Part shown: positions 1-64,000 of the stretch, one piece after another | Position numbering within the stretch: position 1 is the first letter of the stretch | Layout: each line of letters begins with the position of its first letter | Assembly: GCA_030390025.1 (NCBI GenBank) | Contig: CM059432.1 | Location: 31,622,001 to 31,686,000, forward strand | Source of the DNA: Squalus acanthias | Taxonomy: Eukaryota | Direction: 5' to 3' | DNA: 64,000 nucleotides | Made by a program: the position numbers and the translations under genes | The notes under the pieces: model-generated | What the model was told of the DNA's origin: nothing | Database searches by the model: none | Seen by the model: the letters and a program-made list of their open reading frames with translations, nothing else

Positions 1-507
1 GAGTGTGATGGAATACTCTTCTCTTGCCTGGATGAGTGCAGCTCCAACAACACTCAAGAAGCTCGACACCATCAGGACAAAGCAGCCCACTTGATTGGCA
101 CCTCATCCACCACCTTAAACATTCACTCCCTCCACCACTGGTGCACCGTGGCTGCAGTGTGTACCATCTACAAGATGCACTGTAGCAACTCACCAAGGCT
201 TCTTCGACAGCACCTCCCAAACCTGCGACCTCTACCACCTAGAAGGACAAGGGCAGCAGGCGCATGGGAAGTTCCCCTCTAAGTTACACACCATCCTGAC
301 TTGGAAATATATCGTCATTCCTTCATCGTCGCTGGGTCAAAATCCTGGAACTCCCTCCCTAACAGCACTATGGGAGTACCTTCACCACACGGACTGCAGC
401 AGTTCAAGAAGGCGGCTCACCACCACCTTCTCAAGGGCAATTAGGAATGAGCAATAAATGCTGGCCTTGCCAGCAAAGCCCACATCCCAGGAACGAATTT
501 TAAAAAA
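1..507 (+). mobile_element. 3' end of a CR1/L2-group LINE (family B; 3' UTR caataaatgctggccttgcc...cacatccc)
   Basis: C-terminal RT-like text (SWNSLP motif, aaatcctggaactccctccct) and an A-rich end. The same sequence recurs inverted at 36905-37190 and 51300-52800. Confidence 0.75.
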
Positions 508-744
508 GACCAGCATTATGTTCAAGGCCCAAACGCTGAATTCCTATTTTGCTGTTATTTTTGTTGTTTCGTTCAAATTTTTTTATCGCAAGAATGACTT
601 TGAATTATCAGAGGTAAACTGTAGAGTCAAACTGCCAACTGACAGATATTTTTTAAACTTCAACAGTTGTTCTTTTTTCATTCAATCATGGATTATAAAG
701 AACCCTAAACAAGAATATTGCCATCACCATGGGCAACAAGCCTG

Positions 745-1207
745 TCACCAGAATGATACCGGGGCTTAGAAGGTTAAGTTATGAGGGCAGGTTGCATAAA
801 CGTGGCTTGTATTCCCTTGAGTATAGGAGATTGAGGGGTGATCTGATCGAGGTGTTTAAAATGGTGAAAGGATTTGATAGGGTAGATATGGAGAAACTAT
901 TTCCTCTGGTAGGGGAATCAAGAACAAGGGAACAGAATCTTAAAATTAGAGCTAGGCCATTCAGGAGCAAAATCAGGACGCACTTTTTCCACACAAAGGG
1001 TAATAGAAATCTGGAATTCTCTCCCCCTAAAGGCTGTGGATGCTGGGAAAATTTAAGTTTTTAAGACTAAGATAGATAGATTTTTGTTAAGGAAGGATAT
1101 CAAGGGATATGAAGCAAAGGTGCGATAATGGAGTTGAGGTACAGATCAGCCATGTACTAACTGAATGGCGGAGCAGGCTCAAGGGGCTATTCTTGTTCCA
1201 ATGTTCT
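745..1207 (+). mobile_element. CR1 LINE 3' fragment
   Basis: ORF 729-1064 has the CR1 ORF2 C-terminal motif GLYSLEYRRLRGDLIEVFK, followed by a CR1 3' UTR. Confidence 0.9.
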
Positions 1208-1889
1208 CAAGACATACGCTGCTTGAAGCCATTCAGGCTATTTGTTTGATGGCCTGCCCTCATAATTCGTTCCACAACCCTACTATGCTTTGAGTGATAA
1301 GTCAACAGAGCCTCCAGATCTTGCACTACCAGTTTGCTGGGTGGTCCGAACCATCATTTATTTCTGATTACAGAGCATGCACTGACAACACCTTCAATCT
1401 CCAGACTTCACAGAGAAAACTCCATAAACAGATAACACCAAACGGGTTTGTTTATTTCTCGTATGTTGTGAGTGACAAAGCACTAAAGGAGTGCTTAGGT
1501 CGTCCCACGCATAGGATATAAATCACATCTCTATGCCAATCATCATATATATTGTATAAGCACATTTATTTTAAGCTGTTGGATTCAACTTTTCGTGGGG
1601 TGAGGGCTCCTTAGTTTCTCCCCTCCTCGCTTGAGAGTCCAGACTCAGAGAAATTGGTGCATGTGCGCACACACACACACACATGCATTTTTCAGCAGGG
1701 GACAACTGAAGAGCATGACAGATTTTCAGGGCGCTGAGGTCAACTGTAACATCCCAACTGCTGCCTAGGCTATTGAGTAACTCAGCACCAATGAGTTGAC
1801 CTGGGGCATACAGGTCTGCATGGCATAGTCCCACAACAGACGCTGCCTTTGTCCACTGCACCACAGTAAAAACTTATGCAAGCCCTGCA

Positions 1890-2290
1890 TCGGCTCAGTT
1901 GGTAAATCTAAATAGTGAGTGCCTGAGCCATACGGACCAAGAAGGTCCCAAGTCCAAGCTCTAATCAGTGTTAATTGATCTCAGTTAGGCAGTGGTAGGG
2001 TTACTGCGGCTGGCCTCAGCACTCCTGGACTTGGGAAGGGGGAGGCAGGTTATCGGCCAGTATTCCCATTCCTATTCATGATCAAACGACTCCACTGGAA
2101 GCAGAGTTTTGGCGAGAACAGGATTGGGCTTGGTTGCAACACTCCCCCGCAATGAAGTAGGCAGCCAACACTCGCTGTTTGAGCTCACACAAGAATGAAC
2201 ACATAGATAAGGTACGCAAAAGCTGCGAGAAGCCATGGAACTCTACACCATCATGAGTCAGTATGACCTGAGAGAAGGAAATTTCAAGAA
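1890..2290 (+). mobile_element. tRNA-headed SINE, unclassified old family (related pieces near 4430-4795 -, 9990-10320 -, 26930-27060 +, 28900-29180 +)
   Basis: A-box-like ggctcagttggt start. The body (ctgagccatac.gacca..., aggattgggct...) recurs in degenerate form elsewhere in the window. Confidence 0.5.
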
Positions 2291-2721
2291 AAGAAATCCA
2301 CAGAACACATGATATGTGCAAAGAATTTTTAAAACAGAGACTCAGCTCCACCACCAAGGTGACTGGCTTTAATTTCAGTTGTGGAACTGGAAGATGCTAC
2401 AAAACACATTCAGGGCAGTCACCCCCTGCATTTAAACAAAACATATTTTCCGCTCATTAATACAATGCTGTGTTACTTTGCCAATGGCTTTGCAGAACAC
2501 CATGCTGCTGGGCCCTCTATTCACAAAGCGAGAACGAATGACGTTATAGTCCATCTGTTTTGAATCAGGTTCTTCAACTACAGCCAAATCTCTCAATCAG
2601 ATGTTCCACAGCACTGAAAGAAAAATACTAGAAAACCCTACAGGGACTGATTTCCTCTGATTTCCTTTGATTTATGCAACTGTTTACAGAAGTTTGCTGA
2701 GCTACAAGCTTACACACACAC

Positions 2722-2920
2722 AACAACAACTTGCATTTATATAGCGCCTTTAATGTAGTAAAACGTCCCAAGACGCCTCATAGAAGCATTATCAAACAAA
2801 ATGAGCCACATAAGGAAGATAGTAGGGCAGATGAACAAAAGCTTGGTCCAAGAAGTAGGTTTTAAGCAGCATCTTAAATGAGGAAAGAGAGGTAGAGAAG
2901 TAGAAAGGCAGAGAGGTTTA
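2722..2920 (-). mobile_element. L2 LINE 3' tail
   Basis: Reverse complement of the L2 tail seen at 30500-30678 (aaaggcgctatataaatgcaagttgttgttg). Confidence 0.8.
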
Positions 2921-3055
2921 CACACACAAACAGACAACTATTTCTGGAACATGTTTAAAAATAACATTTTTAAGAGAGCTTACTAAAAAAGAGCTTCAGG
3001 TTTATAGAGGGGTTCCCTATCCAGAGACACACCTTGAGATTCCAGAAAACATTAT

Positions 3056-3932
3056 GGCCCCGATATTTACTGGGAGGCGGGGAGGCAGTTTTACAGTCGG
3101 GGAACCAGGAAGAACGGGTTTCTCTCAGGTCCTGCCAAATTTAACGGCAGGATCCTATTACCATTTATGGAATCCATTTCCCAGCCGCAGCCAGCCACCC
3201 GTCTTTCAGATGAGACGATAAACCGAGGCCCCGTCTGCTCTCTCAGGTGGATGTAAAAGATCCCATGACACTATTTCGAAGAAGAGCAGGGGAGTTATCC
3301 CTGGTGTCCTGGCCAATATTTATCCCTCAATCAACATAACAAAAACAGATTATCTGGCCATTATCACACTGCTGTTTATGGGAGCTTGCTGTGCGCAAAT
3401 TGGCTGCCGTGTTTCCTACACTACATCATTGGTGTAAAGCGCTTTGGGAAGTCCGGTGGTCCTGAAAGGCGTTATATATATGAAAGTCTTTCTTTTTTCT
3501 TTCTGTCGGGCGGGTAGCTTAGAGAAGGGAGGGAGAAAGCGGTGGAGGAGGGGAGGGGTCGGGAGTAGATTGCGGGCCGTGGAGGACATCGGGAGGGCAT
3601 TGGATCACCTGGGGAGGTTAACAGATTGGCTTGGTGGGCTGGGGGGAAACACTCCTCCCCCCTGGCCCAGAAGCAGGGCTGTAACTGTTCCATGCAGCAG
3701 TCCTCCCCTCCCTTCAGCTACTGGGTTTCCCAAGACTGAAAGCTGGAACAGAGAAAAATCTGAAGCGTCGCAGACTCATTGAAATATTTAAATGAGGGCC
3801 CCGCCTTCTGGGAGTGGGTTGGTCGCCCTGTCCCCATCAAAACCGGAAGTGAGTGGGTTGGGATCGGGTTTGAATATTTTTACTTTCCACCCGACCCAAA
3901 CCCACCCGTTTTTGGGAGTTAAAATTCGCCCC
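3056..3932. mobile_element. Harbinger-like MITE containing a DeuSINE fragment (about 3199-3500)
   Basis: Imperfect terminal 12-mers GGCCCCGATATT and GGGGCGAATTTT (rc). Flanks tat/aat. GC-rich subtermini. Confidence 0.55.
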
Positions 3933-4077
3933 AATGCATTTAAACTTCGAACCTCAGTTCACTGGAAATGTATGAGACTACTCTTGCCCATCTGGAATTT
4001 TGCGGACTAATATGGCTGCACTGAATCATCTCTTTAGTTTCCTTCCCTCGTCCTTCACTCCCATTTTGTAATTTAGG

Positions 4078-4293
4078 TCCCCTGGCCAATATTTATTCCT
4101 CAACCAACACCACCAAAGCAGATGGATTGTTCATTTCTCTCATTGCTGTTTGTGGGACCTTGCTTTGCAGATTGTCTGCCGCGTTTGCCGACATAACAAC
4201 GGTGACTACTCTTCAAAAGTAATTCATTGGCTGTGATGCGGTTTGGGACGTCCTGAGGATGTGAAAGGCGCTATATAAAGGCAAGCTCTTTTT
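4078..4293 (+). mobile_element. DeuSINE 3' half
   Basis: Matches the 3' half of the full copy at 31608-32067. Confidence 0.75.
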
Positions 4294-4795
4294 TGAAGTG
4301 CAGTGAGATGTGCTTGAGTCCCACAGGCAGTGAAAATTATGGTTTCTGAGTGATAACAAATCACTTGCCCTAATCATAACCCAGTTCAGTTAAATTATTT
4401 AATCATTTTTTGAGCCAACTGTTTAGGTGTTTTTCCGAGATATTTTCTTCCATCCTTTTCTGCCAATTTTTTCCCGTCCCCTCGCTGTTCCTGAGGAACC
4501 TCAGCCTTTGTTAGGGTACAGTCACCCTCTGCTACCTCACCCAAGCAACCATTCTTCCCGTGTGAACTTCGAAATTGAGTAACGGCAGGCCACTTGACTG
4601 TGACAGGAACAAAGCCAAGCATGATATTCCCTGGAAGTCCACAAACGCACTTTTTAATCTCGTGTTGTTGAGTAGCAATCAGTAGTGGGAACCGAGACCA
4701 TTCCCTTCCCCAATCGGTAGCACCCCAAACAAGATCAGCTAACTGAACGTGGCCAAGAGGTCGAATCTGGGACCTTCCTGTTTTACATGGCTCAT

Positions 4796-6860
4796 AGGGC
4801 TTTAAACTAAATACTGGGGGGCAGGGATACGCTGAGCGGAAATTTAAAGAGTCAATGAAAAATGAGAAGGCAAAAGTGCAGGGTAGCGATAGGTGTAATG
4901 ATAACCAGAGTGTGACAGGAAGGGACAGAGCGTATACATATAAGAGTACATCAGAAAGAAGGGTCAGAGTAGGGAAAATGGTAAAAAGACAAAATTAAAA
5001 GCTCTATATCTGAACACACACAGCATTCGTAACAAGATAGATGAGTTGACAGCACAAATAGAAATAAATGGGTATGATCTGGTAGCCATTACAGAGATGT
5101 GGTTGCAAGGTGACCAAGGCTGGGAACTGAATATTCAGGGGTATTTGCCATTTCGTAAGCATAGGCAGAAAGGAAAAGGAGGTGGTGTAGCTCTGTTAAT
5201 AAGGGATGAGATCAGTGCAGTAATGAGAAATGATATTGGCCCAGAAGATCAAGACGTAGAATCAGTTTGGGTGGAGATAAGAAATAATAAGGTAAAAAGT
5301 CACTGGTGGGAGTGGTCTACAGGCCCCCAAACAGTAGCCACACTTTAGGACAGAGAATAAATCAAGAAATAATAGAGGCTTGTAAGAAAGGTACGGCTAT
5401 AATCATGGGAGATTTTAATCTTCATACTGATTGGACAAAGCAAATTGGCAAAGGTAGACTTGAGTAACAGTTCTTAGACTGTATATGGGATGGGTTCTTG
5501 GAACAATATGTTGTGGAACCAACCAGGGAGAAGACTATTTTAGATCTGGTAATGTGTAACGAGGCTGGATTAATTAATGATCTCAAAGTGAAGGATCCTC
5601 TTGGGAAGAGTGATCATAGCATGGTAGAATTTCAAATTCAGTTTGAGGGTGAGAAAGCTAGGTCTCAAACTAGTGTCCTGAACTTAAACAAAGGTAATTA
5701 CAAAGGTATGAAGGCAGACTTGGTTAAAGTGGACTGGGAAAATATATTACAGGGTAAGACTGTAGAAAAGCAGCAAAGAAATATTCCAGTGAGAAAGAAA
5801 GACTCTAAGAGAAGGATGAACCATCCATGGCTAACTAAGGAAGTAAAGGATGGTATCAAATTGAAAACAAAAGCATACAATGTTGCGAAGAATAGTGAAA
5901 GGCCAGAGGATTGGGAAATTTTTAAAAAGCGTCAAAGGACGACTAAAAAAATGATAAAGAGAAGACAGCTTATGAGAGTGAGCTTGCACAAAAGATAAAA
6001 ACAGACAGTAAGAGCTTCTACAGGTATATAAAAAGAGAGTAGCTAAAGTAAACGTTGGTCCCCTAGAGGATGTGTCTGGGGAATTAATAATGGGAAACAG
6101 AGAAATGGCGGAGACCTTGAACAAATATTTTGTATCGGTCTTCATGGTAGAAGACACTAAAAGCATCCCAATAATGGATAATCAAGGGGCTATTGGGGTG
6201 GGGGGGGGGGGGAAACTTAAAACAATCACTATCACTAGAGAGAAAGTACTAGGCAAACTAATGGGACTAAAGGTGGACAAGTCCCCTGGACCCGATGGCC
6301 TGCATTCTAGAGTCTTAAAAGAGGTGGCTGCAGAGATAGTGGATGCGTTGGTTGTAATCTACCAAAATCCCTGGATTCTGGAGAGGTCCCAGCGGACTGG
6401 AAAACCGCAAACCGAAAACCCCTATTTAAGAAAGGAGGGAGACAGAAAACAGGCAACTATAGACCAGTAAGCCTAACATCTGTCACTGGGAAAATGCTGG
6501 AGTCCATCATTAAGGAAGAGATAGCAGGACATTTAGAAATTCATAATATAGTCAAGCAGAGTCAGCATGGTTATATGAAAGGGAAATCATGTTTGACAAA
6601 TTTGCTGGAGTTCTTTGAGGATGTAACGAGCAGGGTGTATAAAGGGGAACCAGTAAATGGAGAGAGACTACAAAATGCGGCGGTACAAAGGGATCTGGGG
6701 GTCCTAGTACATGAAACACAAAAAGTTAGCATGCAGGTACACCAAGTAATTAGGAAGGCTAATGGAATGTTGGCCTTTATTGCAAGGGGTATGGAGTATA
6801 AAAGTAGGGAAGTTTTGATGCAACTTTACAGGGCGCTGGTGAGACCGCACCTGGAGTACT
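4796..6860 (+). mobile_element. CR1 LINE, disrupted ORF2 (APE endonuclease and RT) with internal deletions
   Basis: ORF pieces DLVAITEMWL, SDHSMVEF, KSPGPDGLH, KGKSCLTNLLEFFEDVT, LYRALVRPHLEY. Confidence 0.93.
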
Positions 6861-7136
6861 GCGGTCGCGATCTAAAAATTACTTATCTTAACTGCCCAAC
6901 CGCCCGCGACCCACCCATTCTTTGGGGTTAAAATTCCCCCCTAGAGTCTAGAGCCTGGAAACTACGCACAAACGTTTAATGCATGAATGTCAAATTCCTC
7001 TGAACGCTATTTTACTTGGAATTGTCAGTCTTCAGAACACCCTGTCTCAAAACCTTAGCTTAAAATGCCACCCAGATGACCGACTGGGAAGGTCTCCTCT
7101 ATAAATGAGGTGTAAACCATTGCAGTGAGGCTTTAT

Positions 7137-7843
7137 GGGGGAGAAATTTGGTATCGCCCCGTTTGGGGCGCAATTATCGGCCGGGCGCAAAGTTTAGCGC
7201 CTGGCGCTAATTATCGCCTCCGACTGCAAACTTGGCTTCTATCATCCCTGGAGGTGATTGGAGCGCTAAATCAGGCGCTACACACCTCTCTTAAGGCGCT
7301 AACGCCGAGGAGCAAGGCGCTAGCTCAGAGCACTCGTGAAGCTCAGGTGATGTCAGTCAGCAATGGAACACAGACACACTGGCGCGTGGCCAGTTCTTAA
7401 AGGGGAGGGTTGATCTTGCTCTCCAGCCACACCCTGCTCATTGCAGCCTTGAATCTCGGCCTGGAGAGACCTGTACATCAATTCTGCTGGAAAGAACAAT
7501 GGAGAGGCCATGGGAAAGAGCTCAGAGTGCAGCCCCCTTAAGTCTCTTCTGAATCAATGCAAGGAAGGTCAAATCAAAATAAACCTGCAAAGTGCTGCTC
7601 AGTACCCAAAACTCCTTCACACAGCGTTGAATCTCTCCAGAAGTCTCTCTCTCTCTCTCAGAATGCGTGGTGCAAAAATGTCAACAACAAAAAAAGGCAG
7701 GAAGCGGTCGCCTTTAAATAGCGCTCCCCCAGTCCCTTCCCAACTGCAAAACGTTCCCCTCCAGCTGTCGTTGCTAGCGGCAGGCGGAAAGGCAGGGGGC
7801 GCCACTCAATATCCGGTCCGGGGCGCTACCGAATTTTTCCCCC
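7137..7843. mobile_element. GC-rich Harbinger-like MITE
   Basis: TIRs GGGGGAGAAATT / GGGGGAAAAATT (rc). Flanks tat/aat. Repeated GGCGCTA motifs. Confidence 0.7.
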
Positions 7844-7870
7844 AATGTGTTTTGATGGTTAAAATATAAG

Positions 7871-8573
7871 GGCCTAAAAATTCGGTGCTTTGTGCTTCCC
7901 GTTAGCACCCTAAGAGGGCGCTAACGGGGCGCAAAGCAACTAGCGCCTGGGCGCAGCGCCGCCAACGCCTCCCGCGAAATTCAGCAGGTTAGTGGCGGCG
8001 GTAACTGTTAGCACCCCACCTCGCAGCGCTGTGCCGCCGGTAATGACATCATCGCCGTGCACAGCGCCCCACTCGCACCCCTGCCGTGATCTTCGGTAGC
8101 GCCCCCTGACTTATCACCGGACGCTATGGCGACGGGGTCAGGGGGGCCTACCTGCGGCCGGGGTGGCGCTAATTAAAGGGAAGGTGCTGGGCGGCCATTT
8201 TTGTTGCTGGCCGCCTGCCAGCACTTGCCCCCGTTGCCGACCCCGGCCTCCTCTGCAGCCCTCCGCCCCCCGCGGAGTGCCGGCTACGCTCTGTGTGCCC
8301 GGCACTTCTCTTGAGTGCCGGGCTCTTTTGCCGGCACTCCGATCCCTGGTGGCCCAGCTGGGCCCCAGGCCGCGCTGTGCTAGGCCCCTCCCCTTTAGGA
8401 AGGGGAGGAAGGCCTGCAGTACCGCGGCGCTGCGGCAAATAGCGCCACGATATTCACTTGCAGCGCCCCAAGAGGGAGGCGGGGCACTTCCAGTAGCACC
8501 CCACTTCCCTCGTGGGGCGCTACCAATGAATTTCGGCATTGGGTGGGCTAATCTTTTCGGGAGTTGCGCCCAA
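7871..8573 (+). mobile_element. GC-rich Harbinger-like MITE (same family as 45238-46006)
   Basis: Starts GGCCTAAAAATT and is the near reverse complement of 45238-46006 over most of its length. Right TIR not recognisable. Confidence 0.75.
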
Positions 8574-8687
8574 AAGCTATTGCTGTAGACACAAACAGAG
8601 ATTCTATTATGTAAGTTATGTAATGTCAATGAACATTTCTAAGACACTTTAAACCTGGGGGGCGGGGGTGTTAAACGATTTTTAATT

Positions 8688-8965
8688 TGTTCTTGGGCAA
8701 CACGAGCAAGATAGTAGTTATTGTCTATCTCTAGGTGCCTTGAGGGCATTAAGAGTCAACTACATAGTGTGAAACTGGAAGCACACATAGTCTAGACCAG
8801 GGAGGGGTGCAGTTTCCCTTTCCTGGAGGACATGTGAGCCAATTGGGTTCTAATGGCAGTCCGGCAGCTTTCTTTGGTGCTAGATTTACTGAATTCAATT
8901 TCACAACTTGACAGAGTCGGATTTGAACTCATGACCTCCGGTTTACCAATTCAGATTGCTACGCA
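8688..8965 (-). mobile_element. degenerate SINE with tRNA-like head and family-B LINE-like tail
   Basis: B-box-like gagttcaaatcc on - near 8920-8930. Similar body at 26715-26890. Confidence 0.45.
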
Positions 8966-9029
8966 GCATACTTATCAGGTGAGGACAGCATCGGGTTCGG
9001 TTGTGATGTGCCTGATGGTTGTCAACTTT

Positions 9030-9197
9030 CAAACGGGAATTGGATATATATAACTTGGATAGATACTTGAAAAGGAAAATTTGCAGCATTATGGGCAAAG
9101 TGCAGGGGGTGAGACGAGTCGGATAGCTCTTTCAAAGAGCCGGCACAGGCACAGTGGGCTGAATGCTCTCCTTCTGTGCTGTACGATACTATGATCT
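9030..9197 (+). mobile_element. CR1 3' tail (second subfamily)
   Basis: Reverse complement of the tail at 27060-27230. Confidence 0.7.
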
Positions 9198-12100
9198 TAT
9201 AGGCTCTTGGGTGATGTACAAAAGGGCAGCTGGTGCCTGTGCAACTGTGCAATAGCATGGGAGAGGTGGGGGGGAAGAAAAGAGATGGGAAAGTTGAATT
9301 GGTTTGGAAAAATGTATATTTCTGAAAATATTTTATCTTCTGGTTGTTTAGCTGAAAGGAAACCATGCAGCACTAAGTATTTACAAAATGGTTCTGACAT
9401 CGGTACTGGTTCCTTATTTTTCCATAAGCAAAAATGTGTGCTGCACAGCACATGTCAGCACCATTTGTAAGAGGATAACACACACCAGTAGCAAGAGGTT
9501 GAGCTCTGAAGCTTACATGAGTTCAAATGCAAATTCAGCATGCAGTATGTACTATCTATAGGATGGACTGCAACAATTCACCAAGGTTACTCAATATCAC
9601 CTCCCAGCCCTGGTACCTCTAGCAGCAAGAAGGCAAAGAGCAGAAACTTCATGGGAACTCCATCACATCCAAGGTCCCCTCCGAGTCACACGCCATCCTG
9701 ACTTGGACATATATTGCTGTCATTGCTGAGTCAAATCCTGAAATTTCCAACCAAACATCGTCCTGGAGCACCATCACTACAAGGACTCCAGTAGTTCAAG
9801 AGGACCCACTACCATCGTATCAGGGCCACTAGGGATGGACACTAAATGCAGTCTTTCCAGCTTCACTCACATCCAAAGGTCAAATTTAAATAGAGTGAGA
9901 TAATAAGTTTGTGATTTGCCTTGCAGCAAGTTCCAGATCTGAGGTGGACCACTTAAGAGTTTCATTCAAATTTTTTTTTTTAAATTATCCTCCCTATTTT
10001 CTCCCCTCTCCTTCCCAAGGTGTATGATGAGGTTCAGCTCCACTGGTGCTGACTGCCCTTCAGTACCTCAACCAAATGTCATTTCAACATGTGAGCCAAA
10101 ATAGCAAGTATTGACAGGCTATTAGGCATCACAGTTTAGCTCCCCAATCCTGTCTTCACCTAACACTCAATCTTCTTTTTTCCTACTGGAGTCAGTGGAT
10201 GATTGTCTTTCTTCTTAGTCCAAGGTCATTGTATGCAACTGTAGCAAACCCATTGCTGCAGCTGAGATCAGCGAACTCAGCACAGAATCTGAATCAAGCC
10301 TGGCTGTTTCCTGGTGTGCACGGCAGACAGCGACTCCTACTGCAAAGTGTGCCCATGTACTTCAGGTAAGGACAGAATTGAGCTTTCTGCCATCCATCAT
10401 TACAGCTCAAACAATTGGATAGATATCAGAGGATGGCCAATATCCATGAAATCATGTTCAAGCAAGAGTCAGCATCTTCAGAAAGGGAGCAAATACACTT
10501 AACAGGTCTTCATCGACTGAACCATCAGAATGGGCCCCATTTAATTTTCTTTAAATTGATAGAACTTCAAATTTGGGTATGTGATCTTCAGAAGCTGGCA
10601 GTGGGGGGGGGGGGGCGGGGGAATCAAGATATTTAACAACCCTCTGAACACTGTACTAACAGATTTAGTTAGTAAATTGATGCATCCCTCCACTGGCACA
10701 GTTAGTAAATCTACTATCCAGTAAATGACTGATCCCGACAAAGCAGGGAAATCTAAGGTCCAAGCTCCAATCAGTGTTGAGTAATTTACATACAATTACA
10801 TGGAATCTTCAGCACAGAAACAGGCCATTTGGCTCAACTGGTCTATGCCAATGTTTATACGCCACACAAGTGTCCTCCCACTCTAATTCGTAAACAAGAT
10901 AGATGAGTTAACAGCACAAATAGAAATAAATGGGTGTGATCTGATAGTCATTACAGAGATGTGGTTGCAAGGTGACCAAGGCTGGGAACTGAATATTCAG
11001 GGGTTCTTGACATTTCGGACAGATAGGCAGAAAGGAAAAGGAGGTGGGGTAGCTCTGTTAATAAAGGATGAGATCAGTACAGTAGTGAGCAATGATCTTG
11101 GCTCAGAAGATCTAGATGTAGAATCAGTTTGGGTGGAGATACGAAATAGTAAAGGAAAGAAGTCACTTGTGGGAGTAGTCTTTAGGCCCCCTAACAGTAG
11201 CTACACTGTAGGACAGAGTATAAATCAAGAAATAATGGGGGCTTGTAAGAAAGGTACTGCAATAATCATGGGCGATTTTAATCTTCATATAGATTGGACA
11301 AATCAAATTGGCAAAGGTAGCCTTGAGGACGAGTTCATAGAGTGTATTCAGGATGGTTTCTTAGAACAATACATTGTGGAACCAACCTAAGAGAAGGCTA
11401 TTTTAGATCTGGTAATGTATAATGAGACAGGATTAATTAATGATCTCACTGTAAAGGATCCTCTAGGGAAGAGTGATCATAGCATGATAAACTGAATTTG
11501 AAATTCTGAGGGTGAGAAACTTGGGTCTGAAACTAGTGTCCTAAACTTAAATACAGGCAATTACAAAGGTATGAAGACAGAGTTGGCTAAAGGGGACTGG
11601 GAAAATAGATTAAAGGGTAAGACGGTAGATAAGCAGTGGCAGACATTTTAGGAGATATTTCATAACTCTCAACAAAGGTTTATTCCAGTGAGAAAGAAAG
11701 ACTCTAAGAGAAGGATGAACCATCTGTGGCTAACTAAGGAAGTTAAGGATGGCATCAAATTGAAAACAAAGGCATACAATGATACGAAGATTAGTGGTAG
11801 GCCAGAGGCTTGGGAAATTTTTAGAAACCAACAAAGGATGACTGAAAAAAAATAATAGAGGGAGAAGATAGATTATGAGAGTAAACTAGCAAAAAATATA
11901 AAAACAGACAGTAACAGCTTCTACAGGTATATAAAAAGGAAGAGAATACCTAAAGTAAACATTGGTCCCTTAGAGGATGAGACTGGGGAATTAATAATGG
12001 GAAACAGGGAAATGGCAGAGACGTTGAACAAAAATTTTGTATCGGTCTTCACGGTAGAAGACACTAAAAGCATCCCAATAATAATTGATAATCAAGGGGC

Positions 12101-13134
12101 TATAGGGAGGGAGGAACTTAAAACAATCACTATCACTAGTGAAAAAGTACTAGGCAAACTAATGGGACTAAAGGCTGACAAGTCCCCTGAACCTGATGGC
12201 CTGCATACTAGGGTCTTAAAAGAAGTGGCTGCAGAGATAGTGGATGCATTGGTTGTAATCTACCAAAATTCCCTGGATTCTGGAGAGGTCCCAGCGGATT
12301 GGAAAACCGCAAATGTAACTCCCCTATTCAAGAAAGGAGGGAGACAGAAAGTAGGAAACTAGAGGCCAGTTAGCCTAACATCTGTCATTTGGGAAAATGC
12401 TGGAAGTAATAACAGGACATTTAGAAAATCATAATACAATCAAGCAGAGTCAACATGGTTTTATGAAAGGGAAATCGTGTTTGAGAAATTTACTAGAGTT
12501 CTTTGAGGATGTAACGAGCAGGGTGGATAAAGGGGAACCAGTAGATGTAGTGTATTTGGATTTCCAGAAGGCATTCGATAAGGTGCCACATAAAAGGTTA
12601 CTGCACAAGATAAGAGCTCACGGGGTTGGGGGTAATATATTAGCATGGATAGAGGATTTGCTAACTAACAGGGATAAATGGTTCATTTTCAGGTTGGCAA
12701 ACTGTAACTAGTGGGGTGCCACGGGGATCAGTGCTGGGGCCTCAACTATGTACAATTTATATTAATGACTTGGATGAAGCGAGCAAGTGTACTGTAGCCA
12801 AATTTGTTGATGATACAAAGATAGGTGAGAAAGCAAGTTGTGAGGAAGACACAAAGGGCTGGATTTTGATACTGGGGCGGGCTGGGGTCGTGTAATCCAC
12901 ATTTTGTGTTAGCCACCTGTTTCTAAATCGATGTGGGAGAATGATGCCATTTTAACCTAATTGGCCAATTGAGTTTCAACGTGTGGGAACCCATGGCCAG
13001 TGAGTTTTTCCAGTCTGAAAGTCGCCTCCGATGACGTCATCATTGCTGCTGCATTTAAGGTCTGCAACAAGCCTTGCTTCTTCTGCAGACTGCCAAGCTT
13101 TTGCCCTTGCATGTTAGAGGCAACTGCAGGAAGA

Positions 13135-16100
13135 ATGGCCAGCCAGAGACCTAGGTCTGCACCCCGCTTTGATGACGTTGCCCTGCAGGCTTTAGTAGAG
13201 GGAGCAAGAGCAAACAGAGAGGTGCTCTTCCCTTCTTCAGGGAGGAGGAAGCCTCCCCAGCAAACCAAGACTGTGTGGATTGTAAAAGCTTTTATAGATA
13301 TGTGAAGAGAAAAAGATTAGTGAAATCAAGCATAGGTCCCTTGCAGTCAGAATCAGGGGAACTTATAATGGGGAACAAAGAAATGTCAGACCAATTAAAT
13401 ACATATTTTGGTTCTGTCTTCACAAAGGAGGACACAAATAACCTCCCAGAGATGTTGGGGAACATCGGGTCTGATGAAAGGGAGGAACTGAAAGAAATCA
13501 GTATTTGTAGGGAAATGGTGTTAGGAAAATTGAAGGGATTGAAGGCCGGTAAATCCCCAGGGCCTGATAATCTACATCCTAGGGTACTTAAGGAAGTGGC
13601 CCTAGAAATAGTAGATGCATTGCTGATCATCTTCCAACATTCGATGGAATCTGGAACAGTACCCATGGATTGGAGGGTAGCTAATGTTACCCCACTATTC
13701 AAAAAGGGTGGTAGAGAGAAAACGGGGAATTATAGACCGGTAAGCCTGACATCGGTAGTGGGGAAAATGCTAGAGTCCATTATAAAAGATGTAATAGCTG
13801 AGCACTTGAAAAACAGTGACAGAATCGGACAAAGTCATCATGGATTTACAAAAGGTAAATCATGTTTGACTAATCTACTGGATTTTTTTGAGGATGTAAC
13901 TGGTAAAATAGATAAGGGAGAACCAGTGGTTGTGGTGTATTTGGACTTCCAAACGGCTTTTGATAAGGTCCCGCATAAGAGATTAGTGTGTAAAGTTAAG
14001 GCACATGGGATTGGGGGCAAGGTATTGACTTGGATAGAGAACTGGTTGGCAGACAGAAAGCAAAGAGTTGCAATAAACGGGTCTTTTTCCGAGTGGCAGG
14101 CAGTGACTAGTGGGGTACCGCAGGGATCGGTCCTTGGACCCCAGCTATTCACAATATATATTAATGATCTCGACAAGGGAACTAGATGTAATATCTCCAA
14201 GTTTGCAGATGACACAAAACTGGGTGGGCGTGTGTGCTGCAAGGAGGATGCCGAGAAACTCCAGGATGATTTGGACAGGTTGGGTGATTGGGCAGAAGCG
14301 TGGCAGATGCAATATAACGTGGATAAATGCGAGGTTATCCACTTTGGTGGCAAAAACAGAAGGGCAGATTATTATCTGAATGGCAATAGATTGGGAGAAG
14401 GGGAAGTGCAACGAGACCTGGGTGTCCTTGTGCACCAGTCGCTGAAGGTAAGCATGCAGGTGCAGCAGGCGGTTAAGAAGGCAAATGGTATGTTGGCCTT
14501 CATAGCGAGAGGGTTTGAGTACAGGAACAAGGATGTCTTGCTGCAGTTGTACAGGGCCTTGGTGAGACCACACCTTGAGTACTGTGTGCAGTTTTGGTCG
14601 CCTTATCTGAGGAAGGATGTTCTTGCCATGGAAGGAGTTCAGCGAAGATTCACAAGGCTGTTACCTGGGCTGGCAGAAATGACATATGAAGAGAGATTGG
14701 GTCGATTGGGCTTATACTCGCTGGAGTTTAGAAGAATGAGAGGGGATCTCATTGAAACTTATAAAATTCTGACAGGACAGGACAAACTAGATGCAGGAAG
14801 GATGTTCCCGATGGTCGGGGAGTCCAGAACCAGGGGTCAGAGTCTAAGGATAAGGGGTAAGCCATTTAGGACAGAAATTAGGAGGAATTTCTTCACCCAG
14901 AGTGGTGAACCTGTGGAATTCTCTGCCACAGAAGGCAGTAGAGGCCAATTCATTAAATAGATTCAAGAAGGAGTTGGATATATTTCTTAAGGCTAAAGGG
15001 ATCAAGGGATATGGGGAGAAAGCAGAGACAGGGTACTGAATTTGGATGATCAGCCATGATCTCATTGAATGGCGGAGCAGGCTAGAGGGGCCGAATGGCC
15101 TACTCCTGCTCCTATCTTCTATGATTCTATGATTCTATGGATCCAGGTGGCAGAGGAGGTCAACTCTTTGTCAATAACCCGCAGAACCTGGCTTCAGTGC
15201 AGGAAGAGGCTTCATGACCTTCTGCGCACTGGAAAAGTGAGTATGAATTTTCCATCACCCTCAATCTGATCCCCATTGCCTCTCCTCACCAGCACTCAGC
15301 TTTAGCAATCTCTTCCTCCACATCCCACTTGACACTGACATCCATGCACCCTTACCCATTCCCTCTCTCTCTATGGTTTCATTCACCTAACTATTCGACT
15401 ATGCAGCCCTCACACTCCCTATCACTGTGATGCAATTACAACTTACAACACACAGGGAGGGCCCTTGGTCTTGCCACCTCACTCCATCTTTGTCTCCTTC
15501 TAAGCATCTATGCTATAGATTCTCTACACTCACTCCTTCATTCTCACTCAAACTCCACTTGTCTCCCTCATTGCAGGAAAAGAGCGGTCACAATAAGAGG
15601 GAAAGAGCGAGGACAGGAGGAGAGCCACCCTCAGTAGCCCAGCTCACCACCTGGGAGGAGGCAGTCCTGGAGATCGTGGGAGTAGAGGAAGATTCCCAAG
15701 TGGGGGACGGACAGACAGGCGCATCACAGCAAGCTGCTGACAGAATAGTTTTCCATCTCTCTCAATGACATTGCATGAGTCGCTGATAATGATTCTGAAG
15801 CTCTAACAGATGGACTTATGATCATCTGCAATATGCAATGTGCATGTAACCTTGGCCTCACATCTCTGACTCTTTCCTTTACTCCCCCCTAGGACCATCG
15901 CAAGCACCCGCCCCACTATCCAGGAGGAAGAGCATGAGCCTCAAGACTCCTCAGAGGAAGCTGCAACCTCTGAGGGCGCAGCGTCAGCAGGAATCAGCGC
16001 ACCCAGCACCAGCGCAGACACTCACACCTCGGAGGGAACATCGCGAGATAGAGTAGTGTTGTCACCTGGTATATCACAGCTCACAAGTGAGCATCAGCAG

Positions 16101-16958
16101 ATGGTGGAGACAGGGACAGCAGTGGAGAGTCCTAGTCGGAGGGCGCAGGACTCTCCCAGCTCGGCTCAGCTGCATGTCGACCCTCTGCCTCTGGATCCAT
16201 CCATAAGATCAGCGGTGCTGGAACTCCAGGAACAGATGCAGGAGTCTCTGACAGGTTTTGTCTCCAGGGTCGCTGTGAGTGTGGAGCGAATGGAGGAGTC
16301 CATTGCGAACATGACCAGAGCCTTTGTGGAGTCATTGGCGCATGAACGCATCACCACGGAAAGGATGGCAACCTCCGTGGAAAGGATGACTACAGTAGAG
16401 GAGAGGATGGCTACGGCCATGGAGGAGCTAAGTCGCCAGAGTGTAGAAAACATGGTCATTGTTCAGAATAGACTGGCATCTCTTGAGGAGCGATGGTCAG
16501 CTACTGAGCATAGAAACCAGACCTTCATGGAAGTCCTCTGGAGTAGGACTTCCAGTGCAGAAATGGGTCCTCATGGCCCCCCTGAAGTGCAGCAAGGTGC
16601 TGTTAAGCCACTTGCTAGCTCTGAAGTGGGGCTGACCCATGAGAGGGATGTTGGTGGCAGACAACAAGGAAGTGGGGGCTCCTCTCCAAGCGCTCAAACA
16701 ACCATGCCACTGCAAAGCCCTCGGTCAGAGCCCCACCAGAGTCCTCACCCAACTGAGATGGGCGTCTCATCCCCTGCACAGCCGCAGGAGCAGCAGACTG
16801 TTGGCGAGCCCTCACAGGTTCGCAACCCCAGAGGACGCCTGCCAAAGGTGTCGAGACAGGAGCAGCAAGAAAGTGAGCAAGGGACCTCCACATCTGCTGA
16901 AGCCACAGGGGAAGCACCACGTAGGAGCACGCGTAAGAGAAAGATAGTGCACAAATAG
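13135..16958 (+). pseudogene. Harbinger Myb/SANT-like DNA-binding gene, 3 exons (13135-13280 + 15143-15236; 15577-~15736; 15893-16958), disrupted
   Basis: MASQRPRSAPRFDDVALQALVEG...KTVW|IQVAEEVNS...RTWLQCRKRLHDL is a trihelix/Myb pattern. Donor gtgagt at 15237, acceptors ttgcag (15576) and cccctag (15892). Exon 2 reads EKSGHNKRERARTGG. Exon 1 is broken by a CR1, the exon-2 donor appears mutated (ct), and there is a possible frameshift near 15915. Confidence 0.85.
13281..15137 (+). mobile_element. young 5'-truncated CR1 LINE with long open RT frame (13275-14960)
   Basis: 561-aa ORF with [23 protein letters not shown]. Ends in a (ctatgatt)n tail. TGGAT repeated at both junctions (13276-13280; 15138-15142). 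Confidence 0.96.
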
Positions 16959-17214
16959 TCACAAGGGTAGTCACTTGGGGGACTTTTGATGTTTTATGTT
17001 AAAAAGCCATCAGATGATTACTGTAAATAAAAAATCTGATGGCTACTGCTGTAGTTGTGGCATGTGTCATTTCGCGAATGGGACTTCCACATTGAGGGCT
17101 TAGGATTACTTGCAATTGCCAGTATGGTGTTCAAATTGCTAGGAATCGCTGGTTCTTGGCCATTGTCGATGCTCAGGTAAGACGCTACGAGGCAAAAGTG
17201 CTTGATTGGCTAGG

Positions 17215-18443
17215 CTAAGCAAATCTGGCCAAGATGAGTGCGTTCCTTGCATCCCGGGCAGCAATGTTCTCGCGTACTGCTGTCGCTGGTTGATGGGCCT
17301 CTGCAAGATGTTCATTTTCGACCTCCTCCTCCTCCTCCTCATCGGAGGAGGATATGTGATGAGCCACTTGGTCCTCAGGAATCTGCAAGCCACGACACTG
17401 TGCCATGTTGTGAAGTGCACAGCAAACCACGACGATTCTGGAGACCCTGGCTGCTGAGTATTGCAGGGCTCCACCTGATCTATCCAGGCATCTGAAGCGC
17501 ATCTTCAGAAAACCAATGGTTTGCTCGATTATGGCTCTGGTGGACTTGTGGTTGGAGTTGTAGCTCTCCTCAGCTTCGTTGGATGGGCTCCTCAACGGCG
17601 TCATTAGCCACGACTTCAGGGGATAGCCCTTGTCTCCAAGTAGCCATCCGTTAAGTTGGTCTGGCGGACTGAATAGCGGAGGCACACTAGACTGGCGCAG
17701 TATGAAGGAGTCATGGCAACAGCCAGGGTACTTGGCACAAACATGCAAAATTTCCTTCTTGTGGTCACACACCAGCTGAACGTTAAGGGAATAGAAGCCC
17801 TTGCGGTTGACAAAAATACCTGGATTGCGATGGGGTGCCTTAAGGGCCACATGTGTGCAGTCAACGACGCCCTGCACCCTTGGAAAGCCTGCCAGATTAG
17901 CTAATCTAACCGCACGCGCCGTGACACTTGCTTGATCCTTGGTGAAATGGATGTGAGTGTGCGCGATGGCAAAGAGGGCATCGGTTACCTGCGTGATGCA
18001 GGTGTGTGCGGCCGCTTGGGAGATGCCGCTGATGTCTGCTGCTGATCCCTGGAATGACCCTGAGGCAAAAAAGTTGAGTGCAGTGGTGACTTTGATGGCC
18101 ACTGGTAAGGGTTGTCCACCTGGTCCTCTGGGCTCCAGGTCTTGTTGCAGCATTGCGCAGATGTCACCCACTACCTCTCGCGAAAGTCGGAGCCGCCTTT
18201 GGCATTGCTGCTCAGACATGTTGAGGTAGCTGTAGACCCTGTTTGGGGGTATCTCCTGCGCCGACGGGCTTCCATGCGCTGGCCCCTTCTGGCCTGTGCA
18301 GCTTCAGGTGGGTGAGCAGCAGCTTGGCGCTCCTGTTGTTGTTGCTGCTGTTGGTGCTGCTGTTGTTCATGGTTCTGCTGGTGCCGCGGCTGGTCTTCGA
18401 CCTCATCTGATGTCCAGAAGGGATGGAAATAAATGGCTCCCAT
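17215..18443 (-). CDS. Harbinger (HARBI1-like, DDE_Tnp_4) transposase; 334-aa core open at 17215-18219, Q-rich N-terminus separated by a frameshift near 18240
   Basis: HTH-like region ([11 protein letters not shown]...ISQAAAH), catalytic motifs [34 protein letters not shown]. Upstream ORF 18171-18443 supplies MGAIYF...RRRRRYP. Confidence 0.93.
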
Positions 18444-19919
18444 GCTTCTGGTATATGCCTCAGTTGAGGAAGTGCTCAGTCAAGGTGGCGAGAGGGGTTT
18501 CCCAGGAAGTCACACTGGAGATGGGTATCAGGCTCCAAACTTCCACAGCTGTGGTTATGCCTTCTAAAAGTTCCCCCAGACCTGAGACAACAAAGTCCTG
18601 CCACCTGCAAATGATGGCTGATCAAATCTCCTATTTAATGGTTGAGCTGCAGCTGACAGTCAGCAATCAATTGTGCTACCGCCAGGTTTCACCATCGTGT
18701 TTCAGAACAGGCGTGCTTCACGTGGGAAAAGGGTTAAAATCACAATGGCCTATCAAAATGGCATTATAGAGGCAATTTAGTGCTTGTTAAAGGCCTTAAC
18801 GGCCTATCCCGCCTCTTGGAGGCGGGACCAGTAGACACGATTTAATGAATATTGCGTGGAGGCGGGATCGGGCCTGCCCGCCAGTTTTTGTAATTTTAAC
18901 CACCCACACGCCTCCAATCCCGCCTCAACGGCCCGATGAAAATCCAGCCCAAAGAGTCTGCACAGGGATATAGATAGGTTAAGTGAGTGGGCAACTATTT
19001 GGCAGATGGAGTATAATGTGGGAAAATGTGAGGTTAGCCACTTTGGTAGGAAAAATAAAAAAGCAAATTATTATTGAAATAGAGAGACTACAAAATGCTG
19101 CGGTACAGAGGGACCTGGGGGTCCTCATACATGAAACACAAAAAGTTAGCATGCAGGTACAGCAAGTAATTAGGAAGGCAAATGGAATGTTGACCCTTAT
19201 TGCAAGGGGGATGGAGTATAAAAGTAGGGAAGGCTTGCTACAACTGTACAGGGCGCTGGTGAGACCACACCTGGAGTACTGTGTGCAGTTTTGGTCTCCT
19301 TATTTAAGGAGGGATATACTTGCATTGGAGGCAGTTCAGAGAAGGTTCACTAGGTTGATTCTTGAGATGAAGGGGTTGTCTTTTGAAGAAAGGTTGAGCA
19401 GGTTGGGACTATACTCATTGGAGTTTAGAAGAATGAGAGGTGATCTTATTGAAACATATAAGATTCTGAGGGGGCTTGACAGGGTAGATGCAGGGAGGAT
19501 GTTTCCCCTCGTGGGGGAATCTAGAACTAGGGGGCATAGTTTCAAAATAAGGGGTCGCCCATTTAAAACGGAGATGAGGAGGAATTTCTTCTCTCACAGG
19601 GTCGTGAATCTTTGGAATTCTCTACCCCCAGAGAGCGGTGGAGGCAGAGTCATTGAATATATTCAAGGCGGAGATAGACAGATATTTGAGCTACAGAGGA
19701 GTCAAGGGTTATGGGGAGCGGGCGGGAAAGTGGAATTGAGGCCAAGATCAGATCAGTCATGATCTTATTGAATGGCAGAGCAGACTCGAGGGGCCAAATA
19801 GCCTACTCCTGCTCCTATTTCTTATGTTCTTATGTTCAATGGAACTGAATATCAGGCGGCTGATCCAATACCGCCTGTTTTGTGCCAACACCCGAGATGA
19901 ATTTCTAGCCCACAGAATC

Positions 19920-20200
19920 TAAACCAGGAGATATATATTAGAATATTTAATTCATTGTAAAATCAAGTACTTAAAGCAAAATAAAGAGAGGGAAAGAAAG
20001 ATGGGATTAAGAGAGATAAAAGAGACAGATAGAAAAAGTAAAAAAAAAAATTACATTTTTAAATCTTTTTAAATCTCCAACAATAATTAAATCCTGAAGG
20101 AATGAGATTTCACACGTAAAATTTAATTTTCAGTGCCAGAGAGGTTGTTTGGCAGTAATTAAGACTTATCACCCCATTAAAAATTCATTTACACCTTTAC
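19920..20200 (+). mobile_element. internal fragment of the MITE family seen at 36328-37388
   Basis: Shares aaagagacaga.agaaaaagtaaaaaaa...gccaga.aggttgtt..gcagtaatta with 36640-36830. Confidence 0.6.
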
Positions 20201-20854
20201 TAAGTTTTAGAACTTTAGGGGATAAAGATGGGGAAAGATGGCAAAGGATAGAAAAGGTAGAAAAAAGTAACATTACAAAGTAACTAAACAATTGGATGGA
20301 TAGAGTCGTAAAAATAGGGGCAGCAGGGTGAGCAGCACTAAGTTGAAATACCTTTAAATGCGTATTTTAGTTTGATAGAGTTAATATTAACGGTACTTCA
20401 TAGGAACATTAGGAACAAGAGTAGGCCATTCAGCCCCTCGGGCCTGCTCTGCCATTCAATTAGATTATGGCTGATCTGCACCTCAACTCATTTTCCTGTC
20501 TTTGCTCCATTTCCCTTGATACCCGTACATAATAAAAATCTGTATATCTCATGATGCCCAATTCTGTAATGCTAGTGTTATTGTCAGGATCATAGTGCAT
20601 GAGCTGAAAAAAAATGGGACAGGAATTCCCTTGAGCCTGTTAGTCTGCAATAATTATGTATTACAACCACTCAAATACCTAAATGTAGATAAGTCAGAGG
20701 TTTTTGAAATGACAGTGCAGTTAGGATGTTAGCTCTTAGTTGACTCTTAGCTTCCTAGAAAAAGAAAGAACTCGCATTTATAAAGTGCTTCATTAACCCA
20801 AAACACTTCAAAACAAATGACCTTTGAAATGCGGTTGTTGGAGACAAAAATGAA

Positions 20855-21139
20855 GGGCTAGGAATTCCCCTCGAGCCCTGTTTGGGCCGCGAAATCAGAA
20901 AAGCTGGAAAAGTTAGAGCCAGGCGTTAACCTCTTCCAGCCTTTCGAAAATTCTCACTTTTTGCTCCAAGAAGGAAGTGGAGCGTTAAATCAAGCACTCT
21001 ACTTCCTTCTTGGAGCACAAGAGGGGGGGGAAGTTCACGACCCGGGCTGCACGGCTCAGCAGCGCCACGCACTGGGCCGCATGGCACCGACGCGTTGCAG
21101 GGTCTCTTCCCACTGGAGGCGCAGGGAAATTTCTCCCCC
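20855..21139. mobile_element. short Harbinger-like MITE (related to 7137-7843)
   Basis: Ends GGGCTAGGAATT / GGGGGAGAAATT (rc). Internal gcgttaaatcaagcact resembles 7262-7280. Confidence 0.55.
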
Positions 21140-21143
21140 TAAA

Positions 21144-21530
21144 TGTCAGCCTTGACGCAGCGGTAGCACTCTCACTCCTGAGTCAGAAGCCCCACCCCAG
21201 AGACGTGAGTAAATAATCTAGGTTGGCACTTCAGTGCAGTACTGAGGGCGTGCTGCAACGTTAGAAGAGCCATCTTTTGGATGAGATGTTAACCGTCTCA
21301 GGTGGATGTAAAAGTTCCCACGACACTATTTCGAAGAGCAGCAGGAGTCATGGCCAACAGTTATCCCTCAACCAACGCATGACCACAGATGATCTGGTCA
21401 TTTATTTTATTGTTCAAGCTTGCTGTGTTTCCTACATTACAACAGTGACTACACTTCAAAAATACATCATTGGCTATAAAGTGCTTTGGGACATTCTGAG
21501 GTTGTGAAAGACACTATATAAATACAAGTC
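21144..21530 (+). mobile_element. DeuSINE (SacSINE1-like), degenerate
   Basis: tRNA-like head, Deu-domain text and L2-like tail, as in 31608-32067. Confidence 0.75.
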
Positions 21531-21671
21531 ATTTTTTTAGTTGACGTGCATAAACTGTTTCAACTTGTTGGTGAGTCTAGAACTAGGATGCATAAATATA
21601 AGATAGGCACTAACAGATTAAATTAGGGGTGGACAAATATTTGGGCTGGAGGGCCACTTATATTTATATAG

Positions 21672-21848
21672 AAAAGCAAAATACTGCGGATGCTGGAAAT
21701 CTGAAATAAAAACAGAAAATACTGAGCAGGGCAGGCAGCATCTGTGGAGAGAGAAACAGTAGTTCTGACGAAAGGTCATCGACCTGAAACGTTAACTCTG
21801 TTTTTCATCTCCACTGCTGAGTATTTCCAGCATTTTCTGTTTTTATTG
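21672..21848. mobile_element. short fold-back Penelope pLTR insertion
   Basis: Antisense arm followed by sense arm of the pLTR seen at 43607-44104. 11-bp TSD TATTTATATAG (21661-21671; 21849-21859). Confidence 0.85.
21761..21797 (+). ncRNA. minimal type I hammerhead ribozyme motif (Penelope-associated)
   Basis: AGTT-CTGACGA-A-AGGTC(ATC)GACCT-GAAA-CG-TT-AACT: core CUGANGA/GAAA, 5-bp stem II, stem I AGTT/AACT, loopless palindromic stem III ACGT. Confidence 0.8.
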
Positions 21849-22802
21849 TATTTATATAGCACCTTTAACGTACTAAAACGTACCAAGGCGCTGCACAGGA
21901 GCGCAAAAAGAAATGTGATACCGCGCCACATAAGGAGATATTAGGGCAGATGACCAAAAGTTTTAAGTAGCGTCTTAAAGGATGAAAGAGAGATACAGAG
22001 ACAGAGAGGTTTAGGGAGGGAATTCCAGGGCTTAAGGCCTTGGCAGCTGAAGGCACGGCCACCAATGGTGGAGTGATTAAAATTGGGGATGCTCAAGAGG
22101 CCAGAACTGGAGGAGCACAGATATAATAAGAACATAAGGAATAGGAGTAGGAGTAGGCCATTTGGCCCTTCGAGCCTGTTCCACCATTCAGTAAGATCAT
22201 GGCTGATCTTCTACCTCATCTCCACTTTCCTGCACTATCCCCATATCCCTTGATTCCCTTAATATTCAAAAATCTATCAATCTCTGTTTTGAATATCTGA
22301 GGATTGTAGGGCTGGAGGAGTTTACAGAGATAGGGAAGGTTGAGGCCATGGAGGGATTTAAAAACAAGGATGAGAATTTTTAAATTGAGGCGTTGCTTAA
22401 TCAGGAGCCAATGTAGGTCAGTGAGCACAGTGGTGATGGGTGTACGGGACTTGGTGTGATTTAGGACACGGGCAGCAGAGTTTTGGATGACCTCAAGTTT
22501 ACAGAGAGTAGAACGTGGGAGGCCAGCCAGGAGTGCGTTGGAATAGTCAAGTCTAGATGTAACAAGGCATGGATGAGGGTTTCAGCAGCAGATGAGCTGA
22601 GGCAGGGGTGGAATCAGGCGATGTTATGGAGGTGGAAATAGGCGGTCTTAGTGATGGCGCAGATATGTGGTCGGAAGCTCATCTTGAGGTCAAATAGGAG
22701 ACCAAGGTTGTGAACAGTCTGGTTCAGCCTCAGACAGTTGCCAGGGCGAGGGATGGAGTCGGTGGCTAGGGAATGGAATTTGTGGTGGGAACCGAAGACA
22801 AT
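21849..22802 (-). mobile_element. L2 LINE 3' part, with a CR1 3' tail (about 22125-22296, -) inserted
   Basis: LTDLHWL..KQRLNLKILILVFKSLHGL and GGRAFS..WNSLP motifs, L2 tail. Confidence 0.88.
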
Positions 22803-24400
22803 GGGGGGAATTTTTCGGGGGTCAGCGGGCGCGTTTGGTGGCGGGTCGGGCTGTCACACTAGTTTCCCAGATGTTGGGTCTGTCATCGCTGAACAGACCC
22901 GACACCAAGCGGCGGGGGAGGGAATTTAGATGATTAAGAGCTTGTTAACAGGCACCTAAAAAATATTTTAAGCTCACCTTTAGATTTTAGGAGTTCGCCC
23001 ACGGCTCCCCCGCTGCTCGGGGATCACTTCAGGTAAGCAGGTCAGGAGTTGTGTCAGCATGGGATGATTCCTTAACTTGACAGCTGCAAATGTGCTGTTA
23101 AAGCTCCCATTTCATAGCTGTTCACTTTCCAAGCTCGGAAGCTGTTGCTTACTGCATTTGGAAGACAGATTGAGCTTTATGCAGCTTGCAAGTGTTTGGA
23201 GCAAACTCTCTATCCAGTGTCACCTCATTTGAACGACCTCTCTCACCACTGACAGATCGCTTCTGTCATCTCTACTTCACCTGCCATCTATTCCATTAGC
23301 ATCGGTGCCCTTGAAACTATCTCACCTTTGTCCTCAGAATCCCACCACGATCAGTCCCAACACCAGCAGCACCAGGCACACCAGCAGCACCAACAACAAC
23401 ACCAATCTTCTCCCCAATCAACTGATGCTGCACAGGACACAGGGCATCAACACCCGACCATAATGCTGCCCAAGATGCAGGGATGGCCTCACCATAGCCA
23501 GATTTACTTCACTTGACGCTGTACACCCTGGCTGCCACATGATGCGCCAGGTTGGCACCACCCCACACCAACACCATAAAGCATCCCTACAATGCCCAAA
23601 CCATTCCTTTCACACTCATCGCCATTGCGGGAGGTACCATTGTGACTCACCGTCCATGGCAACTCACTAAACCACTTCCAAAAGGTGCACACAAATCTAT
23701 CCAAGAACACAAAGTGTTGAAAATAAAGATTTCAATGTTTGACACCACATTAACAGAAACTTCACAAGAACATTGGATAAAACACCCAAGTGCCTATCCT
23801 TGTGTGTTGTTAGTTGGTGTGATTGGACTAGGATGAGTGTGAGTGTGAGGGGTGGCTAGTGAGATGGGGATGTGATAATGTAGATTGAGAGGGATGGGTG
23901 GAGATGCAAGGTAAGTTGGTGTGAGTAAGGACGTGCAGGAGTAGGGTAGAGAAGGTAGAGTGATGGGGATGTGATGTGAGGCACAGCAGGATGAGGTTGA
24001 GTGTGGCTTTGTACTAACGCTTTGTGATCTGCTGAGATCATTGAAAAGTTTGTGGCACTGCACCCAGATCCTGCTGACCACATCCCTGCTTGTGTCCTCC
24101 TGTGCAATGTACAACCAGGCTGTGTTGATCTCCTAGGGAGGACTTCTCTGCCCATGGGAAGGGAAGAGGACCTCCCTGTGTGCTGTGACTCCCTCCATAA
24201 GCATATGGAGGAAGTCATGGGAGAGCCTGGGTGCAGGCCTGCACCTCTGTGCAGTGCTTGTCAGTGTTTGCAGCACCTCAATGCTGTGGAACACTGACAG
24301 CAGAACTGTCACAATCAATTTGCGCATGGTCCCTTTAAGGAAACTGGCTGATGATTCATCATCAAGTGACATCATCAGACCCGTTTCCTTCAATTCATTG
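22803..24400. mobile_element. internally deleted, degenerate Harbinger element (divergent family)
   Basis: Starts GGGGGGAATTTT. Q/H-rich transposase N-terminus on + (23328-23516). Myb exon 1 remnant on - (PAPRLSHDFLHMLMEGVTAHREVLFP; RIWVQCHKLFNDL). Same convergent layout as 12856-18950. Confidence 0.75.
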
Positions 24401-24794
24401 CACACCACCCAGTGTTACCTTGTCTAAATCTGGTACACTGTTACAAGGCCACCAAACTCACAGCTTGCACAATTTTATGACGCTTTTTTTAAAAATCATT
24501 CATTAAAGATACATTTACGCTGCAGCTACCAGTCTAAAACCAGTTCAGGTTTAAGCCAGCCAGAACTGTGTTTAAATTACCAAGACTCCTGCCTCGCTGG
24601 GACTATACCTGTCTCGTGCAGGAGAGAGATGTGCGCATGGCTAGATATAGGCTTTGGCTGAGCTCTCTGCCAACAGTTACAAAATTAAACATTTATAAAA
24701 TGGAGTCTCACACTGTTTCTCTCTGGAATCAGGCTGACTCTCACGTCCGCGTTTACACTGCCAGTTTACTGCTGGTTCGAAGCTGAAACCAAGC

Positions 24795-25250
24795 TGTGTC
24801 AGCCTTGGTTCACTGGTACAACGCTCGCCTGAGTCAGAAGGCTGTGGGTTCAAGTTCCACTCCAAAGACTTGAGCACATAATCCAGGCTGACATTCCAGT
24901 GCAGTACTGAGGGAGTGCTGCACTGTCAGAGGTGCCGTCTTTCGGATGAGTCATTAAACCAAGTCTGTCCTATCAGATGGATGTAAAAGATCCCACGGCA
25001 CTGTTTCAAAGAAGAGCAGGGAAGTTTTCCCTGGTGTCCTGGCCATTATTTATCTCTCAACTGACATCACCAAAACAGATTATCTGGTCATTATCTCATT
25101 GCTGTCTGTGGGACCTTGCTGTGCACTAATTGACTTGCTGTGTTTCTTACATTACAACAGTGACTACACTTCAAAAGAACTTCATTGGCTGTAAAATGCT
25201 TTGGGGTGTCGTGAAAGGTCCCATATAACTGCCAGTTGGTTCTTTCTTTT
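24795..25250 (+). mobile_element. DeuSINE (SacSINE1-like), full length
   Basis: tRNA head (ggttcaagttcc), Deu core ggtgccgtctttcggatgag...aaaagatccca, L2-like tail. Confidence 0.85.
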
Positions 25251-27059
25251 GCAGTTGCACAGTGTTCTACCAATCCCAAGGAACAAGTCTAGACATTGCT
25301 ATTAGCATATGATAGTGTAGGAATTCTTTAACCTATTTAATAAGTCAACGCCTGTTTAAAGAGTAGAGAAAGGAATGTCATATGAATGCATTAAACGCTT
25401 GCGCACCACTACTGCAGTCACTTCTAGACTTAAATTTTCTTGCAATAGCCAAGAATATAGAGCTACATATAGTCAGCTGATGCAGTCATCCGATTGACAG
25501 CACTATCCACTGAACTCCTGCTCATCTTCTCTGTATCTTGGAATTCCCCCACTATCAACAGTCAAAAAAGATTAGAAGTGGGCCACATGTTGCTAAGAAA
25601 ATGACATCATACTTATTCCCAAGGGCTCTCTGTGCACTCACTTCTGGCTCAGACATTTTCTTTTGTCCAGCTGCTGTAGCCTTAGTAACAAAACTTGTAT
25701 ATATCTGAACAGCAGGCAATATATTTACATTTAAAAACACAGAAAACATTAGCTCCTCCAGGTTCCCCTGATGATTTATCAAGGTGATCCAGTGAGCAGC
25801 TAAGCCATGTAGGCTAGGAAGATCTCGTAGACAATTTCTAGTCAATTCAGAGTAAACTGAGCTCAGTTGGGAGTGACAGAGATGTCACAATTGGCCCAAG
25901 TGTTCCTAGAACATGGTGGGAAAATCATCCCAGGACTCCCTCTCCTAATTGTTATTGAGTAACTCCTGGTGCAAGTGTGTGTATGGACAAGGGCACGATC
26001 AAGCTTGGCTATAATGCCTCTGAAGGTCAAAGCAGCCTTAGACACCTCATTGTTAAGGCTCGTACATGAATGATGGCCACTTTGACGATGTACAAGACGG
26101 AAAATGGCATGTGTGGAATTGTACTGACATCTTCAGGAAAGGAAAGGAAAAATGAACTGCTCAAAAGACTTAAATCTTTCTCCTCCTTCTCCGTCCCCAA
26201 CCATGCTATGCCATGCTCTACTTGCCCAAAAGGCAGGCAGGTCATCCTCTTCTATATTTATGCCACTACAACATGCATCATAGGGTTTAGAGTCAAATCG
26301 TTTCAATTGATGCTCTTATGGCATTGGCTTTTGACACTGCATTGATGCAAAAAACTTAATGGGCAGTTTTAAGGTGTATCAAATTCTGGCATGGTGCAGA
26401 ACAGTCTGGAGCAGGTAGTCTCACACCATTTACAATATAACTCAAGCAGTCTAACTTTTTAAACTTCATCATTAAACTTTTATGGGTTAGCAAAAATTGG
26501 CTCCCATGTTTCCTACATTACAACAGTGACTAGACTTCAAATGTACTTCACTAGCTATGAAACTTTTGGGACATCCTGAGGTTGAGAGAGGTGCTATATG
26601 AATGTAAGTCTTTCTTTCATTCTTTAATGTGGCCATGTCCCACCTTTGGACTCTGCTGGGTTAGGTGGCCTCTGCTATGGTTGACTTTTGTATGTCCAGG
26701 CTAAGAGGTGGCTTTTCTACAGTTGTTCTTGGGATGTGGGTGACCCATGTATGGCCACGTTTACTGCCCATCCCGAGTGTTCCTTGAGGGCATTAAGAGT
26801 CAACCAAAGAGTGTGGGTTTTCAGTTACACATAGGCCACATCGGGTAGGGTGACAGGTTCCTTTCCTGAAGGACATTAGTAAACCAGTTGGAGGAAGAGG
26901 AGGAGAAGTCAACCAAAATTTCTGCCCCTGACCACTACCTAGTGACTCTTGGTGAAATGTGCATGTATGTGAACATCGGCTCAAATGAAGTACCTACCCT
27001 GTAGTCGAATAGCCTGCTGGTACTCACTGTCCAGCCTCGCACTTCAAGAATGGGCACTT

Positions 27060-27730
27060 ATCATAGAATCATAGAATCTTACAGCACAGATAGAGCCCAT
27101 TCGGGCCATTGTGCCTGTGCCGGCTCTTTGAAAGAGCTATCCAATTAGTTCCACTCGCCTGCTCTTTCCCCAGAGCCCTGCAAATGTTTCCTTTTCAAGT
27201 ATATATCCAATTCCCTTTCGAAAGTTATTACTGAATCTGCTTCCATCACCCTTTCAGACTGTGCATTCTAGATCACAACAACTCACTGCATAAAAAAAAT
27301 TCTCACCTCCCTTCTGGTTCTTTTATCGATTATCTTAAATCTGTGTCCTCTGGTTACTGACCCTCCTGTCAGTGGAAACGGTTTCTCCCTGACTACTATA
27401 TCAAAACCCCATATAATTTTGAACACCTCTATTAAATCTTCCCATAACGTTCTCTGCTCTAAGAAGAACAATCTCAGCTTTTCTAGTCTCTCCACATCAC
27501 TGAAGTCCCTCATCCCTGCCACTGTTCCAATAAATCTCCTGTGCACCCTCTCCAAGGCCTTGACATCCTTCCTAAAGTGTGTTGCCCAGAATTAAACATA
27601 ATACTCCAGCTGAGGCCTAACCAGTGATTTATAAAGCTTTACCATAACTTTGTACACTGCTTCTATTTATAAAGCCCAGGATCCCACATGCTTTTTTTAA
27701 CGGCCTTATGAACTTGTCCTGCCACCTGTT
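27060..27730 (-). mobile_element. CR1 3' fragment
   Basis: ORF 27283-27555 LEQR.L..DLIEVFKI and an inverted (ctatgatt)n tail. Confidence 0.88.
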
Positions 27731-27818
27731 TTACAACCCCTTTAAGAGTGTACTTAAATGACATACAGTTTCTGTGCTTTGAATAGAGGAGCAGAATTGC
27801 AGGGAAACAGGGAAGTAT

Positions 27819-28325
27819 TGGGCGGATTTTAACTCATTCCGTCTGGCGGAAACTGGGAGGAACGGGAGTTCAAATTGAGCAGCTCCATTTGCCGCTCCAT
27901 TCCCACTCCGCAGCAGGTTTAACCTGGCTGTTTTCGCGGACAGCTGAGGTGCCCGCCAGATTAATAAATGCTAATAGGGGTCCTAACGGCGTACCGAGTG
28001 GGTCGCCCTCCATGGGAAACCCGCTCAGTAAAACCTGTCAGGGAAGAAGCAGATGTCCAAAAAACTTACTTCGTAGGACCAGGAGGAGCAGGAGTGCTCC
28101 CTCGGGACCCACAGCAAAGTCTGGGCTTCTGCTGCCCGTTCTTCCCACCCGCGAGACCCTCCCACCACACCTCCCAGCCACCTAAACTTCACCTGCTAGC
28201 ATCCGGCTAGCTACCTCTTTACATCCGTTTCGGTGAGATGTAAAAGAGGTACCGGCAGTTAATATTGGCCGAGCTGCCCACAGAGACACCCAGGCAGCTA
28301 TCCCACAGGAGTTAATATCATCCCC
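27819..28325. mobile_element. Harbinger-like MITE, degenerate
   Basis: Ends TGGGCGGATTTT / GGGGATGATATT (rc), GC-rich interior. Confidence 0.45.
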
Positions 28326-29271
28326 TTAAGGAGCATTCAGCCTTCCAGAGCCCATAACTTTCCGTACGTCTTTTACATCGTGCACTGTCTGAGGCCCCCC
28401 CCCAACCTCATCTGCCCTCAAGGAAATCAAGTTCCACGGAGGCTTCAAGGAGAAAACAAATTGAAATTTCTCCCTAAATTCTTTTACCCAATAAAACAAT
28501 CTAAGGAAACCAGGCTATTAATTTGACACGCGAATCTGCACTATTCTGCACTTACAATCTGTGGGTGGATACACAACAGTTAATTGGTACATTATATATT
28601 ATGAAAAGCAAAGAGCTGTCAGCCAATTAGGAGGTATCATTAAATCTCAGTTGTGTGTTAACATCCATAAAACACTCCAGGATCACTCTTGTGGTATTGT
28701 AGTATAACCAATTCTGTTTATATGGGTCAGAGTCCTAGCTCTGACTGCCTATCCAACTTGTACAGTAATTCGAGTCTAAAATTTGCCAAGCACTGCTGGG
28801 GTCATTTTGACTCCCGATTTTTATTTCCATTATCATCTAAATATGAGTAAACATATATTAAAAAAGTATAAAATGCTCAGGAAAAGTTCAGCTATTAGTC
28901 AGTTGATAAAGACATCAAGGAGCTGAGCCATACAGACCAAACGATCCCAAGTTCAATTCTCAGCCTGCATGGCATTGTTTTGTTTCAAGCCAGGGTGGCA
29001 GTATGGGCTGCTACAATTTCTCTCAGTGCCCCTTACTAAGGAGGCAAAAAAGACTGCCAGTGTCCTGGCTCCTGATCACAATATATTGATTCCTGCTGGA
29101 AAGTGCACACCTCTGGCTATCAGACGAGGTCAGGATCAGGCTCAGCTGTGATGCCTTCTGCGGTCCAATAGCCACTTTTTAGGTATAACATGATGAAAAG
29201 CCAGCATGAGTCAATGCCTTATGGAGTGGAGAGGAGATGTAGATGTGGGAGATTGAAATGTTCAGGCCATT

Positions 29272-30678
29272 ATTTCCTCTCCAAAGTTCTTGAACATGTT
29301 GCCGCCTCCCAAATCCGTGCCCATCTTTCCCAGAACTCCTTGTTTGAATCCCTCCAATCGGGCTTCTGCCCCTGCCACAGTACTGAAAGGTCACAAATGA
29401 AATCCTAATTGACTGCGGCAAAGGTAATCTATCCCTTCTCATCCTTCTGGAGCTGTCTGCACCCTTTGACATGGTTGATCACAAAATTCTGCACCTCTCC
29501 ACCGTTGTCCAGCTGGGTGGGACTGCACTCGCCTGGTTTCACTCCTATCTTTCCAGCCATAGCCATAGAATCACCTGCAATGGCTTCTCTTCCCGATCCC
29601 GCACTGTCACCTCTGGTGTCCCCCAAGGATCTAACCTTGGCCCCCTCCTATTTCTCATCTACATGCTGCCCCTCGGGTGACATCATCCGGCAACACAATG
29701 TGAGTTTTCACAGATGCTGATGATACCCAGCTCTACCTCTCCTCCACCTCTCTCGAATCCTCCACGGTCTCTATACTATCAGACTGCTTGTCCGACATCC
29801 AGCACTGGATGAGTAGAATTTTCTTCCAATTAAATATCGGGAAGACTGAAGCCATTGTCTTCGGTTCACGCCACAAACTCCCTTCCCTTTCCACTGATTC
29901 GATCTCTCTCCCCTGGCAACTGTCTAAGGCTGACCAAGATTGTTCGCAACCTTGGTGTCATATTTGATCATGAATTGAGCTTCCTGCCTCATATCCATTC
30001 TATTACTAAGACTGCACATTTCCACCTTCATAATATCGCCCGTCTCCGCCCTTACCTCAACTTATCTGCTGCTGAAACCCTCATCCATGCCTTTATCACC
30101 GCTAGACTTGACTATTCCAATGCACTCCTGGCCGGCCTCCCTAGTTCTACCCTCCATAAACTTGAGGTCAACCAAAACTCTGCCGCCCATGTGCTAACTC
30201 GCACCAAGTCCCGCTCACCCATCTCCCGTGTGCTCACTGACCTAAATTGGATCCCAGTTAAGCAACGCCTCAATTTTAAAATTCTCATCCTTATTTTCAA
30301 ATTCCTCCATGGCCTCGCTCCTCCTTATCTCTAATCTCCTCCAGCCCTATAATCCCCCTAGACCTCTGCACTCCACCTATTCTGGCCTTTTGAACATCCC
30401 CGAATTTAAATGCTCCATCACTGGCGGTCGTGCCTTCAGCTGTCTAGGTCCTAAAGCTCTGGAATTCCCTCCCTAAATCTCTCTGCCTCTCCACTTCTCT
30501 TCCCTCCTTTAAATTGCTCCTTAAAACCTACCTCTTCGACCAAGCATTTGGTCATCTGCCCTAACATCTCCTTATGGCTCGGGGTCAAATTTTGTTTTTT
30601 TTGATAATACTCCTGTGAAGCGACTTGGAACGTTTTATTACATTAAAGGCGCTATATAAATATAAGTTGTTGTTGTTG
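29272..30678 (+). mobile_element. L2 LINE RT and 3' end, disrupted
   Basis: GVPQGSNLGPLLFLIYMLPLG, RNLGVIFD, LIHAFITARLDYSNALLAGLP, (gtt)n tail. Confidence 0.92.
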
Positions 30679-31607
30679 AATTTAAGTGACTACATAGGCC
30701 GTTTACGTATCCTTTAGAAAAAGGGCCAACTCATACACGAGGAGCCAATGTCATGGAAGAAAACATGGAAGAAAAAAGGGCTAATGGTCCTTGAAGTCCA
30801 TTTCTTCCAGACACAGAAGACTCTACTGAAGCCAATGGAAATGAAAATGGGGAGCGATGTCTAACGGGCAGCTGATCCGATATCCCCCAAAATCAAAATT
30901 AGCCACAGGAAATCTGTTCTAGTGTGATCTCTACCCTACTCATTTAAGCTTAGACATTATGTTGGGCAATAATGACATAATAACATGCAAAACACATATC
31001 AAGTTCATCTATTTGCAATTTTAATGGTGATGTTATCCCCTCAATTCTAAATGCATTAATACATAGGAAAACAAAGCAACAACTTGAAATTATATAGCCC
31101 TTTTAAGGTATCAAAAGGTCCCAAGGCTTGAGATTTTAATAAATGGATGCTGAGCCAAAGAAGAAGACATTAGGAGGAGTGACAGAGAGGTGTGTTTTAA
31201 GGAAGTGGAGAGGTAGAGGGGTTTAAGGAGGGAATTCCTGAGTGTGGGTTCTAGGTGTGAAAGAAAACATATTATTGAAAGCACAGAGACCAGAAAACAA
31301 GAAGTATAGGCTGGGGGCATTCTTCGCCATCAGAATGAGTAAAAAAAGAAAGTTTAAGGTAAAACAGTAACATAACAATATTAGGAACACGAGTAGGACA
31401 TTCAGTCCCTGGTGCCTGCTCCGCCATTCAATTCGATCATGGTTGATTTACACCTCAACTCCACTTTCCTCCCTTTGTTTCATGTTCCTTGATACTCTTA
31501 CCTAACTAAAAAACTATCCACCTCAGTCTTGAAAGCTTCAATTGTCCCAGCATCCGCTGCCATTTCGGGGGGGGGGGGGGGGGGGCGGGGGGAACTTTCA
31601 CAGTACT

Positions 31608-32067
31608 GCTGTAGCTCAGTGGGTAGCCTTGCCTCTGAGTCAGAAGGTTGTGGTTCAAGTCCCACTCCAGAGACTTGAGCACCAAATCTAGGCTGACATT
31701 CCACTGCAGTGCTGAGGCAGTGCTGCACTGTTGGAGGTGCCGTCTTTCAGATGAGATGTTAAACTGAGGCCCCATCTGCTCTCTCAGGTGGATGTAAAAG
31801 ATCCCATGGCACTATTTCAAAGGCGAGCAGGGGAGTTATCCCCGGTGTCCTAGCCAATATTTATCCCTCAACGAACATCACTAAAACAGATTATCTGGTC
31901 ATTATCACACTGCTGTTTGTGGGAGCTTGCTGTGCACAAATTGGCAGCCGCATTTCCTACATTACAACAGTGACTACACTTCAAAAAGTACTTCATTGGT
32001 TGTAAAGCACTTTGAGATGTCAGGTGGTTGTGAAAGATGCTATATCAATGCAAGTCTTTCTTTTCTT
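31608..32067 (+). mobile_element. DeuSINE (SacSINE1-like), full length
   Basis: A box tagctcagtggg, B box ggttcaagtccc, Deu core, 3' tail ending caagtctttcttttc. Confidence 0.88.
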
Positions 32068-32461
32068 TGTTACTACCCAGCACAAAAATCAGGACAAACT
32101 ATTTAACTAAATTGGGGCGAGCTTTAAGAAATCTAAGTTAAATGCTGGTGGGAACATAATTTTGTGGGACAGTTTAGCAACATGCTGCCACCAGAACTTT
32201 ACACAACTGAGCAGAGCACTGGTGAGAAGAGGCTGAGCAGCAGCAAACTTACTACCTACACTCAAGAGCTGCCAACTACACCTCAAGCGCAGTCTGTACA
32301 CATCGTGGCCCTAATGTTTGTCATTGTCACCTTTAATTCTATACTCAACAGATAATGGTTGAGTTCAGTCATTCAAATTGAATAGGGCATTGAGCTGATA
32401 AGTAATGGTATCATTAATTGAAGTGATAGTTGGCACTGTGACTATAACCAAGGATATTAGG

Positions 32462-33009
32462 GTATTCCAACCCACTCCTGGCTGGCCTCCCACATTCCAC
32501 CTTACGTAAACTTGAGGTCATCCAAAACTCGGCTGCCCGTGTCCTAACTCGCACCAAGTCCCGTTCGCCCATCACCCCTGGGCTCGCTGACCTACATTGG
32601 CTCCCGGTTAAGCAGCGCCTTGATTTCAAAATTCTCATCCTTGTTTTCAAATCCCTCCATGGCCTTGCCTCTTCCTATCTCTGTAATCTCCTTCAGCCCC
32701 ACAACCCCCCGAGATATCTGCGCTCCTCTAATTCTGCCCTCTTGAGCATCCCTGATTATAATCGCTCAACCTTTGGTGACCGTGCCTTCTGTTGCCTCGT
32801 CCCTAAGCTCTGGAATTCCCTGCCTAAACCTGTCCGCCTTGCTACTTCTCTTTCCTCCTTTAAGACGCTCCTTAAAATCTACCTCTTTGACCAAGCTTTT
32901 GGTCACCTGCCCTAATTTATCCTTATGTAGACCGGTGTCAAATTTTTTGTCTTAAAATACTCCATTTTACTACGTTAAAGGCACTATATAAATACACGTT
33001 GTTGTTATT
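32462..33009 (+). mobile_element. L2 LINE 3' fragment
   Basis: Near-identical to the reverse complement of 60712-61280. Confidence 0.9.
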
Positions 33010-33931
33010 GGTATAACTTGTGTTTGCTACACCCAACTGAACTCACTAAAGGAATATATTAAAGCAAGGTTATGGTGTTCTGGGGGCTGTTAAAAACCTG
33101 ATGGGGATGAGACTTTTATAAAAACATGTCAAGAAGGCCTGACTGAGCATGTACAAAATTGATACAGGGCCACCCCACATCCACAAAGAAAAAATGGGGC
33201 CACGCGCACTTGTCCACAGAGCTTTCATCAAAGTTTCACTATCCAGTTGATTGATTATTATTTTTTGTGTTCTTGTGAAGCGCCTTGTGACGTTTTACTG
33301 CATTAAAGACACTATATAAATATAAGTTGTTGTTATATAATTCTCCCCCAAACGCAACAGGGAACCAGTATAACTGTACTGCTTTGTCAGAAAATAAAAT
33401 GCACTAGAGGAATGTACACTATAAACTGCAATATGCCATAAATATGCTGCAATATGCCATAAAGATTAGAAAAATCTTCTGTTATTGCACAATAATTACC
33501 CCAAATACTGGAGGGAGGAGTGTGACGAGGATATGCCCCTCAACTTTTTAAACAAGGGATTATATGTCCCCCCTCTCCAAATCCCCAAAAATGTATCTAT
33601 GTACAAATGTATAACCAGTTCTTTCTTTACGTCTGTACAACCGCAGGGCACATATTCCCGCCCCAGCACAAACATTTTGCACTGGTGTCCTCTGCCCAAA
33701 TCCCAGAATTTTATCCCCGCTCGCCCCAACTACCCTAAAATATACTTGGCTGCGCCTCTGCTGAAAACACACGAAGTTACCGGAAAATAATGGTAACATT
33801 TCATATTTTTTTAAATATATAAAAACACACATCACCTCAATACTGTGCACACCGTCTGGCCTCTATTAGAACATCAACATTCTGGGAACAGGCTGCAAAT
33901 TTAAATGATCCTCTTAAATATATACACTTAC

Positions 33932-34098
33932 ATTTCTTTTTGAAGCAATGCGTCAAAATGCAAGTCCAACTTTCTGGAGTTTTTGTTAAAAAGTAGCCGA
34001 ACGTGACAGAAAATACTGCAGCAATGCGAGTCGATGCCTACTTCCTGGACAAGTTGGAAGGATTGCAGAACAGAAACAGCTCGACACTTTGGCAACAT
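33932..34098 (-). CDS. candidate first coding exon of an unidentified host gene (MLPKCRAVSVLQSFQLVQEVGIDSHCCSIFCHVRLLFNKNSRKLDLHFDALLQKE.., phase 2)
   Basis: ATG at 34098 with A at -3. 167 nt open up to a consensus donor GTAAGT (33931-33926). Lies in a repeat-free, CpG-retaining island. Product not recognised. Confidence 0.4.
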
Positions 34099-34599
34099 TT
34101 TGTAGCTATTAAAAAAAACTGGAACAACCGCTTGTCTCGCTTGCACCTCAAAATGTTTCCAAATGTGAAGAATGTTTCTACACCACCCAGAAAAGTTTTT
34201 GAAAGTACCAAAAAAAACTTGTTTTACCTCAAGTCTGCAGCTCAATTTGATCGTCGTGTTTTCTGCTGTGGTTTTTTTTCTCTCTCACTTGCTCACGTCC
34301 GGAGTGCCTTCCTCTTTATTGGGACTTGTTTTTTTTGTTGTTGTTGAGATACAGGAACAAGCTCCTCTAGCTCTGGTGACATTAAGTGAGGGGGTGGGGG
34401 GTCCTCTCCTGCTCTGGGCACAGCTGAGGGCAGCGTGAGCTCTCCCTCACCCCAAGGGGACAGGTGCCACTCTCTGCCAAAGAAAAGAAGCGGGGCAAAG
34501 CAACGCCTTCCCTGTTTTTTTTGCTCTTCTATTTTTTTCTCCTTTGCAGATAAATCAGTGGCAATCTCCACTCCAAGCTTGCTACTTTACTTTCTGCAG

Positions 34600-34780
34600 T
34601 CTCCAAACTTTCCCCCCCACCGACCAGCTCTGTTTCTTGCTTTCACTCACTCTTCTGTTTTTCCGTGTGAAAGTTCAGCATGCTTGCGTCAATGTAACAT
34701 GAGTACCAAGAAACCATGACGTGGCGCACACCGCCTCATCCTTCTGCACTTGGCATTGCATGCACACCGGTACTGTACAA
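34600..34780 (-). promoter_or_regulatory. candidate promoter with bZIP sites
   Basis: TTGCGTCAAT (34684-34693; C/EBP-CRE hybrid) and TGACGTGG (34717-34724; CRE/UPRE-like), upstream of the candidate exon. Confidence 0.3.
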
Positions 34781-34945
34781 GATGCAGCAGAGATTCTGAG
34801 CGTCCCTGGATTTCCCCAGGTGTCCTGCATTGCCGACCAGTCATTTTCTTGCTGTCAGGTTACAATGTTAAGAATGAGATTTATGTATGATCAAAATAGA
34901 TTGCAAATCTATTTTTGCTTCATTTCTAACAGGGTTTCCTTCCAT

Positions 34946-35408
34946 AAAGAAAAACTTGCATTTATATAGCACCTTTCACGACCACCGGATGTCTCAAAGC
35001 GCTTTACAGCCAATGAAATACTTTTGTAGTGGAATCACTGTTGTAATGTAGGAAACGCAGCAGCCAATTTGCACTCAGCAAGCTCCCACAAACAGCAATG
35101 TGATAATGACCAGATAAACTGTTTTTGTTGTGTTGATTGAGGGATAAATATTGGCCAGGACACCAGGGATAACTCCCTGCTCTTCGAAATAGTGCCACGT
35201 GATCTTTTACATCCACCTGAGAAAGCAGACGGGGCTTCGGTTTAATGTCTCATCTGAAAGACGGCACCTCCGACAGTACAGCACTCCCTCAGCACTGTAC
35301 TGGACTGTCAGCATAGCTTTATGTGCTCAAGTCCCTGGAGTGGGACTTGAACCCACAACCTTCTAACTCAGAGGTGAGTCTGCTACCTACTGAGCCACAG
35401 CTGACACA
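34946..35408 (-). mobile_element. DeuSINE (SacSINE1-like), full length
   Basis: Reverse complement of the 31608-32067 family. Confidence 0.88.
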
Positions 35409-36327
35409 TGTAATATAATCCTTTTATAATATGTTCTCAGATGTGATAGTGGTAAGGCCAGTATTTATTGCCCATTACTAGTTGTCTTGAGAAGGTGGTG
35501 GTGGTGGGCTTTCTGCTTGAACCACTGCCGTCCTTATGGTGGTGGTGTTCCCACAATGGTGTTTAGTAGTGAATTCCGATTTTTTTTGACCCACTGAGAT
35601 AAAGGAATGGAGATATATGTCCGAGGATGGTGTGTGACTTGGAGCGGAACTTGGAAATTATGCTGTTCCCACGACATTGCTGCTTTTGCTCTTCTTGATG
35701 GCAGAGATCAAAGGCTTATACCATAGGTTTTCCATTTGCGGCCCCTGGACCCTACAGGGTCTGCAGGAAAATCTCAGGGAATCTACAGGATCATCAGATT
35801 TCTGTATTTGTTGACAATATCATACAATAGCCTAGAAAATACTGCCAGCAAAAGTGCTTTACCAGCAAGGCTGGCATTTATGGCCCATCCCTAGTTGTCC
35901 TTGAGAAGGTGGTGATGGGTCTTCTTCTTAAACCATTGCAGTCTGGGTGGTGAAGGTGCTACCACATGCTGATAGGTAGGGATTTCCAGTATTTTATTAA
36001 TAAATGGGAAACAGAAATCATGGATTTGGGAATTTTCTCGCTTTCAGCCTACTCTGTGCTTCATGAAAAATTCCTTAACTGTTGGCACGCTGTCACAGGA
36101 ACAGGAATCTGCCATTCAGCCCAATGAGCCTGTTCTGCCATTCAATTAGATCATGGATGATCTTTACCTCAACTTCATTTACCCATCTTTTTCCATATCT
36201 CTTGATAGCCTTAACCTAACAAAAATTTTATTGAATGGAAATTAAAAGTTTGAATTTTAACTTTGTAAATGTAAGTGAGTTAGCAGTTAACTGCTAGTCA
36301 ACTGTAAGTAGGTCACAATTAGATACT

Positions 36328-37388
36328 GGCCCAGATTTTTCTCTCCACGGCAAAGGAACAGCGCTCACTGTTCACCATGCTCGCAGCTGCCCACAGACTT
36401 TTTGCGGGCCTGTCAGCGGAGATTTCCTCTAATCCGGCGTCTTTTCCAGCGTGGCGCCCTTTACAGGGGATCTGTGGCATGTACGAGCAGGGAAAGCAAC
36501 TGCGTGGCTCTTCAACCAATCAGATTGAAGAATCCTCACTGAGACATGCAGAGTCCAAACCAGGAAATATAAAGCAGGAAATATAAATTAAATTTAAATA
36601 ATGTACAGAAAGTGAAATAAAGATTGATAAATACAGATGGGAATAAGGGAGAGAGATAAAAGAGACAGACAGAAAAAGTAAAAAAAGTTTTATTTTAATT
36701 TAAATGTTTTTCTAAATCTCCAACACTAATTTCCTTCTGACGAAATGAGACTGCACACTTGGAAAATTAATTTTGCAGGGCCAGAAAGGTTGTTCAGCAG
36801 TAATTATCATGTCGTTTAAAAACTCACTCCTGAATGCACCAGTCCTAACTTTTTCAGACAATTTTAGTGTGGAACTGGTAGACAAGCACAGCAAGTTTTA
36901 TTTAATTCATTCTTGGGATGTGGCCATCACTGGCAAGGCCAGCATTTATTGCCCATCCCTAATTGCCCTTGAGAAGGTGGTGGTGAGCCACCTTCTTGAA
37001 CCGCTGCAGTCCATGAGGTGAAGGTACTCCCACAGTGCTGTTAGGGAGGGAGCTCCTTGATTTTGACCCTGCAATGATGAAAGAACGGTGATATATTTCC
37101 AAGTCAGGATGGTGTGTGACTTGGAGGGGAACGTGCAGGTGGTGGTGTTCCCATGCGCTTGCTGGCCCTGTCCTTCTAGGTGGTAGAGGTCACGTCGTTG
37201 GAGTCATTTCAATGCTGAATTTATCGGCGAGCTCTGTTACAGTGCACCCTGTGGAGGAGCAGGCTATCTCTGACAGCAGCTCCTTGATTTCTGTGTTTAA
37301 TTGTGCATGTGTGTTTCTGTCAGATTTCCTCCATTATAACGGTGAGCACCGACGGCCTCATTGTTATCCTCATCGCAAATTCAGGGCC
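36328..37388. mobile_element. Harbinger-like MITE with a family-B LINE tail inserted (about 36905-37190, -)
   Basis: TIRs GGCCCAGATTTT / GGCCCTGAATTT (rc). TSD ACT (36325-36327; 37389-37391). Confidence 0.7.
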
Positions 37389-37399
37389 ACTGTGTAGTT

Positions 37400-40075
37400 G
37401 GGAGCTGATTGACCAGTTGAAACTGGTTTTGTCTGTCACTACAAGCTCCAGCTTGAGCTGAGACTGCAAGACAGAGAGGTGGGAACAGTGACACTAAAGC
37501 TATCTAAAATAGGAAGTTGGTAAGAGTAGGAATTAGGTGAAGAGGAGGAAGGAAGTGCTAAGTAATTTAAACAGAGGGACAACAGCAAAAGAGAAAGAGG
37601 GAGAGAGAGAGGGAGGCACTCTAAGTAAAGAGAACTTTAAGTAAATAACAGTTAATTCCAGTGAAGTGGATGGGCAGCTGAGACCCATTGCCTGCCATTC
37701 CTGTGCCATGAGGGAACTCCAGAACGCTTCTTGCGTCCTGGATAACCACGTGTGCAGGAATTGCCTCCTGCTGCTCAAGCTCAGGGTTTCTGAACTTGAG
37801 GAGCGGCTGGTGTCACTGCAGGGTATATGGGAGGCTGAATGTTTCCCGAATCGCATGTTCCAGGTGGTGGTTACACCGCAGCCACAGAGAGTTTAGGAGG
37901 ACAGTAAGTGAATGGCCATCTGGCAGGGTAGGAAGAAGAGGCAGGCAGTGCAGGAATCCTCTGGGTGTGTGGCACTCACAAACCAGTTTTCAGTGCTTAA
38001 TAGCTGTGAGGGTGACGGCACCTCATGGGAGTACAGTCTAGAGCAAATCCATGGCACTGTGGGGTGAAGGACTGCACAGGGAGGCACAATAAAGTGCAGA
38101 AATGCAGTTGTCATAGGGATTCAATAGTTAGGGGAACAGATAAGCATTTCTCCAACTGCCGACATGACTCTCGCATGGTGTGTTGCCTCCCTGGTGCCAG
38201 GGTAAAGGATGTTATGGAACAGATGCAGTACATTCTGCAAGGGAAAGGGTAACAACTCAAAGTCGTAGTCCATGATGGAATTAATGACATAGGAACGAAA
38301 AGGGTTGAGGTCCTGCAGTCAGAGTTTCAGGAGTTAGGGAGGGAGTTTAAAGAGCAGAACCTCAAAGGTGGTCATTTCTGGATTATTCCCAGTGCCACGT
38401 GCCACAGTATAGAAACAGTAAAATAAAGCAGGTTAATGTGTGGCTGGAGAAATGCAGGAGGGAGGGGTTCAGATTCCTGGGGCATTGGGACCAGTTAAGG
38501 GACAGGAGGGACCTGTACAAGGTGGATGTGTTGCACCTCAACAGGGCTGGACCAATGTCCTTGCGAGGAGGTTAACTAGTACTGTGGGGGAGGGTTTAAA
38601 CTCATTTGGCAGCTAGAGCGGCACTAGGATGAAGCATTAGAAAAGAGAAACAAGGTGCACATAGGACTGGGAGAGACAAATAGGGCTGGATTTTGTCTTG
38701 GGGTCGGGTTGGGGTCGTGTAATCCGCACTTCGTGTTTCCCCCCCGACTCCAGATTAATGTGGATGCCTGATGCAATTTTCACTTAATTGGGCAATTGAG
38801 TTGGAGCATGTGGGAACACATGAACTAATTAGTGTTTTCAGTCTGAAAGTCACCTCTGATGATGTCATCATTGCTGACTGCCTAGTCTCAGAGACTGTTG
38901 GTGAGAGAGGACCTGCCTGGCTTTTGATGTGAGTGGACCTGGATATATATGTGAGAGTGTGAGAGAGAGAGAGAGAGAGTGTCAGAGAGAGAGAGAGAAT
39001 GAACTTTTTGGCCAAGCAAGTCCTCCCAGGCAGTCTCTGAAGACATTCAATGCAGCAGCATCAGAGGCGACTTTCAGACCTAATACTACTACTACTACCT
39101 TCATCACATCTCCGTTGTAATAGTGGACCTGCAGCCGATAGTCAGCTATCCACTTGTGCTCCCGCCAGGTTTCACTGGAGTGTTTCACACCAGGCGTGCT
39201 TCACGTCAGAAGAGGGTTAAACTAGCTACAGCGTTTCAAAATGGTATTACAGAGCCAATTTAGAGCTTGTTAAGGGCTTTAATGGCCTCTCCCGCCTCTT
39301 GAAGGCGGGACGGAGTCGGGAACCCCACGACTGATTCTGTCAAAATTGCATGGAGGCGGGATGGAGTCGGGATGGGGTCGGAAACCCCGACCCCGCAAAT
39401 TTAACCCCCCACACGCCTCCAAACCCGACTCCATGGGTCATTCAAAATCCAGCCCATAGCATTAGAATAAAGAGTAGTTCAGAAATAGGAGGGATCAAAC
39501 AGGGGGGAAATTTGAGGTAGACTAGGATGGGATTGGAGAGCATGTGCGTAAATGCACAGAGTGTGGTAAATAAAGTTGGTCAGCTGCAGGCACAAATTGC
39601 TGCATGGTGGCAAGAATGGAGACCTGGCTCAAACAAGGGGAGGATTGGTTATTTAATATTCCTGGCTACAAAGTATTCAGGAAAGATAGGGAAGGAAAAA
39701 AAGAGGGTGGGGTGGCAGTATTGATCAAAGATACAGTAATGGAAAGGGATTATGTACTTGAGGGTTCAAAGACAGAATCCATTTGGTTAGAAATAAGGAA
39801 CAATAGAGGAGCTATTATGCTGCCGGGTATATACTACTAGGCCACTAAATAGTAGGAAGGAGATAGAGGAGAAAAATTTGCAGGCAAATTTCAGAAAGAT
39901 GCAAGAACTGTAGAGTAGTGATAATGGGGGACTTCAATTATCCTAATATAGACTAGGAAAATAACAGTGTAAGGGCAAAGAGGGGGAGGAATTCCTGAAA
40001 TGTGTACAAGAGAACTTTCTTGATCAATATGTATCCAGCCCAACGAGGAAGGAAGCAGTGTTGGATCTGGTTCTT
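37400..40075 (+). mobile_element. CR1 5' part: ORF1 (Cys finger and SGNH esterase) plus start of ORF2 endonuclease, decayed
   Basis: CHSC..HVCRNC, DSIVRGTD...VCCLPGARVKDV, CVNAQSVVNK, ETWL, MGDFN. Split by the MITE at 38683-39455. Confidence 0.88.
38683..39455 (+). mobile_element. non-autonomous MITE of the 12856-18950 Harbinger family
   Basis: Perfect TIR GGGCTGGATTTT, TSD ATA, both subtermini homologous to the autonomous copy. Confidence 0.93.
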
Positions 40076-40649
40076 CACTTTAACCTCAACTCCATATCAA
40101 GGAACCGTCTGGGGTTTACCACCCATTCTATGCCTAGGAGCTAATGATGCCTAAATGTGACTCATCAAGCTGTTTTACATCAACCAGTTCGGATTATATT
40201 AGCAGTTACACTACCAACCACCCATCAGGATCCGCACAAGCAACTGAATGTATGAATTAACCCTTTCTTGCCGATGATGCTGTCTTAAATCTTACTTCAC
40301 TTGCTCAAGAAACTTTGTTCATTTAAGTGACACTTATAATCTGCCTGTATCTGTCTGGTATATCCGTACAATCTTAATTTCTGGAACTTTTCTCCCTGTC
40401 GTTCCAGTTTTACAGAGACATTTTTCTACGTACACTAGAGAAAGAAATCCTACACCTTCTTCTACAAAGACTACTACAAGAACTATTAAAAGAACTAGAA
40501 TTAAACTGAGAACTTTAGTGTCTAAAACATCATCTTGTACATCCTTAATTTCCAAAGAAACCTTTCAATTCTAAGTGACACCTGTTAAAAGAGTTCTGCC
40601 CATGTTATCATCCCTGATGACCTCCAATGGTGGCAGAATAAGTAAATTC

Positions 40650-41130
40650 AATTAAAGAGAAGGAAACTATTAGTCGTTTCAGCATGCTGTGGATAAATGG
40701 AGTTTAGAAATCAATTAAAATTAAAGAAGAGGGCCCATGGGGACTATAAAATAATAATTATAAAACTCAGGGAGAAGAGGTTAAGAGAGGGCTAAGGAAA
40801 GCTTATGAGGGGGAAAAAAATCATAAAACAGCAAAAGGAACAGTAAAGTATTCTGCAAGTCTATGAGTAAAAAAGAGAATTGTTAAAAGTGAGTTGGGAC
40901 CCTTGAGATTTGTAGATGATGATCAAAAAATGGCAGAGGTATTTAAGTTATTTGCATCGGTCTTTATTAAAGAGAACAATATCAGAGAGGAGGTGAATCC
41001 TGAAGTGGTTGAGAGCAACTGAGAAATATTATATGAATAAAAGGAACATTTTAGATAAGTTAATTTGGCTAAAGGAAGACAAAGCACCAGGACTAGGATA
41101 CTGAGGGAGATGAGTGAAGAGATTGCTTTG
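40650..41130 (+). mobile_element. old CR1 ORF2 fragment
   Basis: Degenerate MAEVL..YFASVF.KE and KAPG text (atggcagaggta, tttgcatcggtcttt, gacaaagcaccagga). Confidence 0.6.
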
Positions 41131-41503
41131 ACCGGGTGTGGGAATCAGGTGGGGGTGGGGGGTGGCGAGGCGAGCACTAAAACCCCCTGACCTCGGCAGC
41201 ATGAGGCCTGGGTGATTTTAGCTCCTGGGCCTCACCTGCATGCTTCAGGTTTGCTGCCCACGCAAAACCTGTTTGCGTCTCTTTTGGTTCCGAGTCCGCT
41301 TCCCAGTGTCTTCACTTAGCAGAAAAGCCACGATAGCTTGCCTGCTCAGGTCAGAATTAAAATTGCAATCAGGGCCTGATGACATCATCAAAGACTGATC
41401 TGCATATTTAAGGAAGGAGCCCACTGGCTTCAGGTGAGTGTCCTTGCCGCCTGCACAGAACAACAGCCTAAAACAAATCCACAGGCCCACGTACAGCTAT
41501 CTA

Positions 41504-41782
41504 AGAAAGACTTACATTATATACTACCTTTCATGACCACCAGATGTCCCAAACTGCTTTAAAGCCAATGAAGTACTTTTTGAAGTGTAGGAAATACAGC
41601 AGCCAATTTGCGCATAGCAAGGTCCCACAAACAGCAATGTGATAATAACCAAATATTCTGTTTTTAGCAATGATGATTGAGGGATAAATATTGGCCAGGA
41701 CTATGGGGTCAGGAGAACTCCCCTGCTCTTCTTCGAAATAGTGCCATGGGATCTTTTATGTCTTCCTGAGAGGGCAGACGGG
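41504..41782 (-). mobile_element. DeuSINE 3' half
   Basis: Reverse complement of the DeuSINE tail and core. Confidence 0.8.
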
Positions 41783-41853
41783 ATCTCTCTTACCTTATAT
41801 CTCAGCATGGAGCCTCTCAGCATCCCTGACTGACTATAGCATGAGATGCCTCT

Positions 41854-42288
41854 GGGCTGGATTTTCATAGACCCGTGGAGGCGGGTTTGGAGGCGTGTGG
41901 GGGGTTAAAATTGCGAAAAGTGGCGGGCGGACCCGATCCTGCCTCCATTCCGCCTCCACGCAATTTTGATGAAATCGTGTGCGGTGGTCTCGTCTCCGTC
42001 CCGCCTCCAAGAGGCGGGAGAGGCCATTAAAGCCCTTAACAAGCCCTAAATTGGCTCTGTAATGCCATTTTGAAACGTTTAAGCTAGTTTAACCCTTTTC
42101 CCACGTGAAGCACGCCTGATCTGAAACACGCCAGTGAAACCTGGTGGGAGCACAAGTGGATAGCTGACTATCGGAGATGTGATGAAGGTAGTAGTATTAG
42201 GTCTGAAAGTCGCCTCTGAGGCTGCTGCATTGAATGTCTTCAGAGACTGCCTGGCCTTTGCTGTGAGAGGACCTGGATGCAAAAAAAA

Positions 42289-42327
<39 letters not shown>

Positions 42328-42588
42328 CTGCTGCTCATTTTGCATCCAGATCCTCTCACAGCAAAGGCCAGGCAGTGTCTGACCTGCAATGCAGCATCAA
42401 TGATGACATCATCAGAGGCGACTTTCAGACTGAAACCACTAATTGGTTCATGGGTTCCCACATGCTGGAACTCAATTGCCCAATTAGGTGAAAATTGCAT
42501 CAATCTCCCACATCAAATTGCAGGCAGGTGGATAACACGAAATGCGGATGACACGACCCCAACCCGCCCCAGTATCAAAATCCAGCCC
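41854..42588 (-). mobile_element. non-autonomous MITE of the 12856-18950 Harbinger family (inverted)
   Basis: Perfect TIR GGGCTGGATTTT, TSD TCT (41851-41853; 42589-42591). Right end is the reverse complement of 12856-13060. Confidence 0.94.
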
Positions 42589-43010
42589 TCTGTGTCTGAC
42601 TGTTCCAAGCTGCCTTTTCTAGAGCGAGAGAAAATAAAGACTATCCTCTGGCTTCTCCTGCAACTCATTAAGGAGTGGCTGGCTAAGCTGCCAAGTGAAG
42701 TTGCCACGTTGAATGAAATAGTGGCCCTTTGCTGTGAAAGCTCATAACATTGGTATTGTCCATTCAGCTTAGCCCCCTTGCTAGCACATTGAATGAAAAT
42801 CCATTCTAGCGTCAGGTTGTGAACTGCTCTGGGAGGTATTAAACAGCTCCCCTTTGTCTCAAAGCTAATGTGACCTGCAAATGAACACAGTTAGATGGCT
42901 GTTCCATCTAGAATTCTACGTAAAAATCATAAATGGCTTGTATAGCTCTGGGAATTAAACTTTTGTAAACTGAACCTAAATTTATATCAATAACTAACCA
43001 AAATCCCTTC

Positions 43011-43192
43011 TACCAAAGCAAAATACTGCAGAAGCTGGAAATCCGAAATAAAAACAGAAAATGCTGGAAATATTCAGCAGTTCAGGCAGCATCTGTAGAG
43101 CGAGAAACAGCAGTTCTGAGGAAAGATCGTCAACCTGAAACGTTAACTCTGTTTCTCGCTCCACAGATGCTGCCTGACCTGCTGAGTATTTT
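43011..43192. mobile_element. short fold-back Penelope pLTR insertion with a degenerate hammerhead (43112-43148, +)
   Basis: 12-bp TSD CAAAATCCCTTC (42999-43010; 43193-43204). agttCTGAGGA...GAAAcgttaact. Confidence 0.85.
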
Positions 43193-43652
43193 CAAAATCC
43201 CTTCCAGGTCAAATAGGTTAAAAATGTTACATTACCCAAAATCCAAAGTGGAAAAGGATCGAAAGAGAGATTAGATATTAGGGACACTCATATTCTCAGC
43301 ATCAAGATATCTAAAAGTGTTCTAATTGAGGGACCCACCCCAAATCATAAACATCTCTTTCTTTTGCAGATGCTGGCAAACTGCTGAGAATTCCCTGCAT
43401 TTTCTATTTTTATATCTGAAAGACAAATTCCCCTATATAAATTGTAGAACTCACATGATTTATACCACAGGCATATTCGGAGACCAGCAATAAACAAAAT
43501 CCTGTGACAGCTGTTATGTCGGGGCAGCAGTCAATACAAACTGCCTGGTGGTGGTGCAATTGGCTAAATCAACCTATAACAAGCTCAATACCACCACCGA
43601 TACGATAGCAAAATACTGCGGATGCTGGAAATCTGAAATAACAACAGAAAAC

Positions 43653-44014
43653 CTCGGGTGACTGTCTGTGTGGAGTTTGCACATTCTCCCCGTGTCTGCG
43701 TGGGTTTCCTCCGGGTGCTCCGGTTTCCTCCCACAGTCCAAAAATGTGTGGGTTAGGTTGATTTGGCTATGATAAATTGACCCTTAGTGTTAGGGGGGGA
43801 TTAAATATGTGGGGTTATGGGGATAGGATGGGATATGTTAGGGGGAATTAAATACGTGGGGTTACAGGGGTAGGGTGGGATATATGTGTACTGTGGGGAT
43901 TAAGCAGGGACAGGGTACTGGATTTGGATGATCAGCCATGATCGTATTGAATGGTGGAGCAGGCTCGACGGGCCAAATGGCCTACTCCTGCTCCTAGATT
44001 CTATGTTTCTATGT
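43653..44014 (+). mobile_element. 5'-truncated V-SINE (HE1-like) with CR1-type tail
   Basis: V-domain tgtgtggagtttgcacattctccccgtgtctgcgtgggtttcctccgggtgctccggtttcctccc. Tail matches the CR1 3' UTR at 15030-15137. TSD AAAAC (43648-43652; 44015-44019). Confidence 0.88.
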
Positions 44015-44067
44015 AAAACGCTGGAAAAACTCAGCAGGCCAGGCAGCATCCGTGGAGAGAGAAAGAG

Positions 44068-44104
44068 AGTTAACGTTTCAGGTCGATGACCTTTCGTCAG
44101 AACT
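44068..44104 (-). ncRNA. minimal hammerhead ribozyme motif in the Penelope pLTR (sense to the ORF)
   Basis: rc = AGTT CTGACGA A AGGTC ATC GACCT GAAA CG TT AACT. Confidence 0.82.
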
Positions 44105-44380
44105 GGGAAGAGCCGGAAATCAAATAGATTTAAGGCCAGGTGAAGCTGGGAAAAGGGGGAGGGGATAAAAGAACAAAGGGGGAGATGAAGAGACATTAAG
44201 AGACATTAAGAGATATGCAAGGCTAGAGGTGGTGTTAATGTGACAGATTAAGGCTGAAAGAAGTGTGAAATCCACTGGCAGAATGAAGGACAGCTGCCAG
44301 CTTCTAGGAGGAAAAAAAAGGTGGGGGGGGGCAAATAAAAGGGTGGAAAAAATAAAATATAAATGTGATTGGAGCTGAGG

Positions 44381-45171
44381 TTATGATCTAAAATTGTTGA
44401 ACTCGATATTGAGTCCAGAGGGCTGTAGCGTGCCTAAATGAAAGATGAGGTGCTGTTCCTCGAGCTTACGCTGCGCTTCTGTGGAACAGTGTAATAGGCC
44501 GAGGACGGTGAGGTCAGAGTGGGAGTGAAGTGGTGAATTAAAGTGACAGGCGACCGGGAGCTTGGGGTCCCCCTTACGGACTGAACGGAGGTGTTCCGCA
44601 AAGCGGTCACCCAATCTGCGTTTGGTCTCCCCAATGTAGAGGAGACCACATCGTGAGCAGCGAATACAGTATACTAAATTGCAGGAAGTACAAGTAAATC
44701 GCTGTTTCACCTGGAAGGGGTGTTTGGGGCCCTGGACAGTGGGAAGAGGGGAGGTGTAAGGGCATGTGTTGCTTCTCCTGCGCGTGCACGGGAAGGTGCC
44801 GGGCGAAGGGGAAGGGGTGCTGGGGGTGGTAGAGGAGTGGACTAGGGTGTCGCGGAGGGAGCGGTCCCTGCGGAATGCTGAAAGGGGAGGTGAGGGGAAG
44901 ATGTGTTTGGTGGTGGGATCACGCTGGAGGTGGCGGAAATGGCGGAGGATGATCCGTTGAATGTGAAGGCTGGTGGGGTGAAAGGTGAGGACAAGGGGAA
45001 CCCTATCGTGGTTCCGGGAGGGAGGGGCAGGGGTGAGGGCAGAAGTGCGGGAGATAGAACGGACACGGTCGAGGGCCGTGTCGACCACGGTAGAGGGGAA
45101 TCCTCGGTTGAGGAAAAAGGAAGACATGTCGGAAGCACTGGTATGGAAGGTGGCATCATCAGAGCAGATGC
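44381..45171 (-). CDS. Penelope ORF C-terminus: RT thumb remnant, linker and GIY-YIG endonuclease (partial)
   Basis: ICSDD...FLNRGFP, FTCTSCNLVYCIRCSRCGLLYIGETKRRLGDRFAEH...VACHF...RKLEEQHLIFHLGTLQPSGLN. Confidence 0.93.
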
Positions 45172-45237
45172 AGGTTGCTGGAGTGTGCATGAAGAAATCG
45201 AGGCAAAATTACTTTTTTTATTACAACAAAATCCATT

Positions 45238-46006
45238 GAGGGAAAAATTGGGTCGCGCCCCCTCTGGGGCGCTAACTTTGCCGGGACACTACTTTTAGTG
45301 CCCTGAAAAAATTAGCAGCCCCGCGCCCGAAATTCACCGGTAGCGCCCCAAGAGGGAAGCGGGGTGCTACTGGAAGCGTCCCGCCTCCCTCTTGGGATGC
45401 TGCTAGTGAATATCGCGGCACTACGTGCCGCAACGCCACGCACTGCGGCACGTCGCGTCACGGTACTGCAGGCCTTCCTCCCCTTCTTAAAGGAGAGGGG
45501 CCTAACGCTGCGCGACCCGGGCCCAGATGGGCCACCAGGGAACGGAGTGCCGGCAAAAGAGCCCGGCACTCAAGAGAAGTGCCGGGCTCATGGAGCGCAG
45601 CCGGTACTCCACGGGGAGGCTTCAGAGGAGGCCGGGGACGGCAGAGAGGGCAGGTGCTGGCAGACAGCCAGCAACAAAAATGGCCGCCCAGCACCTCCCC
45701 TTTAATTTGCGCCGCCCCAGCCACAGGTAGGCCCCCCTGACCCCGTCAGACATAGCGTCTGGCGGTATGTCAGGGGTGCTACCGAAGATCGCAGCCAGGG
45801 CGCGAGCGGGGCGCTGCGCACGGCGATGACGTCATTGTCGGTGGTGCAGCACCATGGGGCGCTAACGGTTACCGCCGCCGCTAACCTCCCGCTGAATTTC
45901 GCGGGAGGTATTGGCGGCGCCGCGCCCAGGTGCTAGTTGCTTTGCGCCCCATTAGCGCCCTCTTAGGGTGCTAACGGGAGGTGCAAAGCAACCGAATTTT
46001 TAGGCC
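45238..46006 (-). mobile_element. GC-rich Harbinger-like MITE
   Basis: Termini GAGGGAAAAATT / GGCCTAAAAATT (rc). TSD ATT (45235-45237; 46007-46009). Inverted relative of 7871-8573. Confidence 0.8.
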
Positions 46007-46448
46007 ATTGGCTATAAACTACTTTTTTTCTTTTTAATTTTTTTATAAGTTTTTTTGTGCTCAATAAAGTGAAAGATGTTGGAATGGAACGCTTTTAGGC
46101 CACCTAGTGTCACCACCAAGCACTCCCAGGTCAGTTATAGCACAGTTAGATGCAGAGCAACACCATTGTGCCCCAACACCATGCCCAGCACAAACCCCAG
46201 AGAAACAACCAGTATCAACCATTGACCTATTTGAGTAGCAATTCCAGTTAGTGCCCTATGAGCAGCAGCTTTGTGTTATCGGCCTTTGACAACTATGAAG
46301 CCTCCCTCGAGTCGAGCTACAGGTCAGAGAATTATGGCTGCAGTGTTGTAGCCCTATCTCGAACCTATGCTCCCATCCAGTGATACTTCTCTGCTGTGAG
46401 ATCTGGCTAGTGGAATCTCCCTTTGATTGCGACTGCACTTTGATTGTA

Positions 46449-46902
46449 GTCAGCCTGGGTTCAGTGGGTAGTACTTTCGCTTCTCAGGCAGAAGGTCGTA
46501 GATTTAAGTCCCATTCCAGAGACTTCAACACATAATCTAGGCCGGCATGTTAGTGCAGCACTGAGGAAGAGCGATGCTGTCAGAGGTGCCGTCTTTCAGA
46601 TGTGATGTTGAACTGAGGCTCCAACTGCCCTCTCAGGTGAACGTAAAAGATCCCACAGCACTTTTCAAAGAAGAGCATGGGAGTTCTCCTGGCCAATATT
46701 TATCCCTCAATCAATATCACTAAAAAATAGATTCTCTGGTCATTATCACATTGCTGTTTGTGGGACCTTGCTGTGTGCAAATTGGCTGCGTGTTTCCCTA
46801 CATTACAACAGTGACTAAACTTCCAAAGTAATTCACTGACTGTGAAGTGCTTTGGGATGTCCTGAAGTCGTGAAAGTCACTATATAAATGCAAGTTTTTT
46901 CT
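46449..46902 (+). mobile_element. DeuSINE (SacSINE1-like), full length
   Basis: Same head, core and tail as 31608-32067. Confidence 0.87.
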
Positions 46903-47779
46903 TTGCCCAAACTAATTTCACAGAGGACCTTTAAACAGACAGAGGAGACTTTCATCCTGCCATTCTGGTCTATATTTGAACTCAGGTCCCAGATCAAACC
47001 CCTTGCATCTCCCAGTTCCCCAGCCTACTTTTGTTTCCCAACAAAAATTAAATTATGTTTGAAAAAATTACTGCAAGTGATTGCTGACTCCTCAGCTTTC
47101 AGAAAAATTGCAAAATGATACTTTGTTACCACTAAAATATTTGGCTCAACATAATGGAAATGTTGAAAATCTGTAATTAAAGGTGAAAATCCAGGAAATA
47201 TGCAGCATCTGAAAAAAGGTTACTACTTCAGGTCGTGACCCTTCACTTGGGATGGCATTTCTTAAAAAGAGCCAAGCCGATTGATCAGGCAGAAACTTCC
47301 CCTTCTGAAGCCTTGTTGGCTGCTGTTTCACCGGTTATTATCGTAACTAATTCTTGGGTTTATGCTTGGAAGAGAGCAATTTGCTGAGTGTGAGAGGCTA
47401 CGAGGTTTTAGGTCCATATAAATAAGTGTGCAAGTTAAAGAGTGACACTGAATGAAAGATGTGAAAAGGGAAAGGGATAAAGGGAGAGTGCAGAAGAGAG
47501 GCCAAGGGGGAAAAATTTGAAGATAAGCTCGTGGATTTATTTCTTTGGTCAGTCTGATACACGTAGAAATCCATCACAATATTTAAGAGTCTCCAAACCT
47601 GGCTACTGAGAAATGTACACAATTTCTGTTCGCTCAGCCTGGTGTATGAACTTTCCTCTGTAGGGACACACCCTACCTACCCATGTCCAGAGAGCTTAAG
47701 CACAGGTTAGCAGATCAGAGGTATAGGGACCTCCAAGTATACACAGGAGTACAACTAGATAACCAGATAAAACCATGGA

Positions 47780-49215
47780 GCCTATTAGCATTGACCAAAT
47801 CCTCATCCTCAATGACTTCAGTATCACCCTCACTTGCAATTGCTTCACCTATCCTGTCCGCATTAAACCTCACACTCACAAGTCTTCCAGCTACACCCAA
47901 AGCCACCCTTGTCATCATGTAAACCCTCTCCACCTCTGATGTCATGACTGGCTCCAATGACATTTCTGACAACTTCTTCACTGCCTCCCCCTTCACCACC
48001 CACATCCCCTTTGTCACTCCAACCCATCTACTTTCACCCTCCAATGCTGTATCCCTCACTAACACCCTCTTTAACTCTCAACTTTGTCTTCACTAGTTGA
48101 TCACCCATCATTACATCCACTGATCTGATCACGAAATGACCTTCGACTCCCCTCATCCCCATTAGATCCCTGACATTCCCTCACCTTCACAGATTCTCAT
48201 GGTACAATAATCACCTTCACAGCCTCAAAGATAAGGGCTGGAGGCTCAAGCTCTCATGGCTAACAACCGGCCTGTTGCATGTCTCTGAATCTGGCTTCAC
48301 TCACTCAAGATGAACTCCCTCTTCCCCTCAACGAACAAAACCTCATTACTGCAGAGTCATCCTAGAGAGCAAAAATAATTCCAAATACCTCTTCTGCATC
48401 ACAAACCGCGTCCTCCACCCTCCTTCCCTTCCCACTATCCCTGCTCCATCAACTCTGATACTCAATGCAAGAAGCTCATGGATTTCTTCATCTCCAAAAT
48501 GAAAAACGTCAGCTTGGCTGGCTCAGCCGCCTCTGACCTCATCGTCCCCTCTGTTCCTAGCCTCTACTCTATAACACTGTAATTTCTCCCCCTTAGCTCT
48601 TATCAGACTAATTTTCTTCAGAAGATCCACCACATGTTCCATTGATCCCCTCTTAACTCAGTTCCTCAATGGTTAACTTCTACTCCTCAGCCTAATTCTC
48701 ACTGACATAATCAGCCTCTCCCTCTCCTCCGGCATCATTTCCCTTCCCTCAGAATAGCTGCCAACTCTCCTCATTAACGAATTACCCATCTCCAACCACC
48801 TTTCTTCAAATACATCTTTGCCAACCAATTCCACGGCCACCTCCTCCACCACTTCTTACTCATGCAGTGCCAGTCTGATTTGCATCTCACCCATAGCACC
48901 AACACTGCCCTGATCAAAGTCATCAGTAAAATGTGGGACTTGTTCCCTCCTCATCCTATTCACAGTTAATCCCTCTTCCACCTGCATCATCCACCTCTAC
49001 TGGTTTAATTCCTACCTGTGCCAATGCAAGTTCTTTTCCCCATGCCCATACAATCACCTCTGATATGCCCTAAGGCTCCGTCCTTGGCCCACTCCTACAC
49101 ATTGCCCTTTACTAACATCATCTGCCAGTTGGGGTCAGTAAGACGATGATATCCAAATCTGTCTCTCCACCACCACCCTTTATTCGATAACTGCTGCAGT
49201 GCTGTCTGCTCCCAT
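47780..49215 (+). mobile_element. highly decayed L2 ORF2
   Basis: C/T-rich strand with L2 remnants (catagcaccaacactgccctgatcaaagtc = HSTNTALIKV; gatatgccctaaggctccgtccttggccc similar to [10 protein letters not shown]). Confidence 0.7.
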
Positions 49216-49420
49216 TAGAAACTTTGCACCTCAGGCTAAACCAAGGCCCCAGGTGGATGTCAAAAATCCCATGGGTCTATTTGAAGAAGAGCAGAGAGTT
49301 CTCTAATGTCCTGCCCAACATTACTCTATTAACCAACACCATTTATCTCATTTGCCGTTTATGCGATCTCGCTGTGCACAAAATTGGCTGCTGCAGCACT
49401 ATAAATAATAAGGCACCAAA

Positions 49421-49873
49421 AGAAAGAAGGACTTGCATTTATATAGCACCTTTCACGACCACTGGACAAAGCGATTTACAGCCAATGAAGTACTTTTTTT
49501 GAAGTGTAGTCACTGTTGTAATGTAGGAAACATTAGAAACATAGCAAGTTCCCACAAGCAGCAATGTGATAATGACCAGATTATCTGTTTTTCCGTGATA
49601 TTGATTGAGGGATAAATATTGGCCCGGACACCGGGGATGACTCCCCTGCTCTTCTCTGAAATAGTGCCATTGGATCTTTTACGCCCATCTGTGAGAGCAG
49701 ACGGGGCCTCGGTTTAACGTCTCGTCCAAAAGGCAGCATCTCCGACAGTGCAGCATTCCCTCAGTACTGCACTGGAGTGTCAGCATAGGTTTTTGCGCTC
49801 AAATCTCTGGATTGAACCCAGAACTATTCCGATTCAGAGGCGAGGGTGCAACCAACTGAGCCGTGTCTGACAC
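49421..49873 (-). mobile_element. DeuSINE (SacSINE1-like), full length
   Basis: Reverse complement of the family consensus seen in this window. Confidence 0.87.
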
Positions 49874-49919
49874 TATAAATGCAGTTATTTTATCTTCTTC
49901 TTGAAAATAGGGGCCACGT

Positions 49920-50750
49920 TAGTTTGTTTTATACTCAACTATTCCACAGGTCTTCTGGTTGGCCTCCCATCTTCAACCCTCCGTAAACTTCATCTCATCC
50001 AAAGCTCTGCTGCCCACATCCTGACTTACATCAATTCTCGGTCACCCATCACCTCTGTGCTCGACCTACATTGGCTCCCGTTCCAGTAACTCCTCAAATT
50101 TAAAATTCTCATCCTTGTGTTCCAATCCCTCAATGGCTTTGCCCCTCCCTATCTCTATAACCTCTCCAGCCCTACAACCTTCCAAGAACTCTGCGATCCT
50201 CCAATTCTGGCCTCTTGTGCATCCCCGTTTTTCTTCGCCCATTAGCGGCCATGTCTTCAACTGTCTAGGCCCTAAGCTCTGGAATTCCCTCTCTACCGCT
50301 CTATCGTCCTTTAAGACACTTCTTAAAATCTACCTCTTTTACCAAGCTTTTGGTCACCTGTCCTAACATCTCATGTGGCTTGGTGTCAAATTTTGTTTGA
50401 TTACGCTCCCGTGAAGCGCCTTGGGATGTTTACTATGTGAAGTCGCTATATAAATGCAAGTTGTTGTTGTTGTGGTTGTTGATTCTAGCCACTTGCGAAT
50501 CCCCCGTCCCTTCGTCCCACATAGGCGACGGTGCCTATAGGCGCCTGGGTGCCATGCTCTGGAAATCCCTCTGTAAACCTCTCTGCCTCTCTCCTTCCCA
50601 TCCTCCTTAAACCCATCTCTTTGATCAAGTTGCTGGTCACCCTCCTAATCTCTCCTTTAGCTAGGCTTCCGTTTTCCTTACACACCTCTGGAATACCTTG
50701 GTACATTCTTTAACGTAAAAGGTGCTATAAAAATGGAAGTTGTTGTTGTG
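49920..50750 (+). mobile_element. two L2 3' fragments in tandem
   Basis: LNYSTGLLVGLPSSTL...LDLHWLP. (gtt)n tails at about 50470 and 50748. Confidence 0.82.
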
Positions 50751-51299
50751 GTATTCATCAAATGATTGTGACAATGCCATGGGCTATTTACTAATTTATA
50801 TAAAAAAAACTTCCTAACCGGTGTGTAACTGCATTCTGCTTGTTCTCTATTTGCCCATGTGAAGTTTATCTGTCAGCTGCTGGTTTCTGTAATTCTCCTC
50901 CAAAACCATGTGTTACAACCTCCCTCCCTGCCTTCGAAAGCCTCTGATAAACCATATCTCTCTGATTGTTCCTTCGTTTTGCCTTCCCATAAATTCATTC
51001 ACTTCTTGCTCCCCTTTGTAAGAAATGTACCTGTGTGAGGAGCACTATATAATATCAGTTGCTCTATGACATGATCAATATGAAGCTCCGTGGCATGTTT
51101 AAAGAATGAATTGACACAGTGTCACGTGGTCATTTTAGTCCTTGGGCCACAGGTTTGAACTAATGATGGATATCCAGATCCTTGCCTGATTTTGCTTGGT
51201 TAAACAAGAGGTGAGAGCCCGAGGACTAACTCAGTGTCGACTGGGGTTCAAACAGGAAACCCGATTGCTCTGTATGGTTCAGTGCCTCAGCAGACAGAT

Positions 51300-52800
51300 T
51301 TTTTTTTTTATTCGTTGGTGGGATGTGTGCGTCGGTGGCAAGGCCAGCATTTATTGCCCATCCTTAATTGCCCTTAAGAACGTAGTGGTGAGCTGCCTTC
51401 TTGAACCAGTGCAGTCTGTGTGGTGAAGGTACTCCCACAGTACTGTTCGGGAGGGAGTTCCAGGATTTTGACCCAGCGACGATGAAGGAACGGCAATATA
51501 TTTCCAAGTCAGGGTGGTGTGTGACTTGGAGGGGAACTTGGAGGTGATAGTGTTCCCATGCGCCTGCTGCCCTTGTCCTTCTAGGTGGTAGAGGTTGTGG
51601 GTTTGGGAGGTGCTGTTGAAGAATCCTTGGCAAGTTGCTGCAGTGCATCTTGTAGATGGGACTTGAATCTACGACCTTCTGCCTGAGAGGCGAAAGTACT
51701 ACCCACTGAACCCAGGTTGACTACAATCAAAGTGAAGTCGCAAGCAATGGTAGTGGATGGGGTGCCAAGTGGGCTGCTTTGTCTTGATGGCGTTGAGCTT
51801 CTTGAGTGTTGTTGGAGCTGCACTCATCCAGGCAAGTGAAGAATATTCCATCACACTCCTGACCTGTGCTTTGTAGATGGTACAAAGACTTTGGGGGAGT
51901 AAGGAGGTGAGACAATCGCCGTAGATTAGCCAGTCTCTGACCTGCTCTTGTAGCCACAGTATTTATGTGGCTGGTCCAGTTAAGTTTCTGGGTGACCCCC
52001 AGGATGTTGATGGTGGGGGATTCAGCGATGGTAATGCCGTTGAATGTCAAGGGGTGATGGTTAGACTCTCGCTTGTTGGAGATATTCATTGCCTGGCACT
52101 TGTGTGGCGCCAATGTTGCTTGCCAACTTATCAGCCCAAGCCTGAATGTCATCCAGGTCTTGTTGCATTCAGGCATGGACTGTTTCATTATCTAAGGAGT
52201 TGCAAATGGAACTGAACACTGTGCAATCATCAGCGAACATCCTTACTTCTGACATTATGATGGAGGGAAGGTCATTGGCAAAGCAGCTAAAGATAGTTGG
52301 GACTAGGACACTGCCCTGAGGAACTCCTGCAGCTATGTCCTGGAGTTGAGATGATTAACCTCCAACAACCACAACCATCTTCCTTTGTGCTAGGTATGAC
52401 TCCAGCCAGTGGAGAATTTTCCCCGATTCCCATTGACTTCAATTTTACTAAGGCTCCTTGATGCCACACTCGGTCAAATGCTGCCTTGATATCAACTCTC
52501 CCCTCATCTCTGGAATTCAGCTCTTTTGTCCATGTTTGGACCAAGGCTGCAATGAGGTCTTGAGCTGAGTGGTCCTGCCGGAACCCAAACTGAGCATCGG
52601 TGAGCAGGTTATTGGTGAGTAACTGCCACTTGATAGCACTGTTGACGACACCTTCCATCACTTTGCTGATGATTGAGAGTAAACTGATGGGACGGTAATT
52701 GGCCGGATAGCCTTTGCTGTATCCAATGCGCTCAGACGTTTCTTGATATCACGTGGAGTGAATCGAATTGGCTGAAGACTGGCTTCTGTGATGGTGGGGA
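51300..52800 (-). mobile_element. family-B CR1/L2-group LINE RT and 3' end (continues at about 60215-60460 beyond the Gypsy)
   Basis: LLTDAQFGFRQDHSAQD, DIKAAFDRVWH, MFADD remnant, SWNSLP. Same tail as 1-507. Confidence 0.88.
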
Positions 52801-54748
52801 CAGGAGGACCACCAGGACCAGAATTAGGACTACCACCACCACCCATTTCTCAAATGGAACCCATTTTATGTTTCCAAATTCTACTAAAGAATTCTGTAAC
52901 ACAAACAAAAGATATGAACTTATTTTCCATATTTACAGATTAATCTTAACCACTGGTTTTCTGTTTCGAAGAGGATACCTTCTTTCTTGAACAGAACTTT
53001 CAGATCTTGTTGTAGGACTTTGACTCATTCTTGGCTGAGCCTGCAGAGAATTTTTCTCCAAGGGCTGACCTTGATCTACATTTGGACTCTCTACACTATT
53101 AGACTGTTTGTCTGCCTGATTCGGGCTCATGCTTAAATTCTGACTTTGTCTTGAACTTGTTTCTGATACGTCTGATGTAGGATTTGCTACTGGTACTCTA
53201 CTTGTAACAAGACTATCTGATTCATCAGAATAAATTGAAACATCCCAGTTTTCAACTCCTTCCACATCTGTAGGCAAGATATGGTCAATGTGAACAAACC
53301 TAACATTTCCATGATCAAACATCTTGATCAAATATGTGCGAGGACCACATATCTTCACTACTCTTCCTGGTAACCACTTTAACCACTTATGGTGATGATT
53401 CTTCACTCTATCATTCTGGTTCAACTTCACACTTCTCTCTAACTCTACCTTTATCATGACTCTCTGCCTCGATTGTTTCTCTTCTACGGATTGTGCCAAG
53501 TTTGGCTTTAACAAAGAGAACCTGGTTCAAGGCTGTCGTTTGAGAAACAACTCTGCTGGTTTTCTACCAGTAGTGGTATGAGGAGTATTCCAATAGGTAA
53601 TCAGAAAATTTGCCAGTTTGTGGTCCAACGACAACTGACATTTCTTTGGATTTGGATCCAACATTTGTTTGATGAGGGCATGTTTGACAATTTGTACTGT
53701 GCGCTCTGCTGCACCATTTGAAGCAGGGTGGTACGGTGGAACTTTGGTATGTTTCACACCATTTCTGCTCATGAACTGTGTGAGCTCTTCTGAACAAAAT
53801 TGCGGCCCATTATCAGACACAATTTCTTCTGGGAGGCTGATGAAGAAAACAATCTTCGCAAATTGTCTAATGTTTTGCTTGTTGTTATTATCCGCATCAG
53901 AAACTCCTCTACCCACTTCGAGTGACTATCTATCACTATGAACAATTGCTGTCCTTCTAGCTCCGCAAAATCTACATGAAACCTTTGCCACACTCTGGGA
54001 GGCCATTTCCATAGCTGTAATGGTGGTTTCTTGCTCACCGATTGACATGTTGTACACTGACTGACTATGTACTCTATCTCTTTATCTAAACCTAGCCACC
54101 ATAAGTAACTGCGTGCAAAGCTCTTGGTCAAGCACATTCCCAGGTGCTGGTCATGAAGATCTCCTAACAATTTAGACCTGAACCTATTTGGGATAACCAC
54201 TTTTACTCCCCACATGATACGATCTTTATCCACTGACAATTCATTCCTACGAACAAAGTATGGATCTATATCTTCCTCTGATACCTGGTTTGGCCTTCCA
54301 TTTGCTATGTAATCATACACCTTTGACATAATTGGGTCACGTTTGGTTGCCCTACCAATCTCTTCAGCTGTGACTGGCAGCTCATCAATGTATGAGAAAT
54401 AGAACACTTCTTCCTTGTTGCAAGTAGCTTGTGATGGGGATGGCAACCTGGACATAGCATCAACATTACTGTGATCAGCTGATCATCTGTACTCAATGTC
54501 ATACATATACACTGACAAAATCAAAGCCCATCTCTGCACTTGGGCTGCAGAGGATTGCTGTCAGGGGCTTATGGTCAGTAACTATGGTAAACTTATGACC
54601 AAACAAGTATATGTAAAACTTCTTGACCCCAAAAATCAATGACAAAGCTTTCCTTTCGATCTGAGCATAATCCCACTTACTGGCACTGAGAGTGCGTGAA
54701 GCAAAAGCAGTCTCCCCTCCCCACTATCTTAAATGAGTGATCACTGTC

Positions 54749-55163
54749 AGGGGCGTGTCAGGTTGTTTTCGTGTCAGAACCCCGACTCCGATGTGAAATG
54801 GGAAAAAAGTGCGATTTTTCCCTAATTGGGTACTTGATTTCCAGAGTGTGGAAACCCCTGGGCCAATGAGTCTTTTCACACAGAAAGTCGCCTCCGATGA
54901 CATCATCAATGCTGCTGGATTTAAGGCCTGCAAGCAGCCTTGCTTCTTCTGGAGAATTTAAACTTTATGCCCATTGTTGTGATCGCTTCATTCAGCAACT
55001 ATGTCCAGCAGTCGGCCAAAGTGTGCTCCAAGGTTCGATGAGGCCTCCCTCCAAGCTCTGGTGGAGGGAGCAAGATCAAATAAGGAGGTGCTCTTCCCTT
55101 CCTCAGGGAGGAAAAAGCCTCCCCAGCAGACTAAAGCTGTGTGGATGCAAATGGCCCAGGAGG
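54749..55163 (+). mobile_element. fragment of a related Harbinger: left subterminus and Myb exon 1
   Basis: gaaagtcgcctccgatgacatcatc as at 13017-13041. Translates MSSSRPKCAPRFDEASLQALVEGARSNKEVLFPSSGRKKPPQQTKAVW from about 55001. Confidence 0.85.
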
Positions 55164-57015
55164 ATAGTACCTAGCCTGTGCTTGGAACATCTCCTCCTTA
55201 AAGATCACCCATTGTTCCATTACAGTTTTTCCTGTCAGTCTTTGGTTCCATTTTACCCTGGCTAGATCCTTTCACATCCCATTGAAGTTAGCCCTATTCC
55301 AGTTTAGAAGTTCCACTCTACATTGTTCCTTGCTCCTCTCCATTGCTATTCTAAATCTTATGATACCCAAGTGTTCTCCTACAGACACTTGGTCGACCTG
55401 GCCCACCTCATTCCCCAGCACCAGATCCAGAAATGCCTCCTTCCTAGTTGGGCCAAGAACATACTGGTCAAGGAAATTCTCCTGAACACATTTCAGAAAT
55501 TCCTCCTCCTCCTTTCCCTTTACCCTAGCATTATCCCAATCGATATTTGGGTAATTGAAAGTCCCCCAATATCACCACTCTATATCTCTTGCATATCGCT
55601 GCGATTTCCCTGCAGATTTGCTCCTCTACCTCCCTCTCACTATTTGGAGGCCTATAGAATACCCCCAATAGCGTGATCATACCCTTTTTGCTCCTCAACT
55701 CTAACCAAATGGATTGTGTCCTTGTCCCCTCAAGAACATCCTTCCTTTCCAACACTACAATGTCTTCCTTAATCAGCACTGCCACCCCACCTCCCTTTTT
55801 TCCTTCCCTATCTTTTCTGAACACCTTGTACCCTTGAAAATTAAGTGCCCAGTCCTCACCGTTTTTAAGCCACGTTTCTGTTATTGCCACAACATATTGC
55901 CACACGGCTAATTGTGCTTGTAGCTCACCAACCTTATTCACCACACTTTGTGCGTTTACGTACATGCATTCTAAACTCATTTTTGAATTTTTCGTAGTCT
56001 TTCTTAGTCTGCTCCTATCTAATATGGTACTACTTCCTCCTCTAGTACTACTTTCTTCTCTAGTACTATCCAACACACTCACTCTTTTATGCACCTTATT
56101 CCTCTTTTCTACTCCTATATGCTGGTGCCCATCCCCCTGCCAAGCTAGTTTGAACCCTCCCCAACAGCACTAGCAAACCTCTCCGCGAGAATATTGGTCC
56201 CGACTCTGTTGAGGTGTAACACGTCCGGCTTGTACAGGTCCCACCTTTCCCAGAAACAGTCCCAATGCCTCAGGAATCTAAAGCCCTCCCTCCCATCTCT
56301 CCAGCCACGCATTCATCTGTTCTATCCTCCTATTCCTGTACTCACTAGCACGTGGCACTGGGAGTAATCTGGAGATTACTACCTTTGAGGTCCTGCTTTT
56401 TAATCTCTTTCCTAGCTCCCTATAGTCTGCCTGCAGGGCCTGATCCCTCTTTCTACCTATGTCGTTGGGACCGATATGGACAACAACCTCTGGTTGTACA
56501 CCCTCCCCCCTCAGAGTGTCCTGCAGCCGCTCAGTGACATCCTTGACCCTGGCACCAGGGAGGCAACATACCATCCTGGAGTCACGCCTGCGTCCACAGA
56601 AACGCCTATCTGTTCCCCTAACCAATGAATCCCCTGTCACTATTGCTCTTCTACTCTTTTTCCTCCCCCCCTGGGCAGCTGAGCCACTTGTTGTGCCATG
56701 GCCTTGGCTCTGCCTGCTCTCCCCAGAGGAACCATCACCCCCACCAGATGCACTCTGGGGATTCCTGCCCTACCTGTCTGGTCCTCCTTCTCTGTCTGGT
56801 GGTCACATTCCCTCTCTGCCTGCACATTCTGAGGCTGCGGGGTGACCACTTCTAGAAACGTGCTTTCCAAGTATTTCTCAGCCTCGCGGTGGCACTGTAG
56901 TGTCTCTAGCTGCCACTCAAGCTCCAAAACCCAGAGCTCGAGTTGCTGCAGTTGGCGACACTTCCTGCACACGTGGTCATCCAGGAGGCATCCAGGATTT
57001 CCCACATGGCACACA
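55164..57015 (-). mobile_element. CR1 5' part (ORF1 Cys finger and esterase, ORF2 endonuclease) inside Gypsy pol
   Basis: HVCRKC, GDSLVRGTDRRFC...VVVHIGPND, CMYVNAQS...ITETWL...LGDF. Confidence 0.92.
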
Positions 57016-58229
57016 GTATGTGCAAATCACGGGATGTAACAATGTAGCCAAGTTTGGGAGAAACTTTCCATAATAATTCAAAAGACCCAAAAATGATCGA
57101 AGTTCAGAGACATTCTTGGGAGTGGGTGCATCTCTGATTGCATCCAGCTTTCCCTTGGTTGGATGTAAACCATCTTTGTCTACTCTGTGCCCTAAGTACT
57201 CCACTGAGTTTTGAAACAACTCACACTTGTGAGCAGTCACTCGTACTCTGCGCTTCTCTAGCCATTTGAGCGCTTCATTCAACACCTCATCATGGATTTG
57301 CCTGTTTGGTGCTGAAATGAGTATGTCATCCAAATAACACACTACCCCTTAAATCCCTTGCAAAATTTGGTTCATCACCCCCTGGAATATGTCGGGGGCA
57401 GAAGATACTCCAAATAGTAGCCTATTGAACTGATATAGGCCTTGGTGAGTATTTATAGTCAAGCATGACTTGGATGCTTCATCTAACTCAAGTTGTAGGT
57501 AGGCATTTGTTCAAAGTTAGATCTAAGAGATCTGACTACCTGCCAGCGTTGTGAACAAATCTTCCACATTTGGCAACCTATTGGGTAGATTACACACTGG
57601 AACCTGGTTTACGGTTACCTTATAATAACCACACAATCTTACCTTACCATCTGACTTAGGTACAACAACAATGGGTGTAGCCCAATTACTCAGATCTACC
57701 TTAGAGATAATGTTCTCAGTTTCTAGTCTTTTGCGTTCTTGCTCAACTTTCTCCTTGAGTGCATATGGTACGGGATTTGGCTTGTAGTAAACTGGTCTTG
57801 CGTCCTTCTGCACTCTGACACTCGCCTGGAAGTCTTGGATTGGACTGCCCGTTTCGCTGAACACCTTCGGATACTGCTTGATGACATCATCTTTCAATGC
57901 AAATTTTGCTTCCACACGAAAAATCTCATTCCAATCCAGCTTCAGTGATCCCAACCATTTCTAACTATCAAGGCAGGCGTGTCTCCTGCCACTACTATGA
58001 CAGGCAAGCTCTGACACTGATCCTTGTATTTCACTGGTATGGTGACACTTCCTACTGCAGGGATTTGCTCTCCTGAGTAGCCTCCCAGCTCTACCTTCAA
58101 TTTCTCTAGTCGATAATCATGCAACTTGTCGCGATATAGTGATTCCGGTACTACGCTCACAGATGCACCAGTGTCGATTTCCATGGCTATCCCAGTTCCT
58201 GCAACATCTACTTGGATGACGATACCTCG

Positions 58230-58775
58230 TGTTAGGGAGAAATCAATTCACTCCAGTCTGTGTTGATAGGTAAAAGCAAACAGTTTATTTAATATTCAGA
58301 GATCTCTGGGAGAAGCGTCATAGACCTTACCCGGGCTAGTGACCACGGCTTCTCGACCTCCCGTTGTCAATTACAACCTTTTATTTAAGAATTATCCAAT
58401 CACATTGTTACAAAATATCACATGATTACAATTATGTCAATTCAAACTAAACCAGTTAATTCGTTATATTTCTTATCTTTGTCAACTACAAACTAAAAAC
58501 AATTATCCAATTACATATATATGCTGCAAGCAATGTTTGTTGGGAATCACATTCTATGTTTTGCTGGGTGCTGGGTCTTATCTCATTCTCACGCTTGTCC
58601 ATTGTATTTCTCTACAGTTGCCCATTATATTCTGTCCTTGAATGAAGCTAGGCAGCCAATCCTTATCAATCCTTATCATCCACCCGTTGCTTCTTATTCT
58701 ATTTCGTACATAACTTCCATTCCCTTTACAGCTAAGAGAGGTTTAATTTAACATGAGTTCAAATTAACCCTTTCA
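58230..58775 (-). mobile_element. solo LTR (546 bp), ERV class I-like or Gypsy
   Basis: TG...CA ends (minus TGAAAGGG...CCCTAACA), 4-bp TSD CTCG (58226-58229; 58776-58779), CCAAT motifs and a minus-strand AATAAA. Removing it rejoins the Gypsy frame SDLR|GIVIQVDVAG. Confidence 0.88.
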
Positions 58776-59847
58776 CTCGCAAATCGCTGTTAGATACTGT
58801 CTTGCTCCTGATGACGTGAATCTCCAGAAACTCCTCATCCTGCTGCTTCTCTTCAACGGTATGTAGAGTCTGGCGATTTCTACTTCTAGTATTGCCAGTT
58901 GGTTTACTTTTCTGTCGGCACACCTTTGCAAGATGCCCAGTTTTCTTGCAGTTGAAACACTCTGCCTTCACATATGGACAGCTCTAAGCGATGTGTTGTC
59001 CCAGGCACCGATAGCACGACTTCAGTGCACTGTTACCTTGGCCAGTTGCTGAGGCCTTGGGGACCAACTGCCTTTTACTTTTAGCCTGCAGCCGATTCAC
59101 CTCAGTTGTCTGATGACTGGAAATGACACGGAACTCTCGGGAGTATTGGTCGGCCATATCCATCGACATAGCTGCCTGACAAGCTAAGTCAAAAGTCAAG
59201 TTAGGGGTTGTCAACAATTTACTTCTGATACGTTCATTTTTCAACCCACAAACAAAGCGGTCACGCAAAGCTCACTCCTGAAAGTTTCCGTAATGACAGT
59301 GAATGGATAGCTTTTTTAAAGCTGCAATGTACTCACTGATACCCTCGTCATTTAATTGATCACGTGTTCCAAAACGATAACTTCCTGCAATTTCTAGGGG
59401 CTCAGGACTGTAGTGCTGTTCTAACTTGGTTAGGATCTTCTTCAGTGGCGTGTCCTTCAGCTTGGCGGGAACAAGCAAATTTTTCAAGGTTCCATACACC
59501 TTGGGGCCTGCTTCAGTCAAAAAAAAGCCCATTTCATTTCTAAAACCGCCCGGTTATGGTTTACATCATCGGGGACTTCGATGATACTATTTGCGGTGAA
59601 AAACATTTTTACTGCTCCACATACACTCCGAAAGTCTCTCAGTCATGATGGAACTCACCCACGCGCCCTATTATTCCCATAGGTGCGGCCATCTGGACTC
59701 TGGCAACATCAGCAGTTCAGCCACATGTGCTCGAAATTTATCTCGGATGTTTAAGTTTTTCTGCAAAACAAAGAACCTCTAACAGTCCCTCCATCAGTTG
59801 GCAGGATTATTCGCCAACAAAAATTTCAGCTAGAGAATCCGCAATCG

Positions 59848-59861
59848 CATCCTCATCGCCA
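59848..59861 (-). other. primer binding site, tRNA-Ser(GCU)-like
   Basis: TGGCGATGAGGATG 4 nt downstream of the LTR end. One mismatch to the complement of the vertebrate tRNA-Ser(GCU) 3' end as recalled (TGGCGACGAGGATG). Confidence 0.75.
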
Positions 59862-59941
59862 ATTCTGTGATATCTTGGGACACAGTATACATATACACAT
59901 ATACACACACACAAACAGCACCACATGGCTTTATTATTATA

Positions 59942-60169
59942 CAAAAAGAAAATACTGCAGATGCTGGAAATCTGAAATAAAAACAGAAAATGCTGGAGAT
60001 ACTCAGCAGGTCAGGCAGCATCTGTGAAGAGAGAAACAGAGTTAACGTTTCAGGTCGATGACCTTTCATCAGAACTGACGAAAGGTCATCGACCTGAAAC
60101 GTTAACTCTGTTTCTCTCTTCACAGATGCTGCCTGACCTGCTGAGTATCTCCAGCATTTTCTGTTTTTA
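59942..60169. mobile_element. fold-back Penelope pLTR insertion in the Gypsy LTR, with hammerhead cores on both strands
   Basis: 12-bp TSD TTTATTATTATA (59930-59941; 60170-60181). 98-bp inverted arms. Confidence 0.9.
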
Positions 60170-60711
60170 TTTATTATTATATACATCAGTAGTCCACCAG
60201 GTGGCTCTATTACAGCCATCATGGAGGATGGGGATATTCATGGCGCCACCTCCTCCCATTAGTTGTTTCATTGTCCACCACCATTCACGACTGGATGTGG
60301 CAGAACTGCAGAGCTTTCATCTGATCCGTGACTGTGGGATCACTTAGCTCTATCCATAGCATGCTGCTTCCGCTGTTTAGCATGCATGTAGACCTGAGTT
60401 GTAGCTTCATTTTTAGGTACGCCTGGTGCTGCTCCTGGCATGCTCTTCTGCACTCCTCACTTAAGTTGCCTATAACTGAGGTCAGGTAAATAGGCCTGTA
60501 ATTTCTCAGTTTAGACATTGCCATTTTTGCATATTGGCTGCAAATCAGTCTCTATCGAGTGCTTGGGAACAATCCCAAAACCCAGCAAGCTGTTAAGTAT
60601 GGAAGCAAGTGAATTGAACAAAATATGCAACTGACAGAACAGCAGATTCAATTTTATATGGACAGCAAGCAGGAAGGAAAAATAAGCAACATGAATGATG
60701 CTCAAATAGCC

Positions 60712-63640
60712 AACAACAACAACAACAAATTGTAATTATATAGCGCCTTTAACATAGTAAAACGTCCCAAGGCGCTGCACAGGAGTATTTTAAGACAAAA
60801 AATTTGACACCAATCCACATAAGGATAATTAGGGCAGGTGACCAAAAGCTTGGTCAAAGAGGTAGGTTTTAAGGAGCATCTTAAAGGAGGAAAGAGAGGT
60901 AACGAGGCGGACAGGTTTAGGCAGGGAATTCCAGAGCTTAGGGCCTAGGCAACAGAAGGCACGGCCACCAATGGTTGAGCGATTATAATCAGGGATGCTC
61001 AAGAGGGCAGAATTAGAGGAGCACAGATATCTCGGGGGGTTGTGGGGCTGAAGGAGATTACAGAGATAGGAAGGGGCGAGGCCATGGAGAGATTTGAAAA
61101 CAAGGATGAGAATTTTGAAATCGAGGCGCTGCTTAACCGGGAGCCAATGTAGGTCAGCGAGCACAGGGGTGATGGGTGAATGGGACTTGGTGCAAGTTAG
61201 GACAAAGGCAGCCGAGTTTTGGATGACCTCAGGTTTACGTAAGGTGGAATGTGGGAGGCCTGCCGGGAGTGCATTGGAATAGTCAAGGCTAGATGTAACA
61301 AAGGCACTGATGAGGGTTTCAGCAGCAGATGAGCTGAGGCAAGGGCAGAGACGGGCGATGTTACGGAGGTGGAATTAGGCGGTCTTTGTTATGCTGTGGA
61401 TATGTGGCCGGAAGCTCATTTCAGGGTCAAATATGACACCAAGGTTGCGAACAGTGTGGTTCAGCCTCAGACAGATGTTAGGGAGAGGGATGGAGTCAGT
61501 GGCTAGGGAACGGAGTTTGTGGCGGGGACTGAAAACAATGGCTTTGGTCTTCCCAATATTTAATTGGAGAAAATTTTTGCTCATCCAGAACTGTATGTCG
61601 GACAAGCAGTCTGACAATTTAGACACCGTGGAGGGGTCGAGAGAAGTGGTGGTGAGGTAGACCTGGGTATCATCAGCGTACATGTGGAAACTGATGCTGT
61701 GTTTTCGGATGATGTCACCAAGGGGCAACATGTAGATGAGAAATAGGATGGTGCCAAGGATAGATCCTTGGGGGACACCAGAGGTAATGATGCGGGAGCG
61801 GGAAGAGAAGCTGTTGCAGGTGATTCTCTGGTTATGATTAGATAAATAAGAATGGAACCAGGTGAGTGCAGTCCCACCCAGCTGGACGACGGTGGAGAGG
61901 CGTTGGAGAAGGATGGATTGGTCAACCGTGTCAAAGGCTGCAGACAAGTCAAGAAGGACGAGGAGGGATAGTTTACCTTTGTCACAGTCACAAAGGATGT
62001 CATTTGTGACTTTGATGAGGGCCGTTTCGGTACTGTGGCAAGGGCGGACACCTGATTGGAGGGATTCAAACATGCAAAGTTAAAGCACATGGGATTGGGC
62101 ATAAGGTACTGATTTGGATAGAGAACTTGTTGGCAGACAGGAAGCAAAGAGTTGGAATAAACGGGTCTTTTTCCGAGTGGCAGGCAGTGACTAGTGGGGT
62201 ACCGCAGGGATCGGTGCTAGGACCCCAGCTATTCACAATATATATTAATGATCTAGACGAGGGAACTAGATGAAATATCTCCAAGTTTGCAGACAACACA
62301 AAGCTGGGTGGGCGTGTGTGCTGTGAGGAGGATGCAGAGAAACTCCAGTATGATTTGGACAGGTTGGGTGATTGGGCAGATGCATGGCAGATGCCGTATA
62401 ATGTGGATAAATGCGAGGTTATCCACTTTGGTGGCAAAAACAGGAAGACAGATTATTATCTGAATGGCAATAGATTGGGAAAAGGGGAAGTGCAACGAGA
62501 CCTGGGTGTCCTTGTGCACCAGTCGCTGAAGGTAAGCATGCAGGTGCAGCAGGCGGTTAAGAAGGCAAATGGTATGTTGGCCTTCATAGCGAGAGGATTC
62601 TAGTACAGGAGCAAGGATGGCTTGCTGCAGTTGTACAGGGCCTTGGTGAGACCACACCTTGAGTATTGTGTGCAGTTTTGGTCGCCTTATCTGAGGAAGG
62701 ATGTTCTTGCCATGGAGGGAGTGCAGCGAAGATTCACCAGATTGATACCTGGGATGGCAGGAATGATGTATGAAGAGAGATTGGGTCGATTAGGCTTATA
62801 TTCACTAGAGTTTAGAAGAATGAGAGGGGATCTCATTGAAACTTATAAAATTCTAACAGGACTAGACAGACTAGATGCAGGAAGGATGTTCCCGATGGCA
62901 GGTGAGTCCAGAACCAGGGGTCACAGTCTAAGGATAAGGGGTAAGCCATTTAGGACTGAGATGAGGAGGAATTTCTTCACCCAGAGAGTGGTGAACCTGT
63001 GGAATTCTCTACCACAGAAGGCAGTTGAGGCCAATTCATTAAATATATTCAAGAAGGAGTTAGATATATTTCTTAAGGGAGAAGTCGCACAACACCGGCA
63101 TCTCCGCATCATATTTCTTAAGGCTAAAGGGATCAAGGGATATGGGGAGAAAGCAGGGACAGGGTACTGAATTTGGGTGATCAGCCATGATCTCATTAAA
63201 TGGCGGAACAGGCTTGAGGGGCCGAATGGCATACTCCTGCTCCTATCTTCTATGTTTCTATGGGATTGCAGGAAAGATAGGCACGGATTTGGGAGGCAAC
63301 AACACATTCAAGGACTTTGGAGAGGAAAGGGAGGTTGCAGATGGGGCGGTAGTTTGCAAGGACGGAGGGATCAAGGTTTGTTTTTTTGAGGAGAGGGGTG
63401 ATAACGGCAGATTCGAGGGAGAGGGGGACAGTACCTGAGGAGAGAGAACCGTTAACAATATCAGCTAACATGGGAGCCAGAAAAGGAAGTTGGGTGGTCA
63501 GCACTTTGGTGGGAATAGGGTCGAGGGAGCAGGAGGTGGGTCTCATAGACAAGATGAGCTCAGAGAGATCATGAGGGGAGATCGGAGAGAAACTGGAGAA
63601 AGATGTGAGTTCAGGGCTAGGGCAGTGGGGGAACTTTAGA
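60712..63640 (-). mobile_element. L2 LINE RT and 3' end, split by CR1 at about 62076-63261
   Basis: ORFs 61375-62073 (HSTETAL, LDLSAAFDTVD, GVPQGS, YADD), 60829-61164, 63250-63552 (NYRPICNLPFLSKVLE). (caa)n tail. Confidence 0.94.
62076..63261 (+). mobile_element. 5'-truncated CR1, same young subfamily as 13281-15137
   Basis: Near-identical to 13991-15137, with a ctatgtttctatg tail. Confidence 0.94.
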
Positions 63641-64000
63641 GGAAATAGCTAAGGATGAAACTGACTAAGATCTGGAGGTCTTCATAGACTCTAGGTTCAA
63701 TATTTCCAATCAGTGCTGAGCAGCACATCAACAAAATCAGCCATGATCTAACCGAATAGCAGAAGGGGCAAAATGGCCAACTCTTGTTCCTATGTAACAA
63801 AGCAAATTGAATTCTGAACTACATAGCTAAAACAATAAGTAGTCCGAGGAAGTCATGGTCAACCTGTATAGTGCTCTGGTCAGACCAAAATCTCGAGTGA
63901 TATGCCCAGATCTGATCCAAGACACAACGAAGGCATTCAAACACTCGAGGAAATTAAGGAGACGACGATGACAACTTGTATTTATATAGCGCCTATAACG

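Follow-up and report, generated by a model that had tools for sequence, protein, structure and literature searches.

The locus raises the question of whether a complete two-gene transposon can be read from a single genomic copy, and of how far that copy lies from activity. In the window, meaning the whole stretch of 64,000 nucleotides analysed, an earlier note had recognized a two-component PIF/Harbinger element and had judged it to be only a few lesions from an active one. The identification is borne out by terminal inverted repeats (TIRs), a target-site duplication (TSD), a DDE_Tnp_4 transposase and a Myb/SANT gene. Very probably the element is a full-length, once-autonomous, now dead copy of a two-gene Harbinger-type transposon of the PHIS superfamily (perhaps of its Nuwa/Harbinger3_DR-like branch) in a shark-type genome. 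Elements of this kind are already known, the nearest relatives of its proteins are those of sharks, and only its target preference looks slightly unusual. Its value is modest and lies in a complete structural model for a cartilaginous-fish family, covering TIR, both genes, introns, and MITEs.

Ends and host site

The element spans 12856..18950 (6,095 bp, or 4,233 bp without an inner CR1 LINE). Its ends and surroundings consist of the following features.

10886..12855, plus strand: host CR1 LINE, left part (RVT_1, E 1.9e-10; self-BLAST), resuming at 18951 and running to about 19835
12853..12855, no strand: left TSD, AAA, in host CR1 DNA; target AGACAC-AAA-GAGTCT
12856..12867, plus strand: left TIR, GGGCTGGATTTT, 12/12 identical to the right TIR
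18651..18938, no strand: subterminal region at the right end, with abundant GGAGGCGGG/CCCGCCTCC motifs, candidate Myb binding sites
18939..18950, minus strand: right TIR, GGGCTGGATTTT, 12/12 identical to the left TIR
18951..18953, no strand: right TSD, AAA

The identity of the two TIRs stops at 12 bp, base 13 being mismatched. When the element and one AAA are taken out, the reverse-transcriptase frame of the host CR1 is regained (..CEEDTKSLHRDIDRL..), and the empty site aligns without gaps over the insertion point to two further CR1 copies elsewhere in the window. Removal of 0 or 2 bases instead gave no collinear host CR1 reading. The perfect 12-bp TIRs and the 3-bp TSD described earlier are thus upheld by the 12/12 identity, the AAA/AAA pair, and the restored host frame. 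This copy inserted in the CR1 reverse-transcriptase region at the target given above, duplicating AAA.

GGCGGG occurs 5 times in the last 300 bp versus once in 3,508 bp of interior and is conserved in both MITEs listed below. The TSD is AAA and not the canonical TWA, a point absent from the earlier note. One contig of run X1 (18939-19073, differing at 12/134) may represent either another TIR-CR1 junction or an empty site aligned by force, and was left out of account.

The transposase and Myb/SANT genes

The transposase is encoded by the following features.

17215..18443, minus strand: single-exon DDE transposase gene of about 409 codons in this copy; ATG at 18443, stop at 17215-17217
17860-62 (D), 17632-34 (D), and 17524-26 (E), minus strand: catalytic codons

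The domain is Pfam DDE_Tnp_4 (E 3.7e-37), and the catalytic residues D195, D271, and E307 are present together with the HD aspartate D245; the minus-strand transposase with intact catalytic motifs that had been claimed is therefore confirmed. Homologues at E<=0.001 number 415, and the first 51 of the 415 are all shark or ray proteins. The protein P0001 of Pristiophorus japonicus, named “putative nuclease HARBI1,” is 63% identical to the window transposase and pairs with it (SH-aLRT 96) in a 36-row clade almost wholly from cartilaginous fish; the tree is a quick version of 56 rows (55 of 120 listed matches and the window protein), carries no labelled reference Harbinger or HARBI1, and is used loosely. 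Metagenome contigs yielded 2 distant transposase loci at 22-23% and 0 matches to the left-end pattern of the element, and none of the solved structures compared by sequence matched.

The database name of these relatives brings to mind a domesticated host gene pair of the HARBI1/NAIF1 type, and some near-orthologous pairs among the relatives do look domesticated. For this locus such an origin is scarcely credible, as it would have to accommodate TIRs, a TSD, an insertion in a LINE, a high copy number, and several disabling lesions. A domesticated HARBI1/NAIF1/MSANTD gene, being single copy, without TIR or TSD and with intact ORFs, is ruled out by the lesions and the TSD.

The Myb/SANT gene runs convergently, and its parts are as follows.

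13135..13280, plus strand: exon 1, 5′ part; ATG at 13135
13281..15142, plus strand: 5′-truncated CR1 LINE within exon 1 (RVT_1, E 6e-33), with RT domain and ATTCTATG-type tail
15143..15236, plus strand: exon 1, 3′ part; GT donor at 15237
15577..15736, plus strand: exon 2; the next donor reads CT at 15737, probably a broken GT, and the junction fits the ..A-GPS.. of the homologues
15893..16958, plus strand: exon 3; stop at 16956-16958; acidic/Ser-rich and coiled-coil-like tail, basic C-terminus
17026..17031, plus strand: AATAAA, candidate Myb poly(A) signal, the sole such signal on either strand between both stops

Excision of 13281-15142, a step proposed in the earlier note, restores the Myb frame. 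For the 5′ part of exon 1 there is an alignment with the Myb part of P0038 at 40% over 113 aa (score 202, where 500 shuffles reached at most 48), and the 3′ piece matches Myb_DNA-bind_5 (PF13873; E 3.8e-05, 24 bits versus a cut-off of 21.7). Uninterrupted exon-1 paralogues lie within the window at 24025-24252 and 55001-55170, and loose ends before 13281 are seen in 4/4 runs. The inner CR1 has TGGAT at both ends, which is either microhomology or a duplication, and carries its own 2-base loss behind 14898. The three-exon model aligns end-to-end with two full-length Myb-like proteins of Heptranchias perlo, XP_067827223.1 and XP_067830712.1, the two alignments giving 39% (E 8e-79) and 31% (E 3e-54). 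Frame, PF13873, and Heptranchias homologues together sustain the convergent three-exon gene on the plus strand. With the 48-aa exon-1 piece as query, no homologue emerged from 57 candidates, whereas residues 1-140 of P0121 retrieved 4 proteins, all from Heptranchias.

As regards splicing, none of 62 frameshift-free GT/GC alternatives equalled the score of the frameshift model, the best reaching 1207 versus 1232. Against two homologues, a frameshift-free model with a GC donor at 15729 scores close behind (1204 versus 1232), and the details of intron 2 are therefore tentative. Intron-matching joints were absent among 15 listed of 687, and contigs of runs X16 and X17, whose RNA status is a guess as no run is listed as RNA on record, span the introns unspliced.

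Shark and ray relatives with full-length matches are at most 63% (transposase) and at most 39% (Myb) identical. By this likeness, none of the annotated proteins found belongs to the family itself; they are gene predictions and not curated transposon families. The analysis suggests that, in shark annotations, many genes called “putative nuclease HARBI1” or “myb-related” are transposon copies. By analogy with Harbinger3_DR, the Myb/SANT protein would bind the ends, probably at the GGAGGCGGG-rich subterminal motifs, and would help the DDE transposase to enter the nucleus and reach the TIRs; the transposase would then cut the element out and reinsert it with a 3-base stagger at a preferred extended target.

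Copies of the family and decay of this one

Two further members with the same ends lie in the window.

38683..39455, plus strand: 773-bp MITE ending in the same 12-bp TIRs; TSD ATA; sits in another CR1
41854..42588, minus strand: 735-bp MITE ending in these TIRs as well; TSD AGA, read in element orientation

The family is many-copy and present in runs of 8 studies. In run X1, as many as 124 distinct contigs match a given position of the element interior at >=90% likeness; depth sums of runs were not taken as copy number. Deletion joints near 17267-18279 occur in 4/4 runs, and deletion derivatives are common to organisms A, D, and F. The family appears to have grown to many copies and to have given rise to MITEs and internal-deletion derivatives long ago. 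Since it is many-copy, a rebuild should start from a consensus and not from this window. The revival of a vertebrate Harbinger from a consensus has already been achieved.

Four lesions had been named in this copy. The CR1 in exon 1 and the frameshifts near 18240 and 15915 stand, while for the donor at 15737 protein homology is the one line of backing: this copy reads CT, and GT in other copies is absent among 40 listed of 493 variants. The transposase frameshift is a 1-base loss in the G run 18245-18249; in run X1, 85,545/114,456 of the depth shows an additional G behind 18244. That of Myb exon 3 is a 1-base loss in the C run 15911-15914; the extra C behind 15910 occurs in 3/4 runs, as a minority in two DNA runs (296/5,218 and 2,699/40,090) and at 22.8/22.8 in X16. 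A fifth structural lesion had been missed, namely, a 12-bp in-frame transposase deletion behind 18229 that removes 4 residues; 18/20 aligned homologues have four residues there, and one X17 contig keeps the 12 bases.

Many missense changes had likewise been missed. Six transposase positions deviate from the residue kept in >=16/20 homologues, and at C242 the relatives have S in 20/20. With the letters that most related contigs carry, conserved residues return: S for C242, L for F312, G for R180, and F for L71 of the Myb protein.

Both frameshifts could be assembly errors, which would make the genes more intact than they appear. Each 1-base loss falls in a homopolymer run (G5 and C4) and the extra base is present in other contigs, in runs that each contain <=0.70 of the words and none of which comes from the source individual. 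Such errors cannot account for the CR1 insertion, the CT donor, the 12-bp loss, or the missense changes, and the explanation is improbable; since these are not homopolymer errors, the copy is dead either way.

Compared with listed contigs of the two RNA-guessed runs, this copy differs at 80/2,269 bases right of the CR1 and at 63/718 left of it (Fisher p 1e-7), a divergence from related contigs of about 3.5-9%. The imbalance is what a mosaic copy would produce if the arm left of the CR1 came from another subfamily than the remainder, and depth agrees in being lower over 12821-13262 than in most interior bins in X1 and likewise over 13042-13262 in X8. However, the left-arm contigs overlap and comprise only four records chosen by length, one TSD is common to both ends within one host CR1, and a family with a variable 5′ arm would give the same picture. 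Mosaicism is therefore a possibility to which well under an even chance is given.

The divergence bears also on age. Intact DDE residues, perfect TIRs, stop-free stretches of 342 transposase codons and about 347 of exon 3, and the presence of the sequence in runs guessed to be RNA would suit a young copy, four lesions short of activity, in a family recently or still active. This is unlikely in view of the fifth lesion and the missense changes at conserved sites, the 3.5-8.8% differences to listed contigs, the decay of the inner CR1 itself, and the deletion derivatives shared by organisms A, D, and F. That this copy lies just a few lesions short of activity was accordingly an overstatement, given the 12-bp deletion, the conserved-site missense changes, and the divergence. 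Nor does fairly recent activity follow from a copy this divergent where sharks mutate slowly; the epaulette shark rate is 7e-10 per generation (PMC10587355). Slow mutation and divergence together make this copy old, in an age estimate that blends its own decay with subfamily and species differences. After its insertion, this once-autonomous and now dead copy received the CR1 within Myb exon 1, lost single bases twice and 12 bases once, accumulated several percent of point changes, and probably had its donor broken as well.

Target preference and known systems

The element and the two same-TIR MITEs all lie in AGACAM-ANA-G sites (n=3), with TSDs AAA, ATA, and AGA (TTT, TAT, and TCT on the other strand) in C|AAA|G, A|ATA|G, and C|AGA|G. 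In the 15-column target, 8/15 columns are invariant in the 3 sites, as reached by 1/200,000 random triplets (n=3, post hoc). The right half is poorly conserved here, its only invariant base being G at +1. A TWA TSD, which marks PIF/Harbinger in the strict sense (Han et al. 2015), is found in 0/3 sites, and the CWG of NuwaI also in 0/3; as for the C|TNA|G target of NuwaII, the C|nnn|G flanks are seen in 2/3 sites, whereas 3/3 TSDs begin with A. The ANA core thus fits none of the published TWA, CWG, and C|TNA|G classes (PMC4482050).

It is proposed, tentatively, that these copies represent a very abundant, uncurated Harbinger clade of sharks, with a transposase that duplicates ANA (TNT in the complementary strand) in a polar AGACAM-ANA-G target, strict in the Myb-side arm and loose in the other. 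If true, the PHIS superfamily would gain a new TSD class, and Harbinger3_DR would be its natural counterpart in learning which protein sets the target core and which the flanks. Should the ANA core and one-sided target hold genome-wide, the family would offer a usable second sequence-specific vertebrate Harbinger for target-choice studies. Among the paper titles listed, none suggests that the structure of a shark Harbinger family, or an ANA TSD, has been described, a weak indication since subscription papers and Repbase Reports are thinly covered.

Among cartilaginous fish, Harbinger and Tourist are the commonest DNA transposon types of the grey reef shark (PMC12498223), and PIF-Harbinger is listed for the whale shark (PMC8455134); the passages concerned give class totals only, without family structure, TIR, or target site. 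A 2022 survey reported no Harbinger in the elephant shark and called for other species (PMC9179366). The NuwaI and NuwaII host groups, in the part of PMC4482050 that names them, include no cartilaginous fish.

In the broad sense of the PHIS superfamily, the window element has TIRs and a 3-bp TSD backed by the empty site, a DDE_Tnp_4 transposase with D, D, and E, a second gene with a Myb/SANT domain (PF13873 and full-length homologues), and an extended target preference of the kind expected there, which spans 9-15 bp (n=3, post hoc). According to PMC4482050, NuwaI and NuwaII likewise have two ORFs, DDE and Myb/SANT, and average about 4.5-4.7 kb versus 4.2 kb here; the NuwaI TIRs measure 12-61 bp and start with GGG, as do the 12-bp TIRs of the window. 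By hand count from Fig. S3 of that paper, a figure with no TWA-group rows, the transposase core is identical at 45/92 positions to NuwaI-2_DRer and at 44/92 to NuwaII-4_XTro, about 48-49%, and all three share an HD-to-GD spacing of 23 residues.

The two-protein Harbinger mechanism is described in PMC2836001 and PMC9179366, and the reconstructed Harbinger3_DR of zebrafish combines a DDE transposase with a Myb-like partner (PMC2836001, PMC3016246). As far as these sources describe it, Harbinger3_DR shares with the window element both proteins, a 3-bp TSD, and an extended target preference. The left half of its target, AAACAC-CWG-GTCTTT, is identical at 5/6 positions to the AGACAC of the window element, whereas its TSD core is CWG versus ANA in 3/3 sites here, as compared by description.

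Structure and insertion site of the element

The PIF/Harbinger-type transposon is real and was accurately described by the earlier note, made from the sequence alone. Its parts, and two related MITEs, are the following.

Features of the element and of two MITEs (window positions)
12856-18950: element, 6,095 bp, or 4,233 bp once the inner CR1 is subtracted
13135 (+): ATG of the Myb gene
13281-15142: inner CR1, 5′-truncated, splitting Myb exon 1; frame restored on removal
15237 (+): donor of Myb exon 1, GT
15577-15736 (+): Myb exon 2; following donor reads CT
15893 (+): start of Myb exon 3; one further base required in C run 15911-15914
18443-17215 (-): transposase gene, ATG to stop, one exon
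38683-39455: MITE with the same 12-bp TIR, TSD ATA
41854-42588: MITE with the same 12-bp TIR, TSD AGA

The terminal inverted repeats are perfect over 12 bp (GGGCTGGATTTT), and AAA adjoins the element at both ends. The reverse transcriptase frame of the host CR1, the LINE into which the element inserted, is recovered once the element and one AAA are deleted, and the reconstructed empty site matches two further CR1 copies of the window with no alignment gap where the element had inserted. Therefore, the 3-bp TSD is real and the AGACAC flank is host DNA, which confirms the ends proposed earlier. Insertion into a CR1 was the first event, followed by decay and by insertion of a second CR1 (the inner CR1) into the Myb gene. 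Repeats make up most of the window, among them nested LINE fragments of CR1/L2-like type.

The transposase matches DDE_Tnp_4 (E 3.7e-37) and retains the catalytic residues D195, D271, and E307, as had been noticed. Its homologues number 415 proteins at E<=0.001; every one of the top 51 of 120 listed is from a shark or ray (best 63%), which points to a shark or ray as host. The frameshift suspected near 18240 was located in the G run 18245-18249. In X1, one of the four sequencing runs compared (X1, X8, and the presumed RNA runs X16 and X17), contigs totalling 85,545 of 114,456 depth carry an extra G, and each of the four runs shows an additional G or T here. A 12-base in-frame loss behind 18229 was overlooked by the earlier note. 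Four residues stand at this place in 18/20 aligned homologues, and one X17 contig carries the 12 bases, reading RHRV; short contigs with a 12-base insertion would probably miss the 90% filter and so escape the count. A short coding tandem repeat (18325-18384) forms a poly-Q-rich stretch at the N-terminus.

In the Myb gene, the interruption of exon 1 by a CR1 was borne out, as excision restores the frame and two exon-1 paralogues in the window, which served as empty-site controls, continue uninterrupted past this point. These are truncated left-arm/Myb exon-1 fragments of related Harbinger subfamilies; at the amino-acid level, the one at 54767-55170 (+) is 77% and the one at 24025-24258 (-) 52% identical to exon 1. 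Two Heptranchias proteins, both bearing Myb_DNA-bind_5, match the Myb model of 487 residues, with X placed at the C-run break, along its entire length (39%, E 8e-79; 31%, E 3e-54). The donor near 15737, regarded as mutated, does read CT; a model with a GC donor scores close behind (1204 vs 1232). The possible frameshift near 15915 is matched by an extra C in 3/4 runs, although in the DNA runs no more than a minority has it. None of the 15 listed contig joints, of 687, corresponds to a predicted intron. Exon 3 contains a 21-bp heptad-like coding tandem repeat (16354-16423).

Family, derivatives, and decay

Twenty runs, spread over 8 studies and seven organisms, contain the stretch 15143-18950 at 0.24-0.70 of its words; contigs were compared in 4 of these runs. 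In X1, up to 124 different contigs cover a position of the interior, and joints of internal deletions near 17267-18279 are present in 4/4 runs; the element therefore belongs to a family of many copies that includes non-autonomous derivatives. Two deletion subfamilies were observed, without ~1.0 kb (17265-18279, all four runs) and ~2.06 kb (16245-18309, X1 only) of the interior. The two MITEs share 73-86% identity with the element's ends and ~80% with one another, in opposite orientation. MITE 38683-39455 is inserted in a CR1 of which an uninterrupted paralogue lies at ~55417-57013. An inverted pair of ~700-bp GC-rich repeats (7868-8561 and 45302-46009; 82% identical, with internal inverted similarity) is probably another MITE family. 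A pair of open frames on the minus strand at 52936-54482, of 197 and 237 aa, resembles by eye a decayed LTR-retrotransposon pol region.

This copy is decayed. Over 6,601 bases, CR1 parts included, 493 positions show an alternative letter that reaches >=20% in at least one run; among the 40 listed, majority contig letters restore S242 (S in 20/20 homologues), L312, G180, and F71 of Myb helix 3. Together with the 12-base loss, this speaks against the proposal that only a few lesions separate the copy from activity. The listed X16/X17 contigs differ from it at 80/2,269 bases right and 63/718 bases left of the inner CR1, and the proposal of fairly recent activity is overstated for this copy. The left arm (12856-13280) is ~2.5x more diverged from run contigs than 15143-18950, at lower depth; the copy is possibly mosaic between these parts. 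If taken at face value, 3.5% divergence would mean tens of millions of generations at 7e-10 mutations per generation (95% CI 1.4-14.1e-10; excerpt of PMC10587355). As a single species supplied this rate, while the contigs belong to other organisms, the copy is called old and nothing finer is claimed. Younger copies may exist elsewhere.

Target site and proposed mechanism

Read from the left end, the target sites of the element and the two MITEs are AGACAC-AAA-GAGTCT, AGACAA-ATA-GCATTA, and AGACAC-AGA-GGCATC. The three insertions are independent, as their flanks are otherwise unrelated, and 8/15 columns are invariant, equalled by 1/200,000 random triplets. Extended targets are known in the superfamily, 9 bp in plants and 15 bp in vertebrates (PMC2836001, in part). 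The ANA core is a lead only, since three sites cannot separate ANA from the looser WNW.

The sequence itself provides the ends, TSD, two convergent genes, lesions, and derivatives. By analogy with Harbinger3_DR (passages of PMC2836001 and PMC9179366), the Myb protein would bind the element ends and import and position the transposase, which would then cut and paste the element. The right subterminal region, with 5 GGCGGG motifs/300 bp vs 1/3,508 bp and retention in both MITEs, is a candidate binding region of the Myb protein.

Relation to known systems

As a class, Harbinger elements are known in the grey reef shark (PMC12498223) and the whale shark (PMC8455134), and a teleost survey gives none for the elephant shark (PMC9179366), as far as the available text of these papers goes. 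No structural description of the present family turned up in the literature searched; family libraries may be contained in supplementary files of the shark papers. Several short-branch, orthologue-like groups of Harbinger-derived homologues from distant sharks and rays (P0003/P0004, P0005/P0008, P0012/P0016, P0023/P0030/P0071, P0033/P0034, P0024/P0026) were observed, some with changed catalytic residues; repeated domestication in cartilaginous fish is possible.

The element falls within the broad PIF/Harbinger definition, and its TSD agrees with no named subgroup in the accessible part of PMC4482050; its core is unlike those of the classes that Han et al. describe there (TWA, CWG, C|TNA|G, and ANT). 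The Nuwa groups of that excerpt are similar in how the TIR begins and in the catalytic core (45/92 and 44/92, hand count). The left half of the target resembles the Harbinger3_DR target AAACACCWGGTCTTT (PMC3016246, in part). The element is of the known Harbinger kind and would work, by analogy with what the cited excerpts describe, like Harbinger3_DR.

Follow-up and report, generated by a model that had tools for sequence, protein, structure and literature searches.

The window, by which we mean the whole 64,000-nucleotide stretch of Squalus acanthias DNA that was analysed, contains six exact matches to GGGCTGGATTTT, at 12856+, 18950-, 38683+, 39455-, 41854+ and 42588-. A de novo scan for terminal inverted repeats (TIRs) and target site duplications (TSDs) paired these six ends into three elements, each with perfect 12 bp TIRs and identical 3 bp TSDs. 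The first, E1 (12856..18950, + strand, TIRs GGGCTGGATTTT), is a Harbinger-type element with two genes; it measures 6,095 bp, or about 4.2 kb once a nested CR1 is subtracted, and interrupts the RT-coding part of a CR1-type LINE. E2 (38683..39455, + strand) is a non-coding MITE of 773 bp that shares the TIRs of E1 and is hosted by a LINE, while E3 (41854..42588, - strand) is a non-coding MITE of 735 bp whose family reaches very high copy number in public runs. Subterminal alignments revealed that E1 and E2 have the same orientation and that E3 is inverted. Past the 12 bp TIR the element subtermini are unequal (left GTCGTGT.ATCC versus right GGAGGCGTGTGGG), and the left ends of the three copies diverge by 14-23%. 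A fourth, related element is older and survives as a fragment (54767..55165, + strand) that retains the left subterminus and the start of the Myb gene; its target is unreadable because no TIR is left.

E1 carries a Myb/SANT-like gene (13135..16958, + strand, ATG at 13135) whose exon structure is predicted, and whose Myb domain is interrupted by a nested, 5'-truncated CR1-type LINE (13282..15137, + strand, ends approximate; RT open reading frame 13176-14960). The second half of the domain, at 15138-15236, matched PF13873 above the cut-off (E 3.8e-5); the first half queried alone gave no domain match. The open reading frame at 15870-16958 is probably the last exon of this gene. On the opposite strand lies a DDE transposase gene (17215..18443, - strand) with an open frame of 362 aa (17215-18303) that matched PF13359 (DDE_Tnp_4) over the whole profile (E 3.7e-37). 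Its translation contains the motifs DCTH, GDKGY and IEQT, which we take to be the D-D-E triad. About 65 N-terminal codons, starting from the ATG at 18443, are in another frame, indicating a frameshift near 18250. Most of the 120 listed of 251 transposase homologues are named 'putative nuclease HARBI1', the best of those listed showing 63% identity, and no PDB relative was found at E<=1. The DDE_Tnp_4 transposase and the Myb/SANT frame bear out the PIF/Harbinger-type assignment that the first-pass annotation had made.

We then read the insertion sites in element orientation. The left half-site of E1 is AGACAC followed by TSD AAA (12853-12855; together 12847..12855, + strand) and its right side is TSD AAA (18951-18953) followed by GAGTCT (18951..18959, + strand), giving the empty site GAAGACAC[AAA]GAGTCT. 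For E2, AGACAA with TSD ATA (38680-38682; 38674..38682, + strand) and ATA with GCATTA (39456..39464, + strand) combine to AGAGACAA[ATA]GCATTA. For the inverted E3, the element-left half-site AGACAC with TSD AGA (TCT on the + strand, 42589-42591; 42589..42597, - strand) and the element-right AGA with GGCATC (41845..41853, - strand) give TCAGACAC[AGA]GGCATC. The TIR/TSD pairing thus returned the three empty sites and the TSDs AAA, ATA and AGA exactly as first annotated. Uninterrupted LINE paralogues in the window align without gaps to the empty sites of E1 (71-72% identity) and E2 (67% identity), which confirms the boundaries and the 3 bp TSD of these two elements; duplications of 4 or 5 bp fail. 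No paralogue in the window spans the E3 junction.

Across a 15-column alignment of the three window sites, 8 columns are identical in all three. This level of agreement was reached by only 2 of 500,000 random window triples, which rules out chance as its source, with the 15 columns having been picked after the sites had been inspected. Insertion is therefore sequence-selective beyond the TSD, as had been proposed. The E1 site is near-palindromic by itself (AGAC..AAA..GTCT), while the right halves of E2 (GCATTA, 2/6) and E3 (GGCATC, 1/6) fit the mirror motif poorly.

To extend this reading beyond the window, we used junctions in contigs from four public runs, a small and biased sample in which eight were usable. 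Left ends, read into the element, gave AGAACC-TAT (X1 consensus row), AGACAC-AAT (X2 consensus row), GTACTC-TAT and CCACAC-TTA (both X13 single contigs) and TGATCC-TTT (X1 joint); right ends, also read into the element, gave AGAGAC-TTT (X17 consensus of 6), TAAAAC-AAT (X13 consensus of 2) and GGAAAC-AGA (X2 joint). Three of the eight are consensus rows with agreement of 0.51-0.96 and flank depth not given, one more merges only 2 contigs, and four derive from two other organisms (H and I). The sample is non-random: 521 further loose-end rows lie outside the count, the rows were conditioned on the match, or lack of one, between their first flank base and that of the window, and contigs with an extra matching base were probably favoured. 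The rows of organism A with TAT and AAT were clipped before the TIR end and are therefore free of this conditioning. Three X2 records were excluded ahead of the count, namely a joint (42588 to 42546) with an unclear boundary that would read ..ACTT-TTT, a tandem dimer joined by TAA whose flank is another copy, and record 31, with only two inferable flank letters. A left-end pattern that recovers 3/3 window copies had no match in metagenome or viral contigs. Searching metagenome contigs with a transposase profile returned 80 loci at 29-54% identity, of which none resembled the family ends in DNA sequence or had a convincing TIR and TSD pair; the profile had no match in viral or prokaryote contigs.

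In element orientation the outside TSDs are TAT, AAT, TAT, TTA, TTT, AAA, ATT and TCT, that is, ANA in 1/8, TNT in 4/8 and W-N-W in 8/8, the last being a rule derived from and scored on identical data. A(-4) and C(-1) are present at all eight outside junctions, at left as well as right element ends; pooled with the window, each occurs in 13/14 half-sites. The combination of A(-4), C(-1) and W-N-W is found at 1.9% of window positions. The right-end consensus AGAGAC mirrors the left-end AGACAC, and comparison of left (n=8) with right (n=6) ends by hand tallies showed no significantly different position (Fisher p 0.10-1.0). As for other families in the window, an unrelated element at 36328-37388 has the site TTAGAT-ACT-GTGTAG, with a symmetric pattern as in the Harbinger family. 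The ends at 6940/6941 and 22803/22804 have ambiguous boundaries in G-runs, and the end at 7137 does not follow the rule.

These results suggest, with good confidence, a two-protein PIF/Harbinger-type (Nuwa-like) family with MITEs whose transposase probably recognizes a symmetric but degenerate site some 15 bp long, and which probably integrates in both orientations. The likely form of the site is (AG)A(CA)C|WNW|G(TG)T(CT). By analogy with Harbinger3_DR and under the palindromic-target model, the Myb protein would bind the element ends and recruit the transposase, and each protomer of a two-fold symmetric complex would read one half-site. A 3-nt staggered cut would be made around the A/T-rich centre, and one strong half-site could compensate for a weak one. 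The AGACA-ANA-G of the window would then be the plurality sequence of a symmetric motif, which the three copies happened to sample each time with its better half leftmost; under a symmetric target, 3/3 sites with the better half on that side has a probability of 1/8 (one-sided).

The flanks could instead be similar as homologous, unselected sequence, the copies having been inserted in, or co-duplicated with, the same LINE. E1 and E2 do both lie within LINEs, and one outside junction looks, by eye, like a CR1 RT stretch, but the flanks are not homologous: that of E1 matches the RT-coding paralogues at 14106 and 62190, that of E2 matches 56216-55912 and that of E3 matches nothing. This rules out co-duplication of the three copies. 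Similarity also ends 6 bases from the TSD, and the left ends of the elements are 14-23% divergent, so we regard this explanation as very unlikely. The strictly directional AGACA(C/A)-ANA-G target of the first-pass annotation is scarcely credible even though all three window sites conform to it. Seven of the eight outside junctions are non-ANA in element orientation, including the unconditioned TAT and AAT, and the A(-4)..C(-1) core lies at both element ends. Thus ANA failed as a description of the TSD, and support for a directional transposase is lacking. The AGACA(C/A) left flank survived in part: AGACAC is the plurality sequence in the X2 consensus row, yet exact AGACA(C/A) occurs at 1/5 outside left ends (that row) and at 0/3 single contigs.

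A partly directional target, in which a symmetric core (A-4, C-1, WNW) is combined with a stronger AGACAC half-site engaged more often by the left end of the element, is unlikely but deserves more weight than either of these. AGACA is on the left in 3/3 window copies, the left-end consensus row from X2 reads AGACAC without a mismatch, and the subtermini differ past the TIR, which could allow sequential half-site recognition. C(-3) occurs in 6/8 left and 1/6 right half-sites, but at p=0.10 for the best of 6 positions tested this is not significant. Half-sites just as good occur on the right, as the X17 right-end consensus AGAGAC and as AGACTC in E1, and the single left-end junctions lack AGACA(C/A). 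A sequential model was moreover rejected on 10,221 insertions of the P element, which belongs to another superfamily (PMC2577343). A symmetry-breaking transpososome of a vertebrate Harbinger, which would read a palindromic core, dock the left end of the element on the stronger AGACAC half-site and insert selectively for sequence and with a bias in orientation, leaving a W-N-W TSD outside all six PHIS TSD classes, is doubtful to the same degree. If true, it would be a case of the sequential half-site recognition that was looked for in the P element without success, and could be exploited to orient integration.

The symmetric target that we favour is a variant of the extended target choice already known for PIF/Harbingers. 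In elephant shark, a 2022 survey detected no Harbingers, and it recommended checking other cartilaginous fish (PMC9179366); the shark family and its many elasmobranch homologues (among those listed) show that Harbingers are plentiful in this group. As its copies are very numerous and its transposase is nearly complete, the family lends itself well to a target logo and to tests of orientation bias on natural insertions. Our literature search found no paper on shark Harbinger target sites; Repbase and Dfam were outside its scope, so an earlier description may exist, for example in the supplements or logos of PMC4482050.

All characterised PIF/Harbingers are described as having target preferences that extend past the TSD; in maize PIF and rice mPing, unlike the shark family, the TSD is TWA and the preference covers 9 bp, with just 3 bp in either flank (PMC2836001). 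The shark family belongs to the broad PHIS / PIF-Harbinger superfamily by its DDE_Tnp_4-type transposase, Myb/SANT frame, short TIRs starting G/A and 3 bp TSD. Its TSD sets it apart from the PIF/Harbinger group as Han et al. 2015 define it, by TWA: that triplet is seen in 0/3 window sites and 1/8 outside junctions (TTA), plus the one TAA-joined tandem dimer. A TSD that extends beyond TWA agrees with the first-pass annotation. Pangu, defined by an ANT TSD and a second frame without a known motif, differs as well (ANT in 2/11 TSDs, Myb domain present). The NuwaII target C|TNA|G resembles ours in the C before and G after an A/T-rich 3 bp TSD (13/14 half-sites), the Myb/SANT second frame and TIRs starting GG. 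TNA itself, however, is found in 0/3 window sites and 1/8 outside (1/11), and A at -4 and a weaker AG at -6/-5 are additional to the available NuwaII text of PMC4482050. Comparison with zebrafish Harbinger3_DR, listed as NuwaI-2_DRer (Han et al. 2015, PMC4482050, Table S5), proved apt. Its target is AAACAC-CWG-GTCTTT, that is AAACACCWGGTCTTT, as cited in PMC3016246, and its flanks are matched at 8/12 (E1), 7/12 (E2) and 8/12 (E3) bases, levels that 0.6% (8/12) and 2.8% (7/12) of window positions reach. Both have two genes (DDE_Tnp_4 and Myb_DNA-bind_5), a 12 bp TIR, within the 12-61 bp of NuwaI and starting with its typical GGG, a 3 bp TSD and an extended, near-palindromic target of about 15 bp with A(-4), C(-1), G(+1) and T(+4) in common. 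The shark family differs in its W-N-W TSD (the CWG of NuwaI in 0/11), its plurality left flank (AGACAC versus AAACAC), the length of its transposase (about 410 aa if the upstream frame is counted, versus 343 aa) and a target that seems more degenerate. Its flanks thus follow Harbinger3_DR while its TSD lies outside all the TSD classes that divide the PHIS superfamily, and therefore recognition of the flanks may be better conserved than the TSD.

Exactly six copies of the 12-mer GGGCTGGATTTT are present in the window, and a blind search for inverted ends bordered by the same 3 bp assigned them to three elements: E1 (12856-18950), a two-gene Harbinger-type element, and the non-coding MITEs E2 (38683-39455) and E3 (41854-42588), which end as E1 does. 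Subterminal similarity showed E3 to be inverted, and identity among the three left ends is 77-86%. Written in element orientation, the empty sites read AGACAC[AAA]GAGTCT (E1), AGACAA[ATA]GCATTA (E2) and AGACAC[AGA]GGCATC (E3), the same sequences that the first-pass annotation had written. Because those of E1 and E2 align gap-free to insertion-free LINE paralogues at other places in the window, their boundaries and the 3-bp target site duplication (TSD) are fixed; no paralogue in the window spans the E3 junction. The three flanks have no homology to one another, and 8 of 15 columns, chosen post hoc, are identical across the sites, which 2 of 500,000 random triples reached. In E3 the left subterminal motif CTGAAAGTCGCCTCTGA also recurs internally, as an inverted copy around a (GA)n microsatellite (42201-42284 versus 42338-42430), and E2 has an equivalent copy.

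The minus strand of E1 encodes a DDE transposase (PF13359 match, E 3.7e-37), open over 362 codons with the N-terminus in another frame. Its closest homologues, among the 120 listed of 251, are from sharks (56-63% identity), with rays slightly behind, which makes a shark the likely host. On the plus strand lies a Myb/SANT gene, its domain interrupted by a nested CR1 LINE (13282-15137) that has a long open RT frame; PF13873 matches the second half. A fourth family fragment (54767-55165) has lost its TIR. Around 55140 this older fragment reads through the point equivalent to the CR1 insertion, the uninterrupted state, and the adjoining 53800-54710 resembles, by eye only, an LTR retrotransposon in its RNase H/integrase part.

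Outside the window, element ends with flank letters appeared in 11 rows or records, of which we used eight; one was left out for its unclear boundary, one as a tandem dimer and one for showing just two letters. Written reading into the element end, the left junctions are AGAACC-TAT (X1; a 21-contig consensus row in which most contigs stop short of the flank), AGACAC-AAT (X2; a 36-contig consensus row, agreement 0.74), GTACTC-TAT and CCACAC-TTA (X13; one contig each) and TGATCC-TTT (X1; joint). The right junctions are AGAGAC-TTT (X17; 6 contigs, agreement 0.51), TAAAAC-AAT (X13; 2 contigs) and GGAAAC-AGA (X2; joint). X1 and X2 are public sequencing runs of one organism, and half of the eight junctions, from X13 and X17, represent other species. 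The sample excludes 521 loose-end rows, is conditioned on the first flank base equalling the window's or not, and includes consensus rows that are not single insertions. In element orientation its TSDs are TAT, AAT, TAT, TTA, TTT, AAA, ATT and TCT (n=8); W-N-W (W, A or T) accounts for 8/8, TNT for 4/8 and ANA for 1/8, counts which show that non-ANA sites exist and are not usable for frequencies. All eight have A at -4 and C at -1, counted outward from the TSD, and both ends see this same core. A(-4), C(-1) and W-N-W coincide at 1.9% of window positions. With window and outside half-sites (six flank bases each) pooled, A(-4) is present in 13/14 and C(-1) in 13/14.

The shared columns and the invariant outside core bear out the earlier proposal of a sequence-selective target, and the preference is real and non-random. 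Its directionality, proposed as AGACA(C/A)-ANA-G, is not supported, given the single ANA outside and a core found at both ends. Three results go against the symmetric target that we favour and lean towards a partial orientation bias of insertion: the mirrored motif is matched at only 2/6 bases by the right half of E2 and 1/6 by that of E3, the better half lies on the left in 3/3 window copies (1/8 one-sided under symmetry), and C at -3 leans towards left ends (6/8 left vs 1/6 right). That lean is the largest left/right contrast in our hand tallies (p=0.10), but none of the six positions differed significantly between ends, and we consider such a bias unlikely.

E1 combines two genes, TIRs, a 3-bp TSD and selective flanks at both ends. 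In the model for the zebrafish relative Harbinger3_DR, the Myb protein acts at the ends and the transposase is recruited (PMC2836001; PMC9179366, available parts); by analogy, the E1 Myb protein would bind the element ends and recruit its transposase. A symmetric target would then be read as two half-sites by a two-fold symmetric complex, most strictly at A(-4) and C(-1), which may cut with a 3-nt stagger around the A/T-rich centre. Insertion would occur either way round, in keeping with the palindromic-target model, for which the accessible text of PMC2577343 reports half-site quality as no predictor of strand among 10,221 P insertions.

The family is very abundant. In the contig comparison, which covered 4 of 20 listed public runs, pieces matching E3 numbered 9,782 and 12,695 in X1 and X2, and 104 and 8 in one run each of two other organisms. 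Runs X6-X20, whose labels name nine or more other organisms, contain E3 31-mers (shares 0.16-0.44); two of these organisms were confirmed as carriers by contig comparison, so the MITE family is common to several species. Scans of metagenome, viral and prokaryote contig collections yielded no further copies. A joint of 42589 to 41854 in X2 represents a head-to-tail MITE tandem dimer with a single TAA triplet between units, and other joints suggest copies nested within copies of the same family.

An unrelated complete Harbinger-like element (36328-37388; ends GGCCCAGATTTT / GGCCCTGAATTT) has the TSD ACT between flanks TTAGAT and GTGTAG (TTAGAT-ACT-GTGTAG) and contains another nested repeat (36896-37190). 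This one complete element (n=1) conforms to a symmetric A-N-N-Y-[TSD]-R-N-N-T rule; among five other single window ends, three fit (3932, 21139, 22803), 6940/6941 is ambiguous and 7137 does not fit. These five ends, at 3932(-), 6940(-), 7137(+), 21139(-) and 22803(+), together with 7870-8560 and 45300-46010, represent at least five more Harbinger-like families whose GG-rich TIRs lead into A(A)TTT, their partner ends mostly lost or degraded. A distinct MITE-like element at 59937-60193 belongs to a nearly perfect palindromic repeat family of about 250 bp (119-nt arms, 91% complementary, 2-nt loop), with partial copies at 21661-21858, 43008-43194, 43601-43651 and 44015-44105.

Extended target preference is described as general among characterised PIF/Harbingers in the available part of PMC2836001; those of PMC3014272 and bioRxiv 10.64898/2026.05.26.728016 give TWA only. 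Our literature search, which covered the text of papers, found nothing on shark Harbinger targets. The Harbinger3_DR target is reported as the palindrome AAACACCWGGTCTTT (PMC3016246, in part); the E1, E2 and E3 sites share 8, 7 and 8 of the 12 flank bases with it, against a window background of 0.6% of positions for at least 8 and 2.8% for at least 7. Harbinger3_DR is classed in NuwaI (CWG, GGG-starting TIR, 12 bp, Myb_DNA-bind_5), and NuwaII is defined by C|TNA|G, according to the accessible text of Han et al. (PMC4482050). The E1/E2/E3 family acts like Harbinger3_DR yet does not have the NuwaI TSD, nor that of NuwaII, Pangu or the TWA group, in agreement with the initial reading of a duplication other than TWA. 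Extended-target behaviour is known, and what differs here is the W-N-W centre together with AGACAC-like flanks.
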